DNA of 58,198 bases from Aulosira sp. ZfuVER01. Lineage in GTDB: Bacteria > Cyanobacteriota > Cyanobacteriia > Cyanobacteriales > Nostocaceae. The notes under the pieces were generated by a model that saw nothing but the letters and a program-made list of their open reading frames with translations, did no database searches and was not told the DNA's origin. This document shows positions 1-58,198 of this stretch, piece after piece (positions within the stretch are counted from its first letter, which is position 1; each line of letters begins with the position of its first letter). The position numbers were made by a program, and so were the translations under genes. Where the stretch lies: the NCBI GenBank assembly GCA_034530615.2, contig JAVRCV020000002.1, positions 1 to 58,198 of the forward strand, in the 5' to 3' direction.

Positions 1-60
1 CAGTTGAATTTCTGACTATTTTTCTTTCCCTGAAGTAACAAAAGAGGGATTAAATCTAAT

Positions 61-236
61 TTTGGGCTACAAGAGCGCAAGTGAATAACTCTAAAGCACC
101 TCCGAAGAGTCTATGTTGATGAGTCTGGCATGGATGAACGGGTTCGTAAACTGTTACCCAAATCGGATAATTTACCCAATGCAATCGAGACAGTTCTCAA
201 GCAAGCAGCGTCCTAATCAAGATGGCTACGGCTATA
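61..236 (+). pseudogene. IS630-family transposase relic with internal deletion
   Basis: Frame 109-216 reads VYVDESGMDER (IS630 first catalytic Asp motif) joined directly to a C-terminus-like RVRKLLPKSDNLPNAIETVLKQAAS*. It is followed by ...GGCTACGGCTATA, which resembles an IS630 end finishing in TA. Confidence 0.6.
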
Positions 237-364
237 GCTTCCTTTTACTCTCGTCTACCTCTAGCTATAAAAAATCTCTTGAAGGCGATCGCAATATCTA
301 CCCCCAAGAGTTATGTTCCAACTTTTTTATTTGTCCACAGTTAAAGTTAAAGTATAATTTTATA

Positions 365-2245
365 CTACTCCACTGTGACGCTTTTCGCTAGGTTCCTAGG
401 CTGGTCAACGTCTAAGCCACGACGGGCAGCAATGTGATAAGCCAATAATTGCAAGGGAATTACTGTCAGAATGGGAGAGAGTAATTCATCTACAGTTGCA
501 ACTGGTAATAAATCGTTGAAGATTTCTGCTGCTTCGCCATCTTTGACGGGAGTAACGCCAATTAAGCGAGAATCTCTAGCTTTAGCTTCCTGAGCATTAG
601 AAATCACCTTTTCATAAACACTACCAGGAACAGCGATCGCAACTACCGGTACTTTAGCATCCAAAAGCGCGATCGGGCCGTGCTTCATTTCTCCGGCGGG
701 ATAGCCTTCGGCGTGAATGTAGCTAATTTCTTTTAATTTCAATGCACCTTCTAGGGCGATGGGGAAGTTAATCCCTCTGCCTAAAAAGATGAAATCTTGG
801 GTTTCGGCAAAGTCGTGGGCTAAGTGTTCGGTTAAATTTACTTGAACATCTAAAGTTGCTTCAATTTCTTTAGGAACTTGTCGCAAGCCTTCAATAATCT
901 CTGCTATTCTGTCTGGGGAAATTGTCCGACGATAAGCTGCTAAATCTAATGCTAAAGCGTAAAATGCCATCAATTGCGCCACAAAGGTTTTTGTTGCTGC
1001 AACCCCAATTTCAATTCCTGCCAAGGTATTGATAATATGGGGAACCATGTGACCGAGGCTGCTTTCGGGGCGATTGGTAATCCCCAGCAATCGCGCTTGA
1101 TATTTACTTTCTCTGCCTTGGCGACGTTCTTGTTCCATCGCTAAAGCGGCTAGAGTATCAGCTGTTTCACCTGATTGCGTCACACCAATAATCAAGGTGT
1201 TAGGTATCAAAGGTGATGGCGCATAGCGATACTCCGAAGCATAGTGTACTTGTGTAGAAATCCCTGCAACTTGTTCAAGCAAGTATTTTCCTACTAATGC
1301 AGCGTGCCAACTAGTACCACAAGCAACGATTTGAATTTGTTCTATATCTGCGTAGAATTCTGGAGGTAAACCGAGATTAATTGGTGACTGAGTAGATGAA
1401 GCCGAATTACCGTCATTACTAAAATAAGCTTCTAAACTAGCGCGTACTACTCCTGGTTGCTCGTAAATTTCTTTGAGCATGAAGTGTTTGAATCCCTGCT
1501 TTTCTACCATCGTGGGATTCAAATTCAACAATCGGGGTTGCTTTTTGAGTCTATCGCCAGCAAAGTTGTAAATCTCAACGCCCAGAGGTGTCAGGCGCGC
1601 AATTTCCCCATTCTCTAAGGGTAGCACTGCCCGGGTATAAGCAACGATCGCGGGCGTATCGGAAGCACAAAAGAATTCCCCTTGCCCAAAGCCAATTACC
1701 AAGGGCGCTTGTTGCCGAACCACAATTAATTCATCTGGGTAGTCAGCAGAAATAACTGCGATCGCAAATGCACCTTCTAGGTGGTTTACTGCTTGGCGAA
1801 CTGCATCTAGCAAAGAAGAAGAGGTAGATGTTTTGAGAATTTCGGCAATTAGGTGAGGAATGACTTCTGTATCTGTGTCCGAACGAAACTGATGTCCTTT
1901 TGATTTAAGTTCCTCTCGCAACTCACGGTAGTTTTCAATAATGCCATTTTGCACTACCGCTACTCGCATTGCCGTATCTACGTGGGGATGGGCGTTGTAC
2001 TCTTCTGGTTTACCATGAGTTGCCCAGCGAGTATGACCAATGCCAATTTGTGCTGGGTTTTCTATATTTTCCAGTTTAGAACGTAAGTTATGCAGTTTGC
2101 CCTTTGCCCGCACGCATTGAACATCACCTTCCCAGATGGTAGCGATTCCTGCGGAATCGTACCCTCGATACTCCAGTTTTTCTAGACCAGCTAGTAGAAT
2201 TTCTGTCGCCGCTTGAGTGCCGATATAGCCAACGATTCCGCACAT
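365..2245 (-). CDS. glmS: Glutamine--fructose-6-phosphate aminotransferase
   Basis: MCGIVG N-terminus, GHTRWATHG, SIS domains, C-terminal PRNLAKSVTVE. Confidence 0.99.
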   Translation of the reverse strand: MCGIVGYIGTQAATEILLAGLEKLEYRGYDSAGIATIWEGDVQCVRAKGKLHNLRSKLENIENPAQIGIGHTRWATHGKPEEYNAHPHVDTAMRVAVVQNGIIENYRELREELKSKGHQFRSDTDTEVIPHLIAEILKTSTSSSLLDAVRQAVNHLEGAFAIAVISADYPDELIVVRQQAPLVIGFGQGEFFCASDTPAIVAYTRAVLPLENGEIARLTPLGVEIYNFAGDRLKKQPRLLNLNPTMVEKQGFKHFMLKEIYEQPGVVRASLEAYFSNDGNSASSTQSPINLGLPPEFYADIEQIQIVACGTSWHAALVGKYLLEQVAGISTQVHYASEYRYAPSPLIPNTLIIGVTQSGETADTLAALAMEQERRQGRESKYQARLLGITNRPESSLGHMVPHIINTLAGIEIGVAATKTFVAQLMAFYALALDLAAYRRTISPDRIAEIIEGLRQVPKEIEATLDVQVNLTEHLAHDFAETQDFIFLGRGINFPIALEGALKLKEISYIHAEGYPAGEMKHGPIALLDAKVPVVAIAVPGSVYEKVISNAQEAKARDSRLIGVTPVKDGEAAEIFNDLLPVATVDELLSPILTVIPLQLLAYHIAARRGLDVDQPRNLAKSVTVE

Positions 2246-2318
2246 TTTCGTTCACCACTCCCTGTTGAGGATGATTCCCAACCTGTTTAAGTTGTTACCA
2301 TAGAAGTGACATTTTAGC

Positions 2319-2345
2319 AAAGAAAAAAGGAGTATATTACTCCTT
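2319..2345 (-). terminator. Probable intrinsic terminator downstream of psaC
   Basis: Hairpin AAGGAGTA-ata-TACTCCTT followed by a T-run on the minus strand. Confidence 0.55.
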
Positions 2346-2376
2346 GTGATAGTAATTATTTTTAAACAACGATGCT

Positions 2377-2401
2377 GTAGGGTGGCAAGTATCCACCCTA
2401 C
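2377..2401. repeat. REP-like palindrome GTAGGGTGG...CCACCCTAC
   Basis: 9-bp perfect inverted repeat with GTAG ends just 3' of psaC. Confidence 0.6.
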
Positions 2402-2476
2402 GATCCTAAAGGTGCTTGCTAATTAAGAAACTTGATTGCGAGCCAAATGAGAAATTAAAATGAATTCCTCAATAAC

Positions 2477-2815
<339 letters not shown>

Positions 2816-3533
2816 CTACATAACTTTAAACAATGTAATAAGGATTCGGTGAAATTTGCCTTTGTCATATCGTCCCCATCGCCCGATTCCCCGATAAATC
2901 AACCACATCATAGGACAGCATTTTGCTTTTGACTCTCTGCCCCTGCATCTATTTGTAAAGATTTATGAATCTTTACTTAATCTCTTCTAGGCAGCAAAAA
3001 AGTAGCAGGAAAGTCGCCTATGGTACTTAGCAGCATAAACCTGCATACAAAATTCAACTGAAGAATTGAACCAGTAATATTGTGATTGATTCGATGCTAA
3101 TCATAGCATTTTGCCAATGGTAATTTGAAGCGTAATCAGCATTTCATGATAGCTAATAAATAATGCGATCGCCTTTGTTAATTTGTAGCTTAAATAGCTG
3201 ATTGTATTGCACAAATAGGTGTTCTGAGAGTTAGATTTTTCTCCACATTCAGAGATTGTTAAGCTGTTAAATTATAAACAATCTCATAATTCTTGGTTAA
3301 GATCAATGCTGCTTGCTCTAGAAAGCGATCCCAAAGAATATTAGAGTTTGATTTATATCTCCGGCTTGTTGTCGCAATTCGTAGGGTAGAAACCAGGGAT
3401 CTGGAACTTATGAGCGATCGCTAGATCTAAACCCAGGAAATTTAGCAAACTATTAATTATAATCTAAATTCGGTAAGCTAAAAGAGGTTACTAAGATACC
3501 ATTTTTATAATGTAAAGCAAATCACATAAGCTT

Positions 3534-3899
3534 ATGGAGCCAGACTCTTTACCAACCGAGGTGATTTTGACGCATCCGCGTCAATCCCTCGGTAGAGCGC
3601 GACTTGATTGGACACCCCAACCTGGGAACTACCTTGATTTTGAAGGTAAAACCTACGCAGTTTTGGAACGCCGCCATAAATACCAACTGAAAGCAGGGCG
3701 CTACCGCTTGCATAATATCGCCCTTTACGTACAGTCTGCTCAAAGACCAGCGGAGAAAACCTTGGTACAAGGACGTTGGGTAATCGGTGATGCCACTTGT
3801 TGCTACAATGCTCAATCGGAAATCGTCCGTTGTGCAGTCAATCCCAGTGGCCCTTGTAATTCTTGCCGATTCTATGAAAGGATGAAGGCTGAAGCATGA
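3534..3899 (+). CDS. Conserved cyanobacterial protein (DUF6464-like) with C-terminal Cys cluster
   Basis: C-terminal IGDATCCYNA...RCAVNPSGPCNSCRFYE motif. Confidence 0.8.
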   Translation: MEPDSLPTEVILTHPRQSLGRARLDWTPQPGNYLDFEGKTYAVLERRHKYQLKAGRYRLHNIALYVQSAQRPAEKTLVQGRWVIGDATCCYNAQSEIVRCAVNPSGPCNSCRFYERMKAEA

Positions 3900-3923
3900 A
3901 ACTCATACTTCAGGCTTAAAACT

Positions 3924-4925
3924 TCAGCCTTTTTCAAACACCTCTCCTACAGTTAAGCGGCTGCCATTGACAAAATCCCATCCCGACTGAAGACGTTTGC
4001 CAGCTTGCTGAACCTCTCGCAACAACAACATACCTTCGCCAGTTTGGACAATCGCTCCAATTCCCTTGGTAATGTTTACCACTTCTCCCGGACTACCGGA
4101 TAACGTTGACAAATCAGGCAATTTGTGAGTTATTTTTTCTAATTCTGGTGGTAGCTTATAGCTGTAAGCAGAACCAAGGGGAACGGTAGCAGTAATTTTG
4201 AGCGATTGGTTGCGAAAGCTGGCGGTGCAGTTAGGGTAAAAGCCTCTGATTTGGTTGTGTAATTGCATAGCGCTTTTTGACCAATCTAAACCATAATCCG
4301 GCTTTTGAATTAATGGTGCATAAGTCGCTTCAGAATTATCTTGAGGAATTGCTGTGATTTCCTGTAGTTCCAGTTTAAATAAGGTTTCCAGCAATAAATC
4401 TGCACCTAATATAGCTAGCCTTTCGGCTAAATTTTGAGCATTATCAAGTAATTCAATAGATGTAGTTGCTTTCAACAGCATTGCACCTGTATCCATCCCT
4501 GCATCCATTAACATTGTGGTGATCCCCGTTTCTAACTCGCCGTTATGCAAACACCACTGAATGGGAGCAGCACCCCGATACTTAGGCAGAATTGAGCCAT
4601 GCACGTTAATGCAACCTAATTTCGGCATATCTAAGATATTTTGTGACAAAATTTGCCCATAGGCTACAACCACAAACGCATCTGCATCTGCTTGTTTGAG
4701 TTTGGTTAACGTTGCAGTGTGTTTTTTCAGGCGTTGGGGTTGCCATATTGGCAAGTTAGCAGCAGTAGCCAGGATTTTTACTGGTGAAGGTGTTAGTTTA
4801 TTCCCTCTTTCTCGGCGTTTATCTGGTTGAGTAACAACTGCTAATACCTCAATTTCTGGGTGATTCAGCAACTTTTCGAGAGTGGGGACAGCAAACTGGG
4901 GAGTACCAAAAAATACGATTTTCAT
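3924..4925 (-). CDS. fmt: Methionyl-tRNA formyltransferase
   Basis: [45 protein letters not shown]. Confidence 0.98.
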
Positions 4926-5135
4926 GTTAGTTAAAAGTCAAGGTTCACGAGTAAATCTTCAAAAGTCAAGAGTCAATAGACTTTCAACTCTTAACAATAA
5001 ATAAGTTTTTTAGTGCTAAAGTGGTTTGATATTGGTGAAACTAAAGGTTCCTTGATAAACTTATAGTTAAGTTTAAGTTAGCCAGCAGATAAGCTAGTAA
5101 TAACTGCTTATACTGCTAGCAACATCAACTCTTTG

Positions 5136-5170
5136 GCGATGTCTGACGACAATCCTCTGTGCGTCTACCG
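5136..5170. repeat. Degenerate small dispersed repeat starting with a HIP1 half-site
   Basis: GCGAT-GTCTGACGACAATCCTCTGTGCGTCTAC resembles HIP1-inserted small dispersed repeats of Nostocales (from recall). Confidence 0.4.
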
Positions 5171-5809
5171 ATTGAATCTCGTTTCGTGTGTTTCCTAGAA
5201 TTGAGCTGATGGTGTATGTACATCGAAATGTCACTATGTTCTCACAATTAATGTAGAACAGATGACAATTTATGCTCTTGGGTAGATACTAGTAATGGTT
5301 TTTGAGTTGTAAATATGTTGCGCGTCAGCTTTGCCAGCTTTTCAAGTAACGCCTCAAATTTCCCTTAATTCAAATACTGCGATTTTGTAGCAGTTTATAA
5401 GTAGGGAGGCGGCCTGCGGGTTAGCGATCCCTAACACAACTCGTAACAGCCCAGTTATTTAAATCTCGGCTGTGGTTATTAACAGCTGAAATGGTAGCCT
5501 TATTGCCCCTGGATCGATACCCCTAGGTACGATTGGGTGTTAAGTCTTGAACCAGCCTGCTTTGTGCTTTATATGGCTTAGTCAATCTGTATTATTACTA
5601 TAATAACAGATAGCTTGACTATACCAGTATATTATTATTTATAGGTGTTAGCTATGATACTTAAGTTTTGTAAAACTGTGATAACTTTGAACAAATTATC
5701 TCGTTAAAACTTTTAGTTTCTTGTTATACCTATAGTTAGTTATAGCCAAATCCCATTGCTGCCCAGGTCTGCTCCTCACACAGCAACCGCCCCCCTAGAG
5801 AGTCAACCC

Positions 5810-7132
5810 ATGCTTAAACCTCTTTTGCTGTCAGGATGGTTTCGCGTCAAACCATTTATCAAATATGCTGTCGTTATGATACTGATTGCACCTCTAGTAG
5901 CGGCGTCAGGTCATTCTACCTCGGCTAGGCAATCAGAAGTAGCAAAAAGCACCTCTGAAAGTGAACAATCTGGTTCAACGTCAACAGAAATAGCTGCTGT
6001 TAGCGAACCAGATGTAGCTGATATATTACAAGCAGCACCAAGTAACACCTTGACTAGAGAATCTGACTCTCAGCTACAAGGAATGGGTATTATTGGAGAA
6101 CCGCAATTTTCACCAACAGACAAAATTGAGTCTTCCCCAGGAGCAGCAAATGTTGTAAAAGAAGATTCTGTTTCTGGCAATAATGTACCTACTAAAGATT
6201 CATTAACAGCAGTAGAACTCGCGCCCTCTACAAAGCTGTCTTCTAGCCAATTAAATTTATTACAAAAATTAAGAAATTCCAAAATCCAATCTTTAAAAGC
6301 AGAGAATTCTCTACCAAAAGAGGTAATTGTTACGCAATCGTTGGCAGCAACTCAAGTTTCTCCCATTTTGCCGCAACCAAACGCTAACAAGGAAGTACCT
6401 GTTTCTGAAGAATCTGGCTCAGATCAAGCAGCAGCAGATCCTATAGGTAGCCCCCATCCTATTCCCTGGAAATGGATTTTGGCTACTCAAGAGGCAATTG
6501 GTTCTAAGGGTGGTTCTGGAGTACGTTACTATCGTAGCGTTCCTGTAGTTTCTCCAGATGGTAAGCATATTGTTTATAGTCGGGTGCGACTGGAAGTAAA
6601 ACCCGAAATGTACAATAGCCGCGTTACCAGTGTTTTGTTTGTCGAAGACATACAAACCAAAAAGTTACGGGTAATTGCTTCAACTTCTGTTCTTAGCGAT
6701 CCCCTGTTACAGAAACAAGCCCAGTCCGCAGAACCAGCAGAAGGCAATGGTAAAATTGGTGTATTAGTTCCGGTGAGCTGGTCAGAAAAAGGCGATCGCT
6801 TCTTAGCACGCAAGTTTGAAGGTATATTCAACACAGCCGATTCTACAGATCGTGCAGTAATCTGGGATCGACAAAACAATCAAGCTAACACTGTTTCTCC
6901 TGTAAGTGATACAGATGAGCATGAAAAAATTGCAGTGTTATTAGGTTGGAGTAAGAGTCAACCCGATCATGTACTGTTTCGTGCTGGCGAACTCGGTGAT
7001 GAAGATTGGCCTTTAGTGAAAGTGGCAATTGATGGCAAGACTGTAAATACAAATCCAGATACAGATCAGCCGATTACTTTTGGTCAAAAGCTTACAGATG
7101 CTTGGGCGGGGCCACAAGTCGCCTATCGATAG
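5810..7132 (+). CDS. Hypothetical exported protein: low-complexity N-half, beta-rich (propeller-like) C-half
   Basis: Hydrophobic stretch AVVMILIAPLVAA, Ser/Thr/Glu-rich linker, VSPDGK and VSWSEKG propeller-like motifs. ATG 5810 preferred over TTG 5756. Confidence 0.7.
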   Translation: MLKPLLLSGWFRVKPFIKYAVVMILIAPLVAASGHSTSARQSEVAKSTSESEQSGSTSTEIAAVSEPDVADILQAAPSNTLTRESDSQLQGMGIIGEPQFSPTDKIESSPGAANVVKEDSVSGNNVPTKDSLTAVELAPSTKLSSSQLNLLQKLRNSKIQSLKAENSLPKEVIVTQSLAATQVSPILPQPNANKEVPVSEESGSDQAAADPIGSPHPIPWKWILATQEAIGSKGGSGVRYYRSVPVVSPDGKHIVYSRVRLEVKPEMYNSRVTSVLFVEDIQTKKLRVIASTSVLSDPLLQKQAQSAEPAEGNGKIGVLVPVSWSEKGDRFLARKFEGIFNTADSTDRAVIWDRQNNQANTVSPVSDTDEHEKIAVLLGWSKSQPDHVLFRAGELGDEDWPLVKVAIDGKTVNTNPDTDQPITFGQKLTDAWAGPQVAYR

Positions 7133-7151
7133 TTTATTTATATAAAATCTT

Positions 7152-7193
7152 AAAAAGTCCCGTTGTTGCTGAGTTGACAACGGGAATTTTTTT
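7152..7193. terminator. Bidirectional terminator between convergent genes
   Basis: A-run, TCCCGTTGT...ACAACGGGA stem, T-run. Confidence 0.7.
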
Positions 7194-7584
7194 ATGGAAT
7201 GAAAAGCCGACCCACTCCCATGTAATTCTCAATTTCTAAGGCAATTTCAACCAAACGATCAACACACCGTTCTCGATATTCAGATTCATCAAAACGAGTG
7301 AGATCTCCGATTGTAATGATAGGAAATGAAGTTGATGTATTCTCATCACGCATCACCTGCTCCAAGGAACCTTCACCCTTCAGGTTCCGATTGGCGGTCA
7401 GGATCAGCATTTGATTTGCTTGAGCGTGATTCCACAAAGTGCGATCGCTGCTATCCATCGACAGCCCAGTGTCCTTGAAAGTAACAAACTGTATAGAAAA
7501 GAACTCAAGCCAACCGCGTTTCGCCAAAATGCCGAGTAGAAGGGTAGCATAACCGTCTAGATTGTAATCAACCAGAAACTTCAT
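7192..7584 (-). CDS. DUF5615/PIN-like toxin of a putative toxin-antitoxin pair
   Basis: MKFLVDYNL start, SSDRTLW, ILTANR motifs; overlaps the upstream DUF433 gene by 4 nt. Confidence 0.75.
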   Translation of the reverse strand: MKFLVDYNLDGYATLLLGILAKRGWLEFFSIQFVTFKDTGLSMDSSDRTLWNHAQANQMLILTANRNLKGEGSLEQVMRDENTSTSFPIITIGDLTRFDESEYRERCVDRLVEIALEIENYMGVGRLFIP

Positions 7585-7964
7585 AGCTTGAGCGAAGCAC
7601 GTTCAGCTTTCTGCTGTTCAAGTTTTGCCCAAAGAACTTGTTGACCTGACTTGCGCGGCTTGGTTTCAAGATGTGTAAAGTGTTCGCGGTTGCGGTCTTC
7701 CCAGTAATGACGAATTTCTTCTCTGGTTTGGAGGACTTCTTGATATTCGATTTCTACCTGAGTACTATTTTCTGCAATATATGATAAAGCAGCACTAATT
7801 TGTGCATCAGTGAGATTGAATTTGTCACGAATGAGTTTAGCCGGGTACTGAGCTTTCAGAAAATCCATAACATCATACAGGTTGGTGCGTGTTCCAGCGA
7901 TCGTCAGTCCTCGTTCTGTACGAATAATAGCTGCTTGCCCATTTGATGTGATAGTCATTCTCAA
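7581..7964 (-). CDS. DUF433 family protein (putative antitoxin)
   Basis: GLTIAGTRTNLYDVM...FNLTDAQISAALSY DUF433 pattern. Confidence 0.8.
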   Translation of the reverse strand: MRMTITSNGQAAIIRTERGLTIAGTRTNLYDVMDFLKAQYPAKLIRDKFNLTDAQISAALSYIAENSTQVEIEYQEVLQTREEIRHYWEDRNREHFTHLETKPRKSGQQVLWAKLEQQKAERASLKL

Positions 7965-8129
7965 TGCTCCTATGAGGCTAAGTCTATACTATCCAATAAC
8001 CATGTAAAGATATTGATTTTCTCTAGGAGTAAATTATTGTCTGCTTTTGCAATTTTGATTTCCGCACAATAGTAATAGCCATTAGCAATTAGCTAATCGC
8101 TATGAGCTAGAACAATAGTTAGTCCAAAA

Positions 8130-8432
8130 CTAGGTAGTTGTTTCGCTACTTTCTACTAATTCTTCTGTATCTTCTTTGACTCTACGGATGGGCAAGTTGG
8201 CAATTAAAGCTGTAGTTCTTTGGTTACTTTCTAGGGAAAACTCCAAGTGATCTGTATCAACTTCTACGTAGCGGCAGACAATCTCTAGGATTTCTTGACG
8301 CATTTTTTCCAACTTCTGGGGATCTAAGTCAGCGCGATCGTGGGCTATCACCAATTGCAGGCGACGTTTAACGTGGGTGCGACTGGTATCTGGAGAACGA
8401 ACAAAAAGCCTTTCTAAAAGTTCAAGAATCAT
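8130..8432 (-). CDS. minE: Cell division topological specificity factor MinE
   Basis: [26 protein letters not shown]; follows minD. Confidence 0.97.
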
Positions 8433-8464
8433 TGCAAATAGGTCTGCGGAGACAGGAAAATTAG

Positions 8465-9271
8465 TTAACCAATCTTAGTCCACAACAACTTTCTCAAACG
8501 AGTGAAGATGTTGTCATTGGGTGAGTCGAGTTCAAGAAATTCGACAGATTCCCCTTCCAATCTGCGAGCAATGTTCTCAAAAGCTGTGGCAGCTATAGAA
8601 GGTGTGTCCGATAATACCAGAGGTTCGCCGCGATTGGTAGAGACAATAACACGCTCATCATCGGGGATCACTCCAATTAGAGGGATGGCGAGAAGTTCCT
8701 GAACATCTTGAACAGACATCATATCATTGGCTCGCACCATTGCGGGTCTGATCCGGTTGATGATCAGATGGATACGCTTAATGCCTTGTGCTTCTAATAA
8801 CCCAACTACACGGTCAGCATCACGGACAGCAGAAATTTCTGGCGTGGTGACAATTAGGGCTTCTTTAGCGGGTGCGATCGCATTTTTGAAACCCATTTCA
8901 ATACCCGCAGGGCTATCGATGATTACGTACTGGTACTTTTGCGCCAGTGCATTCACCAATAACTTCATCTGGTCGGGAGTAACTGATTCTTTGGTGCGAT
9001 TCTGGGCTGCGGGTAGGAGTACCAGATTAGTTTGTCGCTTATCTTTCACCAAAGCTTGTTCTAAGCGACACTCCCTAGCTAGAACTTCTACCGCCGTATA
9101 AACAATGCGGTTTTCTAGTCCTAGTAGCAAATCCAAATTTCTTAAACCAAAATCCGCATCAACTAAGGCTACTTGACGCCCAATTTTGGCTATAGCCATG
9201 CCCAGATTTGCTGAAACTGTGGTTTTACCCACCCCTCCTTTACCGGAGGTAATGACAATAATGCGAGTCAT
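8465..9271 (-). CDS. minD: Septum site-determining ATPase MinD
   Basis: [19 protein letters not shown]-terminal amphipathic helix. Confidence 0.99.
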
Positions 9272-9333
9272 GATCGAAACACGCTCAATAGGGTTTAGGA
9301 AATATAGTAGTTACTTCTGGCTCCCGATCGATC

Positions 9334-10392
9334 CTACTTCAGTTGGTTGCGGGAAAAATCAATAGCCCTGGCGATGCGAATGCCTTGCGATGTGATATGT
9401 GCTACTTCGGGAGAAAACTGTGTTGGCGATTTTTCTGGTGCCCTAGCTACGGCATCTGCAATCCGCAATTGGGTTGGTTCCATTTGCAAGGACATAATCA
9501 GACACTCACGATTGCCACTAGCACCAGCATGGGCAACTCCCCTTAACCGACCCCAGACTACAATATCTCCATCTGCAACTACGATACCACCTGGATTTAA
9601 ATCTCCCAAGATAATGACACTTCCCGGATGACGAATTTCTACTCCAGAACGTACAGTCATTTCTAGATAAAGCGCATCTGCTAAGGGGGTGGGGGCAGTT
9701 TTGATTTCGGAACTGAGGGAAGTTTCTAGTTGTAGTTGTTCTACAGAATAACCAGAAGATACAGCTGCGATCGCAGTTTGACGACGACTAGTAGCTACAG
9801 ATTTTAGCTGTAGTTGAACTTCACTCAAAACTTCAGCAAGTTCTTGCAGTTGTCGGCTATCTAACAAGCGGTCTTTTGCCATCAGATAGACTGGTGTATT
9901 GGGTATGCGGAAGCGTTCGGCTTGTAAGCGTTGGCGCATCTGTTGCCAAACTTCATACCAGCTAAATTCGGCAGCAGGTATTTGTGCTTCTGTAGGCAAA
10001 ATTAATAAAAGTCGTCCATCCTCAGTTTTCCATTGAACTTGAATATTATTTTTTAGTTTATTTTCTGGTAATGGTAAATCAAGGGCATTTAAATCAGAAA
10101 GGGCAGAAATTGAGTCTAGATCGGGTATGGCAGCATTGGCGGCGGTATCATTAGAGTCAGGTTTCTCTGGCTTTGATGTCGCATCAGCAGACGCAGAATT
10201 TGTCTGAGAGTCAGGGCTATCTAGCTTTGATGCCGCATCATCAGGCGGAGAATTTGACTTTAAATAATTAAGAACAGAATTTAGCTCCACCTCCGGGAGA
10301 ATAGAGTTTAATTCTTTATCGGAAGCGTTAGATCTTGAATCTGCATCAGGGAGTGCAGAATTTGACTCTAAATCGGCAGAATCAGAAGTCAT
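9334..10392 (-). CDS. minC: Septum site-determining protein MinC with acidic N-terminal extension
   Basis: TVRSG...ILGDLNPGG...VWGRLRGVAHAG. Start placed at ATG 10392. Confidence 0.93.
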   Translation of the reverse strand: MTSDSADLESNSALPDADSRSNASDKELNSILPEVELNSVLNYLKSNSPPDDAASKLDSPDSQTNSASADATSKPEKPDSNDTAANAAIPDLDSISALSDLNALDLPLPENKLKNNIQVQWKTEDGRLLLILPTEAQIPAAEFSWYEVWQQMRQRLQAERFRIPNTPVYLMAKDRLLDSRQLQELAEVLSEVQLQLKSVATSRRQTAIAAVSSGYSVEQLQLETSLSSEIKTAPTPLADALYLEMTVRSGVEIRHPGSVIILGDLNPGGIVVADGDIVVWGRLRGVAHAGASGNRECLIMSLQMEPTQLRIADAVARAPEKSPTQFSPEVAHITSQGIRIARAIDFSRNQLK

Positions 10393-10532
10393 GCAGCACC
10401 AGCCAAAAAACAAGGAACAATCGATACTAAATTAGTTGCATCGTGCAACAACATCCTTACACCAGAAAGTGCTGAGTGCTGAGTTATGAGTGCTGAGTAT
10501 ATCAGACAAAATAAAAATCTTCACTCACAACT

Positions 10533-11873
10533 TCAGCACTCCTTACTCAAAACTGTTTTTGTCAACCTGCGATAAATGGTTGCCAAAGCATCAGCATCGC
10601 CAACATTACCAGGAAATAATACTACTGGCAACTTGGGAAATTGAGGATGGTCAGAGGGAGTCAAAACCATCGAACAACCAGCTAAAATTTGACCAAGTAA
10701 ACGGGCTGAAGTTAAAGCCAGTCCGGTACTGAGGACATCGTTAGAGGTAATGCCGCCTTTGCTGATTAAGAATCCTATATCAGATGGTAAACCTCGGACA
10801 ATATCCATTAATAAACTAGAAACCTTGATGCCAAACTCTAACCTAGTATTAACATCCTTAAAAGTAAGTTCTTGACGGCTCGTATAAACGACTGGTGTTT
10901 TACCAGCCGCATGTGCCGCTTTTGTACTTTCCAGGATCTCGGTTAGCAGTGTAGCAGATTGATTCGCTGGATCGTTAAGTAATCGGGCAACATTTACTTC
11001 AATTCCGACTGTTCCCGTTTCTTGCAACAATGCTTCTAACTGTTGCGTTGTCTTTTGCACGTGGGAACCAACAATTACAGCACCGGGTTTACCGCCACGT
11101 ACATACTCTGCCATGTTTTCTGCGGCAATCGGTTGGGGAGGTAAGGCGGCTAAAGCTGTTAATATACTAGCTGCACTGCGGAAGAGAAAGCGTTTCCCTC
11201 GACTGGCTGCTGTTAAAATATCTACGGCAAAGGAGTTGAGATCGGCTTGAGTTTCACCATCTACAACAACGCATTGATTACCACTCAGTTGCAATAACCG
11301 TTCTAGAGTACCAGCACGAATATCATCTAGCAAAAATCTTTCAACAGACTCAGCAGGTATTTGTCCTTGAGTTTTTTCTTCTACATACTTGGGCAAATAA
11401 CTGTGATGGTAGCTGAACACTGAATCACGAGCAAACTCAGTTTCATGCACTGGTGTAGGGACACCATCAACAAATAAATAATGTATGCTGTCGCGGGTGA
11501 TGCGTCCCCCTTCAAAAAATGCCGGGACAAGAAAATGAGCATCAAATGGCCCGAGTTCTTGAGCGATCGCATCTGTTTCAATCGGATAATGTCCTCTTAA
11601 GGTCGAATCCGAACGACTCACAACGAGAAAATCTGCAATCCCTTCTGCATCTAAAGCAATTTTCAGGTTACGACAAACTTCTTTGGTAACAGATGCGGCT
11701 GACTCTGGTGGAAGAGCGCGGGTATTTGTCAGAATAAAGAAAATCGGTGAATCATCTTGCAACCCGAGACGTAAAGTTTCCACATCCCAGCGCATCAGCA
11801 GCAAACAGCTGTGGACTGTCTGAGAACCTGTAGGATCGTCATCCAAGACAATAATTTTCGGTTTATTGGTCAT
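10533..11873 (-). CDS. Four-carbon acid sugar kinase family protein (DUF1537/YgbK)
   Basis: IVLDDDPTG, RSDSTLRGH, KGGITS, FPGNVG motifs. Confidence 0.9.
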   Translation of the reverse strand: MTNKPKIIVLDDDPTGSQTVHSCLLLMRWDVETLRLGLQDDSPIFFILTNTRALPPESAASVTKEVCRNLKIALDAEGIADFLVVSRSDSTLRGHYPIETDAIAQELGPFDAHFLVPAFFEGGRITRDSIHYLFVDGVPTPVHETEFARDSVFSYHHSYLPKYVEEKTQGQIPAESVERFLLDDIRAGTLERLLQLSGNQCVVVDGETQADLNSFAVDILTAASRGKRFLFRSAASILTALAALPPQPIAAENMAEYVRGGKPGAVIVGSHVQKTTQQLEALLQETGTVGIEVNVARLLNDPANQSATLLTEILESTKAAHAAGKTPVVYTSRQELTFKDVNTRLEFGIKVSSLLMDIVRGLPSDIGFLISKGGITSNDVLSTGLALTSARLLGQILAGCSMVLTPSDHPQFPKLPVVLFPGNVGDADALATIYRRLTKTVLSKEC

Positions 11874-12535
11874 CGCGGCGACTGTAATTTGCTAATTTCT
11901 GCTTGCACATCCAAGGCAATCTGCAATGATTGATTAAGAAACTGCGCGTATTCACCTGCTTGACTACTAAGTTGCAAGGCTTGGAGATTGGCTAAATTAT
12001 TGACAAATAACTCTTGATTATTAGCAAGCAGTTTTTTATTATCCCGTAAAATTCGTTCGGTTTTCAAAGCGCGAACTAAATCTTCTCTTATTAGTTGTAG
12101 GGCTGAGATGACTTTATCTCGGTCATTGATACTGCTTTGAGCATTCCCAGATGTTGCCAGTTGGTCGTTAATATCTATAGCGTGGATTACAGAATGATAT
12201 TTATCAACTTCATCTAAGAGGATTGTTAACCCTTGAGGACAGGTAAACCGTCGCCAGAGCGATCGCCCAACCACCACACAAATTGGCACTAGAATTAGTA
12301 AAATGATTCCTAATTTAATTGAAGAACCAATTGCTGGCAAAATAATAAAAGCATAAATCCCACCAACAATAATCGGTGTTAACGCCAGTGCTACCAATCC
12401 TTCGTTAATCAAAAACCCTAATCGCTTCTCGCGGTCTGCCATAATAGAGGGTCGAAAAACGTCTTCTGGATCGAATCCAGTCAAACGTCTTAATTCTCCT
12501 TTACTAATTTCCAAACCTAATAAGTCCGGCTGCAC
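11870..12535 (-). CDS. Hypothetical membrane protein (2 TM plus coiled coil)
   Basis: Two hydrophobic segments, then a helical C-terminus; 4-nt overlap with the kinase gene. Confidence 0.8.
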   Translation of the reverse strand: MQPDLLGLEISKGELRRLTGFDPEDVFRPSIMADREKRLGFLINEGLVALALTPIIVGGIYAFIILPAIGSSIKLGIILLILVPICVVVGRSLWRRFTCPQGLTILLDEVDKYHSVIHAIDINDQLATSGNAQSSINDRDKVISALQLIREDLVRALKTERILRDNKKLLANNQELFVNNLANLQALQLSSQAGEYAQFLNQSLQIALDVQAEISKLQSPR

Positions 12536-12674
12536 TGCTGGATACTCCTATGGAAGCGCGAGTTGCGTATTTATTGTAGTCGGGTTTTGCGTGGGAGCGA
12601 TGCTTATCTGGATAACGGTGAGTAAGTTTGAGAATTTAACTGTTTGATTTTTACGTCTTCATTTAGCGATCGCC

Positions 12675-12706
12675 AAAAAAAAGAGGCAGAAAAATTATCC
12701 GCCTCT
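12675..12706 (-). terminator. Probable gdhA terminator
   Basis: AGAGGC.GA stem followed by 8 T on the minus strand. Confidence 0.6.
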
Positions 12707-12726
12707 ATAATTATTTAGTATAAAAA

Positions 12727-14016
12727 TTATGGATAAAGGCCGCGATCGCTCAGTGCTTGAGCAACTCTACCTACGCCTAGGGTATAAGCTGCTAAACGCA
12801 GAGTCATTTGCCGTGCTTTGGAATGTTCAATTACTTGACGGTAAGCTTGCACCATCAAATGTTCCATTTCGCGGTTCACCCGTTCTTCATCCCAGAACAA
12901 ATAAGAAAGTCCTTGTACCCACTCTAAATAACTAACTACAACACCACCAGCATTCGCCAAAATATCTGGTAGCACTATTACACCCCGCGCCTCTAGTGAC
13001 TCGCTAGCTTGCAGTGTTACTGGTCCGTTAGCTGCTTCTGCGACAATATGCGCTTGCACCTGATTCACATTCTCTTCAGTGATTTGGTTTTCCAAAGCTG
13101 CGGGAATCAAAACATCGCAGGGTAAAGTTAGCAAATCTGCATTGCTAATTGGTACTGTCTGCGGGAAGCCTAAAACACTTCTGTGGTTTTTAGCGGTGTA
13201 AGCTTTCAAAGCTGGAATATCTAAACCAGTTTCGCAATATATTCCCCCTGCACTGGTAGAGACAGCGATGATGATTGCTCCTGCTTCGTATAGCAATTCT
13301 GCTGCTGCCATACCAACATTTCCGAAACCTTGAATTGCTACTCGCACACCCACCAGGGATTTACCTTCATCTGCGAGTGCTTCACGGACAATAATCATCG
13401 TACCGCGGCCAGTTGCCATTTCCCTTCCCCTGGAACCACCAACTGAAATCGGTTTACCAGTCACAACTCCTGGTACAGCATGGCCAACGTTGACTGAATA
13501 AGTGTCCATCATCCACGCCATCTCACGGGCAGAAGTTCCTACATCTGGTGCAGGTATGTCTACTGATGGGCCAATATCTTTAATTAATTCGCTGGTGTAA
13601 CGGCGGGTAATTCGTTCTAATTCACCGACGCTGTAATACTTTGGATCTATAGCAATACCGCCTTTTGCACCACCGTAGGGAATACCTAACAGCGCACATT
13701 TCCAAGTCATCAGCATTGCTAGGGCAGAGACTTCCCGCAGTGTTACAGCCGGATGGTAACGAGTTCCACCTTTGTAGGGGCCTAAAATATCAGAGTGTTG
13801 CACCCGGTGTCCTGCTAATACCCGTATTTCCCCATTATCCATTTTTACGGGAATGGAAACTGTCACTACCTTACGTGGATGGCTGAGAATTTCTAAAATT
13901 CCTTGATCTAATTTTAATTCTTTAGCTGCTGCTTCTAGGTAGCTACAGGCTTGATCGAATGGACAAATATGCGCTGGACTAGCAGGTTCCAGCGGCCGTA
14001 CAGGTGTTGCAACCAT
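12727..14016 (-). CDS. gdhA: Glutamate dehydrogenase (Glu/Leu/Phe/Val dehydrogenase family)
   Basis: GPYKGGTRY, GGAKGG, DIPAPDVGT, QGFGNVG, NAGGVVVSYLEW. Confidence 0.95.
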   Translation of the reverse strand: MVATPVRPLEPASPAHICPFDQACSYLEAAAKELKLDQGILEILSHPRKVVTVSIPVKMDNGEIRVLAGHRVQHSDILGPYKGGTRYHPAVTLREVSALAMLMTWKCALLGIPYGGAKGGIAIDPKYYSVGELERITRRYTSELIKDIGPSVDIPAPDVGTSAREMAWMMDTYSVNVGHAVPGVVTGKPISVGGSRGREMATGRGTMIIVREALADEGKSLVGVRVAIQGFGNVGMAAAELLYEAGAIIIAVSTSAGGIYCETGLDIPALKAYTAKNHRSVLGFPQTVPISNADLLTLPCDVLIPAALENQITEENVNQVQAHIVAEAANGPVTLQASESLEARGVIVLPDILANAGGVVVSYLEWVQGLSYLFWDEERVNREMEHLMVQAYRQVIEHSKARQMTLRLAAYTLGVGRVAQALSDRGLYP

Positions 14017-14102
14017 AAAATTTTCTCCTAATCGCGGTATCTTTGCGAACCGGATACATATATGCCTAGCTTATCCTGTATTTTAAAGAAAAGTGGAGTT
14101 TT

Positions 14103-14118
14103 TGTAGTTTTTGTTACA
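14103..14118 (-). promoter_or_regulatory. NtcA-binding site upstream of gdhA
   Basis: Perfect TGTA-N8-TACA (minus strand TGTAACAAAAACTACA) 87 nt upstream of the start. Candidate -10 TAAAAT at 14085-14080. Confidence 0.7.
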
Positions 14119-14623
14119 ATTTTATTTTTATTATCTGATATATAGCAATTGGTCATACCTGTTCTGAAAATTACAGAAAGCCTACGAATTTCAGGATGCA
14201 TCTGGTGAATGGTAGGTCTGAACCCTCAATGCTAATGCAGATCGCAGCCTGAAAGCCTGGGGCTATTGATAGCTGTTTCCATAACAGAATTCAGATAAAA
14301 AGTAATTATTTTTATTAATTTTTAGATACATTTTCAGCAGTAAAATTTCAACAATTGATTGAAACATAACTAAATTATATTTACATAACTAGCTGTTTTT
14401 ATTAATGCTTTTTGGATAGAATCTTAATAAAGACAGATAAATTTGCTAACAAAAAATGTGACTGTTTAAGAAAACGATAGTAGTTCTAATAACTCATAGC
14501 AATGATTAGGATTTTAAGATAGTAATCTGATTTAATACAGATAAATTACTGACGCAGGCGTAGCTTTATATAAAAGTTTAAATTGATTAAAAAAATCTAT
14601 TTATCTCATTGAAATTTAGCTAG

Positions 14624-14812
14624 ATAAGACTCATATTTGATTTGTAGAAACAACTAATTACACTGTTATTTATTCTTCCCCTTCGAGTTCGCCACTTTGC
14701 CGTCGTGACGGGAACCGCCCGCCGAAGGATGCCCGAAGGGCTGTAGACGGCAATTGGTCTCACCTGTTCCCTCCCTAAGCAAATAATTTCAGGAATCAAA
14801 GCGGATTCCTAT
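14624..14812. mobile_element. MITE-like element with nested GC-rich small repeats
   Basis: Imperfect TIRs ATAAGACTCATATTTGATT / AATCAAAGCGGATTCCTAT, similar to the ends at 38331-38441. GC-rich insert at about 14684-14764 in AT-rich DNA. Confidence 0.55.
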
Positions 14813-14909
14813 CTCTCACTTTTCCAGCCATATCCACGCTAAATCAATTCAGAATTTTCATAGATGTTTTACTATAAATATACTGCCCCACTCTGTAAGT
14901 TTTGATGTT

Positions 14910-16250
14910 ATGAAAACTAGTATTACTGAACTGAACAACACCCTACCTTTACCTCCTGGCAGCTTCGGGTTGCCATTAATTGGGGAAACGATTAGTTTTT
15001 TACGCGATCCGGACTTTGCTAATCAGCGGCAAAAAAAATATGGATCAATCTTCAAAACCCATCTGTTTGGAAGTCCGGCAATAGTGATGATCGGATCTGA
15101 TGCTAATCGCTTTTTATTAACTAATGAAAACCAATATTTTTCAATCAGCTGGCCAGATAGCACTAAAACTTTGTTAGGGCCAGCGTCTCTTGCTGTACAG
15201 ACAGGTGGTATACATCAAAAGCGACGCAAGCTGTTATCGCAAGCCTTTCAACCTAGGGCGCTAGCAGGATATGTCAGCAAAATGGAGGAGATTACCTGCA
15301 CTTATCTGCACAAATGGGAAAGTATGGGTAAATTAACCTGGTATCCGGAACTAAGAAAGTATACCTTTGATGTCGCTTGTAAGTTGCTTATAGGAACAGA
15401 TGCAGCGGCTGATAGCCGTTTTGGGGATTTATTTGAGGAATATTCTCAGGGTCTATTTACTATTCCTGTAAACTTACCTTGGACTAAATTTGGTCGGGCG
15501 TTGCGTTATCGCCAGCAGCTACTACTGAAAATTGAAGAAATCATACTTCAACGTCAACAACAACCTGATTCCTATGAAGATGCTTTGGGGGTGCTTTTAC
15601 AAGCACGGGATGAAGAAGGTAATAGCTTGAGCTTGCAAGAACTGAAAGACCAAGTGCTATTATTACTTTTTGCTGGTCATGAGACATTGACATCAGCGAT
15701 CGCTTCCCTATGTCTCCTATTAGTGCAGAATCCCGCAGTTTTGGCACAAGCCCGTTTAGAACAACAGCAATTGGCTTTTGAGGAACCGCTGACGATGGCA
15801 CATTTACAACAGATGAACTATCTCGACCAAGTACTAAAGGAAGTACTGCGCGTAATTCCTCCAGTAGGTGGCGGTTTCCGGGAAGTGACTCGATCGTGTG
15901 AGTTCAATGGCTGGCGTATTCCTCAAGGCTGGACTGTCCTTTACCAGATAGGAAGAACACATAAAGATAGCAGTATTTATTCTGAGCCAGAACAATTTAA
16001 TCCACAGCGTTTTGCACCAGAACAGGCAGAGGACAAACCCAAACCATTTAGCCATATCCCATTTGGTGGTGGAGTACGGGAATGTATTGGCAAGGAGTTT
16101 GCCAAGCTGGAAATGAAGCTATTCGCCGCACTCTTAATCCGTGGGTATAATTGGGAACCATTACCAGAACAAAACCTAGATTTGGTAATGATGCCCACAC
16201 CTCACCCTCGTGATGGTTTCAAGGTAAGTTTTCGCCGCATCAACACTTAA
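14910..16250 (+). CDS. Cytochrome P450, CYP120-like
   Basis: LPPGSFGLPLIGET, LFAGHETL (I-helix), EVLR (ExxR), FGGGVRECIG (heme Cys). Confidence 0.9.
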   Translation: MKTSITELNNTLPLPPGSFGLPLIGETISFLRDPDFANQRQKKYGSIFKTHLFGSPAIVMIGSDANRFLLTNENQYFSISWPDSTKTLLGPASLAVQTGGIHQKRRKLLSQAFQPRALAGYVSKMEEITCTYLHKWESMGKLTWYPELRKYTFDVACKLLIGTDAAADSRFGDLFEEYSQGLFTIPVNLPWTKFGRALRYRQQLLLKIEEIILQRQQQPDSYEDALGVLLQARDEEGNSLSLQELKDQVLLLLFAGHETLTSAIASLCLLLVQNPAVLAQARLEQQQLAFEEPLTMAHLQQMNYLDQVLKEVLRVIPPVGGGFREVTRSCEFNGWRIPQGWTVLYQIGRTHKDSSIYSEPEQFNPQRFAPEQAEDKPKPFSHIPFGGGVRECIGKEFAKLEMKLFAALLIRGYNWEPLPEQNLDLVMMPTPHPRDGFKVSFRRINT

Positions 16251-16252
16251 GC

Positions 16253-17746
16253 TCATACAAAAAGCTCAGGAGTGAAACTACCGTGCAGACCGTAGGGTAT
16301 ATGATGCTGGAGATGCAAACGAGCGATCGCTCCTTTATTTAAATCGCTGGCATCTAAAATCACTACATCTGAGCGATGGTGAGCCGCATCATAAACTAAA
16401 GCCAGCACCCAACCGTCGTCTTCCTTTTGCGAACCTGGACGGGGGACAAAAATCGGCTCACCCATAAAACCACGGGGTGCTGCACTCCAAAGTTGTCTTT
16501 CTCCGGAATCTAAATCAATTTTCAAAATCGCTTGCAAAGGAGCATTCCCAGCCTCTCCATGAGTTGCACCTATATAGGTGTAACGATATGGGTGTCCCAC
16601 ATTATTTGGATGAATGCTGGGAAACTCACAACAACGGCTTTCAATTAACTCTTTTTCTACTATCCCATCCTTAAGGTTGAGATCGAATCGCCATAGTTGT
16701 CCCGGTGAACCAGCCTCGAAATTAACTTGGCGAAAATCACTTTCCGGTTCTACTTCTGGTAAGGATTCGTAGCAAATGGAGTCAATGACAATTTCACCCC
16801 CAACTTCAAAAGCGTTGACGTGATGAAAGACAAAACCAGATTGGGTTTCCAGAATTTTGACCTCTGCTTTTCCAGCGTTGGGGGTGCGGGGGATAACTAT
16901 AATCCGAGTTGGCTGATTTGGGTTAAATTTAATACATTCCCCAGCTGCACGGATTCCCAAAGCCAAAGGTATGGGATTGAAGCTGACAGGATTTTGAAAG
17001 AAGATGCAGTAATTAGGAGTGATGACAAAATCGTGAATAAAGCAAAAACCAGGAACACTATGTGCGTGCTTTCTGATAATTTGTCCTGCTGGATTTAGTT
17101 CAAAAATCGTAATTTTAGTAGACAGTCCTGGCTGAATAGAAAAATTGACCAAGCAAGGTGCGCCATTATCTTGCTTGCAACTAGGGTCGAGGCGGGGGTG
17201 AGCGCTAAAAGCTTCACCTGTGGATAAAACACCGTTAAAATATTCCCTTCCCAAGGTTTCTAAGGTGTAAGGGTCGAGGCGATAAGGTTCAGCGGCTTCC
17301 CAAAGTGCCAAAAGTTTACTACCCCAGTAGATGACGTTGGTGTTAGCAATATGTTTAATTTTGAAGTCGAAGAGATTAGCTAACCAACCACCAGGTTTTT
17401 GTGTGCCAAATACTCCGCGATAGAGGATTTTTCCAGCTTTTTGTTCTTCTACATAGCCCTCAGTCCGGACAAAGCGATTGCGGAAATGGGCACGACCATT
17501 AACAAAGCTGATGCGGCTAATCATCCCATCACCATCAAAGGGGTGATGAATGCGTTGACCATTGATATCTAATAAACCAGGGCCGTTTCTAAACAGCGTA
17601 CCTTGTAGTTCTCTGGGAATTTGTCCTTCTATATCATCAATCCAATAATCAAATTCTTGATATAGAGATTCGTATCCTCCTTGCCAATCAGTGCGATTGT
17701 AAGATTTTTCTAAAATTGCGTTTTCTTGAATTTTTGAACTCTGCAT
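16253..17746 (-). CDS. Apocarotenoid-15,15'-oxygenase-like carotenoid cleavage oxygenase (RPE65 family)
   Basis: RNGPG, HPFDGDGM, four Fe-ligand His (SAHP, IHDF, VFHH, GLHG); N-terminal SYxxxDWxxGY typical of cyanobacterial ACO. Confidence 0.9.
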   Translation of the reverse strand: MQSSKIQENAILEKSYNRTDWQGGYESLYQEFDYWIDDIEGQIPRELQGTLFRNGPGLLDINGQRIHHPFDGDGMISRISFVNGRAHFRNRFVRTEGYVEEQKAGKILYRGVFGTQKPGGWLANLFDFKIKHIANTNVIYWGSKLLALWEAAEPYRLDPYTLETLGREYFNGVLSTGEAFSAHPRLDPSCKQDNGAPCLVNFSIQPGLSTKITIFELNPAGQIIRKHAHSVPGFCFIHDFVITPNYCIFFQNPVSFNPIPLALGIRAAGECIKFNPNQPTRIIVIPRTPNAGKAEVKILETQSGFVFHHVNAFEVGGEIVIDSICYESLPEVEPESDFRQVNFEAGSPGQLWRFDLNLKDGIVEKELIESRCCEFPSIHPNNVGHPYRYTYIGATHGEAGNAPLQAILKIDLDSGERQLWSAAPRGFMGEPIFVPRPGSQKEDDGWVLALVYDAAHHRSDVVILDASDLNKGAIARLHLQHHIPYGLHGSFTPELFV

Positions 17747-17943
17747 ATCTTTTATATCCTTTTGTTATCTTGCGCAAAGACAAAAAGTTATTTCGCCAAA
17801 TCACAAGTGATTGGTGTGTACTGACGCGGAAAGTAAAAATAAATTTCACCGCGTCTTTGCGTTCCCATTTCAGCCTCAACCCGTCAATAATTTGGGTGGT
17901 TAGTACTTTTCGTTTTTAGCTCTTTGGGCAAAATAATTTTTTA

Positions 17944-19374
17944 TTAACGACTTTGGATTTGGCTGCTTGTCACTTCAACTTCAGATATCAACTCAGGCAA
18001 TAACGCCTCACCTGTATTTGCTGAGACTGGTTGCAATGATGAAATCTGAGTTTGTTCTTCCGGCGCTGGTAGCCAGCTAAGAAATGGCAGTGGTAACAAT
18101 GTGCTGAGGTTAGTAATTATTACTAGAAGCCACAGCAATTCAAAGTTAGTTTCAGTGATTCCCAACCAATGCATAATAATTGCCCCAAATTCATAGGCAA
18201 CCATTCCTGCTAGGTTAGATACTGACATTAACAAAGCAAATAATGTCGCTTCCACTCCCGGAGGGCATATTCTGGCTGCTAGCACCAGTACTGGCATATA
18301 TGCAATTTGGCCCATGACAGTGAGAACCAAGCTATCACCTAAACTAAACCAGTGGTCATCTATACCTAAAGACCGATTGGTGTGAGTGACTAATAGCAGC
18401 ATCGTCATTCCTAAGGCTGCGGAAATAACTGTACTCCAACCAAAGATGACGCGAAAAGGTACAGTTTTAAGAAACCGCTGAAAAATCCAAATGCCCACTA
18501 AAGAAGCCAGATTGGTTACGAGGCGCACCCGTCCCAAAAATTCTGGTGCAAAGTGCAATTCGTTGGTAGTGAAAAAGAAAAAGGCTGCGTCAGCGGTTGG
18601 GGTAGCTTGCCAAAGGAAAACAAATGCTGTTGGTAGCCAGATTGCTTTCTGAGTAACGGCTTGGCGGAGTTGTCCTAGTTGATGCTTGACGCTTAAAAGA
18701 CTGTTGTGAGGAGAATCTTGAGTATCTTGATTAACAGGAGACTCGGCAATTAACCAAGCTACAGATGAAACTAACAGGGGAAATAGGGCGGTAATACCAA
18801 ATACAGTATGTGTGGAAAAATGTTCTAGCAGCCACCCACTTAAATAAGCTGTGAGTAAACCCCCAACTGCGGAAGCACCCCAGCAAATAGATTGTAGCGA
18901 ACCTGCATCTGCCTGGGATTCTGCTCTTGCCCGTTCAACCACAAGGGAGTCAACGATGACATCGCTGACTGCAACTGAGAGTGAACCCAGTGCGATCGCA
19001 CAAGTAGCTGCCCAGGTAGTATGAACTATTGTTGCCAGACTTACCCAAGAAACGGTTCCCAATATTCCCGATAAAATCAGATATGGACGCCTGCGATAAC
19101 CAAATATGGGCAAGCCATCAGAGATAAAGCCAAATACTGGCTTGATAATCCAAGGTAAGGCGACTATACCCAATAGTGCCGATACCTGTGTCGGACTCAG
19201 CAACAGTTCATCTTTCAAAAAAAAGCTGACGGCTAGACGCGCCAACCCTAAGATGCCTTGGACAAAGTAAACGGTAAGAATTGCGATTAACTCGGCATTA
19301 GGTTCATGACCGAAGAAAATTTTTTCTGTTACTGAGTCTTTGACCTTGGACAAGCCAGAGGAGTGAATCAGCAT
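17944..19374 (-). CDS. Folate/biopterin transporter (BT1 family MFS)
   Basis: PWIIKPVFGFISDGLPIFGYRRRPY, CPPGVEATLFALLMS; about 12 TM segments. Confidence 0.93.
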   Translation of the reverse strand: MLIHSSGLSKVKDSVTEKIFFGHEPNAELIAILTVYFVQGILGLARLAVSFFLKDELLLSPTQVSALLGIVALPWIIKPVFGFISDGLPIFGYRRRPYLILSGILGTVSWVSLATIVHTTWAATCAIALGSLSVAVSDVIVDSLVVERARAESQADAGSLQSICWGASAVGGLLTAYLSGWLLEHFSTHTVFGITALFPLLVSSVAWLIAESPVNQDTQDSPHNSLLSVKHQLGQLRQAVTQKAIWLPTAFVFLWQATPTADAAFFFFTTNELHFAPEFLGRVRLVTNLASLVGIWIFQRFLKTVPFRVIFGWSTVISAALGMTMLLLVTHTNRSLGIDDHWFSLGDSLVLTVMGQIAYMPVLVLAARICPPGVEATLFALLMSVSNLAGMVAYEFGAIIMHWLGITETNFELLWLLVIITNLSTLLPLPFLSWLPAPEEQTQISSLQPVSANTGEALLPELISEVEVTSSQIQSR

Positions 19375-19517
19375 TTGATGAATATTTTTTAAGTTTTATC
19401 TACTTTTCTATCATATCTATTTCTGTCAGGAGGCGGTAGAAAGCAGAGCGATCGCTTGTTTAGTGAAAAGCACTCTAACAACAGATGGCTTTAATGTCCA
19501 GTGAATTGTACAACTTC

Positions 19518-20150
19518 TTACCTTGCGACTAGTCTAGCGATTTGGTTACGGGCATTGGCGATCGCATCTGCCAACTTTTGTCCGCCAGACTCATCATTTT
19601 CAACATCAATAAACGCGATATCAGTAATGCCTATAAATCCAAAGACTGTTGCTAGGTAAGGGGTTTGATAATTCAGATTTTCGTATTGCCCGCCCGCTCC
19701 AAAGCCAGAACCCTCTCGTGCGGCAATGATAAACATTTTCTTACCCAAAACCAAACCTTTGTAAGGGTTTGCAACATCCTCTGGCTCAAATACAAACGTT
19801 CGCCTCGGACGCACAATTTGGTCAATATAAGCCTTGAGGGTACTGGGAATGCTGAAATTGTACATGGGAACACCGATGACGTAGACATCAGCTGCTAAGA
19901 ATTCGTCCACTAGGCGATCGCTGGTATGAATTGCATCCCAAAGTTCGGGTGTGCGTTGCTCTAGGGGCGTATAAGCTGCGGCAATCCAAGGTTCGTCAAC
20001 ATGAGGAACTGGATTGCGGCCGATATCTCGATAGGTCACGATATCAGTAGGATGAGTCTGCTTCCAAGCCTCAACAAATTCTCTTGTAAGTCTGCGAGAG
20101 TGCGATCGCTCTCCTCTGGGGCTAGAATCAATGTGTAATAAATGTGCCAT
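19518..20150 (-). CDS. azoR: FMN-dependent NADH-azoreductase/quinone reductase
   Basis: IDSSPRGERSHSR, PMYNFSIPSTLKAYID. Confidence 0.9.
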   Translation of the reverse strand: MAHLLHIDSSPRGERSHSRRLTREFVEAWKQTHPTDIVTYRDIGRNPVPHVDEPWIAAAYTPLEQRTPELWDAIHTSDRLVDEFLAADVYVIGVPMYNFSIPSTLKAYIDQIVRPRRTFVFEPEDVANPYKGLVLGKKMFIIAAREGSGFGAGGQYENLNYQTPYLATVFGFIGITDIAFIDVENDESGGQKLADAIANARNQIARLVAR

Positions 20151-20312
20151 AGCGCCTCCTGTGTAATTACCCTTTCAGCTTAGGCAAACCAACAGTGTTC
20201 AGCTATTTAAATCCTGTGCAATTGTCAAAATCTTGCGGTCAGTTTTGTGACTTCTGGGCAAGAGCGATTGCAAAGTGAATACAATCGAAACTAGACGAAT
20301 TGGGCTTGCCTC

Positions 20313-21185
20313 ATGAAGACTCCAGCCATGCATCAGACTGAAACAAGCTACTTGCCAATCTTGTCCAGCCAAAACCAAGGTTGGGAAAATATTGTGGTCG
20401 AGCAATTCCAACAGTCTCCAGGGGAGGCAAGTTGTCATTACAGCGATGAACAGACAATTTATCTGTCTCTTGCCTCCCGTCCTATTCGCTTGTTGCAAAT
20501 TCAAGGAGGTAAAACCTACTCCGGGCTATACGGAAAAGGTGACATTTCGATAACGCCTGCAAAAACCCCGTTTTTTGCTCGTTGGGATGGAGATGACAGC
20601 TACTTGCAGATTCGGATTGCATCTCGTTTCATCCAAAGAGTTGCTAGAGAAGCCCTAGCCATGAATCCCGATCGGCTGGAATTACTCCCCGAATTTCGGA
20701 CTCGCGATCCTCAGATTGAGGCGATTGGCATGATGCTGTTCTCTGAACTCAAACAAGAAAATTTAGGCAGCAGGCTTTACATTGAGTCACTAGCAAATGT
20801 CTTGGCAGTACATTTGCTTAGGCAATACTCTGCTGCCAAACCTCGTCTGGCAATTTACGAGGGGGGATTACCCCAGCGCCAACTTCTGCAAGTGTTGGAG
20901 TACATCAACGAACATCTGAATCAAGATATCAAGCTTGCAGATTTAGCGGCATTGCTAGGCATGAGTCAATTTCATTTCAGCCATCTGTTTAAGCAATCGA
21001 TGGGTACGGCGCCCTACCAATACTTACTCCAGCAACGGATAGAACGAGCCAAGCAGTTGTTGAAACAAACAGAGCGATCGATTATGGACATTGCCTTAGA
21101 GTGTGGGTTCAACAGCCACAGCCATTTGAGCAAACAGTTTCGGCAATTTACAGGCATGACACCAACTGCTTACAGGGTGAAATGA
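20313..21185 (+). CDS. AraC family transcriptional regulator, divergent from azoR
   Basis: C-terminal HTH pair: FSHLFKQSMG...IALECGFNSHSHLSKQFRQFTGMTP. Confidence 0.95.
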   Translation: MKTPAMHQTETSYLPILSSQNQGWENIVVEQFQQSPGEASCHYSDEQTIYLSLASRPIRLLQIQGGKTYSGLYGKGDISITPAKTPFFARWDGDDSYLQIRIASRFIQRVAREALAMNPDRLELLPEFRTRDPQIEAIGMMLFSELKQENLGSRLYIESLANVLAVHLLRQYSAAKPRLAIYEGGLPQRQLLQVLEYINEHLNQDIKLADLAALLGMSQFHFSHLFKQSMGTAPYQYLLQQRIERAKQLLKQTERSIMDIALECGFNSHSHLSKQFRQFTGMTPTAYRVK

Positions 21186-21207
21186 ACAGCCTTTCTAAGA
21201 ATCAAAA

Positions 21208-21261
21208 AACCACAGATAAACACAAATAAATATCGGTGTGCATCTGTGTTTATCTGTGGTT
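21208..21261. repeat. Inverted decamer repeats forming a hairpin between convergent genes
   Basis: AACCACAGATAAACACA ... TGTGTTTATCTGTGGTT. Confidence 0.6.
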
Positions 21262-21369
21262 CTGAACCGCAATGGATGGCAACGCTTTACCCAAGTTTAG
21301 CAAGATCAAATAGTTCGCAAAGGACGATATGTCAGCGCCAAAAGAGCGATGGGATATTTTTTATGAGCA

Positions 21370-21822
21370 TTATTTAGAAGTAGAACTGACTGTTCCACTA
21401 GCAGTAGAAGAAATCCGATTCACAACAAATATATTGCGATTGCGGTTTCCGGCTCTTTCGTAGGTAAACTTGTCAACACCTTGAATAGTTAGGTAAACAC
21501 CTAGTCCACCAATCTGGCGTTGCTCTAAGGGCAAATCCATATCATCAGGAAGGGCTTGCTTGGTGGGGTCATAGTGTGCCCCTGTATCTTCAAGAGTAAT
21601 TGTTAAAGACTCATCTGCAAGCGTAGCTTGACAAACTACTTCACCTTCGCGCCCCGCTTCCTCGTAACCATGTACAATGATGTTGGTTGCAATTTCGTCT
21701 ACTGCCAGCCGCAGTCTGTAAGAGGTTTTTTTGTCCAAGCCTGCTGCTGCTGCTGATGCCATGACGTATTGTGCAATTGCGCTCAAAGAGTCGAGCGTTC
21801 CAGCGACCGTTAAAGCTTCCAT
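21370..21822 (-). CDS. RsbW/SpoIIAB-like Ser kinase (HATPase_c_2)
   Basis: LAVDEIATNIIVHGY (N box), EDTG (G1), GGLGVYL (G2). Confidence 0.92.
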   Translation of the reverse strand: MEALTVAGTLDSLSAIAQYVMASAAAAGLDKKTSYRLRLAVDEIATNIIVHGYEEAGREGEVVCQATLADESLTITLEDTGAHYDPTKQALPDDMDLPLEQRQIGGLGVYLTIQGVDKFTYERAGNRNRNIFVVNRISSTASGTVSSTSK

Positions 21823-21885
21823 AAACTATCTCGTTGATGCCAGTAATAATTTTTACTCAATAAGTAGAAGAAATTAGTGAATTCC

Positions 21886-23370
21886 TCACTGATTATTCTC
21901 TAATCGCTGCACAGCCAGCATGGTAATATCGTCAAACTGAGGAGCGTTATCCATGTAGGCAAACAAGTTGGTCTTGATCCACTCTAGAAGTTGACTAGCT
22001 GAGGCTGGCGGCGGTTGGAAAAGAGAGAGCAGTCGCTCGCTGGTGTATAACTTATTATCTGGCGCACGGGCTTCTGTGACACCATCTGTATAGCCAATCA
22101 AGATATCGCCAGGCTCAAGTTGTACCTGCTGAACTTTAAATTTCATATTGGGCATCATTCCCACTGCTGGCCCTGTAGGTTTGAGAGTTGCTTTCACACC
22201 TTCTGAACCGATCACAAATAATGGTTCATGACCGCCATTCACGTAGTCTATAATACCAGTACTAGGGTCTAATACTCCAAAGAACAGGGTCGCAAACATA
22301 CTCATCTGAGCGTGCTGTTGAGCAATATAGTTATTGATCAGTCCCACAGCTTTGAGGGCGTGAATTTGTGCCTCGTGATTGTCCAGATCCAGATCGTTCA
22401 AGCCTGCCAGTACTTCATCATCGCCAACAATTGCTAAATTACACAAAAGACTCTGTCCAGAGAAGACGCGAATCAGACTGCGGAACAAAGCCATAAACAA
22501 TGCAGCGCCTACACCTTTGTCGCACACATCAGCAATGACTAACCCTACATAACCCCCAGGAAGCATAAAAGAGTCATAGAAATCGCCTGCAACTTGACGC
22601 GCCGGATAAAAGCAAGCTGCAATCTCCCAATTAGGAAGTGTTGGTAAATCTTCTGGGAGAAAATCTCTTTGAATCTGTCTACCTTTTTCTAATTCATAGT
22701 CAAGTGCTTTTGAATAAGCTTCGATCTCTTGTTTTGCTTGATCTAGAAAATGGTAAGATTCCTCTAACTTTGCATACAATTCAGCATTTTCCAGCACTAG
22801 CGCTATCTCATTAGCCGTTTTTTGCATTAAGTTGGCTATTTCGCCGCTAAAGCGATTAGGCTCACTATGTAGCAAGGTGAGAATGCCTAGCAAAACTTCT
22901 TCTTTGAGAATCGGGACAGCTAATGCAGAGCGCACAGTGTAAGGCTGATTAGGAAACTGTAACCAGCGGTCATCGTTAATCGTATCGTCAATCAATCCAA
23001 TTTGGCGGTGACGATTTACCCAACCAGCCAGACCTTTGTCTAAAACGCTACCAATTAACCGAGAGCGCGTATCTTGTGCTGTGGTTTTCTGGGTAAGAAT
23101 ACTATCAGTGACTACTCCCTGGCTATCAAGTAAAAATAAACTGCCTGTTTCTGCCCCTGTGAGTTTGCAACAGACGTGTAATGCTTCCTCTAAGGTAATT
23201 TTTAGCATTTCCTCCTGTTCTGGAGAACGTGCCATTGCTACTACCTTTGCCAGTAGTTCTCTTTGAGCCTCAAAAGCAGCTTGTGCAGCTCTAAGTGCTG
23301 CTACTTCTTGGCGTAACGACTCCAGTTCTTCGTAATACGGTTGTTCCCTTAAAGGTTTATGAGTATCCAT
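21886..23370 (-). CDS. GAF plus SpoIIE/RsbU-type PP2C phosphatase (IcfG-like position)
   Basis: GAF (SALAVPI), VAGDFYD, ADVCDKGVGAA, NGGH, YTDGVTEA, DDIT. Confidence 0.93.
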   Translation of the reverse strand: MDTHKPLREQPYYEELESLRQEVAALRAAQAAFEAQRELLAKVVAMARSPEQEEMLKITLEEALHVCCKLTGAETGSLFLLDSQGVVTDSILTQKTTAQDTRSRLIGSVLDKGLAGWVNRHRQIGLIDDTINDDRWLQFPNQPYTVRSALAVPILKEEVLLGILTLLHSEPNRFSGEIANLMQKTANEIALVLENAELYAKLEESYHFLDQAKQEIEAYSKALDYELEKGRQIQRDFLPEDLPTLPNWEIAACFYPARQVAGDFYDSFMLPGGYVGLVIADVCDKGVGAALFMALFRSLIRVFSGQSLLCNLAIVGDDEVLAGLNDLDLDNHEAQIHALKAVGLINNYIAQQHAQMSMFATLFFGVLDPSTGIIDYVNGGHEPLFVIGSEGVKATLKPTGPAVGMMPNMKFKVQQVQLEPGDILIGYTDGVTEARAPDNKLYTSERLLSLFQPPPASASQLLEWIKTNLFAYMDNAPQFDDITMLAVQRLENNQ

Positions 23371-23407
23371 ATATTTGTCGCCGCGGTAGATAATAGGAGT
23401 CGTTTTT

Positions 23408-23457
23408 TATAGCATTTGTCATTTGTAGTTTCTCAAAAATGATTCGGGACTGCTATA
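23408..23457. mobile_element. 50-bp MITE-like element with TATAGCA terminal inverted repeats
   Basis: TATAGCA...TGCTATA; TA ends as in IS630-derived elements. Confidence 0.45.
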
Positions 23458-23555
23458 TTTGCCTGAAATGAACACTTAAATATAAGAAAAGCTAAAGGCT
23501 AAACAATTTTAGCCTTCAGACTTCATACTTATTCCTAATCCTCGACTGCTAGGAA

Positions 23556-23879
23556 TTAGGCAACTTTGTACTCGTCCTGTATGATTACGCTTTGGCTGAA
23601 ACCTGTTTTTTCTAGAGTGTCTATTACTTGTTCTTGTCCACCAACAACATAAATATCGGCATCAGCACCCATCTTTTGTTTGGCGAAAATTAGTACTCGC
23701 AGCCCAGCACTGGCGATATATTCTAGGTCTTGGATGAACAATACCAGACGCTTAACTCCGGCTTTAGCTGCATTTTCCACTTCTACTCGGAAAATGGGCG
23801 CGGAACTTGCATCTAGTTCGCCAGTAAGAGTAATTTTAGCGGTATCGCCATCAATTTCAAGAGTTGCACTAAAAGCCAT
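23556..23879 (-). CDS. STAS anti-anti-sigma-type phosphoprotein (RsbV/SpoIIAA-like)
   Basis: GELDASSA, YIASAGLRVL phospho-Ser motif. Confidence 0.92.
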   Translation of the reverse strand: MAFSATLEIDGDTAKITLTGELDASSAPIFRVEVENAAKAGVKRLVLFIQDLEYIASAGLRVLIFAKQKMGADADIYVVGGQEQVIDTLEKTGFSQSVIIQDEYKVA

Positions 23880-23956
23880 ATTTTTATTCTCCTTTTTCGT
23901 TAGATTTTGGTTTTTGATTGGTCTTTCGCCATTAGTGACTGACGAAAAACAAAGAT

Positions 23957-26074
23957 TTATTTGCCTACGAGAATCACTACTGAGCGATCGCCTAGTAAAA
24001 TTCCCTGTTGAGTGCCCAGTACAGGTTCTGTTCCAGGTTCCCAGCTAGCTTCTGCTGGATTCGCGCCAGTATTTGCAAACACGTGCCACTTCATACCTGC
24101 TGGTGGTTGGGGAAGTTCAAACCAGTGAGCTTCCCAGTGCATATTCATGGCAACGTAAATATAGTTATCTTTGACTGTGCCACCTTTAGCGTGTTTGCCA
24201 CAAAGCATAAAGGCTAGGGTACGGCTATTGTCAGACCAGTCTGCATTCCAAGCTTTAGTACCGTGCCAGGTAATATCAGCATAGCCACTACCAACATAAT
24301 CTCTATTTTGGAAGTGCCAGTGATTTCTCAGTACAGGGTGTGCATTGCGGAAAGCAATACAGTGCTTAGCAAAGTTGAATAGATCGGAGTTTGACTTGAG
24401 TAAATTCCAATCCAACCAGCTGAGTTCGTTGTCGTGACAGTAGGTGTTGTTATTACCTTGCTGACTTCTGCCGACTTCATCGCCCATCAGCAGCATTGGT
24501 ATGCCTTGGCTCACTAGAAGCATGGCGATCGCATTTTTAATCTGCCGTTGGCGTAAGGCATTGATACCTGCATCCTCTGTCCAGCCTTCTGCACCACAGT
24601 TCCAACTATCGTTATCGTTGGTGCCGTCGTTGTTGTTTTCTCCGTTGGCTTCGTTATGCTTGCCGTTGTAGGAAACTAAGTCAGCTAGGGTAAAACCATC
24701 ATGGGCGGTGATGAAATTAATCGAGGTAGCAGGTGCCCTTCCTGCCCAAGCATAGAGATCTGGTGAGCCTTGCAGCCGTTGTGCCATATCTCCGACTCGC
24801 CCAGGTTCGCCTTTGAGGAACTTGCGAATACCATCGCGGTACTTACCATTCCACTCAGCCCAGCGACCAAAGGCGGGGAACGAGCCTACTTGGTACAAAC
24901 CGCCTGCATCCCAAGCTTCCGCAATCAATTTACATCTAGCGAGAATCGGGTCAAATGCTAAAGTTTCCAACAACGGTGGATTTGCTAGCGGTGCGCCCCA
25001 AGGGTCGCGACCGAGAATTGATGCCAAGTCAAAGCGGAAGCCGTCGATGTGATACTCTGCTGCCCAGTAGCGCAGACAGTCCAGCACAATATTCCGCACA
25101 ATTGGGTTATTACAATTGAGCGTGTTGCCACAACCACTGAAGTTAAAGTAGTAACCTTCAGGGGTAAGCATATAATATGTTTTATTGTCAATACCCCGAA
25201 AAGAAATCGTTGGCCCGTGTTCATTACCTTCCGCAGTATGGTTGAAGACCACATCTAAAATAACTTCAATGCCATTGGCATGGAGTTCTTTAACCAGTTG
25301 CTTCAACTCATCAACCTGCATCCCAAACTTGCCTGTGGCTGCATACCCCGCCTTGGGTGCAAAGAAACCAACAGTGCTATAGCCCCAGTAATTTAGTAAG
25401 GTTTCACCTGTCTGGGGATTGGGACGAGAATTTTCAAACTCGTCAAACTCATATACAGGCATGAGTTCGATGCAGTTTACACCCAACTCTTTGAGGTAAG
25501 GAATTTTCTCGCGAATCGCCGCAAAAGTTCCGGGATGCTTCACCCCTGAAGATGAATGGCGGGTAAAGCTGCGGACGTGCATTTCGTAAATAATCAAGTC
25601 TTCTGGCGGCAGTTCCAGCGGACGCTCTGATTCCCAGTCAAAGTCGTCAAAGGCGATCCGGGCGCGATGGTGGTAGATATCACTCCAATCTGGCGTGACT
25701 CCCCAAACATCCCGTCCGCCAATAATTTTGGCGTAGGGGTCTAAGAGAATTTTGCTCTTGTCAAACCAGTGGCCAGCCTTGGGGTCGAATGGGCCATCCA
25801 TGCGATAGCCATATTCGATTTCTTCGTAATCCAGGTCAAAAACCACCATGCAAAAAACATTCCCAATCCGAAACTCTTCAGGAAAAGGAATTTCTGCAAA
25901 CGGTTCGGGCTGATGTTTCTTAAACAGCACTAAAGAACAGGATTTAGCGTGACTAGAAAAGATGGAAAAGTTCACCCCTCTGGGAACCAGCGTGGCTCCA
26001 AAGGGGAAAGGTTTACCCCGACGCAGCTTAAAGTCGCCGTAGGTATGGGTGGGATTAACGTCGATGCGCTCCAT
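23957..26074 (-). CDS. glgX: Glycogen debranching enzyme/isoamylase (GH13)
   Basis: NYWGY, DVVFNHTAEG, DGFRFDLAS, AEAWD, TAHDGFTL, NNNTYCHD. Confidence 0.97.
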   Translation of the reverse strand: MERIDVNPTHTYGDFKLRRGKPFPFGATLVPRGVNFSIFSSHAKSCSLVLFKKHQPEPFAEIPFPEEFRIGNVFCMVVFDLDYEEIEYGYRMDGPFDPKAGHWFDKSKILLDPYAKIIGGRDVWGVTPDWSDIYHHRARIAFDDFDWESERPLELPPEDLIIYEMHVRSFTRHSSSGVKHPGTFAAIREKIPYLKELGVNCIELMPVYEFDEFENSRPNPQTGETLLNYWGYSTVGFFAPKAGYAATGKFGMQVDELKQLVKELHANGIEVILDVVFNHTAEGNEHGPTISFRGIDNKTYYMLTPEGYYFNFSGCGNTLNCNNPIVRNIVLDCLRYWAAEYHIDGFRFDLASILGRDPWGAPLANPPLLETLAFDPILARCKLIAEAWDAGGLYQVGSFPAFGRWAEWNGKYRDGIRKFLKGEPGRVGDMAQRLQGSPDLYAWAGRAPATSINFITAHDGFTLADLVSYNGKHNEANGENNNDGTNDNDSWNCGAEGWTEDAGINALRQRQIKNAIAMLLVSQGIPMLLMGDEVGRSQQGNNNTYCHDNELSWLDWNLLKSNSDLFNFAKHCIAFRNAHPVLRNHWHFQNRDYVGSGYADITWHGTKAWNADWSDNSRTLAFMLCGKHAKGGTVKDNYIYVAMNMHWEAHWFELPQPPAGMKWHVFANTGANPAEASWEPGTEPVLGTQQGILLGDRSVVILVGK

Positions 26075-26117
26075 TGTTCTTTGGTAGTGAGTGTTAAGAC
26101 AACAAGAGTGGGGAGAA

Positions 26118-26276
26118 AGAGCGATCGCATCTAAATTATCAATAAAACCTCTTGCATAATTCCTAATAATCGGCGTTTATCGGCGTTTATCAGTATTTAT
26201 CGGCGGTTAAATCTCCGCTTTTGGAACTTTTACAAAAAGTCTATTGCTCATTTCCAAATTAAGATGCGTTTGCCCT
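26118..26276. mobile_element. Nested MITE-like elements with internal decamer repeats
   Basis: Outer imperfect TIR AGAGCGATCGCATCTAAATT / AATTAAGATGCGTTTGCCCT; inner AATAAAACCTCTTGCA / TACAAAAAGTCTATT; core ATCGGCGTTT-type repeats. Confidence 0.5.
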
Positions 26277-26318
26277 CAAAGAGGGAATTAAGTTTTCACT
26301 TAACTCCCTCTCTCTTGA

Positions 26319-26726
26319 TTAAGCAGGTAGAGCGTGAACCTTAAGCTGGAGAGCTTCTAAGCCCGATTCTACGGTGTCGCTCAGGCTGAAGAAGTTGAGA
26401 AACCCAGTAATCGACATCGTATCTTGAATTTCTGGGGCAACTCCTACCAACACCAGATTTCCATCTTGACCAGCAAACTGCCGATGTAGCAATAGCAATG
26501 TGCGTAAGCCAGCACTGGACATATAAGGCACATTGGTTAAATCCAGCAGCAATTTACTGTTTGGTTTAACCAATGGTAAAACTTGCGCTTGCACCTCAGG
26601 GGCAGTTTTGCCATCGACATCGCCATCTAGTTCCACTACAGTCACTTCTTCGTGTACTGCTGGAGGTGCATCGCCGTTTGCAGTGCTAAGTGCAGTTACT
26701 TGCAGTGTCTTGATAATAATCTCCAT
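26319..26726 (-). CDS. Second STAS phosphoprotein, with an N-terminal insertion of about 17 aa
   Basis: GDVDGKTA, YMSSAGLRTL; insertion TALSTANGDAPPAVHEE. Confidence 0.92.
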   Translation of the reverse strand: MEIIIKTLQVTALSTANGDAPPAVHEEVTVVELDGDVDGKTAPEVQAQVLPLVKPNSKLLLDLTNVPYMSSAGLRTLLLLHRQFAGQDGNLVLVGVAPEIQDTMSITGFLNFFSLSDTVESGLEALQLKVHALPA

Positions 26727-26746
26727 AATTAATTACTTCCCGCAGA

Positions 26747-28573
26747 CTACGCAGTAGGGACAATTTGAACTTTGACTTTGACTTGCGCCTTGGTTTCTGG
26801 TAGTTTCACCGTCAAGCCGTTGGCGTCAAAATCGGTGTATGGTTGGTCATCGATCCAACAAGCACCAATCTTGATGCTACCAGGAGGCAAGATATCAGGC
26901 TGTACCCGCAGGATGTTGTCCTTAAATGCACCTGGTTGAGGCTTGAAGTAGAGGTCTAGTGGTTGCTTGGTAATTAGCAGATTAGTATAGACTACTGCCA
27001 AATAGCACAGTTCTGTTGAGTGGTAGGCACTCATGGAGTGAGAGCCTTTGAAGCGTTCGTTACCCAACAGGTAGGGTAAGCCGTTGGCTAGAACGTTGAA
27101 GTAAACTGCACCGTCATCATGATCCAAGAAGAAGGCATTGTAGAAAGCTGCGGCTTCATGAGCTTGACGTTTGTATTCTGGCTTATCTAAGATACCGTGC
27201 AGGATTAGGTAAGCAAGAATAGCTTGTTCTTGTTGCCACCAAGCTTTGCGATCGTGCCAAACAAAGCGATGCTGTTCTTCACCTTCACCGAGAACACGTT
27301 CAACTACATCGTACCAGCCGCCTCTTTGTTGGTCGCTTCCAACTTTAGGCATGAGGTAGCCAATTTTCTCAGCTAGTTGTACGTACTCATCTTTGGGCTT
27401 GAGGGAATTCATCCGCATCAAGTTCCAAGCAATTTTCAGGTTATGTCCGACAACGGCGCGGTTTTGTTGCCAACCCCATGTTTGGTCTTTGCTCCAGTCT
27501 TCAAAAAACTTCTCTTGCACAAAGGGGCTGTCGTCGTAGTCTGGGAAATATTTGGCGATCGTGTCAAAGGTATATTCTAGGAAGTCGGCGTATTTCTTCT
27601 CGCCTGTTGCTAGCCATAAATTGATCAGGTAGGCGGGCGCATGGTCGCCTACAGAGTTCCAGTTTTTGCGAGCGCAGTTCCGACCTAGAGATTCGGCACG
27701 AGGGTCGAGGGTAATCGGGTCAATATGGGAGAAATAGCCGCCGCCTTCTTTATCTAGGAAGAATTTATCGAAGAGATCGACAGTCATTTCCGCATCTTTG
27801 AGAATGCGGGGATCGCCTGTAATTCTATAGGTTTGAATGGGGCCAGCTAAGGCGTAAATCTGTTCGTAGGCGGGGATAGCGTCGTAGTCGTCACTAAACT
27901 CCGAGGTGAGCAGCTTTTGTTCGCGGCGTCCGGTAACTTTAATGCCGTGATACCAATAGATGAGGTTTTCATCGGGATCGTAGAAGCGCATGTGTTCGCG
28001 CAGATACTCTGTCCCTCTTTCGGCTGCTTCGAGGAAGCGGTCTTCGCCTGTTAACAGAAAAGCTGAAGCGAAACCATAAACCAGACGCGAAATCGTATCA
28101 GTTTCTTGCAAAAAGTCGTCGCGCTTTTTGCCACCGGCTAAGTGTAGATAAGTGCGGTATTCGTGGTAATCAATTTCGCGATCGGGATAGTGGAACTGCC
28201 ATCTCAGGTAACTGTCAGCAATCGAACGTATCTGCTTAACCCACCAATCTGGTTCTTCGTGGCGATAGACACCTGGTTTATCGCTAGGAAAAACTAAGGA
28301 TTTGGCTTCAAATTTGTAGTCATCTCCCTGAGGATAAAAGATACCGTAAACGAATACGTGCTGACCAGGTACTAGGAGTTTTTCAATTTCACCAGTGCAA
28401 TCTCTATAAGACTCTTCCAGGTTTTGCGCGATTCTGGCATAAACAGTCGGGGTGAGATATGCTCTATATTCCCGTTCATCTGAGGTTTTAATGCCAAAAG
28501 ACTTATCGCTAGAGTTAAAGTCAGTGACGTAACCAGTGATTGTGTCTGAGAAAGAGAAGCTGATTTTGTTCAT
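26747..28573 (-). CDS. AGE/cellobiose 2-epimerase superfamily protein with N- and C-terminal extensions
   Basis: SRLVYGFASA, VGHNLKIAW, WWQQEQA, KGSHSMSAYHSTEL motifs of the (alpha/alpha)6 epimerase fold. Confidence 0.85.
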   Translation of the reverse strand: MNKISFSFSDTITGYVTDFNSSDKSFGIKTSDEREYRAYLTPTVYARIAQNLEESYRDCTGEIEKLLVPGQHVFVYGIFYPQGDDYKFEAKSLVFPSDKPGVYRHEEPDWWVKQIRSIADSYLRWQFHYPDREIDYHEYRTYLHLAGGKKRDDFLQETDTISRLVYGFASAFLLTGEDRFLEAAERGTEYLREHMRFYDPDENLIYWYHGIKVTGRREQKLLTSEFSDDYDAIPAYEQIYALAGPIQTYRITGDPRILKDAEMTVDLFDKFFLDKEGGGYFSHIDPITLDPRAESLGRNCARKNWNSVGDHAPAYLINLWLATGEKKYADFLEYTFDTIAKYFPDYDDSPFVQEKFFEDWSKDQTWGWQQNRAVVGHNLKIAWNLMRMNSLKPKDEYVQLAEKIGYLMPKVGSDQQRGGWYDVVERVLGEGEEQHRFVWHDRKAWWQQEQAILAYLILHGILDKPEYKRQAHEAAAFYNAFFLDHDDGAVYFNVLANGLPYLLGNERFKGSHSMSAYHSTELCYLAVVYTNLLITKQPLDLYFKPQPGAFKDNILRVQPDILPPGSIKIGACWIDDQPYTDFDANGLTVKLPETKAQVKVKVQIVPTA

Positions 28574-29111
28574 CTTTACTGTTACAGAAGTAAAAGGGTA
28601 GATATTGTTGCTAAATCTAAAACTCGACTGAATGTAGCCCTTTAGTTAAATTTCGCAGGTTTGTTACTGATAGAAACGTCGGAGTAATTGTTTGTAATAG
28701 TGCTTGAAGTAATGAAGATCTAGCACTGCTATCCTCTGTATTTTGAGGACAATTTTAATTAACCAACGTCACTTTCTGAATGATGAGCGAAGATATCACT
28801 TTTCGCACTCTAGCTGTCTGTTTATTCGGCAATATCAAGGTGAATTCTTGGAATTGCACTGGCTGAAGACAAAAGACATTCTACCTGGTTTTTGTTTGGT
28901 TGTGTAGCAAAAACAGAAGATAGTCTGGTAAAAGTGCTGAAGGCGAAATAACTTAATATCTCTACATAAATATATACGCCTGAATTCGGAGAAATTATGC
29001 AAATTAACTTTGAAACTCAGCAAAATTAATTGGTGTTGGGAAATTTATATCGTTTGTACTTCTGTAAACTCGTAAAATAGTTTTTCATGAGTAGTTGATG
29101 TTACCGTTCTG

Positions 29112-30299
29112 ATGAACAAAAAATTATGGCAGCCGCCAAGATTACGGATTGGCGAAGATCGGGGAGAAGAAAGACGTGCTACCTGGCTGGAGTTGTTTTA
29201 CGATCTGATATTTGTGGTAGCGATCGCAGAATTAGCTCACAATCTCAGCAAAGATGTTTCTGTGATAGGGGTTTTGAGTTTTATTGCCCTATTTACACCA
29301 ATTTGGTCTTGTTGGTTAGGAGCAACTTTCTACGCCACGCTGTTTGATACGGATGATTTAAGCGATCGCTTATTAACCCTCCTGCAAATGACCTTGATTG
29401 CGGCTCTCGCAGTCAATGTGCATCACGGACTCAGTACCTCTGCTGTGAGTTTTGCTATTTCTTACATAGGCGCTCGCAGTATTCTCATTCTTCAATTTCT
29501 CATTGCCAGATATCATGTTCCAATAGCTCGCCCCCTACTCAATCGCTATATATTGGGCTTTAGTCTTGGTGCTAGTTTTTGGTTAATCTCGCTGTTTGTC
29601 CCAGCACCTTGGCGTTTTGTACTCTGGGCAATTGGGATGATTGTAGAATTTGTTGCGCCCTTAGGTACAGGTCGTTTTGCTACTCAAATCACACCAGATA
29701 TTTCTCATATGCCAGAACGACTGGGACTTTTTACCATGATCGTTTTGGGAGAGTCTGTTGCTGCTGTGGTGAGAGGTGTAGCTCAAAAAGAATGGATTAT
29801 TTCATCTACAATAGTTGCTCTTTTAGGCATGATCGTGGCTTTTAGCTTGTGGTGGCTTTACTTCGATAGCATCGATGGCTCACCACTAGAGACCATGAAA
29901 GAGGGTAGAATTAATATCTTTCTTACTTGGCTTTATTCTCACCTGCTCTTAGCTATGGGTTTGGCAGCAACAGGGGTAGGAGTTGAGCATCTAATTTTCA
30001 AAAGTGCAGTTAATGTTTTACCAGACAATGAACGCTTACTTTTGTGCGGTGCTGTGACACTGTGTTTAGCGATTTTAGCGGTAATTAATTTAACAACCTG
30101 TATTTTGGAAAAACAACGACAAGGCAAAATTTTGAGTGCTTATCGTTTAGGAGCAGGAGCTTTTGTGTTCTTCCTGGGGATTGCTGGTAAGAGTTTAGCT
30201 CCTGTAGCTTTAATTGCATTGGTTGCAGCTGCTTGTGCGATCGCAGTTGTTCTAGATTTGTTCGGTAAAAGCCGATATCAAATCATGTCTGAGGAGTAG
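29112..30299 (+). CDS. Low temperature requirement protein A (LtrA) family membrane protein
   Basis: ATWLELFYDLIFV, HMPERLGLFTMIVLGESV, WWLYFD. Confidence 0.92.
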   Translation: MNKKLWQPPRLRIGEDRGEERRATWLELFYDLIFVVAIAELAHNLSKDVSVIGVLSFIALFTPIWSCWLGATFYATLFDTDDLSDRLLTLLQMTLIAALAVNVHHGLSTSAVSFAISYIGARSILILQFLIARYHVPIARPLLNRYILGFSLGASFWLISLFVPAPWRFVLWAIGMIVEFVAPLGTGRFATQITPDISHMPERLGLFTMIVLGESVAAVVRGVAQKEWIISSTIVALLGMIVAFSLWWLYFDSIDGSPLETMKEGRINIFLTWLYSHLLLAMGLAATGVGVEHLIFKSAVNVLPDNERLLLCGAVTLCLAILAVINLTTCILEKQRQGKILSAYRLGAGAFVFFLGIAGKSLAPVALIALVAAACAIAVVLDLFGKSRYQIMSEE

Positions 30300-30309
30300 C
30301 TTTGCATAG

Positions 30310-30329
30310 GGTTGTGTGTTTACACAACC
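30310..30329. terminator. Hairpin between convergent ltrA-like and DJ-1 genes
   Basis: GGTTGTGT-gttt-ACACAACC. Confidence 0.45.
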
Positions 30330-30344
30330 GCTTTGCTTTCATCC

Positions 30345-30980
30345 TCAAACAGGCTGAACAACTTCCCGATCGCGAGAGCTAGTTTTCTCAATTTCTTTGA
30401 CAAACTCTGCCATGAATTCGTCTACCACGCCCGGATGCTTGCCTGTAATTAAATTACCATCTATCACTAAATCAGCAGTTACATCGTTATCATAAACAAC
30501 GTCTGCGCCAGCATTTTCGACATCACAAATAATATTATGGGCACAGGTTACTTTCCGATCTTTCAGTAAATCTGGATCGGCACAGAAAAGCCACAAACTG
30601 TGGCAAATAGTCCCTAGTTTCACATTATCTGTTGCCATTGCTTTTCTCAAGAAAGCAACTGCTGGAGCTTGATTTTTTTGACCTTTTTTCACATTTACCT
30701 GATATCTCAGGCGATCCATTGCATAAGCTCCGATGCAAATGATGCCTTTATAATCAGCCGGGTCAATATCATTAACTTCGGTAGTAACTGTGACATGAAA
30801 TTCTATTTGGTCATTTTCGGGGTTAGAGCCGAAGTGTAGTTCTTTATTACCCCACAAATGAGAAATATATTCTACTTCATAACCATGTTCGGGGAAGTAC
30901 TCATTGAAGCGCCGATATTCTGTAGCATCAAAATGTTCTTCAATAAGTACACCTATTTTGCCTTTAATTGCTTTTGTCAT
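30345..30980 (-). CDS. DJ-1/PfpI family protein (glyoxalase III/deglycase-like)
   Basis: EEHFDATE, nucleophile ICHS, DGNLITG. Confidence 0.9.
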   Translation of the reverse strand: MTKAIKGKIGVLIEEHFDATEYRRFNEYFPEHGYEVEYISHLWGNKELHFGSNPENDQIEFHVTVTTEVNDIDPADYKGIICIGAYAMDRLRYQVNVKKGQKNQAPAVAFLRKAMATDNVKLGTICHSLWLFCADPDLLKDRKVTCAHNIICDVENAGADVVYDNDVTADLVIDGNLITGKHPGVVDEFMAEFVKEIEKTSSRDREVVQPV

Positions 30981-31099
30981 GAGGTGTTACCGATTATTTG
31001 TTGTTTTAATTTCTCATTGAAAGCAGAGGGAGTTTATTAGATTCTACATTAAACTCACCTCTGCTGAATTAGTCACAATTGGCTAATTCCAAGACCATT

Positions 31100-34000
31100 T
31101 TAAAATTTCAGATTCAACTGAGAGGGATCTGGATATACGCGCCATTCATAGATGCGATCGCCATCAAAGCGATAGATATCTGTACAAGGAACTTGAATAA
31201 AGCGCTTGTCAACTTTGTTGACATAATTCGCATCCATTTCCAGAATCACAGTGTTACCAACTTCCCATGTTCCTCTAGCATTATGGGTTGTCAGTTTCAG
31301 AACTTTGTAGATATTAACCAAAAAGTCTCGACAAGCTTCAGGGCCTACTACAGGGTCGTTAGCACCAACTTTGTAGAGTAAGTTGGGTGTGAAGAAGCTC
31401 ATGAATTCATCCCAATTTTCAGCGTGCAATGCTTCATACATTTTCCCAATAATTGTTAGCAAGGAACCGTTGCTAGCAGGTGCTTTCGCAGCTTGGGGTT
31501 GCACTTTTTCTGTTTGGAATACTGGACTAATGTCCATGTAAATTCTCAGTTCTTGGACTTTATCCCCCTTGAAGATGATAGTGTCACAACAAGGCAGTCG
31601 GAAAACTTTACCATCATGACGGATGTAGGTAACTTCCATTTCACAGATCACTGTGTCATCCTGTTCCCACATATGTTTGATGTGGTGGTAACATTGGGCA
31701 ACTGTGTTCAAGAAGTCAGTTGAACTTTCTCTAATTCCTTGAGGGCCATAAGCAACTGGGAAGTTACTAAATTGGTAGTGAGCATCTTCGGTGTAGAACT
31801 TGACAAAGTTTTCTACATTCATCGATTCGCCTGCTTCAAACATCCGTCTGACAATTTCAGACTTGGTTCCAGGACGTGTGAGTGACTGAGTCATAGTTTT
31901 GTCATCCTTGTTTGTGATATTTTCTACACTTTGTTTTAGTTGTGCGACCGCCAGACGGATATTTTCTGGTTTAGCTGTCTCAATAAATCCTTGTGCATCT
32001 TTGTGCTGTAGTGCACTTTCACTAACAGGTTGCAAATCAATTGTGAAAGTTACTATCGGTAAAGCACCAGGTTCTTGAGGTGGATACAGATAATTAATAA
32101 ACCGACCTGTAAATAGAGGGTGATCTACAAGATTAATCGTGAGACTTCCCGCTTGGCGATCGATGGTAACTCTTTGCTTCATCTCCATGCCGGGCATTTT
32201 GACTTCGCGCAGAACTCCATCGCTATAACGTTCTAAAATGGGAAACTTATCAGTGTAAGCTTGCTCCATCCAAACTTGCCAAATCTTCTCTACTGGAGCA
32301 TTAATAGTAGAACTATATGTTCCATACAAACGGTGGTTTGTATTGGCAGTGATGGCGGAAGTTGTCGGTGCGGAATTATTGTAAAACCAGTAGTTTGTGC
32401 CGTTAGCTTGGTTATATTCCTTTTGGGCAATGCTAAATCTTTCTTTAGCTTTCCTTCTAACTTGGTTAAATTCTAATTGTTCACCATTTGGACCTTTACA
32501 GTAGAATAAAGACCAACCGTCAAAATCGGCAATAAAGTCTACCTTGGCATATTTTAGAGGCGCATTTTTTCTCGCAGTTTCCGAATCAATATGAATAATT
32601 CGGTTAGCAACGACGTTAGTCAGTCCGCGACTTTGGCATTCATCTTCTAACATCTTGGCAAAGTCATTGATATCCACATCATCCTTTACATAAAAAGAAA
32701 GGTGTGGTGCGTTGACATAACCAATGCCTGAAGGTATCTTACCAATACAATTTGGTGCTTGAGAGTTTAATTTAGCATCTCTAAAATGGATGAGTTCAAC
32801 ACAAGTGTTACCAAAGGAAATAAATCTTACATCCAAGGCTTCTTGTGAGCCATCTCTAATATTAGGGACACCTATGGTTTTGGGATTAAGACCTTGCTTC
32901 AATGCTTCTAATTCTTCTTTTTGAAAAAGCAGATTGTGCAAGTCTTCACCAACAAATCCATCTCCACCAATTGCGACTTTTCCACCCAACACGTCAATGT
33001 AAAATTCTAGGGCTTTTGTCATATCATTAACGGTTATGCCTACGTGTTGCAAACCTTGGAGATAATGACCTAAACTGCTAGATTTTCCGTTGACCTGGCT
33101 AGGCATAAGAGATACTACGTCCTCTTTTAATTGATTGGTGGCTCCATTTTGAATCAGCGACGCTACTTGTCCGTTCATCAGAGATACTATGTCCTCTTTT
33201 AATTGATTAGTGGCTCCTACACTTTGGATAAGCGACGCTACCTTGGAACTGCGTTGACCAGCTAAGGTGATCTGACTGTTGTATACAAAGGTATAAGCCG
33301 TTCTTTCGGGAAATGGCTGAATTTGTTTGATATATCTAGCTGCATCTTGAGTTGCAGCTGCATACTCAGAAGAAGCAAAAAACTTTTCTCTTTCCAAATG
33401 ATTAGCAAAAGCAATTTCATAAGCTGCATGATATTGCTTGGCTTCTGGTTCGTAATGACTTACCCCAGCTGCATCGGGACGGGAATTATCTACTTCTTCA
33501 AATAGGTGCAAGCGCAACTTCAGTACTGCATCGCTACTGCTGACTTTGGGAGCAAAAGTCTCGCTCAGATAGCGACGGAATGCTTCTGTACTGACGCTAT
33601 CAGCTTTTTTGACTAAGACGTGAAATTTGATGGCTCCGACTTCGCCGTTGGGGTCGCCAGTGGGGATGCGGTCGATATATGTGATGGAATTGCCAGGGTT
33701 GGTGTTGTAACCGATGGCTTTACGGAACAAATTATGTTCGTCATCCATCAAAATAGCTGACGCTTTAAACCAGGTATTACGGTCAGCTTCACTTTCAAAA
33801 GTTAACTCTGCAATCCCATCAAAGTTATCTTCTGCATCCCATCTGTAATCCAACCCGGCGATTTCTGGCCACAACCCACCTTCGTTATGCGCTACATGAA
33901 ACTGCCAGTATTGATATTGTCCTGGTAGTCTGGCGCAGACTGGGCCGTGTACGTCTTTCCAATAATTATCAAAAAGCTCTAGGGAAATGGACTCCCGTTT

Positions 34001-34465
34001 CCACAGGAGTACATAAAAAGCTACTTTTCCTTGACGATCCCTTGCTGAATAATCAGCTTGGTTTGATTTTTCGGGCGCTGAAACCATTGCTGCTTTCCTT
34101 GGTATGTAATTGACATTGTCAAAAATCTGATTCAGGGCGGCGAAGCAAGGCGCGACCTTATTAAAGCCCGCATAAACGCATAAGAACAGCAGCAGTTCTT
34201 CAATTTCATCGCGGGTGGCTCCTTGTTTGAGAGCCATATTCACATGGGCGGCGAAGGGGTTTCCTGGACCTCTATGATCCTGATTGACTACATCAATAGC
34301 GATGGTAATCAGAGCCTTAGTTTTTTGGTCAATTAGTGGTAAACCCCAAGCTTCACCTGCTACCCGAATTACAAAGTCACCAAACTTGGGATTGATTTGT
34401 TTTAAATTCTTTTGCAGTTCTGGGTCATCGAGGACGGCATTTTTAACTGCTAACTCCAGTTTCAT
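31100..34465 (-). CDS. 1121-aa fusion: CMD-like, tandem EthD-like, VOC, SRPBCC/AtaL-like, two SnoaL/NTF2 domains
   Basis: CMD (GEAWGLPLIDQKTKALIT...GATRDEIEE); EthD (FDNYWKDVHGP, DGIAELTFES); VOC (QHVGITV...ELIHF...HLSF...EQLEF); SRPBCC (INAPVEKIW); SnoaL (FYTEDAHY...ELRIYMD and FFTPNLLY...EWRVYPD). Confidence 0.8.
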   Translation of the reverse strand: MKLELAVKNAVLDDPELQKNLKQINPKFGDFVIRVAGEAWGLPLIDQKTKALITIAIDVVNQDHRGPGNPFAAHVNMALKQGATRDEIEELLLFLCVYAGFNKVAPCFAALNQIFDNVNYIPRKAAMVSAPEKSNQADYSARDRQGKVAFYVLLWKRESISLELFDNYWKDVHGPVCARLPGQYQYWQFHVAHNEGGLWPEIAGLDYRWDAEDNFDGIAELTFESEADRNTWFKASAILMDDEHNLFRKAIGYNTNPGNSITYIDRIPTGDPNGEVGAIKFHVLVKKADSVSTEAFRRYLSETFAPKVSSSDAVLKLRLHLFEEVDNSRPDAAGVSHYEPEAKQYHAAYEIAFANHLEREKFFASSEYAAATQDAARYIKQIQPFPERTAYTFVYNSQITLAGQRSSKVASLIQSVGATNQLKEDIVSLMNGQVASLIQNGATNQLKEDVVSLMPSQVNGKSSSLGHYLQGLQHVGITVNDMTKALEFYIDVLGGKVAIGGDGFVGEDLHNLLFQKEELEALKQGLNPKTIGVPNIRDGSQEALDVRFISFGNTCVELIHFRDAKLNSQAPNCIGKIPSGIGYVNAPHLSFYVKDDVDINDFAKMLEDECQSRGLTNVVANRIIHIDSETARKNAPLKYAKVDFIADFDGWSLFYCKGPNGEQLEFNQVRRKAKERFSIAQKEYNQANGTNYWFYNNSAPTTSAITANTNHRLYGTYSSTINAPVEKIWQVWMEQAYTDKFPILERYSDGVLREVKMPGMEMKQRVTIDRQAGSLTINLVDHPLFTGRFINYLYPPQEPGALPIVTFTIDLQPVSESALQHKDAQGFIETAKPENIRLAVAQLKQSVENITNKDDKTMTQSLTRPGTKSEIVRRMFEAGESMNVENFVKFYTEDAHYQFSNFPVAYGPQGIRESSTDFLNTVAQCYHHIKHMWEQDDTVICEMEVTYIRHDGKVFRLPCCDTIIFKGDKVQELRIYMDISPVFQTEKVQPQAAKAPASNGSLLTIIGKMYEALHAENWDEFMSFFTPNLLYKVGANDPVVGPEACRDFLVNIYKVLKLTTHNARGTWEVGNTVILEMDANYVNKVDKRFIQVPCTDIYRFDGDRIYEWRVYPDPSQLNLKF
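33104..33241 (-). repeat. In-frame tandem duplication (about 72 nt) in the EthD-VOC linker
   Basis: VASLIQSVGATNQLKEDIVSLM followed by VASLIQNGATNQLKEDVVSLM. Confidence 0.85.
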
Positions 34466-35819
34466 CTCACGCGGTAGTGATCAATCTAATTAGTTCGGTA
34501 GGAGCATAAACATCACGGTAGAAAGTTAGTTGCTCTGTTTTCAGATAGCAAGCACCGCGATGACCGCGACGTACCCATGTCACATTACCTTTGGCCAGAG
34601 TTTCGTTGGTTTCGTCGTCCACACACTTCCACTCAAAGTAAGTATGCTCACCATAAAACATGACAATTGGCCAGCACATGGTAACGCCTGGTTGTGCAAT
34701 CAATGCCCACCAGTGCTTTTCTCTTTCTTTTTGTTGTTCTAAACCGCGATAGGGGCCGTCTTGACAGAAATAAACTAAGTCATCACGATATTCTCCAGTT
34801 AGGATATCGCCTCTTCCTTGTCTCAACGCCTCACAATGAGTAGGCCACCACTCTCTGTTTTCTCTTTCAATTTGTTCGAGGGTGTAATAGGGGCCAATTT
34901 CGGGCAACTTTGATTCTTTCATTGCCACAATTTTTTCTGCATCCTCGATCAGTTTCTTGGCTACATAAGAGCTAACAAGTCCTGGACGAGAATAGTCCGC
35001 CGACAAACCTTCGTAATAATTGGTGCGCTTTTTCGTTGGTTGTGGCTTGCTTTGGGCGGCTTGCGCAGCAGAAGAAGTATGACCGTTGGTTTGTGGGGTG
35101 TAGGGATTGTAATTGAGCATGAGAGATTCTATATCCTCCTTAAGTTGATTGACTGCGCCAATTTCTGTAATCAGTTCTGCTACCGAGGAACTACGCTGAC
35201 CAGCTAAGGTCATTTGAGAGTTATATACAAAGGTATAAGCCGTTCTTTCGGGAAATGGCTGAATTTGTTTGATATATTTAGCAGCATCTTGAGTTGCCGC
35301 TGCATACTCCCAAGAAGCAAAAAACTTTTCTCTTTCCAGATGATTGGCGAAAGCAATTTCATAAGCCGCATGATATTGCTTGGCTTCTGGTTCGTAATGA
35401 CTTACCCCAGCTGCATCAGGACGAGAATTATCTACTTCTTCAAATAGGTGCAAGCGCAACTTCAGTACTGCATCGCTACTGCTGACTTTGGGAGCAAAAG
35501 TCTCGCTCAGATAGCGACGGAATGCTTCTGTACTGACGCTATCAGCTTTTTTGACTAAGACGTGAAATTTGATGGCTCCGACTTCGCCGTTGGGGTCGCC
35601 AGTGGGGATGCGGTCGATATATGTGATGGAATTGCCAGGGTTGGTGTTGTAACCGATGGCTTTACGGAACAAATTATGTTCGTCATCCATCAAAATAGCT
35701 GACGCTTTAAACCAGGTATTACGGTCAGCTTCACTTTCAAAAGTTAACTCTGCAATCCCATCAAAGTTATCTTCTGCATCCCATCTGTAATCCAACCCGG
35801 CGATTTCTGGCCACAACCC
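33483..35819. repeat. 395-bp identical direct repeat (33483-33877 = 35425-35819) within about 800-bp paralogous EthD regions
   Basis: Base-by-base comparison at offset 1942 showed no mismatch in the core; the flanks show scattered differences. Confidence 0.9.
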
Positions 35820-36029
35820 GCCTTCGTTGTGCGCTACATGAAACTGCCAGTATTGATATTGTCCTGGTAGTCTAGCGCAGACTGGGCCATGTACATCTCT
35901 CCAATAGTTATCAAAAATCTCTAAGGAGATTCCTTGTCGTTTCCACAAGAGTACGTAGAAGGCTACTTTTCCTTTGTGATCCCGTGCTGAATAATCAACT
36001 TTTGTTGCCTTGTTGATTGTTGAAACCAT
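34467..36029 (-). CDS. EthD-like domains fused to a C-terminal NTF2-like domain
   Basis: The first ~300 aa are nearly identical to the EthD part of the downstream fusion. The C-terminal ~190 aa (EYRDDLVYFCQDG...YFEWKC) look NTF2/SnoaL-like. The stop is 1 nt before the next ATG. Confidence 0.75.
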   Translation of the reverse strand: MVSTINKATKVDYSARDHKGKVAFYVLLWKRQGISLEIFDNYWRDVHGPVCARLPGQYQYWQFHVAHNEGGLWPEIAGLDYRWDAEDNFDGIAELTFESEADRNTWFKASAILMDDEHNLFRKAIGYNTNPGNSITYIDRIPTGDPNGEVGAIKFHVLVKKADSVSTEAFRRYLSETFAPKVSSSDAVLKLRLHLFEEVDNSRPDAAGVSHYEPEAKQYHAAYEIAFANHLEREKFFASWEYAAATQDAAKYIKQIQPFPERTAYTFVYNSQMTLAGQRSSSVAELITEIGAVNQLKEDIESLMLNYNPYTPQTNGHTSSAAQAAQSKPQPTKKRTNYYEGLSADYSRPGLVSSYVAKKLIEDAEKIVAMKESKLPEIGPYYTLEQIERENREWWPTHCEALRQGRGDILTGEYRDDLVYFCQDGPYRGLEQQKEREKHWWALIAQPGVTMCWPIVMFYGEHTYFEWKCVDDETNETLAKGNVTWVRRGHRGACYLKTEQLTFYRDVYAPTELIRLITTA

Positions 36030-36596
36030 GCTTGCTGTCCTTTGTCCACACTATGGTTAAACTCTCTTGATGTCACACTCTACTTATGTCACTCTGGGTA
36101 ACAAAAAAGCTCAACTTTAGGGAAAATTAAGGTCTTAGTATTGTCATCTCTACGTTAGTATGAGGTGACAAAAAATGCGTCAGCGAAAACCTCAAATTCT
36201 CTGATGAAAGTGCCTCAAACTGGCTACGACAGCTATCACCATCATCAATATCAAGAGATTTTTCTCGTTTGGGAAGCGAGCGATTGGTGGCGATCGCATT
36301 CGGATCTGAATAGAAACAACATTTTCTTCGATCCTGTAATATACGAGCCTGCGAGAGAGTGTTTGGAATATCCTAATGAAGGCACTTTAACCGCTACTTC
36401 CTGACTCCTCACCTTCTCAAAATCCTGCTCGTTGTCCCTTAGTATGTAGTCTTTCCCGTAATAAATGAGGGAAATAAGATGGTCTTATAGGCAGGCTAAA
36501 GATGATGTCTCTTTAATCTCTGCATATTTCCATCGCACTCACTTTCTGGGACTACATCTCGGTATTTACTGATTTCGGAAAATCCTAAATATTTTC

Positions 36597-36944
36597 TTAG
36601 GATGGTGTATCCAGTATTTCGTTTAGTACGCCAAAGCAGCCAGCTACCTTATTGAAACCTGCGTAAACACACACAAACAATAGCAGCTCTTCAATCTCCT
36701 CACGAGTTGCACCTTGCTTGAGCGCCATATTGACATGAGCGCCAAAAGGATTACCCGGGCCAACCTGATCCTGATTGACTGCATCAATAGCGATCGTAAT
36801 CAGAGCCTTAGTTTTTTGGTCAATTAATGGCAAACCCCAAGCTTCACCTGCTACCCTGGTCACAAAGTCGCCAAACTTGGGATTGATTTGTTTTAAACCC
36901 TCTTGAAGTTCTATATCATCTAAAACCGCATTTTTGTATTTCAT
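36597..36944 (-). CDS. Carboxymuconolactone decarboxylase (CMD/AhpD-like) family protein
   Basis: Close paralog of the N-terminus of the 1121-aa fusion; HVNMALKQGATREEIEE; no CxxC. Confidence 0.88.
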   Translation of the reverse strand: MKYKNAVLDDIELQEGLKQINPKFGDFVTRVAGEAWGLPLIDQKTKALITIAIDAVNQDQVGPGNPFGAHVNMALKQGATREEIEELLLFVCVYAGFNKVAGCFGVLNEILDTPS

Positions 36945-37419
36945 TGCCTGACTTTTCCCTAATCATCTAAGTAGTCATATTTTTATGAACTGCGTACACT
37001 GTCAAACATAAAAATCAGAAATCAGTACTCAAAAGTCAGTATGGGGCAGATTTAAACCAAGATTCTGACAAGATTAATTCTGAATCCTATTTTCTATCTT
37101 TTAGGTGTAATCAGTATCTAGCCAATATTCAGCATAAACCCGGAAAAGTATATTTGCAATTTTTGACCATATATGTTTCTTAGAAAATATTGGCATGACT
37201 CTATTTTCTTCTCACCGTTAATTTAATAACTTGTTACATAAGGATATGTAGGGAAATCAAATTTGCTGTTCTATAGGTCATTTATAAATTAAAAATAAAA
37301 TTTTTCTCCAGTGGGTCAGACACCTCGAAACAAAATAAATTATTGGTCAAGTTGACCATTTCCCAAGCCCAACTCTGCTGTTTCAACTAGTGCATTACGC
37401 ACTATATAAACCAGCTTAC

Positions 37420-37525
37420 AGACTTAAGATTTACTTTATAAATTAGCATTGAACCTATTTTGGCAAATTAGAAGACTTAAGATTTACTTTATAAATTAGC
37501 ATTGAACCTATTTTGGCAAATTAGA
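37420..37525. repeat. Perfect 53-bp tandem duplication
   Basis: AGACTTAAGATTTACTTTATAAATTAGCATTGAACCTATTTTGGCAAATTAGA twice (37420-37472 and 37473-37525). Confidence 0.95.
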
Positions 37526-38330
37526 CCCAAACTGTCAGATATTAACTCATAAACAGAGCAATTTTACTTTTATATCTCTATAGCCAAGCCTTTCGTTACT
37601 TTAGATAGCTTTGATCGCAAACCTTAAAGATGTTGACCGATAAATAGCAGATTATTTTTCATTAATAGTTATAGTTTCAGATCTATAGTATACTCCTACA
37701 CTCAATTTTCAATGACTAATTGGTTATATACGAATTTAGTTTTTTCAATACACGGGATAATTTGTCTTATCTGCATAATTGTGATGAAGGAGAATATTAC
37801 CAGCATCGCTTTTGTATACTAAATTACCAAAAATATACAAAATCTAACCTAGTAATTTTACTTAATTTATTGGCAAAATTGCAATTTTTTAAGTATTTAC
37901 GCAGAAAAATTGTATTCAAAATTTATCTTTGCAAGTAATAATACGCAAAAAATCTTTCATCGCTGATGTTGCAAAAACTGTTGGTATTTTGGTAAAATTT
38001 ACATACTTATCTGAATAAACTGCATAAATATTCTACGTATTTTTATTTATGTTAATAGTTTTTTTTAAAACTGCACTACTAAGAAATTTGCAAGCGATCG
38101 CAGTCCAAAGTTGGATAAAACGGCAGAAGCTGCTCAAAATGTTATTTCAAATTTTAATACTCAGCCCTAAGATAGACTATAACAGAGCGCTAAGTGCTAG
38201 CCCTGAAATAGCTCGATAACTTAATATTGGAATATGGGTGACTTTACTTGTGTAATCAAGCGTGTTGTTTGTATAAAATTTAACATTATAAACGGATTGA
38301 CAAGTTATGGAATGAAGTAACTTAATTTTG

Positions 38331-38441
38331 ATATAGGACTCTTATTTGATTGTTAAAAAATTCAGTACACTTCTACCTGCCTTGTTCCTGATTTCCTAAC
38401 TCAGCAACTAAGTTTCTCCCAATTAAATCGGATTGCCATAT
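38331..38441. mobile_element. MITE-like element
   Basis: Ends ATATAGGACTCTTATTTGATT / AATTAAATCGGATTGCCATAT, same type as 14624-14812. Confidence 0.55.
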
Positions 38442-39177
38442 TTTCATTTAGGGTGCAATATGGACAATTTGGGTAAGTTCCATCAAGATAAACTTTATTT
38501 TGGCTAAATTTGCTTGAATTGTCGATAAAACTGAAATAATAATTCTAAGTCAAATAACTTTATCAAAGACAAAAGCTGTTTGCAGCAAGCTCCAATGCAT
38601 CAGAAGCATTTGAAGCCTCTACCCTTTATCTATAAGGTTTTGTCACCCTGCTCTGTGCGTTAACTATATGCTGGCTAAAACTCCGATCTACGAGCAAACT
38701 CTGACAATTATGAGCCAATTATCAAAGACCGCTTAAACTTCAAGTTTCTTAATAGGTAAAGCGCACGATTACGGATAATTAAAGTAAAAAGATGAAAAAA
38801 CCTTGAGAGAAAATTAACTGGAAGATTTAAATTAGGAATATGCCATTTGATGGCATATTTAAGATGTATTTTCTTAAATAATATTAATACCAATAGCGTT
38901 AAAGAAAAACTTTTGTTATTAAATCAAAAGCATCTTAGTATTGTTACAAGCATAACATTCTGTCAGAAATTGCTGAGAACGTATTCTGCTAGATATCAAA
39001 GTCCGCAAAATCTAACTAATCTACCTGCTTGTGCGATCGCCAAGAAGAAGTTTGAAAGACTCTAGGATTATTTAGAAATAAGTCTCTTAGTTATTTTTTG
39101 TTGATGACTGTTTAAATACTTGTAAGAGATGTTAGTTGAAGTTATTACTAATGGTTGTGTAAGGAGACAGTTTCATC

Positions 39178-42100
39178 ATGGCTAATCCCACATTAGAGAA
39201 TGCATACGTTATTGGTAAAAGTAATTTTGATAGTTGGAGTCAAGCTTTTCCCAATGACACAGCAGGTTACTTAAAAGTTTTACCTCATCCTAACCAGACC
39301 ATTGCTTTTAAAGACCCTTTTATAGATTGGCAAAAAGATAACCAAAATTATAAAAATGGTCAGTTTAGTGCCACGAATGCACAGGGTACTTACTATTCAA
39401 GTTGGGGTCCATCTAAAGAACTCAAAGTTACTCTGAAAATGTCAGAGCTGACCCAGACTCAAATTGATGGGTTAGGGATTGTTCAAAAAGGAAATGGGGT
39501 AATTGAATGGTTAAATAACGAAGCAACTCCCTATGACCTTTTGCGAGCGTATAACAGTCTAATTCCTGGGCCAATGCTGATTACAGAGCCAGGAGACACG
39601 CTCAAGATTACACTGGTCAATGACTTAACCGATCCCACTAACTTACATACTCATGGGCTGCACGTCTCAGCTAAAGGAGAAGGGGATAACGTTCTTGTTA
39701 GCGTTAAGCCTGGTGAATCGCGAGAAATAAATATACCCATCCCCGACAATCATTTTATAGGACTTGACTGGTATCATCCTCACCTGCATGGAGAAACAGC
39801 CGATCAAGTGGGTTCAGGATTAGGTGCGCTTTTGTCCGTTAACGCACCTTATAATCTTCCCGATCTTGATAAATTTAATCCAGTCACAAGCCCAATATAT
39901 ACATTCGCAATCAATACACTTGGACTTCAAGAAGTACTTAGAAGTCCGAGTCCGACTGACCCGCTTAATCAAAGTACAGATGCAAATGTAAAAGTGCCTG
40001 CGGGTAGTCCCCTACAAATCTTTGGGCAGGATAGTAATGGCCAGAATATTTATCAACTTTCGGATGCGCCTTTTGAAGGTTACAACGCCAAGCCGATTTT
40101 CTACAATCCTGCCAAGCCAACAGGAGATGCACCGCAGACGCTTGAATATGGTGGTGGTGGTCTAGCAGAACCAGTAGAAAATGTTATTCACACTGTCAAT
40201 GGACAATACAACCCAACTTTAGAACTTACAACTAATCAATGGGATTTGTTTTCATTCGCCAATATGACCACCAATGCATTTCATATATTGCAATTGGTGT
40301 ATGACGATGGGACACAACTAATTCCCCAAGAAGTTAATTTGGTGGGTATTGATGGTGATGCTTCTGGTGTCGTAGATGTTGTTAGAAGGCAAGTAACAGA
40401 TTTTCCAGTTTTAAATCCTGGTTCTCGGGTAGCTGTTCAACACTTATTTGATAAACCAGGTACATACTACTTTATTTCTAACCCAACGGAAGAAATTGAG
40501 GATAAACAGTATGTACCGACTTTAATCCAAGGTAAGAAGGGATTTAGTGATGGTCACTTAATTTGGGGACCTCAAGTTTTAGCGACAGTCAAAGTTACAG
40601 GAAATCCAGTCGATCCTAATACGAATCCGCAGGCACCATTCCCTCAAGCTTATGACATCCTTACTCAACAAAGTAAAAAAATTGATGACCTGATAAATGG
40701 ACCAGTCGATCGGGAAAGGCAGTTTATCTGGGACGCAAATGTAGGTGGGGCGTTAGTATCTGGTAGGGTTCCCAAAGATACAGATGTCTCAACTTTCCAA
40801 GGAACTTACACAATCAACGGTAGGTATTTCTCTTCTAGCGAACCTGCTAATATTCCTCCGCTAGCTATGCCGATGTTGGGCACTACAGAAATCTGGAATG
40901 TGCTCAATAGATCTGGATTGCCCAGTGCCTCGTTACCACAAGCCACGCCTCCAAATATTCCTTTATCAGAATGGCATCCATTTCACATTCACCAGAATGA
41001 TTTTACCGTCCTATCTATTAATGGCATAGATGTTAAAGACATTAATGATAATTATCTTTCTGGGGTTTTGAGCGATACGATTGCTCTACCGCCTGCCTAT
41101 ATTAAAGGCACTGCCACAAAAGATAATCCCTACGGTCAACCATTCAGTTACAATCCTGCAAATCCTGGTGATGTCGCTAATGCTCAGGCATCAGAAGTCA
41201 AAATCTTAATGCACTTTGAGGATTTCCCTGGTAGCTATGTAAATCACTGTCACATTCTCTTCCATGAAGATGCAGGAATGATGATGGTTCTCAGACCTAT
41301 CCTGAATACAAAAGAGACTTGGTTAGGTTTGAGTTCAGATGATACCAGCGGACAGGTAGACTTATCTAGAGGTAATAATCCTAGTGCGGCAGGTATTAGC
41401 CTGACACCTTATGGTACTGCCTTTAATAAAGGTGTAGATGTCGCAATTGCAGATGTTAATTACAAAAGTAAGGATGGAGAAAATAAAAATGTAACGGATA
41501 ACGTTACTGATGTCATCACCATCCAAAAATCTTTGGATAAGCCTACTGATAAATTCAAAGTTAAAGTATTTGATGGGGCGACATTAATTCAAAAGCAAGA
41601 ATCCCAAACTAAAATCGATGGTTTAGACCCATCATCTCTGCTAACAGAAATCAATCCTTTCCAAAATATTGCTCCCTCAACTAATCAAATTGCCTCGGTA
41701 GCCTCTGGTGATATTGACGGTGACGGCTTCTCAGATATAGTTGTGGGTTTAGGGGGAGGAATCGCACCCATAATTGAGATTTATAGCGGTCAAGATTACC
41801 AGCTGAAAGCTCGTATAGCCCCATTTCACCATGAAACCTTCACAGGTAAAATCAACCTAGCAGTTGGTGATGTGAATGGAGACAACTATGATGACATCAT
41901 TGTTGGTGAAGGTAGTGGTGGACGTGGATTAGTGGAATTATACGATGGTAGAAAGCTGAATGAAACAGCGACCTTATCAGAGACTCCCAAAGACACAGCA
42001 CATCATACAGCGCTGCTATCTCAAGACTTCCAACCCTATGGAACCAGCTACACAGGAGAGGTAGATGTGACATCTGGTTATATTCTCCAAAGACCAGATG

Positions 42101-43476
42101 AACCAAATGATGCCACTACCCAAACTAATAATGCCAACATTACAACCCTTGCCAAGGGCCCCGTACCTCAAGGTCAAGAGCAAATTCAGGTTTATACATT
42201 TCTCGGAGGAGATCATGTTCATGACTCTACGACAACCGATCCAATGGCGGAGCAACTTCGTAAGGAAGTCTCTTTAACTCCTACTGGTAACACGCAAGAG
42301 ATTTCTGGAACCTTCGCAGATCTTCCTGGTTTACCTAAAGGTGAGCCTGTTCTCTATACCCGTAAGCAGAACGGAGATTATGAGATAATTCATTTGGGAG
42401 ATCAAAATAAACCTGAATCCACAGCAATTGCGGCAAGCACCACAACTTTCACACTGAAGAATGTTAACAAAGACATCTTTATTATCAACAGTAGTGGTGG
42501 CGGCAATCCCAAACTTAAGGTCAAACTTACAGGGCGCAATTCCAATCTAGTAAATGAACTTGGAGTATGCGTTGTTGATGATGATAAAGGTACGATTGAC
42601 GGTATTGCCCCAGGTGCAGCAGGTTACATCCAAGCGGCGTTAAGGCGATCGCAAATTATTTTCTCAGCTATTGCCAATAACCCCAATGGTTTCGATAGCA
42701 AGAATCTGACAAGCTTACTCAAATTTAACTCTGGTGCTAACTTGAAATTTTTCTTAGTCAGAAATAGCACCATAGAAACTGTACTGGCTGGGGGCGCTTC
42801 TAGCACAGATGTAATATTTGCAGATGCTTCGACACAAAAAATAACAGACTTGGGCACTGATGGCTTCTCCCTCGGTTGGAAGGTTAATAGTAGCAGTACT
42901 GAGTTTAACGATCTGGTGGTGAATATTCAATCTTCAAATGACTATTTACCTCTGGGTACAGGGCTACAAGGAAAGCCAGAAGGAGAACAATTTGATTTTC
43001 GTGGTGTGACGCAACTCATCAAAGCTGAGTTTGTAGTCAATAGAGAAGCAGCTTTCAATAACTATATCGGCTTCTATAAGACAGCTGATGAGAATGGTGG
43101 TATTGACACTAACGGTGATGGTAAAGCAGATATCCTCCCAGGACAAGCTGGCTATACTCAAGCAGCTATTAACCAAAGGATTTCGGACATTAACCTCTCA
43201 GTTAGTAACCAAGGTACGGCAAAATTTACAGCAAATTTCCAGGCAGGTGGTATCGTCGTGCCATTTATTGTGATCAATGAAAAACTAGACGCCCTTTTGG
43301 ATGCAAATACAACTAACGATCCTGCCGTTTACTTCCCATTCTTAGGAGCTAACTCAGATAAGGTAGATCATATTCGGATGTTAGGAAATAACATCATTGG
43401 CTTTGAAGATCTACCTAATGGTGGTGATAAGGATTATAACGATGTCATTGTCAAAGTAAATTTGAGTCTGGCATAG
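39178..43476 (+). CDS. Multicopper oxidase fused to FG-GAP-like repeats and a C-terminal DUF4114-type region
   Basis: All four Cu motifs (NLHTHG, WYHPHLHG, HPFHIH, HCHILFHEDAGM); GDIDGDGFSDIVVG and GDVNGDNYDDIIVG; C-terminal GFEDLPNGGDKDYNDVIV. RBS AAGGAG upstream. Confidence 0.92.
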   Translation: MANPTLENAYVIGKSNFDSWSQAFPNDTAGYLKVLPHPNQTIAFKDPFIDWQKDNQNYKNGQFSATNAQGTYYSSWGPSKELKVTLKMSELTQTQIDGLGIVQKGNGVIEWLNNEATPYDLLRAYNSLIPGPMLITEPGDTLKITLVNDLTDPTNLHTHGLHVSAKGEGDNVLVSVKPGESREINIPIPDNHFIGLDWYHPHLHGETADQVGSGLGALLSVNAPYNLPDLDKFNPVTSPIYTFAINTLGLQEVLRSPSPTDPLNQSTDANVKVPAGSPLQIFGQDSNGQNIYQLSDAPFEGYNAKPIFYNPAKPTGDAPQTLEYGGGGLAEPVENVIHTVNGQYNPTLELTTNQWDLFSFANMTTNAFHILQLVYDDGTQLIPQEVNLVGIDGDASGVVDVVRRQVTDFPVLNPGSRVAVQHLFDKPGTYYFISNPTEEIEDKQYVPTLIQGKKGFSDGHLIWGPQVLATVKVTGNPVDPNTNPQAPFPQAYDILTQQSKKIDDLINGPVDRERQFIWDANVGGALVSGRVPKDTDVSTFQGTYTINGRYFSSSEPANIPPLAMPMLGTTEIWNVLNRSGLPSASLPQATPPNIPLSEWHPFHIHQNDFTVLSINGIDVKDINDNYLSGVLSDTIALPPAYIKGTATKDNPYGQPFSYNPANPGDVANAQASEVKILMHFEDFPGSYVNHCHILFHEDAGMMMVLRPILNTKETWLGLSSDDTSGQVDLSRGNNPSAAGISLTPYGTAFNKGVDVAIADVNYKSKDGENKNVTDNVTDVITIQKSLDKPTDKFKVKVFDGATLIQKQESQTKIDGLDPSSLLTEINPFQNIAPSTNQIASVASGDIDGDGFSDIVVGLGGGIAPIIEIYSGQDYQLKARIAPFHHETFTGKINLAVGDVNGDNYDDIIVGEGSGGRGLVELYDGRKLNETATLSETPKDTAHHTALLSQDFQPYGTSYTGEVDVTSGYILQRPDEPNDATTQTNNANITTLAKGPVPQGQEQIQVYTFLGGDHVHDSTTTDPMAEQLRKEVSLTPTGNTQEISGTFADLPGLPKGEPVLYTRKQNGDYEIIHLGDQNKPESTAIAASTTTFTLKNVNKDIFIINSSGGGNPKLKVKLTGRNSNLVNELGVCVVDDDKGTIDGIAPGAAGYIQAALRRSQIIFSAIANNPNGFDSKNLTSLLKFNSGANLKFFLVRNSTIETVLAGGASSTDVIFADASTQKITDLGTDGFSLGWKVNSSSTEFNDLVVNIQSSNDYLPLGTGLQGKPEGEQFDFRGVTQLIKAEFVVNREAAFNNYIGFYKTADENGGIDTNGDGKADILPGQAGYTQAAINQRISDINLSVSNQGTAKFTANFQAGGIVVPFIVINEKLDALLDANTTNDPAVYFPFLGANSDKVDHIRMLGNNIIGFEDLPNGGDKDYNDVIVKVNLSLA

Positions 43477-43515
43477 TTCTAGAGGGTCATTTGACACGTT
43501 GTTAGCTCAAAAAGT

Positions 43516-43553
43516 CTCAATATGATGCAAATCCAATTTTGCATCATATTGAG
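43516..43553. terminator. 16-bp perfect stem-loop after the oxidase gene
   Basis: CTCAATATGATGCAAA-tccaat-TTTGCATCATATTGAG. Confidence 0.6.
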
Positions 43554-43680
43554 TGAGAGCTATGTTTTTGGCATTTGACCCATAAGTACATAGTGATGTT
43601 TTTGCGTGTTTGTTCTTCTAGCAATACTTCACAAAAGTACAATCTCCAATCCAGTCGCAACACTTTTATTAGGAGTAAAC

Positions 43681-43998
43681 ATGGCTACAACAATTAACGA
43701 AAAAGATGGATTACTGACTGTAATTAACGTATTTACAGTTGAACCCGACCAGCAGCAAACCTTAGTAGATCACCTAGTAAGTAACCTCGCAACAGCTACG
43801 AAGCAAGAAGGCTTTGTCTCAGCTAATATCCACAAAAGCTTGGACGGTACGCGGGTGATCAACTATGCGCAGTGGAAGAGTAAGGAAGCTTTAGAATTGG
43901 CTTTACAAAATCAAGAATTTATGGCTCCCGTGAAGGTAGCTGTAGAACATCCCCATGATTTCCATATGTATGAGGTCGTTCATACAATACAAGCATAG
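43681..43998 (+). CDS. Antibiotic biosynthesis monooxygenase (ABM) family protein
   Basis: VINVFTVEP...GFVSANIHKSLDGTRVINYAQWKS; AGGAG at 43671 supports ATG 43681. Confidence 0.88.
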   Translation: MATTINEKDGLLTVINVFTVEPDQQQTLVDHLVSNLATATKQEGFVSANIHKSLDGTRVINYAQWKSKEALELALQNQEFMAPVKVAVEHPHDFHMYEVVHTIQA

Positions 43999-44373
43999 GA
44001 TGAAGCTGGCATAGGGATGAGATTGGGCTTTGGCTAATCTAGCTTCAGCGCATTTAAAATTACGAAGATAGCGATCGCATTAGGTAAGATGCTTGATATT
44101 AGAGTCGCCCTTGCCTAGATCCAAGAAAATCTTCAATGAGCGAACGACATCTATATCGCTCCTCCTTGCAGGCTTTCTTGTGATCAGTACTCAAGCGGGA
44201 GACAAATTTAGTCTGTTCTGTGTCTTTATGGTCAAGATCGCTTTTGTTTTCGCACGCCTCAGCACTAGGGAATTTTCCCAAGGCTAAAGGCGTGCTAATT
44301 GCTATAACTGCCGCTCAAAAGGGAGATTTTGATCGTATTACAGCTTGGTCCCAACCTAGTTATGGGAACGATC

Positions 44374-44412
44374 AATTTTGAATTTTGAATTTTGAATTTT
44401 GAATTTTGAATT
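44374..44412. repeat. Heptamer tandem repeat (AATTTTG)n, STRR-type
   Basis: About 5.5 copies; the same unit occurs at about 57029-57053. Confidence 0.85.
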
Positions 44413-44530
44413 CGGAGCGAAGCGACGTGACGTGACTCTCTAATGCCCTCAAGTGACAGTCTAAAAATTCAAGTATCAATTTGATTGTTAAGTTATCAGC
44501 GCATTTAGTGTGATGTGTGAGAGAAAGCAA

Positions 44531-46348
44531 ATGTTGGAATTAAAAAAAATTTTGGCTAGTTCGATAGTCAAGTTTGTGGCGATCGCGACTTCATCAATCA
44601 TCCTCAGTGTAAGTCCCTCTCAAGCAGTCATTAAAGACGTTCCAGAAGCTTCCACTTCTAACTCATCAAACTTATTAAGTCCAGAAAATACAAAAAATCT
44701 TGCCACTACTAATTCTGTTGCCCAATTTGCTCCCGTCAATACTGCCTCGAATCTTAAACTAGCAGACAATACCCAAGTAGAAGCACTACCAAATGTCTTC
44801 ACACCAATCTCTGAATTAGACAATGAGCAAAGCAGCACTGAAGATAGCATGAGTCAAATCAACAGTGTGTCTCAGTTTTCTGATGTGCAACCAACAGACT
44901 GGGCATTTCAAGCTTTGCAATCTCTAGTTGAGCGTTATGGCTGTATAGCAGGTTATCCCAATGGCACATTTCGCGGTAACAGAGCAATGACTCGCTATGA
45001 ATTTGCCGCAGGCGTCAATGCTTGTCTAGAGAGGATCAACGAACTAATTGCCACAGCTACTTCTGACTTAGTTAAAAAAGAAGATCTCACATCTTTACAG
45101 CGCTTACAACAAGAGTTTTCGGCAGAACTAGCAACCTTGCGCGGTCGTGTGGATACCTTAACTGCACGCACTACAGAGTTGGAGGCAAATCAATTCTCCA
45201 CTACTACCAAACTGCTTGGTAATGTCATAGTGCAGGCTAATACCTATTTTTCAGGTGATGACAAGGCCCAAACGAACATTCAATATCTTACGTTCCTGGG
45301 GTTTTTGACGAGCTTTACTGGTCGGGATTTGTTAGTCACAGGTATAGGCACTACAAACACCACCTTTGCTGATACAGCATCTACTAATAATGGTAGAGAA
45401 GTTGGGGGGACAAGAGAGGGCGCGAGTAATAACTCCGGTGCAGGCGATCTTGGCAATAACTTCCGCATTATCGGTTTAGAGTATCAATTTCCTATTGGTG
45501 ATAATTTAATCGTTAATGCGATCGCAGGCAACCGATATCGTTTTAGTCAAATCTTACTTCCCAAATATGCCCCTTACTATATCAGTGGTGTTGGCCCTGT
45601 GGGCACATTTTCCGAAGCACCACCAATTTTTCTCATTGGGGGCGGTTCAGGAATTTCCCTGAGCTATAAAGTTTTAGATTCGACAGTATTAAATTTGAGT
45701 TACTTAGCAACCTTCGGTGATAACTCAACTTTCGGTGGGTTATTTAAGGGAGAGTACGTAGCTGCTGCCCAAATTAACTACAATCCCAATCCTGGGTTAT
45801 TTTTGCAATTTGTCTATCAGCATGGTTATTTTGGCCCTGGTAACTTTGGCTTTAATAATGGTCAAGGTTTTAGAGGGAACGGCTTTGTTGGTACAGCCTT
45901 AGCAAACCGCTTTGATGATGCTGGTGTGTTGTTCGATCGCGCATCTGCTGTTACTACTAACGCTTATTCCCTTGGTGGTTACTTCGCTCTCAGCCCTAAA
46001 TTTGCTCTTGGCGGTTGGGCTAACATGATCAAAGCTAGACTGTTGGGCACAGGAGATGCTGATATTTGGACTTACTCAATTCAAGCAGCCTTTCCCGATC
46101 TATTTAAAAAAGGGAATCATGGGGGGTTAATTGTCGGTATGGAGCCTACCCTCACGAGTGTGAGAAGTAATGTCCCTTATGCAGCATTTAAAAATGATAC
46201 ATCGCTACATATCGAAGCTTACTATGCACACCGAATTTCCGACAAGATTTCGATTACGCCCTCTCTCACCTGGATTACAGCACCCAACCAGGATGCAGAT
46301 AACAAAGATATTGTCATTGGTGGATTGAGAACGACCTTTAGTTTTTAA
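44531..46348 (+). CDS. SLH-domain outer-membrane porin (cyanobacterial OprB/iron-uptake porin family)
   Basis: SDVQPTDWAFQALQSLVERYGC, TRYEFAAG, NQFSTTTKL, terminal RTTFSF. Confidence 0.93.
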   Translation: MLELKKILASSIVKFVAIATSSIILSVSPSQAVIKDVPEASTSNSSNLLSPENTKNLATTNSVAQFAPVNTASNLKLADNTQVEALPNVFTPISELDNEQSSTEDSMSQINSVSQFSDVQPTDWAFQALQSLVERYGCIAGYPNGTFRGNRAMTRYEFAAGVNACLERINELIATATSDLVKKEDLTSLQRLQQEFSAELATLRGRVDTLTARTTELEANQFSTTTKLLGNVIVQANTYFSGDDKAQTNIQYLTFLGFLTSFTGRDLLVTGIGTTNTTFADTASTNNGREVGGTREGASNNSGAGDLGNNFRIIGLEYQFPIGDNLIVNAIAGNRYRFSQILLPKYAPYYISGVGPVGTFSEAPPIFLIGGGSGISLSYKVLDSTVLNLSYLATFGDNSTFGGLFKGEYVAAAQINYNPNPGLFLQFVYQHGYFGPGNFGFNNGQGFRGNGFVGTALANRFDDAGVLFDRASAVTTNAYSLGGYFALSPKFALGGWANMIKARLLGTGDADIWTYSIQAAFPDLFKKGNHGGLIVGMEPTLTSVRSNVPYAAFKNDTSLHIEAYYAHRISDKISITPSLTWITAPNQDADNKDIVIGGLRTTFSF

Positions 46349-46376
46349 TAATTAGCGATCGCTCTCAATTTCACCA

Positions 46377-49300
46377 CTACTTCCACTCACCTTGGAGAGT
46401 GAAAGCCGCCCAGAAGTAAGGTGCTTTATAATTAGAATCGTGCCACATCTGGGTTTGTGCAGCTCGTAGTGCCGCAGCAGGTTTCAAGCCATCTTGCAAC
46501 ATGAAGCTATAAAACTTCTTCATCAGTTCCGAGGTGGCTTGGTCATCCACACTCCACAAACTCACAAGAACTCTCGGGCTACCAGCATACATAAACCCTC
46601 TTGTCAAGCCAATTAATCCTTCTCCCTTGATATCCTCACCCAAACCAGTTTCACAGGCACTCAGCACAATCAGTTCTGCTGGCAGTTTGAGGTTAAAGAC
46701 ATCATGTAAACGCAAAAAGCCATTTTGGGGTTTGCCAGTTTCATCAAACAGAGATAGCACTACACCCGATAACTCTGGATGTTGACTATTCAAGATGCCG
46801 TGGGTAGCAAAATGTACTATCCGATACTGGCTTAAATCCGCATTCGTAGCGACAGCACGATTGGCAGCAAAGTCAAAAGCTTGCTTGCGGTCTTTTGCGG
46901 GCACTAAAGACAAAATGGTTTCGGCTTCTTGGCGGGTGAATGGCAGACGATCAAAGGTGATATTTGCATCTCTGGCAGACCTGTCTAGTTGTTGCAAATC
47001 CAAGTTTTGATTGTTGGAGGTGTTATTTTGGGGGCTGGCAACTCGACCTTTAACTCGCTCATCGTTAGGGGAAAAGATGGGGTCAGCAATTACAGCTAGT
47101 GTTTTCGGTGCGGTTTTGCGTCCAGTAATTTCTTGTCTGATTACGGCGACTGTGGAGGCTGAGGGCAAAGTAATAATTTCGTGGTTAATTGCCAATGGCT
47201 CATAACTGCTATCTTGTTGACGGGGTGTATTCAAGGCTGCAAAGGGCACATACTGCAAAGCCCCATCAGCCACGACAACTAAGCGTTTCTGTCCTAATTG
47301 TTGGGCGACTGGTGCCAGTATCAACTGTGATAAAGCATTGGCGGCTTTATATGGTTTGATTGCTTGAATTGGTGAGACTAAGACTTTGCGGAACTGTTGA
47401 ACGGCGGCGGCAATTTCTGCACGTTTAGGTAGTTCGTAGCTGGTGATGCTGTTTTTGCTAACAACCCACAAGTAACTGCGTTCTTCTCCCAGAGCATACT
47501 CTAGCAACAAGGTATTATCGTCCAGTACAGAGGACTGAATTTGTTTGAGTGATAAAGGTTGCGGTTGCGTTAAGGCTGCATAACGGGGACTTGTAGCTCT
47601 AATTTTTGCTTGCAATTGCCGATATTGTTCGAGAATTGCTTCAGTTTCTTGTTCTAGCTTTTGTACCTGGCTTTGGGTATCGTTTCCACTCAATAGTTTG
47701 AGTCGGCGTTTTTCTAAAGCATCAAGTTGTTGCTGCAAGCTGCGTTCGGCTGCGAGTAATTGGGGATCTACACCTTGACGAATATCTGCATTAGCTTCGG
47801 TGAGCATATCCAAAAGACTACGGGCGCGGGCGCGTTCGCTGGCTTGTAGTGCTAGCGCATCGTAGCCTTTGGATGGTTGCTGTTTGTGCAACCGCATTAA
47901 AAGTTCGATGTAAAACTCGTAATATTTTTGGACTGAAGCAAAATAGGAAGTGCGCAAGTCTTGGCTGGTAACTCTTGTGCGGATATCTTCAACGATTTTA
48001 ATTGTTGATTCGATTTGAGTACGAGCAGCCTCTAGATTATTGCGATCGCGCTCGCTCACTGCCATGTTATACCGCGTTTCTGCTTCCCCGGTGCGATCGC
48101 CCAAATTTTGCCGCAGTTTTAGTTCGCGATCGTAATTGGCAATTGCCTGCTGGGGCTGTTTTAACGACTTGTAAATTTTGCCAATATTGCCCAAAACATT
48201 AGCTTCGGCGCTAGGAACGCCTAGCTGTTGAAATTTCGAGGCTGCTTGAGTAGAGAAATCTAGGGCTTGTTGGTAATCGCCTGAAGCTAAGTAGACTCTG
48301 CCTAATAAAGCTAGGGCGGAGGCTTCAGTAAAGCTGCTTTGCTGTTTGCGAGCTAATGAGAGTGCCTGCTTCCCAGCATTCAGTGCCTGAGGATAATCTT
48401 TTAATGACTCATAAACTCTAATGATGCCTGAGAGGGTAGCAAATTCTTGAAATAACCCTCCCTGTTCGCGCCACAGTTGCAGAGCCTGGTTGTAGTAGTC
48501 TAAGGCTTTTTGGTAATTTTCTGCTGCTCGGTAAACGCTGCCAATGTTATCGAGGGTTTGGGCAATTTTGCTGCGATCGCCTACAGATCGGAATTGAGCT
48601 AATGCCTGGTTAAAAGTGTCAATACTTAACTGATAATTGCCTAAGAATTGATAGAGCCTAGCGATGTAGGTGAGTGTATTTGCTTCCCCTGGCAGATCCT
48701 TGATCTGGCGCTGGAGAGTTAAAGCTTGGTTGTAAAAGTCAAGAGCTTTTTGATAATCGCCAAATGATGAGTAAATATCAGCAATATTGCTAAGTGTAAA
48801 GGCTTCTCTAGAGCGATCGTTTTTAGCACGCTGGAGTGTAAGTGCTTGGTTCAAAACTTCCAGGGCTTTTTGCTGTTGTCCTAATTGGTCGTAGACAAAG
48901 CTGATTTGTGACAATATTTCGGCTTCTGCATAGGAGTTTCCCGCCTTTTGTAAGAGCGATCGCGCTTGGTTATAGTAGTCTAGAGCCTTTTGATAATCGT
49001 TCACAGTCACATAGCTGGCACCTATACCCATATAAGTTACTGCTTGGCGGGTAGGGTCAATTTGTGGCGATCGTTTTTGCAATTCCAGCACTTGGCTTAA
49101 GGCTTCCCTCGCCTTCTGATTTTCACCCAATGAGCTATAGAGGGTAGCTATGATCGTGAGCGTATCAGCTTGCCCAGCTATATCTTTCTTTGTACGTTGA
49201 ATTTCTAGTGCTTGATTTAAAGCTGCTACAGCCTTTTGTGCTTCACCAAATTGGGCATACACCTTTCCCATTGCTTGAAGAGTGTCCACTTGTCCAGCCG

Positions 49301-50006
49301 AATCGCCAATGGCACGTTGAATCTCTAAAGCTTGATTGTAGTAATCGAGTGTCTTCTTAGTTTCACCCAAACTCAAATAAACTCTACCAATACTAACTAA
49401 AGTCAAAGCTGCCAAATTAGATTGTTTCTGAGCTTGAAATATTGATAATGCTTGATTGTAAAATTCTATAGCTTTTGGCTTGTCTCCCAAATTGGAGTAT
49501 GCTCCGGCGATCGATTGCAGCATTATCGCTTCGCCAAAACTATCTTTGAGTTCTCGTTTAATAACCAATGCCCGATCGTAATATTCCAGTGCCTTTTGGT
49601 TCTCGTTCTGGAGATAATAGATAGTGCCAATACCTAATAGAGTGCCAGCTTCATTAGAGCGATCGCCTATTTCACGCCAAATCTTCAATGCTTCTGAGTA
49701 TTTAGCAAGAGCCTGTTGTTGAGATGTGGCGGTTCTTTGCTGTAAAAGTTGGTCTGCTTCTTGTAACAGTTGCTTTGCCTGCGCGTATGCTCGTTGTTGA
49801 GCAGGGCTGAGATTTTGCGGAGTAGTGGTTGGCTGTTGGGCTATTGCTCTAAATGTCATCCCAAAAGATGACAAAAAAATCATATTGACAAACAGAATAA
49901 GAACACGATGGCTAAAAACTGATAGCATTCGCCTTGACATCAAGCCGCGCTCCCTTTTTTGAGTTATGACTGTATTTTTGAGTAAAAAATTGCGTTTACT
50001 ATACAT
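46377..50006 (-). CDS. TPR-repeat plus CHAT (caspase-like) protease
   Basis: Many KALxYYNQAL TPRs; HFATHG and LSACETG catalytic His/Cys; PYFWAAF end. The true start may be slightly downstream. Confidence 0.95.
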   Translation of the reverse strand: MYSKRNFLLKNTVITQKRERGLMSRRMLSVFSHRVLILFVNMIFLSSFGMTFRAIAQQPTTTPQNLSPAQQRAYAQAKQLLQEADQLLQQRTATSQQQALAKYSEALKIWREIGDRSNEAGTLLGIGTIYYLQNENQKALEYYDRALVIKRELKDSFGEAIMLQSIAGAYSNLGDKPKAIEFYNQALSIFQAQKQSNLAALTLVSIGRVYLSLGETKKTLDYYNQALEIQRAIGDSAGQVDTLQAMGKVYAQFGEAQKAVAALNQALEIQRTKKDIAGQADTLTIIATLYSSLGENQKAREALSQVLELQKRSPQIDPTRQAVTYMGIGASYVTVNDYQKALDYYNQARSLLQKAGNSYAEAEILSQISFVYDQLGQQQKALEVLNQALTLQRAKNDRSREAFTLSNIADIYSSFGDYQKALDFYNQALTLQRQIKDLPGEANTLTYIARLYQFLGNYQLSIDTFNQALAQFRSVGDRSKIAQTLDNIGSVYRAAENYQKALDYYNQALQLWREQGGLFQEFATLSGIIRVYESLKDYPQALNAGKQALSLARKQQSSFTEASALALLGRVYLASGDYQQALDFSTQAASKFQQLGVPSAEANVLGNIGKIYKSLKQPQQAIANYDRELKLRQNLGDRTGEAETRYNMAVSERDRNNLEAARTQIESTIKIVEDIRTRVTSQDLRTSYFASVQKYYEFYIELLMRLHKQQPSKGYDALALQASERARARSLLDMLTEANADIRQGVDPQLLAAERSLQQQLDALEKRRLKLLSGNDTQSQVQKLEQETEAILEQYRQLQAKIRATSPRYAALTQPQPLSLKQIQSSVLDDNTLLLEYALGEERSYLWVVSKNSITSYELPKRAEIAAAVQQFRKVLVSPIQAIKPYKAANALSQLILAPVAQQLGQKRLVVVADGALQYVPFAALNTPRQQDSSYEPLAINHEIITLPSASTVAVIRQEITGRKTAPKTLAVIADPIFSPNDERVKGRVASPQNNTSNNQNLDLQQLDRSARDANITFDRLPFTRQEAETILSLVPAKDRKQAFDFAANRAVATNADLSQYRIVHFATHGILNSQHPELSGVVLSLFDETGKPQNGFLRLHDVFNLKLPAELIVLSACETGLGEDIKGEGLIGLTRGFMYAGSPRVLVSLWSVDDQATSELMKKFYSFMLQDGLKPAAALRAAQTQMWHDSNYKAPYFWAAFTLQGEWK

Positions 50007-50147
50007 CTTGCAAAAATCCTAAGTTGATGATTCAGAAGCACAGATACACATAATATTTATCAGTGTTTATCGTGAGTTATCTGTGCTTTTTTTAAGAAAA
50101 TTGATTTTTGCAAGCAATTGATACAGCTTCTACAATTCTAAACAACC

Positions 50148-50524
50148 TCACTTCCACTCACCTTGGAGCGTAAAAGCTGCCCAAAAATAGGGTGCTTTAT
50201 AGTTAGAATCGCGCCACATCTGGGTTTGTGCTGCTCGTAGTGCCGCAGCAGGTTTCAAGCCATCTTGCAGTTAAAAGCGCGATCGCAACCATATCAGTTT
50301 CTTTTTCAGCTTGAAATATTGATAGTGCTTGGTTGTAATGTTCTAGTGCTTTTTGCTTTTCCCACAAATTAGGAATAACTCGTTGCGATTGACCAAAGGC
50401 TTATGGCTTGCTGTAAGGGCCTTTTCAACTCTCGACTAAGATTGAGTGCCTGCTGAAAATAGGCCAGTGCCTTTTCTTTTTCGCGTCGCTCCGAGTAGAT
50501 GCTACCAATAATATAGAGTGCAAC
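50148..50524 (-). pseudogene. Deleted and frameshifted TPR-CHAT paralog
   Basis: 50524-50272 encodes two TPRs (LYIIGSIYSERREKEKALAYFQQAL; KALEHYNQALSIFQAEK) with a frameshift. It is joined at about 50270 to a copy of the last 40 CHAT codons (LQDGLKPAAALRAAQ...QGEWK*). Confidence 0.85.
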
Positions 50525-50724
50525 TTGTGAAAACTGGCAGAAATTGCCGTTGCTTGTACTGGCACTCCATTTGATTAATCATGACTGCACTTATGAGCCA
50601 AAAATTGCTTTAATCCCACTATATATCTGTAATATTACAGATTTTGGCTATTTTTTAATACAGTATTAGCTTCAAACCTATTGAGAAAATTTCAACTCTC
50701 AAAATTCTCAGTATTAGATTCAAG

Positions 50725-52956
50725 CTAACGCAGTGCATCTAATATTGCAGTCACTTTTGGGGGAACAGCTGTGAAACGAATTAGAAAACAATTTCTCTCA
50801 TCCTGAGATTTTTTCAAAACCTTAGCATAGATATCACCATCTCCTGGAGCAAGTTCTGATTTATTCAATAATTTGAGTTTGATATTAGTTAAAGGTTCTA
50901 GTGACTGCTCTGAGCGCAATTGACCTCCATGTTCTGATAAGCAGACAAGCTGACCATGAAATATGGTTCCTACAGCGTGTTTACCTTCCAAAATGGTATA
51001 TTCAAGGGAAATTTCTTCGGTCAATTTCACCATATTCTCATCAGATTTAGGCAAGTAAAGATTATACTTACCGCCAATGCCACCAATATCGTAGATAGTA
51101 ATGGGAGCTTTAATTCCCTTTGGTTCTACCCGTAATTCTCCATCAATTCTCAGGTCAATGTTGGCATCTTTTAGGGTTTCCTCAGAAATCAAAATTTGAC
51201 CACCCACGGTGTAAGATTCAATCCGGGAAGTTAGATTGACATGACTACCTACAACTGAATATTTAGCGCGTTTTTGCGAGCCGACATTTCCCGCGACAAC
51301 CTCACCTGTATGAATGCCAATTCCCATTTCCAGAATTGGTAAATCCATCTGCTGATTATGCTCATTTACAGGCTTCATCGCCAATTGCATGGCAATAGCG
51401 CAGGCGATCGCTCTTTGGGAATCATCTTCGCGGCTCACAGGTGCGCCAAACATGACAAAGATACCATCGCCAATAAACTCATTAATTGTACCGTTGTACT
51501 GATTAATTACATCCGCCATCGCTCCCAGATAAACATTGAGAATTGCTACCACTTGTTCTGGTGCTAATCGTTCCGATACGGCAGAAAATCCTCTTAAATC
51601 AGACATGAGGACTGTGACTTTTCTTCGTTCTCCCCCAAACTTCAGCCCAGAAGGCGTCTCTAGTAAACTAGCAACCACTTCATCTGTGACATAGCGCCCA
51701 AAGGTACGGCGCATTTCGGCAGCACTACGAGCAATATACTGGGTAACAGCGATCGCAGATCCGGTTAAGGCTAACAGCGGTGGTACCACAGGAATCCACC
51801 AAGCAAAAATAAATGCTACGAAACTGCCACCCACCAAGCAGCTAGTTGCGAATACGATACTGCTAGTAGTATTAGCGAGTAAGCGCAATTTCTTGTTTTC
51901 TGGACTACTATGTCGATGTTGCCAACACAAAGTAGCACCTACTATTGACCAAGCTAAAATCCATAACCACTCTAGCGGTTCAGGTAAAGTCTTGATCTCT
52001 GGACGCCCCTCCAAAGCCGAACTTAAAATTTGGCTAATCAAATTGGCATGAATTGCTACACCCGCCATGCGTTGAGGAGAATTCAACAAAATACTGCTAT
52101 AGGGTGTCAAGAAGAGATCCTTCAAGCTTTCAGCAGTAGAACCAATCAAAACAATCTTGTCTTGCAACAAGCCTGAAGGAATGCGGTTCTGTAAAACATC
52201 ATTTATAGAAACTTTTCGGAACCGATTAATTGTGCCTCGGTAGTTTAAAAGTATTTGATAGCTACCTGCATCTGCTCCAACGTAACCCCCATCATTGGCT
52301 TCAAAAATCGGGAAAATACCCTTACCTAGCTGCAAGAAATTTGGATTTTTTGCGGCAGGTTTTTCAGTAATTCCCTCAGCTTTCAAATACAACAATGCCA
52401 GTTTCAACCCAAAGCTTTCTAGAGCGTTACCATCTTCCAAACCTACGTACAGCAAACCTCGACGGATTTTACCATCTCCGTCTAAAGGTAAGTCATTTGC
52501 TCCTATTTGTTGGCGTTGCTTGAGTTCTGAAGGCGAATTAACTTGAAAACTATCAGATTTCTGAGATACTTTTTGGACTCCAATCAAGTTAGGCGTAGTC
52601 TCAAATACTTTGACTAAGTTTTGATGACCAGGCTCAACAGGTAAGTCTCGATAAAGGTCTAGGCCGATTGCTCTAGGTTTTTGCTGCTTTAAATTATCCA
52701 AGACTTTGGCAAGTACATCATCGCTTATCGGCCACTGCTTCAACTTGCTGATGTCTGGCTCATTAATTTCAACTATGACAATGCGCTCATCAACAGGCTC
52801 TTGTGGCCGTAAACTAAAAAACTGGTCTAGCGTTGCCAACTCTAATAATTGCAGTAATCCTGTAAACCGCAGCGCAATCACAACAGCTGTCACATTGGGT
52901 ACTGCTAGCAAAACTCCACGCCATTGCCATATTAGCTGTTTCAGCTTTGCGCGCAT
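50725..52956 (-). CDS. CHASE2 plus 3 TM plus class III nucleotide cyclase (Cya2-like, probably guanylyl) plus PilZ-like tail
   Basis: CHASE2 (IGLDLYRD, MAGVAIHAN); SDLRGFS, INEFIGDG, KYSVVGSHVNLTSRIES. Confidence 0.9.
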   Translation of the reverse strand: MRAKLKQLIWQWRGVLLAVPNVTAVVIALRFTGLLQLLELATLDQFFSLRPQEPVDERIVIVEINEPDISKLKQWPISDDVLAKVLDNLKQQKPRAIGLDLYRDLPVEPGHQNLVKVFETTPNLIGVQKVSQKSDSFQVNSPSELKQRQQIGANDLPLDGDGKIRRGLLYVGLEDGNALESFGLKLALLYLKAEGITEKPAAKNPNFLQLGKGIFPIFEANDGGYVGADAGSYQILLNYRGTINRFRKVSINDVLQNRIPSGLLQDKIVLIGSTAESLKDLFLTPYSSILLNSPQRMAGVAIHANLISQILSSALEGRPEIKTLPEPLEWLWILAWSIVGATLCWQHRHSSPENKKLRLLANTTSSIVFATSCLVGGSFVAFIFAWWIPVVPPLLALTGSAIAVTQYIARSAAEMRRTFGRYVTDEVVASLLETPSGLKFGGERRKVTVLMSDLRGFSAVSERLAPEQVVAILNVYLGAMADVINQYNGTINEFIGDGIFVMFGAPVSREDDSQRAIACAIAMQLAMKPVNEHNQQMDLPILEMGIGIHTGEVVAGNVGSQKRAKYSVVGSHVNLTSRIESYTVGGQILISEETLKDANIDLRIDGELRVEPKGIKAPITIYDIGGIGGKYNLYLPKSDENMVKLTEEISLEYTILEGKHAVGTIFHGQLVCLSEHGGQLRSEQSLEPLTNIKLKLLNKSELAPGDGDIYAKVLKKSQDERNCFLIRFTAVPPKVTAILDALR

Positions 52957-53475
52957 ACTATAAATTCCTAAGTTCCGAGTAATTAGTCTCTCATCAAGAG
53001 TGAATAAATCACTTGCTAGGGTTGAATGCCACTAAAATCAGATGGATTTAGACACTCGTAGGGTAGCTCCTCAAAGGGTAGAAGCGAGGGATATGGACAG
53101 CAATTTGTGCTGAAGTAAATGCCATTTATTGATAGATTTGCCTTCTCAATAATTGAGGCAAGATTAGACTTTCAATCTAATTTTGTAATTTTTATGAGGT
53201 AGTTTCAATTGATGAAACTCGTGAACACTATTTTGCATCAAAAAAAAGGTAGAGTCAGCAATTGTTATATTTTCGTTCTTCTTTCTTTGCAAAGCTTATT
53301 ACACACCCTAACGCTAATGCCGTAAATCTCTGCATGAGGTTGTTTCATCGATGGTCATACTTTTGAAATAAGGAGGGGAGCAGGGAGCAGAGGAGAAATA
53401 ATTAAAAAGCGCTGACACCACCTTACAGTGGCAGCAGCGTCTACAACATTGATAAACTCAACACTGTATTAGTTA

Positions 53476-54333
53476 TTATTGCTTGTTTTTGGAACAGTCA
53501 AGTATTTGGTCTGATGCAAACTGACTCAAGCCGACTGATTGAAAGAATCGTCTCCAATCAAATCTGACCTTCAAATTATTTGGTTCAGCACAACGTAACT
53601 CAATCAGACTAGTTAGTGCTTCATGCCAAATTCCAGCATCTGCATAAAGGGCTGGACGTTTTCGCAAGTCTGCTTGTGCTAATGCTTTTGATAATGTTGG
53701 TTCTGGTTGTGTGCGTTCCACCCACCCTTCTAAATTAGGATTCTTGGTGGGATTTTGTTCATCACAAACTAATGTTAGATACCAGTGATAGCGCTTACCC
53801 ACTTTTAAAGGAGAGGCGCTAGCAGGAAGAGTCAACTTCATGATTCCTGGTTTAGTTGGCAGGTTCAAAATTGTTTCATAAATTACATCATCATCTTCAT
53901 TATTCTTCTCTGCCTCAGCCAAGATGACAAACTGGGCTGTTTTGACGGTAGATGGAGGTACATGCCAGAAAAATGTTGGATGTTCGGAAAAGGTTAGCCC
54001 TATATTTTCTTGTGGTATTAAAGGAGTTAATAACTGATTTTTTTGGACGCAAGAGGAGGAGCCACGGGTAGCACCACCAGCGCTTGCAGGTGGTAATCCC
54101 CTCGCTGGAGGTGTAAATTGACGAGTAGCGCCACCAGCGCTTTCTGGTGGTAATCCTCGCTTAGGTGGCTTAAAAGACTGAGAGATTAGCCAAGGCTGTT
54201 TTGTGTGTTGACTGAGCGATGCAGGGTCAACCTGAGCTTGTGCTTGTGTTGCTAGACTAGGAATAGTAACAAGTTCCAACAACATTGGTATGGAAAAGGC
54301 TACTAAACCTAGAGATTGCTTGATCCATTTCAT
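53476..54333 (-). CDS. DUF928 domain protein, exported
   Basis: Signal-like N-terminus, GGATRG, HPTFFWHVP, YADAGIWHEAL. Confidence 0.9.
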   Translation of the reverse strand: MKWIKQSLGLVAFSIPMLLELVTIPSLATQAQAQVDPASLSQHTKQPWLISQSFKPPKRGLPPESAGGATRQFTPPARGLPPASAGGATRGSSSCVQKNQLLTPLIPQENIGLTFSEHPTFFWHVPPSTVKTAQFVILAEAEKNNEDDDVIYETILNLPTKPGIMKLTLPASASPLKVGKRYHWYLTLVCDEQNPTKNPNLEGWVERTQPEPTLSKALAQADLRKRPALYADAGIWHEALTSLIELRCAEPNNLKVRFDWRRFFQSVGLSQFASDQILDCSKNKQ

Positions 54334-54535
54334 GCCTAAATCCCCTCTCAACTAGTTATATAACCATAGAAACGCCTTAATTGTTGATCGGCCAAGATTT
54401 GGTAACAATCAACCGGGGCAATCAATAGACTATAAAAGTACTGAATTATTGGGAAGCTAATATACAGTAATATCCGTCTTCAGATATTACACTGTGATAT
54501 CTGTCGAAAATATACGGGTATTGTTCCCGATAAGT

Positions 54536-54643
54536 AGTACAGCTGCGCGGAATTTAAAATTTGCTCATTTAAAATTCACAAACTTTCTATTTTAGACTTT
54601 TGAGATGTTAGTTGATGATAATTTATTTCTGCAGCATTGTACT
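54536..54643. mobile_element. MITE-like element
   Basis: Imperfect TIRs AGTACAGCTGCGCGGAAT / ATTTCTGCAGCATTGTACT. Confidence 0.45.
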
Positions 54644-54716
54644 CAACGATCTACATTGCCATCAGCTAAAAAAATCTCGTCAGTGACTCAAGAGAAGTTT
54701 TTAAACTAGCTAATTC

Positions 54717-55928
54717 CTAATTGCTGTTTTCACATATTTCTTTACTTAAAGCTAAGACTGCATTTTGTCCACCAAAGCCAAAACTGAAACAAAGTGCGTA
54801 TTGAATTTTATGTTGACAAGCCGCAGTCACCAGATTCAAATCAAACTCTGGCTCCTGCAATCCCACGCATGGTGGCAAAATTTGATGTTGCAATGCTAGT
54901 AGAGAAAAAGCTGCACCTAAAGCTCCCGATGCACCTAGAGTATGGCCTGTTGCTCCTTTAGTAGAACTAACTGCTACTTTTTGGGGAAATACACGCTCGA
55001 TTACCATGCTCTCTATGCGGTCGTTTAGCTGGGTAGCTGTACCATGAGCATGAATATAATCAATATCGCCTGGTGTTAGACAACTGCGCTCCAAGCATTG
55101 CTTAACAGATGCGATCGCACTTTTACCCTCTGGATCTGGAGCATTGGGATGATATGCGTCGTTAAGTAAGCTAAAACCGAGAACTTCACCATAAATCTTG
55201 GCTTGTCGCTGCTTTGCTAACTCTGCTGATTCTAGAACAAATACAGCTGCGCCTTCGCCTAAAACCAAGCCTTCACGGCATAAATCAAAGGGATAAGCCC
55301 CAGTTTTCGCTAAAGCTCCCATCTGCTGAAAACCTGCCAAAGTTAGGGGTGTGATGGGTGCTTCAATTGCTCCAGCGATCGCTCTTTGATATTGTCCAGT
55401 TTGCAATAGACTAGTAGCTTGCGCGATCGCCCAAATTCCTGTAGCACAGGCTGCCATTGGTGCTAACACGCTCCCAGATGCACCAATTTGCCTTGCAGCT
55501 GCGATCGCATTCATGTGAGGCAAAGTATCTAACCAATTTTCCATCTCCTTAATTTGTAGGGAGGATTGGTGAGGATCGCTACTGTGGATTTGCCGCGCTA
55601 GCATTTCCCACGACGCTTGATAACCGCGACTCGATCCGATAACTACAGCACAGTCATCTAAAGGCAACGATAAACCAGCATCTTTTAAAGCATCAGCAAC
55701 AACCAACTGAGTCAGTACTTTTAACGAGGCTGGTTTTTGACCAATCAATGCTAGAGGATATGGCTCTAATTCTGGAAATGGTTGATGTAATTGAATTCCA
55801 GATTTACTTGCTATCAAATTTTTCCAGCTAGCTTCTAAATTTTCTCCTAAGGCAGAAACTAGACCGATACCAGTAACAACAACCTTAACCAATTTGGGCT
55901 TTTTAACTTGGGAATTTGGATGAGTCAT
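54717..55928 (-). CDS. Beta-ketoacyl-ACP synthase (FabF-like paralog)
   Basis: AACATG (Cys), HAHGTAT and GHTLGA (His/His), SFGFGGQN. Confidence 0.9.
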   Translation of the reverse strand: MTHPNSQVKKPKLVKVVVTGIGLVSALGENLEASWKNLIASKSGIQLHQPFPELEPYPLALIGQKPASLKVLTQLVVADALKDAGLSLPLDDCAVVIGSSRGYQASWEMLARQIHSSDPHQSSLQIKEMENWLDTLPHMNAIAAARQIGASGSVLAPMAACATGIWAIAQATSLLQTGQYQRAIAGAIEAPITPLTLAGFQQMGALAKTGAYPFDLCREGLVLGEGAAVFVLESAELAKQRQAKIYGEVLGFSLLNDAYHPNAPDPEGKSAIASVKQCLERSCLTPGDIDYIHAHGTATQLNDRIESMVIERVFPQKVAVSSTKGATGHTLGASGALGAAFSLLALQHQILPPCVGLQEPEFDLNLVTAACQHKIQYALCFSFGFGGQNAVLALSKEICENSN

Positions 55929-55969
55929 GGGTAATAGTTTTTTCTACTACCCATTACCCAATCTCTAAA

Positions 55970-56761
55970 TTATTGACCGGGGGTTTTTAAGTTTTCTGCG
56001 CCTTTGGTGACTTTAGCAGAGTCAATGCGATCGCCTTGCTGAATTTTGTTGACGACATCAAAGCCTTCGGTGACATTGCCAAATACAGCATAGTTCCCAT
56101 CTAAAAAGCCTAGATCTGCTAGAGCAAAGTAAAACTGGGAAGATGCAGAGTCTGGTTGTTGCGATCGCGCCATTGCCACCGCACCAAGTTTATGAGACAA
56201 CACAGGTGGTTGCGTAATCGTCTTGCTATAAATCGGTTGATCTGCCCCTTTTGGCTTGATTTCTAAGGGTATGTAACGCTCGTTCTTAGTTTTGGGATCG
56301 ATAAACCCACCTGTTCCCAGTCTGCTTGCTGGAACTTTCGGGTCTTTACTTTGGGGATCGCCGCCTTGAACTACAAATGGTTGGGGATCGCGCACTACTC
56401 GATGAAAAACTGTCCCATCGTACACACCCCGTTGTACTAAATCTACGAAGTTGCCAGCTGTAATTGGGGCATCAGTGCCGTCTACTTCGATAGTAATCGG
56501 CGAACCTTTCACCGTCATCACCACAGTAGCCTTGCCTTCGAGCCGTGGTAAATCTTTCATTCCAGGAATACTCTCACTAGTAGTTTCTGATACAGACGTT
56601 GCTTCAGTGGTTGTCCTGCTGCTTGTCTCGGTTGCTGCTGAGGTAGCTGTTGAAGTAGGAGAAGAGGCTTTAAAAGCATCTTGCTGTGTTGAACATCCAC
56701 CTAACACCAACGCACCGACAATCACAAGCGCAACCAAAAATGGTGGAAATTTTAACCGCAT
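55970..56761 (-). CDS. Cyclophilin-type peptidyl-prolyl isomerase, lipoprotein
   Basis: LGGC lipobox, FHRVV, QGGDP, AMAR, SASSQFY, YAVFG. Confidence 0.95.
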
Positions 56762-56960
56762 GACTAATTACTGACTCAACCAGAGTATCTTATCGTTTCC
56801 CACGATTATAGATTTCGGATTTATTTCTCAGCCAAACTTTCTCTTTCACAATTCTTTACATCTGTTTTTCCCAGCTATGAAGGAGTGTAAAGAGCAGGGG
56901 AGGATGAGGGAGAGGAGGGAGAACAAAGCAGGGGAAGAAATGCTCGTCAAGCATAAACTC

Positions 56961-57060
56961 TAATACCATTTCACCAAAAATATGATGCAGACGCAAACCC
57001 TGGAACCTTTGCTGAGTCTCAATTTCTTAATTTTGAATTTTGAATTTTGAATTGGTATTA
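56961..57060. mobile_element. MITE-like element with TAATACCA terminal inverted repeats
   Basis: TAATACCA...TGGTATTA enclosing AATTTTG heptamers. Confidence 0.5.
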
Positions 57061-57126
57061 GCCCTTGCCTCTTGCCTTGCTCCCCATGCCCAATGCCCAA
57101 TCACCCTTGACTCTTGTTAAAAATCT

Positions 57127-57720
57127 TTACAGACCTTCTAGAGGTACTCCCAAAAACCGAGCTAACTCTGCACCTTGAATTTCCAACTCTGTTAAGGATA
57201 AAGGTTGACCTACTCTGGTTAGAGGAATGTCTCGCCGTCCTTTAACTCGTAGGTAGAGTGCGCGACGAGGGTTAAGACCTTCTTTGATAGCTATTTGTAC
57301 AGATTGTGCGTCTTGAATGGGACTTTCAAGCTCAATCCGACGGTTTTTACCGGGAAATCCGTGGCGGAAAATTTTAATTGTGCCGGTTTCTTGATTAAAC
57401 TCGTTATATCCACCGCCTATATCCCATAAAATCGCTAACCACAGGTATAAGGCTAAAAGTAAGCCCGCTAGTCCGTATAACCCCATAACTAAGCCTTGGG
57501 GGACGAAAACCAGTTGTGTTGGATCGGTAACTATGAGTAAATTAACTTTTAGGTAACTAGAGACTCCAGCTAACACAAAGCCTGTAGCTCCTAAGGTAAC
57601 GACAGTTGCCCACCAGTAGTTGCTAAACCGACGAGACCCTAGAACTTTTTGATGTAGGACACGTGCTGTGGAGCTATCGCCGTTAGGTGAATCGCCTTTG
57701 TTAATTGTTGATGCCGTCAT
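57127..57720 (-). CDS. ycf4: Photosystem I assembly protein Ycf4
   Basis: GSRRFSNYWWA, FVPQG, GFPGKNRRI, AELARFLGVPLEG. Confidence 0.98.
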   Translation of the reverse strand: MTASTINKGDSPNGDSSTARVLHQKVLGSRRFSNYWWATVVTLGATGFVLAGVSSYLKVNLLIVTDPTQLVFVPQGLVMGLYGLAGLLLALYLWLAILWDIGGGYNEFNQETGTIKIFRHGFPGKNRRIELESPIQDAQSVQIAIKEGLNPRRALYLRVKGRRDIPLTRVGQPLSLTELEIQGAELARFLGVPLEGL

Positions 57721-58125
57721 TGAACTACCTTGGCCTGTGAGATATACCCTTTAAAAGTCTGCCATTTGAGCAGTATGTCTTGCAAGTTTAGGAAATATTT
57801 GTTTTGAGATTTATGAGAAAAGTTGTGTCAGATTGTAAAATTTCTGATATTCATAATATTTAATAGCTTCGTGTTAAATCACCTGATTCACTTGCGTGGA
57901 TCGGTCAAAAACCCGAATGGATGTGATAAGTTAAGAATCATTAAGTTACCAAAGACTAGACTACTAGCCAATGGTACGGGTAATGGCATAACCCTGAGAA
58001 ACGCTGACTCAAAAGGCGATAAGTTCTCAGAATCTCAGTAGTTTTAAGGCTACTGAAAATTGTCAAAAAAAACGTTAATTCCTCAGAAACGCTGAAATTT
58101 TAGTAAAAAAGAGGATTTTAGTTCA

Positions 58126-58198
58126 ATGACCATCGCAGTTGGGCGCGCCCCCAGTAGAGGGTGGTTTGACGTTCTAGACGACTGGTTGAAGCGCGATC
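58126..58198 (+). CDS. psbD: Photosystem II D2 protein, 5' end (partial, absent from ORF track)
   Basis: ATG 58126 gives [28 protein letters not shown] at 58111. Confidence 0.97.

Follow-up and report, generated by a model that had tools for sequence, protein, structure and literature searches.

What do the enzymes of an icfG-type gene cluster make, and how far does such a cluster extend in Aulosira sp. ZfuVER01 (Nostocaceae)? The genes of the icfG operon in Synechocystis sp. PCC 6803 are regulated together, and the operon has been linked to carbon regulation since the 1990s (Beuf 1994, Shi 1999 and Gonzalez 2001, as cited in PMC12329169; Kurkela 2025). In the literature searched, functions among icfG members are given for the kinase, phosphatase and STAS proteins only; our searches returned no paper on the enzymatic chemistry of the cluster, nor a known product or pathway, in agreement with a first-pass annotation of this DNA that had called the chemistry undescribed. 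Here we have analysed positions 1-58,198 of contig JAVRCV020000002.1 (GCA_034530615.2), forward strand, hereafter the window (58,198 nucleotides), checking gene calls by open reading frame position and strand, and domains by Pfam and NCBIfam.

An enlarged icfG-type cluster

The Aulosira locus is an enlarged form of the icfG-type cluster. Reading along the minus strand, it opens with a 115-aa CMD/AhpD-fold protein (36597..36944; PF02627), the Slr1853 counterpart, and a 520-aa fusion of an EthD pair to an NTF2-like domain, c16 (34467..36029; Pfam and ESM Atlas clusters), the probable Slr1852 counterpart. These are followed by a 1121-aa six-part fusion of CMD, two EthD, VOC, SRPBCC and two SnoaL domains (31100..34465; Pfam and fold match), a DJ-1/PfpI protein corresponding to Slr1854 (30345..30980; PF01965), and the core of the cluster, a 608-aa (alpha/alpha)6 enzyme of the AGE superfamily corresponding to Slr1855 (26747..28573; PF07221). 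The row closes with STAS1 (26319..26726; Slr1856), a 705-aa GlgX/isoamylase-type GH13 enzyme (23957..26074; Slr1857/GlgX2; TIGR02100 at 717.6 bits, cut-off 640.9), STAS2 (23556..23879; Slr1859), a 494-aa GAF-PP2C (GAF-SpoIIE) phosphatase with a shorter N-terminus than its counterpart IcfG (21886..23370; PF13185 and PF07228), and a 150-aa RsbW/SpoIIAB-like serine kinase corresponding to Slr1861 (21370..21822; PF13581); both STAS proteins exceed the TIGR00377 cut-off. All domains named in the first-pass annotation are thus present at their places and strands, including two that Pfam missed: the SRPBCC domain of the large fusion, recovered by a fold match to ZhuI, and the NTF2 domain of the EthD gene, whose C-terminal 187 aa fall in SnoaL-like ESM Atlas clusters. 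A plus-strand gene for an LtrA membrane protein (29112..30299; PF06772) interrupts the row and is an occasional passenger, found in 4 of 108 related loci.

As a stand-in for the PCC 6803 genes we used the minimal locus L089 (genome G167) rather than named Synechocystis sequences. This locus has the published gene order and a GlgX start agreeing with the published primer, and its kinase carries E43, N50, G106, G107 and G109 as published for Slr1861, with L108 against the published M108. All nine minimal-locus genes are matched in Aulosira at 43-83% identity and in near-identical order, bearing out the earlier proposal of icfG kinship and synteny; for eight of the nine, the best match in the genome lies at this locus, and c16 ties with its C80 paralog. 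The gene string of AGE-like enzyme, STAS, GlgX, STAS, PP2C and RsbW-like kinase, preceded by CMD and more, agrees with published icfG annotations, in which slr1853 is a carboxymuconolactone decarboxylase. In PCC 6803, slr1852-slr1862 show the same downstream order (CMD, DJ-1, AGE-like, STAS, GlgX, STAS, PP2C, RsbW-like kinase), share the upstream c16 domain and have kinase residues at matching positions. The Aulosira locus differs in the fusion of c16 to an EthD pair, the additional six-part fusion, the ltrA insertion, the shorter phosphatase, a divergent arm described below, and two satellite copies elsewhere in the genome. No slr1862-like gene lies 3' of the kinase at this locus, the next gene being a convergent AraC regulator. 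With at least 597 relatives of the AGE-fold core among one-per-species genomes of many phyla, the cluster is not special to Aulosira.

The span first assigned to the cluster, 21370-36944, holds the genes placed in it, but its right edge is too short, as the cluster reaches 46348 on the plus strand. There, a multicopper oxidase with FG-GAP repeats and a DUF4114 tail (39178..43476; Pfam) retains all four copper motifs and occurs in 4 of 301 genomes of the phylum, all of them carrying the AGE gene; in the other three it adjoins the cluster. The ABM-family protein that follows (43606..43998; PF03992) is 75-76% identical to in-cluster ABM proteins of loci L004 and L074 and 61% identical to the SnoaL-fused ABM of L002. 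An OprB/SomB-type porin (44510..46348) is 61-66% identical to porins directly upstream of CMD in L081, L088, L093 and L094, and at most 46% identical to full-length paralogs in its own genome. Judged by these relationships, the oxidase and ABM protein are cluster members, and the porin is a probable one.

Whether the minus-strand genes share one transcript is doubtful because of gaps of 567 nt between CMD and EthD-c16 and of 1771 nt, with ltrA inside, between DJ-1 and AGE. Counts from promoter and terminator scans were at chance level (40 vs 38.0 and 20 vs 16.8, respectively), and operon limits are thus not marked. Small shares of the region were present in five RNA-library runs; in four of these, contigs of relatives overlap portions of 21000-36900 and hardly any of 37600-40900, coverage that is uninformative on transcription, strand and operon structure.

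The AGE-fold enzyme and its partners

The AGE-fold enzyme carries extra N- and C-terminal beta domains around its barrel (model pLDDT 86), and its top fold matches are mannose isomerase (Z 38.7) and cellobiose 2-epimerase (Z 37.2), with lyases and unsaturated-glycoside hydrolases lower in the list (Z 21-25). The barrel is shared across the AGE superfamily (cellobiose 2-epimerase, mannose isomerase, mannose/glucose 2-epimerase, YihS and GlcNAc 2-epimerase; Z 31-39), together with its conserved Arg and two His: Arg163, Asn306, His377, Trp445 and His518 align with the superfamily frame, of which the epimerases' Arg/His/His/Asn part is kept. In contrast to these relatives, the Aulosira enzyme has about 200 extra residues in its two beta domains, Asp310/His311 at the third His position and extra conserved acids at E157 and E237; identity is 13-20%, and at 25 vs 800 and 20 vs 600 bits it scores far below the NCBIfam cut-offs of the cellobiose 2-epimerase and GlcNAc 2-epimerase equivalogs. 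R163, E237, D310, H311, H377, K380, H512 and H518 are invariant. Lys380 replaces the epimerase Glu and Ser513 the sugar-stacking Trp; as read from the aligned residues, the active site of this subfamily is remodelled, Glu to Lys. Two relatives with a signal peptide carry four tandem repeats with weak starch-binding matches under the Pfam cut-off (X25, E 3e-4; SusE/F, E 0.008); SusE/F was not among the results when solved structures were searched by profile.

The DJ-1 protein, present in 84 of 108 loci and 83% identical to the L089 copy, passes PF01965, falls below the PfpI subfamily cut-off, and conserves the catalytic residues Glu21 and Cys126-His127. Its type also occurs in 32 longer proteins: 29 are fused to the same AGE subfamily (35-40% identity, same motifs), for example cce_0274 of Crocosphaera ATCC 51142, one is a DJ-1-GMC-like fusion and one a c16-DJ-1 fusion. 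AGE-DJ-1-ThiJ triple fusions are also found in databases. These fusions lend weight to the idea of a reactive keto-sugar intermediate.

In 101 of the 108 loci, GlgX accompanies AGE; a clean AGE-GlgX fusion was not found, the one record (P0157) being fragmentary. The Aulosira protein is the only GlgX above the cut-off, and the only intact one, in a 99.99% complete genome. Among solved relatives, plant ISA1 gives the highest score (663 bits), followed by TreX (558) and E. coli-type GlgX (438), and the Asp/Glu/Asp catalytic motifs are kept in alignment with ISA1; the cyanobacterial CLg1 GlgX2 is a further candidate for comparison. Its N-terminus reads MERIDV, and the published slr1857 forward primer encodes MERIDI; the published reverse primer is identical to that for slr0237 and mismatched to the stand-in GlgX C-terminus, so the forward primer alone was used. 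The description of the locus as glycogen-linked is weakened, since a coupled in vitro assay detected no debranching by Slr1857/GlgX2 and its knockout was without phenotype; the authors suggest another specificity (bioRxiv 10.1101/2022.11.21.517384). Oligomeric isoamylases of the broad ISA1 type require partners (PMC12516185).

The kinase is 43% identical to the L089 kinase, for which it is the best match in its genome, and its E43 and G105-G106-x-G108 lid lie within one position of the residues listed for Slr1861. STAS1 is 54% identical to its L089 counterpart, the phosphatase is 52% identical over 264 aa to the L089 copy, with the C41 paralog nearly equal (286 vs 285 bits), and the predicted phospho-acceptor of STAS2, Ser57, is invariant in 50 sequences; acceptor and kinase motifs are thus intact at the level of sequence. 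STAS2 is fused to AGE in seven loci, with no kinase in the sequence stretch examined; all seven fused tails obtain their higher score with the STAS2 profile and, on inspection by eye, the phospho-Ser has been lost from most of them. That the pathway itself is switched by phosphorylation, as first proposed, is not established, because the output published for Slr1861, which phosphorylates Ssr1600 and acts as an anti-SigC factor, is the partner switch of Ssr1600 and SigC, not the cluster enzymes.

Accessory enzymes in two exclusive modules

The 1121-aa fusion comprises CMD (about residues 8-116), an EthD pair (about 136-432), VOC (about 463-695), an SRPBCC/helix-grip domain (711-859) and two SnoaL/NTF2 domains (865-985 and 996-1119). 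The helix-grip domain matches the aromatase/cyclase ZhuI (Z 14.5, rmsd 3.5, 146 aligned); fold lists for the whole model are dominated by the SnoaL domains, so that CMD and EthD were barely probed by fold. VOC metalloenzymes of the glyoxalase I and epimerase type use His/Glu/His/Glu metal ligands, and putative equivalents are present at H474, E557, H588 and E665, in a part of the model with low confidence (pLDDT <50) and only weak matches in sequence searches. Epoxide hydrolase matches of the SnoaL domains were taken as fold likeness only. AhpD peroxidases possess a CxxC pair, which is absent from both CMD copies; the free-standing CMD protein is 70% identical to the L089 copy, and the PcaC score is 44.8 bits against a cut-off of 155.7. 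The EthD-c16 gene ends 1 nt before the large fusion gene, and the two share an EthD duplication of about 0.9 kb at 91% DNA identity. An assembly artefact was considered and rejected, as Nostoc sp. 106C (L001) has the same two genes at 95% identity. The c16 domain (SnoaL-like clusters at 0.96) has 934 homologs and is 78% identical to the first gene of L089.

These domains keep company with the core elsewhere, as had been anticipated. The complete six-part fusion occurs in 6 of 108 loci and its CMD-EthD-VOC core in 13. Furthermore, of 301 genomes of the phylum, 28 encode the AGE-fold enzyme, and the domains nest within these (c16 in 20 of 20 cases, EthD in 10 of 11, VOC in 8 of 8; these genomes are related and not independent samples). 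The lone EthD exception is a weak 32% match in a genome without the AGE gene (G231), and c16 is confined to AGE genomes even where it is unlinked (G213, G279).

Two accessory modules exclude each other: type II, the Aulosira form, is found in 34 of 108 loci, type I in 53 and both together in none, with the module type changing about nine times on the AGE tree. In the same slot, type I places two DJ-1-like proteins, a glyoxalase-I-like VOC protein, a metallo-beta-lactamase-fold protein, a GMC alcohol oxidase-like protein and a ThDP enzyme closest to benzoylformate decarboxylase. Both modules may act on carbonyl compounds. They are not simply diverged copies, since profile comparison linked c16 to none of the type I SnoaL families and connected the two VOC families only weakly. 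An MFS transporter was seen in two loci, and one satellite is acyltransferase-like.

A possible pathway and its rivals

Gene content, order, folds, nested co-occurrence, fusions and active-site substitutions are observations; every reaction is our reading of them. GlgX would free short glucan chains by isoamylase-type debranching, supplying reducing ends, on which the AGE enzyme would isomerise the terminal glucose from aldose to ketose by the usual enediol chemistry of its superfamily. A beta-elimination of the 4-linked chain ("peeling") could follow, aided by the new Lys380 and the extra acids, to give 4-deoxy-2,3-hexodiulose, with a 3-deoxyosone as a near alternative. The former, which we take to be the hydrated form of microthecin, could be a precursor of hydroxyacetylfuran or cyclopentenones. 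DJ-1 would take the reactive deoxy-dicarbonyl sugar directly from the AGE enzyme, and the CMD/EthD/VOC/SRPBCC/SnoaL fusions would form a small ring compound from it by dehydration and cyclisation. At the cell surface, the end product might be oxidised by the multicopper oxidase. The kinase/phosphatase pair may gate flux via STAS2, besides its published SigC role. The 4-deoxy product would be a 2,3-diketone, whereas DJ-1 proteins favour 2-oxoaldehydes, and the true intermediate may therefore differ from the one given here. Non-enzymatic 1,4-peeling via the ketose to a 4-deoxyosone is documented (PMC13220311), and microthecin has been found together with hydroxyacetylfuran in a fungus (PMC13765081).

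The anhydrofructose/microthecin pathway of fungi and red algae, in which storage glucan yields cyclic keto-sugars by elimination, is an analogy only. It employs a glucan lyase and an aldos-2-ulose dehydratase, whereas reducing-end attack by an unrelated fold is proposed for Aulosira; Pfam annotates neither a GH31 lyase nor an aldos-2-ulose dehydratase at the locus. The near-constant GlgX and DJ-1 partners, AGE-DJ-1 fusions, nesting, module exclusivity and AGE substitutions support a common pathway. We consider it somewhat more likely than not that the locus encodes one dedicated pathway with a reactive carbonyl intermediate, and judge the case for alpha-glucan ends as its substrate to be evenly balanced; the whole series from alpha-glucan through AGE and DJ-1 to dehydrating and cyclising fusions is a tentative proposal, somewhat short of even. 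A true lyase step is unlikely, the nearest solved folds all being epimerases or isomerases.

The strongest rival makes the AGE enzyme an ordinary epimerase or isomerase of glucose or maltodextrin ends, with DJ-1, VOC and the small enzymes detoxifying dicarbonyls that arise spontaneously or as by-products of glycogen mobilisation. The nearest AGE folds (mannose isomerase, 2-epimerases), a type I module resembling glyoxalases I, II and III together, and ethanol-stress induction of slr1853/slr1854 agree with it, but a generic detoxification set is not expected to be confined to AGE genomes or to exclude another set. Moreover, aromatase/cyclase-type and many SnoaL domains, a surface-type oxidase, the MFS transporter and the acyltransferase-like satellite look biosynthetic, and Lys stands in for the catalytic-site Glu of the epimerases; we regard this explanation as rather unlikely. 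It is improbable that GlgX2 is instead a transglycosylase or glycosidase for another glucoside in a cluster making or recycling a glycosylated small molecule: the reported inactivity on glycogen and the accompanying carbohydrate-type porin speak for it, but that assay might have missed a needed partner, and the cluster GlgX passes its cut-off, retains its catalytic motifs and has ISA1 as its closest relative, while no other intact GlgX is encoded in the genome. More improbable still is a co-regulated stress island in which the partner switch acts in SigC-type transcription control and the enzymes are neighbours with no functional relation to each other; the Slr1861 activities and block regulation of the operon would fit, but not the AGE-DJ-1, AGE-STAS2, c16-DJ-1 and DJ-1-GMC fusions, the nested presence even when unlinked, or the same core in many phyla. 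Least probable is an AGE aldolase or transaldolase that splits or re-joins sugars and supplies DJ-1 and the accessory enzymes with C2-C4 carbonyl fragments, for although the transaldolase AprG shares the barrel (Z 25.9) and the invariant Lys could form a Schiff base, AprG lies far below the epimerases (38.7) and the near-obligate GlgX partner would go unexplained.

Returning to the pathway proposal, the comparative evidence orders the "unknown proteins" of icfG as what may be a single route, from AGE to DJ-1 to c16 to optional EthD/VOC/SnoaL steps. New here are the nesting within AGE genomes, the two exclusive modules, the AGE-DJ-1 fusion with its remodelled site and the extension to 39178-46348. 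In its broadest form, which we hold to be quite unlikely, Slr1855-type AGE enzymes would be reducing-end alpha-glucan lyases of a new class, forming with an ISA1-like debrancher a third exit from glycogen in many phyla that feeds two interchangeable modules. Type I would oxidise and decarboxylate, type II would dehydrate and cyclise towards a redox-active ring compound for secretion, and a c16-DJ-1 protein of a green alga would be a remnant. Should the AGE enzyme be a plain isomerase, the result would be a modest extension of a known operon; should the lyase reading be true, it would represent a new glycogen exit and new enzyme chemistry in a widespread bacterial cluster.

Kinship with the icfG cluster

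ORF calling placed ten minus-strand genes and ltrA exactly where the first-pass annotation had them (cluster at 21370-36944), and its CMD, EthD, VOC, SnoaL, DJ-1, AGE, STAS, GlgX, GAF-PP2C and kinase domains were all recovered by Pfam and NCBIfam. Its SRPBCC call in the 1121-aa CMD-EthD-VOC-SRPBCC-SnoaL-SnoaL fusion (31100-34465) lacks a Pfam match but is upheld by fold comparison: residues 711-859 of the predicted model match the aromatase/cyclase ZhuI with a Z of 14.5, and a homolog at a related locus (L007) gives a weak AtaL/Polyketide_cyc2 match. ESM Atlas features are the basis for calling the C-terminal 187 aa of the 520-aa EthD-pair protein (34467-36029), here c16, NTF2-like. The EthD pair occurs twice in the cluster, in copies 91% identical at the DNA level; misassembly is ruled out, since Nostoc sp. 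106C has the same two-gene arrangement at 95% protein identity. The linker of the fusion, 3' of its EthD pair, holds a 72-nt internal duplication (33104-33241). Short repeats with a 10-nt unit are found at 21208-21261 and 26152-26208, and a hairpin separates the AraC gene from the kinase gene, which converge; the divergent azoreductase-AraC pair adjoining the kinase (19518-21185) is not conserved among the related loci examined.

Accessible parts of earlier studies annotate slr1853 as CMD, slr1855 as AGE-like, slr1856 and slr1859 as STAS, slr1857 as isoamylase, slr1860 as phosphatase and slr1861 as kinase (PMC12329169; bioRxiv 2021.07.28.454097; PMC3564720), citing older icfG work (Shi 1999; Beuf 1994; Gonzalez 2001). 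We compared the window with Synechocystis PCC 6803 through a stand-in, the minimal nine-gene locus L089 (genome G167). L089 is ordered c16-CMD-DJ-1-AGE-STAS-GlgX-STAS-PP2C-kinase; its kinase has E43, N50, G106, G107 and G109 as in Slr1861, with L108 where Slr1861 has M108 (Slr1861 residues from PMC12329169, in part), and its GlgX start agrees with that predicted from the slr1857 forward primer (PMC4911114, in part). Because its nine proteins match those of the window at 43-83% identity, and their best matches in the window's genome lie at this locus for all except c16 (a tie with a paralog on contig C80; the phosphatase beats a C41 paralog by one bit), the window locus is, on sequence, an icfG-type cluster. 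The likeness to slr1852-slr1861 put forward in the first-pass annotation is thus supported, via the stand-in, in both kinship and synteny, and the locus is a real, enlarged variant of an already known cluster family.

Two further proposals of the first-pass annotation are on weaker ground. A phosphorylation-switched pathway is consistent with a switch intact in sequence, whereas the published output of the Slr1861 switch is control of SigC via Ssr1600 (PMC12329169, in part). As for the link to glycogen, the 705-aa cluster GlgX (23957-26074) stands alone in the window's genome (99.99% complete) in scoring above the GlgX cut-off, a second glgX being a fragment (C1:78773-79546) that comprises the C-terminal third with one internal stop; Slr1857, however, is reported to show neither in vitro activity nor a phenotype in the accessible part of bioRxiv 2022.11.21.517384, and in that of PMC4911114 slr1857 was run on activity gels and slr0237 alone is named in the text as pullulan-active. 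In a search of solved structures the cluster GlgX matches plant ISA1 better than it does GlgX structures from bacteria, a result that may be relevant to where plant isoamylases came from.

The cluster also includes a divergent arm (39178-46348) of a multicopper oxidase with all four copper motifs, an ABM gene and, as a probable member, a porin. The divergent arm of L089 carries ABM, cupin-like, xylose-isomerase-like and hydrolase genes, and under salt stress an opposite-strand operon neighbouring slr1852-1862 is repressed together with it (bioRxiv 2021.07.28.454097, in part). CMD and oxidase are separated by 2.2 kb of AT-rich DNA, likely a divergent promoter region; an exact 53-nt tandem duplication (37420-37525) lies within it. 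Elsewhere in the genome are two satellites, an SDR with an EthD-c16 gene (C80:88093-90520) and a PapA-like acyltransferase with a VOC-SRPBCC-SnoaL-SnoaL gene (C49:27024-30103), both divergent from regulator-like genes whose N-termini are nearly identical; the gene on C49 encodes an NTPase-WD40 protein. An nSTAND1-WD40 gene lies 3' of the kinase in 10 Bacteroidota loci.

Distribution and two accessory modules

We compared 108 loci: the best 80 of at least 597 relatives in one-per-species genomes, which span cyanobacteria, Chloroflexota, Bacteroidota, Pseudomonadota, Spirochaetota, Deinococcota and others, plus 28 stretches from the 27 other AGE-carrying genomes in the sample of the window's phylum described below. 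The closest named AGE relatives among those 80 are from Nostoc and Calothrix (94-98% identity). GlgX is present in 101 of these 108 loci and DJ-1 in 84, many loci being partial; 13 encode a CMD-EthD-VOC fusion and 6 the complete six-part protein. Of 301 genomes sampled evenly from the phylum, 28 have the AGE gene, 20 c16, 11 the EthD pair and 8 the VOC domain, and all carriers of the latter three are AGE genomes, bar one weak EthD match (32%, G231); in G213 and G279 c16 is unlinked to the cluster, yet the genome holds an AGE gene. The EthD and VOC domains therefore do co-occur with the core elsewhere, as had been expected, both as fusions in the 108 loci and nested among the AGE genomes.

Of the eight AGE genomes that lack c16, seven hold, at the locus, parts of another module (type I): ThiJ-like, ThDP enzyme, GMC oxidoreductase, other SnoaL families, an MBL fold and a second VOC family. 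Scoring by marker families, with CMD and EthD excluded for their weak matches on both sides, gave 53 loci with type I only, 34 with only the EthD/VOC/SnoaL/c16 set of the window (type II), none with both and 21 with neither (same 108 loci, best 80 of at least 597 plus 28). On a midpoint-rooted FastTree of the AGE proteins (87 rows, leaving out a split gene and the unlabelled loci) the label switches nine times, compared with a minimum of 17 over 500 shuffles, a comparison given without a p-value as kin are not independent; module type thus tracks kinship, with repeated swaps. Within type I, the ThDP enzyme is nearest benzoylformate decarboxylase and the GMC protein nearest alcohol oxidases, both below equivalog cut-offs. 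Because two distinct carbonyl-handling kits attach to one core, the arrangement points to one shared intermediate.

Away from the cluster, the window's genome has a GMC oxidoreductase that shares 46% identity with the type I GMC, adjoining an unannotated 524-aa gene (C66:74070-75626). Nif11-domain proteins occur with both module types, as SnoaL-SnoaL-ABM fusions or as stand-alone pairs adjoining GMC/ThDP genes (L002, L088, L094; L042, L055, L067, L104). Several loci encode an LtrA or TMEM175-like membrane protein immediately 5' of the AGE gene or module (L044, L046, L058, L052, L056, L090, L091), which suggests a transport or channel slot.

The AGE enzyme and its fusions

The folds nearest to the model of the 608-aa AGE enzyme (26747-28573; pLDDT 86) are those of mannose isomerase (Z 38.7), cellobiose 2-epimerase (Z 37.2) and glucose 2-epimerase (Z 34.6); GH76, the AprG transaldolase, GH88/105 and a lyase rank lower (Z 21-27). 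Residues were mapped by alignment, not coordinates, taking epimerase roles from the accessible part of PMC6333288. R163, N306, H377, W445 and H518 are conserved relative to these enzymes; the active site is altered, with Lys380 replacing the epimerases' Glu after the first catalytic His, Ser513 their stacking Trp, which sits five positions ahead of the final His, D310 or H311 at the third His position, and E157 and E237 as extra conserved acids.

In 29 of 32 longer proteins with this DJ-1 type, the fusion partner is an AGE of the same subfamily (AGE parts 35-40% identical, with the motifs EQIY, KNWNSxGDH and GHNLK); the others are a DJ-1-GMC-like, a DJ-1-tautomerase and a c16-DJ-1 protein. The last (P0152), a single gene model from the green alga Mesostigma viride with a Ser/Ala-rich, acid-free, transit-peptide-like N-terminus, may be a relic of the pathway in the plastid. 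Two of the five longer AGE relatives have DJ-1 and ThiJ-like domains added; two others (P0153, P0155) combine a signal-like N-terminus with four ~125-aa repeats in tandem, the repeats giving sub-cut-off matches to X25 and SusE/F starch-binding modules that a search of solved structures did not confirm; the fifth is a fragmentary VOC/GlgX/AGE record. AGE is fused to an STAS of the Slr1859-like type (STAS2) in seven of the 108 loci (best 80 of at least 597 plus 28). No kinase lies in the fetched stretch of these seven, two of which end near the fusion, and the acceptor position, by eye, is Ser in one, Thr in one and Gly, Ala, Asp or Glu in five. These fusions are the one line of evidence that would suggest direct control of the AGE enzyme through STAS2; together, the fusions may give an order for the pathway enzymes.

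A proposed glucan-peeling route

We infer a mechanism in all its steps. GlgX debranching would multiply glucan reducing ends, the site where AGE-superfamily enzymes act, and the AGE enzyme would then form an enediol at a 1,4-linked terminus, after which the chain would be lost. The C6 products of such peeling include microthecin-type pyranones and hydroxyacetylfuran. Enediol formation with chain loss is a known non-enzymatic peeling route (PMC13220311, in part), and the pyranones and hydroxyacetylfuran are covered in the accessible part of PMC13765081. The AGE product would be passed to DJ-1, the AGE-DJ-1 fusions existing, on this proposal, because that product is reactive. Two ways on from it are plausible: dehydratase, cyclase and aromatase folds would serve in type II, and an oxidase and a decarboxylase in type I. 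The main rival to an enzymatic peeling pathway is a plain isomerase accompanied by a detoxification kit. We found no description of the cluster's enzymatic chemistry in the main text of openly accessible papers.

The locus family itself was already known; what is added here is the nesting of accessory domains within AGE genomes, the mutual exclusivity of the modules, the AGE-DJ-1 fusions and the altered active site, with which a 30-year-old question becomes directly testable.

Follow-up and report, generated by a model that had tools for sequence, protein, structure and literature searches.

Why a cyanobacterium should carry seven small enzyme domains in one polypeptide, and which pathway such a chain would serve, is the question raised by a gene of Aulosira sp. 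ZfuVER01 that lies in a 58,198-nucleotide stretch of DNA (the window). A reading made from the letters alone (the sequence-only reading) described an uninterrupted 1121-aa ORF, and this is confirmed: the frame runs on the minus strand with one stop, which is terminal, and none internal. The gene and its domains are as follows.

31100..34465, minus strand: fusion ORF, 1121 aa, CMD-EthD-EthD-VOC-SRPBCC(AtaL-like)-SnoaL-SnoaL
34112..34465, minus strand: CMD domain, aa 1–118, PcaC-like fold; PF02627 at 45.3 bits against a cut-off of 23
33200..34060, minus strand: tandem EthD pair, aa 136–422; PF07110 at 51.3 against 22 bits
32384..33076, minus strand: VOC domain, aa 464–694, single-chain, with inserts; candidate metal ligands H474/E557/H588/E665
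31907..32338, minus strand: SRPBCC/AtaL-like domain, aa 710–853, from a fold match and the Pfam matches of homologues
31508..31870, minus strand: SnoaL/NTF2 domain 1, aa 866–986, limonene epoxide hydrolase (LEH)-like fold, LEH catalytic set absent
31103..31468, minus strand: SnoaL/NTF2 domain 2, aa 1000–1121, fold match to TerC

All seven domains (CMD, EthD, EthD, VOC, SRPBCC/AtaL, SnoaL and SnoaL) are supported. Pfam matches above cut-off bear out the earlier calls for CMD (residues 26–112), EthD (two stretches), glyoxalase/VOC (residues 471–607) and SnoaL_2 (two stretches). The SRPBCC part, which is without a Pfam match in the fusion protein itself, is supported by AtaL PF08982 and PF10604 matches in homologues and by superposition of model residues 711–860 on the ZhuI aromatase/cyclase 3tfz, a helix-grip fold (Z 14.4, rmsd 3.0, 146 aligned). 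It is the least conserved domain, found in 63 of 120 homologues among the matches listed. The chain is predicted to be soluble, its most hydrophobic 19-mer (KD 1.67) lying within the CMD helix.

The closest PDB matches to the CMD domain, 2q0t, 4g9q and 2af7, are CMD proteins. Two specific identities were rejected: AhpD peroxidase, which requires a CxxC motif that none of 68 homologous CMD domains has, and PcaC decarboxylase (TIGR02425), at 36.9 bits against a cut-off of 155.7. In the EthD pair, residues Tyr168, Trp169, His173 and Asp242 are conserved in 93–100% of 76 distant relatives (His173 in 100%). Its two halves align to each other (Probab 96), and its fold matches 5f9p (Z 14.8, rmsd 3.7, 216 aligned); a PDB profile search with a 63-row profile gave no match below E 0.4. 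The EthD model TIGR02118 (cut-off 30.5) scores 27.0 on the fusion and 33.4 on the upstream gene. The Pfam match and four candidate metal ligands place the next domain in the VOC superfamily. The H/E/H/E candidates singled out by the sequence-only reading hold across homologues, with H474, E557 and H588 in 97 of the 97 aligned rows having a residue there and E665 conserved at the level of at least 90%. Against the PDB, the VOC domain matched over no more than a 19-residue stretch (E 0.12), and no glyoxalase I or lactoylglutathione-lyase model was among the NCBIfam matches listed for the fusion at E 0.01. SnoaL domain 1 superposes on 5aif (Z 19.2, rmsd 1.5, 120 aligned), SnoaL domain 2 on TerC 6d34 (Z 17.0, rmsd 2.0, 122 aligned), and the two align mutually (Probab 99.9). 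With the catalytic residues of limonene-1,2-epoxide hydrolase taken to be Y53, N55, R99, D101 and D132, this identity was rejected for domain 1: Y53 is kept, N55 is replaced by F, R99 falls in a gap and D132 is replaced by I. Whole-model fold searches were swamped by the SnoaL domains and hardly probed VOC and CMD structurally; an iota-carbonic anhydrase match from Foldseek, made via the tandem NTF2 domains alone (TM about 0.19 of the target), was dropped.

The fusion gene is real. Logan contigs from two root-metagenome runs, which belong to one study and possibly to the same strain and are thus not independent, cover 30900–33311 and 33902–34334 with 0 differences and 0 gaps. They bridge every junction between unlike folds and break only within the duplicated EthD pair. 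Open frames of 1122–1215 aa with the same domains occur in seven other genomes among the 61 searched, three of the seven being assembled in two contigs. In comparisons with close orthologues, more codon differences are synonymous than amino-acid-replacing (155:48 and 159:54). Misassembly of separate genes across an 823-bp repeat, or the loss of stops in a decaying operon, could in principle yield such a frame, and a 395-bp perfect repeat does lie inside it, with no contig among those listed from these runs spanning the whole gene. However, the same architecture recurs in 34 of 120 homologue clusters among the matches listed, at identities down to about 43%, and in the two-contig genomes; together with the bridged junctions and the predominance of synonymous changes, this leaves an assembly or annotation artefact barely conceivable. 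Among public data, this DNA is best represented in root metagenomes (three runs, one study). Contigs of relatives also appear in two RNA runs, where a 1386-nt piece, about 93% alike, crosses the EthD-VOC-SRPBCC junctions, DNA carry-over being possible. An Rfam scan of 21000–47000 gave no match, and promoter-like sites were at chance level (27 against 27.4).

Immediately upstream lie related genes and a repeat.

34467..36029, minus strand: upstream gene, 520 aa, EthD-EthD-X, where X is a highly conserved SnoaL-like domain of about 190 aa
33483..33877, minus strand: 395-bp repeat tract, identical to 35425–35819
36597..36944, minus strand: separate CMD gene, 115 aa; its DNA is 81.5% identical to that of the fusion CMD

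The stop of the EthD-EthD-X gene ends one base ahead of the fusion ATG; read-through from X into the fusion was rejected, since a single base separates the two and each of the three stop codons is represented. X was classed as SnoaL-like from an Atlas feature search, and its profile comparison with the SnoaL domains of the fusion showed no link (Probab <1). The identical tract forms part of a longer duplicate (823 bp, 94.5% alike), and the EthD pair of the fusion has been homogenised with the upstream copy, as gene conversion would do (L049 rows, identical to L147, were left out of this comparison). Partial copies elsewhere in this genome, VOC-SnoaL-SnoaL on contig C49 and EthD-EthD-X on contig C80, are both off the core.

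That core, with an associated island arm, comprises the following.

30345..30980, minus strand: DJ-1/PfpI-family gene; all 56 cassette copies keep E14, C126 and H127
29112..30299, plus strand: membrane protein of the LtrA family, encoded within the cassette on the other strand
26747..28573, minus strand: AGE-like (α/α)6 sugar isomerase/epimerase, 608 aa
26319..26726, minus strand: STAS 1 (Slr1856 position), SSAG motif
23957..26074, minus strand: GlgX-type GH13 (Slr1857/GlgX2 position); all 61 copies keep D349, E386 and D459
23556..23879, minus strand: STAS 2 (Slr1859 position)
21886..23370, minus strand: GAF-SpoIIE (PP2C) phosphatase, IcfG position, by Pfam
21370..21822, minus strand: RsbW/SpoIIAB-type kinase, Slr1861 position, by Pfam
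39178..46348, plus strand: divergent arm of the island, with a multicopper oxidase (39178–43476), an ABM protein (43606–43998) and an SLH-OprB porin (44510–46348)

By Pfam and NCBIfam, the window thus holds the row of an icfG-type operon: CMD upstream, DJ-1, AGE-like, STAS, GlgX, STAS, PP2C and RsbW-type kinase. This membership had been missed by the sequence-only reading. The 608-aa AGE-like protein is not the housekeeping AGE, which is located on contig C79. Its fold is nearest mannose isomerase (Z 30.9), followed by cellobiose 2-epimerase (Z 30.0), and it has Lys380 and Gln450 where close AGE-family relatives carry Glu. The GlgX-type protein is the sole match above the TIGR02100 cut-off in this genome. 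The STAS motifs SSAG and ASAG are present, and in seven loci a STAS domain of the STAS 2 type is joined to the C-terminus of the AGE-like protein. The genes of the divergent arm are this genome's best matches to genes lying inside relatives' cassettes, with identities of 48–72% for the porin (four of six queries), 43–71% for the ABM protein and about 50% for the oxidase. The suggestion that the setting is sugar-linked rather than PKS/NRPS is upheld by the AGE-like, GlgX-like and OprB porin genes. Five short PKS/NRPS motifs were absent from the window, a ketosynthase-like ORF at 54717–55928 lying outside that scan. A PKS/NRPS tailoring module was rejected as an identity for the fusion, given the absence of those motifs from the window and of megasynthases from the families that most often surround 80 AGE loci.

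The fusion is linked to the AGE-like/GlgX-like/DJ-1/partner-switch core. Strong matches to its domains were found in 19 of 61 genomes; X is in the same 19, an AGE-like gene is in all 19, and none of the 29 genomes lacking an AGE-like gene has such matches, although the genomes compared are related and not independent samples. In a separate phylum-wide draw, the EthD pair occurred in seven of 200 other genomes, each time within 10 kb of an AGE-like gene (two of these seven are also within the 61-genome set). Among 80 AGE loci from many phyla, many of them incomplete at their ends, GlgX accompanies 75, STAS 73, RsbW 58 and DJ-1 57. In the stretch examined, 45 of these loci have HchA/ThDP/GMC/VOCa genes, 17 have fusion-module domains, none has both and 18 have neither. 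This exclusivity is imperfect, as the Gloeothece plasmid locus L041 has a ThDP gene near CMD/X/EthD; both module types contain SnoaL and VOC proteins, and often EthD too. On the AGE tree (near-full-length rows, 20 of them labelled by hand from gene maps) the fusion module changes 14 times, at least 11 of these being forced, and modules have therefore been swapped again and again on one core. The icfG-type operon accordingly consists of a core with swappable modules, the alternative being HchA/ThDP/GMC/VOC, and the fusion is an accessory enzyme module of this operon, known for its part in carbon regulation; many cyanobacteria carry the module whole or in pieces. Distant EthD-pair relatives occur in unrelated settings on Roseomonas and Burkholderia plasmids, and the cassette is flanked by glycogen and maltose genes on Streptomyces and Runella plasmids.

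It is proposed, with a probability of roughly 45%, that the fusion is a set of tethered small soluble enzymes processing a reactive sugar-derived carbonyl or lactone from the core, both substrate and product being putative. The GlgX2-like GH13 would release or rearrange an α-glucoside, and the AGE-like barrel would shift protons at C1/C2 of its reducing end; with Lys380 and Gln450, it may eliminate to give a deoxy-osone (a dicarbonyl). DJ-1 and the metal-binding VOC domain would then isomerise the dicarbonyl, by way of enediolates, to either a hydroxy acid or a lactone. The next steps might fall to the EthD pair, to SRPBCC and to the SnoaL domains, of which the fusion has two and the adjoining gene a third (X); they would dehydrate, tautomerise or cyclise this product to a small compound of furanone, pyranone or cyclopentenone type, and CMD and/or EthD would remove CO2. 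Fusion would give fixed stoichiometry and proximity, with no tunnel; because CMD, EthD and SnoaL folds usually oligomerise, the chain probably also forms a multivalent cluster. Control over the pathway probably lies with the STAS/kinase/phosphatase switch. In PMC4591646, the EthD proteins found in fungal clusters carry the label of putative decarboxylases. According to the available part of bioRxiv 10.1101/2022.11.21.517384, Synechocystis GlgX2 (Slr1857) lacks debranching activity in vitro and its deletion gives no phenotype, so glycogen as the input is not established. PMC12329169 gives the kinase of the Synechocystis operon an anti-SigC factor role, and the target of the switch may thus be transcription and not these enzymes.

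The sequence-only reading had raised the possibility that unstable intermediates are channelled; a true channelling multienzyme would have its domains docked in a set sequence, handing an unstable intermediate straight from one to the next. Domain order is indeed constant in 120 of 120 homologues among the matches listed (from a full-length search, which favours colinear proteins), and the EthD-VOC junction is present in 100 of these 120. However, the predicted model resembles beads on a string (pTM 0.39, pLDDT <50 at five linkers, low-confidence linkers of 12–41 residues), with no confident rigid architecture, and the same 120 homologues show 21 distinct domain strings. Fusion is not obligatory. 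As the Rosetta-stone argument of that reading anticipated, the same domains occur as separate adjoining genes in genomes G011 and G012 and at L041, and fused and split modules both adjoin AGE cores that are 94–98% identical. The EthD-CMD pair also occurs in the opposite order (P0244), and since split clusters are ordered unlike the fusion, domain order need not equal reaction order; the domains may still take sequential steps. SRPBCC presence changes 17 times on the VOC tree (near-full-length rows), at least eight times by necessity, and the domains have been repeatedly gained and lost (the G030 pair, with a motif missing, was left out of one comparison). A true channelling multienzyme is therefore very unlikely. 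A weak search for longer fusions of 1963–5000 aa found none; homologue sequences have long been public under single-domain names.

Free gain and loss of domains would also suit parallel damage control, in which separate clean-up enzymes act on reactive carbonyls and electrophiles (methylglyoxal, deoxy-osones, enones) rather than along one route, co-regulated in a stress/carbon-status operon and fused for co-expression only. The DJ-1 Glu/Cys/His set is intact, the VOC site is of the glyoxalase-type H/E/H/E kind, and FMN reductases, an old-yellow-enzyme-type oxidoreductase, SDRs and a peroxiredoxin-like protein are among the neighbours seen in relatives; PMC3726282 places Slr1854 among the general stress proteins that butanol induces. 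Strict dependence on the AGE-like core (19/19; 7/7) and either/or modules (both in 0 of 80) are nevertheless better explained by alternative routes for a single core product than by detoxifiers that act additively, and a CMD without the AhpD CxxC (0/68) and the want of a lactoylglutathione-lyase model among the NCBIfam matches listed weigh the same way, making damage control unlikely. Quite unlikely is the catabolism of an imported compound derived from a plant or host, be it a glycoside, an anhydro-sugar or an aromatic lactone, in which the porin imports, the oxidase and glycosidase open, and the fusion feeds central metabolism in a β-ketoadipate-like manner. The OprB-type porin and multicopper oxidase that travel with the cassette, the PcaC-like CMD, the α/β hydrolases, 4-OT-like tautomerase and muconolactone isomerase-family gene near some copies, and the root metagenomes holding this DNA (three runs, one study) speak for it. 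The PcaC score (36.9 against 155.7) speaks against it, as does the finding that neither ring-cleavage dioxygenases nor ABC transporters figure among the most frequent families around the 80 loci, and the invariant partners are α-glucan-type enzymes.

The processing of a core-derived sugar carbonyl or lactone by tethered enzymes is thus preferred. A broader proposal, put forward tentatively and with its parts taken jointly, is that icfG-type operons encode an undescribed phospho-switched, PKS/NRPS-free route from an α-glucan-derived sugar to a small molecule that is reactive or serves as a signal. One intermediate would come from the constant GlgX2/AGE-like/DJ-1 core, and interchangeable modules would finish it differently; the seven-domain chain would be the cyanobacterial module, with gene conversion keeping it in step with its neighbour; and a STAS protein might directly gate the AGE-like enzyme. 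The fusion reveals which orphan domains belong together, and offers a natural example of domains accreting while adjoining genes are still being homogenised. Should a new sugar-derived metabolite result, it would represent a biosynthetic class, distributed across many phyla, that PKS/NRPS-core searches miss.

Known systems share single folds with the fusion. Lsd19, MonBI-MonBII, limonene epoxide hydrolase and TerC, with tandem NTF2-like/SnoaL-LEH folds, are the top Foldseek and VIA matches, at 10–20% identity; a polyether PKS context is absent here, and LEH residues N55, R99 and D132 are not kept. PcaC and PcaCD fusions share a CMD fold without CxxC, but the fusion CMD scores far under their cut-offs and is partnered by EthD, not by an enol-lactonase. 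Glyoxalase I and methylmalonyl-CoA epimerase (MMCE) have an H/E/H/E-type ligand set like that of the fusion VOC, which differs from these isomerases in belonging to an insert-bearing subfamily of about 230 aa; its PDB matches (FosB, MMCE) reach the first strand-helix only. The fungal-cluster EthD decarboxylases and the anthrone oxidase-like 5F9P have the dimeric α-β barrel that is here a tandem pair, with no PDB sequence match under E 0.4 and no polyketide context.

The closest system, likened by family annotations, is the icfG operon of Synechocystis sp. PCC 6803 (slr1852–slr1862), which has the same family row. X is presumably Slr1852, from gene order, and a minimal X-CMD-DJ-1-AGE order is seen at loci L066 and L141. 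As given in the sources, Slr1853 is the CMD (PMC3479031), Slr1854 holds the stress-protein/DJ-1 position (PMC3726282) and Slr1855 is AGE-like (PMC8670252), followed by STAS, isoamylase, STAS, the IcfG phosphatase and the kinase (PMC12329169). STAS phosphorylation by the kinase and dephosphorylation by the PP2C are cited there for Synechocystis only. The N-terminus encoded by an slr1857 forward primer in the available text of PMC4911114 has the same first five residues as the GlgX of the window. A literature search on the fusion architecture and cassette chemistry, with most subscription journals outside its scope, returned only mentions of Synechocystis icfG or general papers, and the accessible accounts of that operon describe no EthD, VOC, SRPBCC or SnoaL fusion. 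Compared with Synechocystis, the small-enzyme end of the operon is expanded here to three genes with 11 domains in all, of which a single chain holds seven.

The fusion is a single uninterrupted frame of 1121 aa whose only stop is terminal, as the sequence-only reading had claimed. The five small-enzyme folds and the seven-domain order that it proposed (CMD-EthD-EthD-VOC-SRPBCC-SnoaL-SnoaL) were borne out by Pfam and structural alignment: CMD, Glyoxalase, two stretches of EthD and two of SnoaL_2 scored over cut-off, and the SRPBCC domain aligned to ZhuI. In the AlphaFold2 model (101-row alignment; mean pLDDT 77.4, pTM 0.39), the stretches with pLDDT <50 (residues 119–135, 423–463, 695–709, 854–865 and 987–999) are linkers.

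31100–34465, minus strand: fusion gene
Fusion residues 139–407: EthD pair, structurally aligned to an anthrone oxidase-like barrel (Z 14.8)
Fusion residues 711–860: SRPBCC, aligned to the SRPBCC protein ZhuI (Z 14.4)
Fusion residues 866–985: SnoaL-1, aligned to limonene epoxide hydrolase, LEH (Z 19.2)
Fusion residues 998–1120: SnoaL-2, aligned to TerC (Z 17.0)
34467–36029, minus strand: EthD-EthD-X gene, X being a highly conserved SnoaL-like domain
26747–28573, minus strand: AGE-like sugar isomerase, 608 aa

Each of the fusion's domains represents an uncharacterised subfamily in which polar residues are conserved. The proposed H/E/H/E metal ligands of the VOC domain hold up as candidates, with H474, E557 and H588 conserved in 97/97 aligned rows and E665 in at least 90%; matches of this domain to solved proteins cover the first strand-helix only. 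The CMD domain scores 36.9 against the PcaC model (cut-off 155.7), and none of 68 CMD copies has a CxxC motif. SnoaL-1 retains LEH residue Y53 but not N55, R99 or D132, all four being functional residues of LEH. A PDB profile search gave no sequence match for the EthD pair below E 0.4, and 610 representatives match the pair's own profile. Two homologues of the pair (P0247 and P0249) carry long N-terminal extensions that may resemble plastid transit peptides; further homologues are joined to peptidoglycan-binding or cupin domains. The EthD–VOC linker (33104–33245) contains an internal repeat of ~24 residues (86% DNA identity), in which the end of the EthD helix is duplicated.

A full-length search found 121 homologue clusters. 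Among the 120 listed, where most rows are nameless, the organisms given are all cyanobacterial; the exact domain string recurs in 33, one more has it together with the short linker repeat seen in the query, and 21 strings occur overall. Domain counts were EthD-2 119, EthD-1 117, SnoaL-1 114, VOC 101, SnoaL-2 79, CMD 68 and SRPBCC 63. The seven-domain frame was present in seven other genomes of 61 searched, three of them two-contig assemblies. Contigs from two public DNA runs (one study, possibly the same strain) cover all inter-fold junctions with zero differences, and end only inside the duplicated EthD pair, where depth rises about twofold. Synonymous changes outnumber replacements in the fusion by 155:48 against genome G003 and 159:54 against G006. 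That the frame is an assembly or annotation artefact has a negligible probability.

The EthD-EthD-X gene and the fusion have 823 bp in common at 94.5% identity, including an identical 395-bp tract (33483–33877 and 35425–35819). Within this tract, the two copies in the window differ from G003 at 43–44 sites and from G006 at 29–31; each genome's own two copies differ from one another at two sites in G003 and six in G006. The longest identical EthD tracts are 395 bp (window), 503 bp (G003), 247 bp (G013) and 164 bp (G006). A single clade of all 16 fusion-borne EthD pairs was rejected (p-AU 1.5e-56). Judged from these sequences, neighbouring EthD copies are homogenised within lineages, the signature expected of gene conversion; recurrent re-duplication could leave it too, and assemblers are able to smooth repeats.

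On the same strand, 3′ of the fusion, lie genes for DJ-1, the AGE-like enzyme, STAS, GlgX, STAS, GAF-SpoIIE and an RsbW-type kinase. Fusion matches occur in 25 of the 61 related genomes at E 0.001, 19 of them strong (E 1e-49 or better), and X occurs in exactly these 19. The AGE-like gene is present in 32 of the 61, including all 19, and the 29 genomes without it have no strong fusion match. In a phylum-wide draw, the EthD pair was found in 7/200 other genomes (two shared with the first set), always within 10 kb of an AGE-like gene. Related genomes are not independent, and these counts are patterns rather than p-values. Among 35 distinct contexts of the X stop codon, 12 place the EthD-EthD-X stop one base before the ATG of a CMD-starting gene (34465–34469 in the window), and TGA, TAA and TAG are all represented; this spacing probably reflects translational coupling that descends from a gene pair X-CMD.

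At least 597 of the 600 GTDB genome stretches screened match the AGE-like gene, the best 80 coming from many phyla. Within 10 kb of it, these 80 loci carry GlgX (75), STAS (73), RsbW (58), DJ-1 (57) and SpoIIE (42). HchA, ThDP, GMC or short VOC genes accompany 45 and fusion-module domains 17, with no locus having both; 18 have neither within the stretch available. A strict either/or rule is broken by L041, a Gloeothece plasmid locus with a ThDP gene near fusion-module genes. On a 93-row AGE tree, the fusion module requires 14 changes, at least 11 of them forced. Loci were examined in nine of 13 module-lacking AGE-positive genomes: four have DJ-1 and short VOC, and five HchA and ThDP, three of these also with a distant EthD. 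Plasmid copies of the cassette in Deinococcus, Streptomyces, Gemmobacter and Runella carry the other (HchA/ThDP-type) module, and those of Streptomyces and Runella adjoin glycogen or maltose genes. In three loci of the same genus (L131–L133), a third accessory set precedes the AGE-like gene: NifU-like, molybdopterin-dehydrogenase FAD subunit, zinc alcohol dehydrogenase, DJ-1, short VOC and TMEM175.

Elsewhere in the genome are partial copies of the module encoding VOC-SnoaL-SnoaL (contig C49, 27024–28664, 546 aa) and EthD-EthD-X (contig C80, 88093–89646, 517 aa). In the latter, the otherwise conserved DG that precedes IAEL is altered. Both copies have a large regulator-like ORF nearby, and these two ORFs are similar. 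The AT-rich intergenic region (~30% GC) between the cassette and its divergent arm contains an exact 53-bp tandem duplication (37420–37525). A 120-bp inverted repeat (46379–46498 and 50150–50269, 92.5%) flanks a 1209-aa ORF (46377–50006). The ORF at 54717–55928, putatively beta-ketoacyl synthase-like by its N-terminus, did not turn up when related cassette loci were mapped.

The AGE-like model (pLDDT 86.8, pTM 0.90) has invariant H377 and H518 (51 rows), presumably the catalytic pair. Residues 1–95 and 540–608 form extra beta domains outside the barrel, barely covered by the fold search. Seven loci (L024, L027, L033, L039, L096, L114 and L115) encode an AGE-like protein that ends in a STAS domain of the second (Slr1859-position) type, a hint that the switch may touch the enzyme. 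In the four of these loci that are cyanobacterial, the next genes encode a receiver-thioredoxin reductase and a cNMP histidine kinase instead of RsbW/SpoIIE. GlgX D349, E386 and D459 occur in 61/61 copies and DJ-1 E14, C126 and H127 in 56/56; GlgX is the sole match above the TIGR02100 cut-off in this genome.

Adjacent separate genes for the same domains were found in relatives. In G011 and G012, CMD, VOC, several SnoaL proteins, the EthD pair and X are individual genes adjoining the same core in a different order; CMD, X and the EthD pair are also separate genes in L041. One homologue has the reversed order EthD-CMD (P0244), another an inserted FMN reductase (P0069), and when SRPBCC presence is mapped onto a 116-domain VOC tree it requires 17 changes (at least eight forced). 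On these comparisons, the domains belong together, yet fusing them is optional and fluid. This favours tethering and speaks against a fixed channel, so the channelling suggested earlier is disfavoured and a true channelling multienzyme is improbable.

We favour, at roughly 45%, a sequential route in which the core would produce a reactive sugar-derived carbonyl or lactone, which the tethered domains would isomerise, dehydrate, cyclise and decarboxylate to a small ring compound. The fusion's domain content, linkage to the core and modularity are observed directly. Each proposed reaction would be one suggested by fold chemistry; EthD is described as a putative decarboxylase in PMC4591646. The same domains might instead act in parallel detoxification, which we consider doubtful, or in catabolism of an imported compound, which is less likely still.

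Fusion sequences are already in databases, named for single domains; a literature search, with subscription journals mostly outside its scope, found no paper on the seven-domain fusion. The icfG operon itself is already known. In the accessible parts of the sources, Slr1852, Slr1854 or Slr1859 appear only as regulated or co-purifying proteins (PMC5714215, PMC12454622, PMC12232666), Synechocystis GlgX2 is dispensable and lacks debranching activity (bioRxiv 10.1101/2022.11.21.517384), and the pullulan-active enzyme is named as slr0237, not slr1857 (PMC4911114). The fusion gives the problem of the icfG enzymes the form of a well-defined reconstitution experiment, though it does not itself reveal the chemistry. 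The AGE-like fold is nearest to mannose isomerase (Z 30.9), cellobiose 2-epimerases and a glucose 2-epimerase, with Lys380 and Gln450 aligned to Glu in solved relatives; a separate canonical AGE is encoded on contig C79. Compared by family names rather than PCC 6803 sequences, the genes of the cassette follow the same succession of families as the Synechocystis icfG operon, slr1852–1862, described in PMC12329169, PMC8670252, PMC3479031 and PMC3726282.
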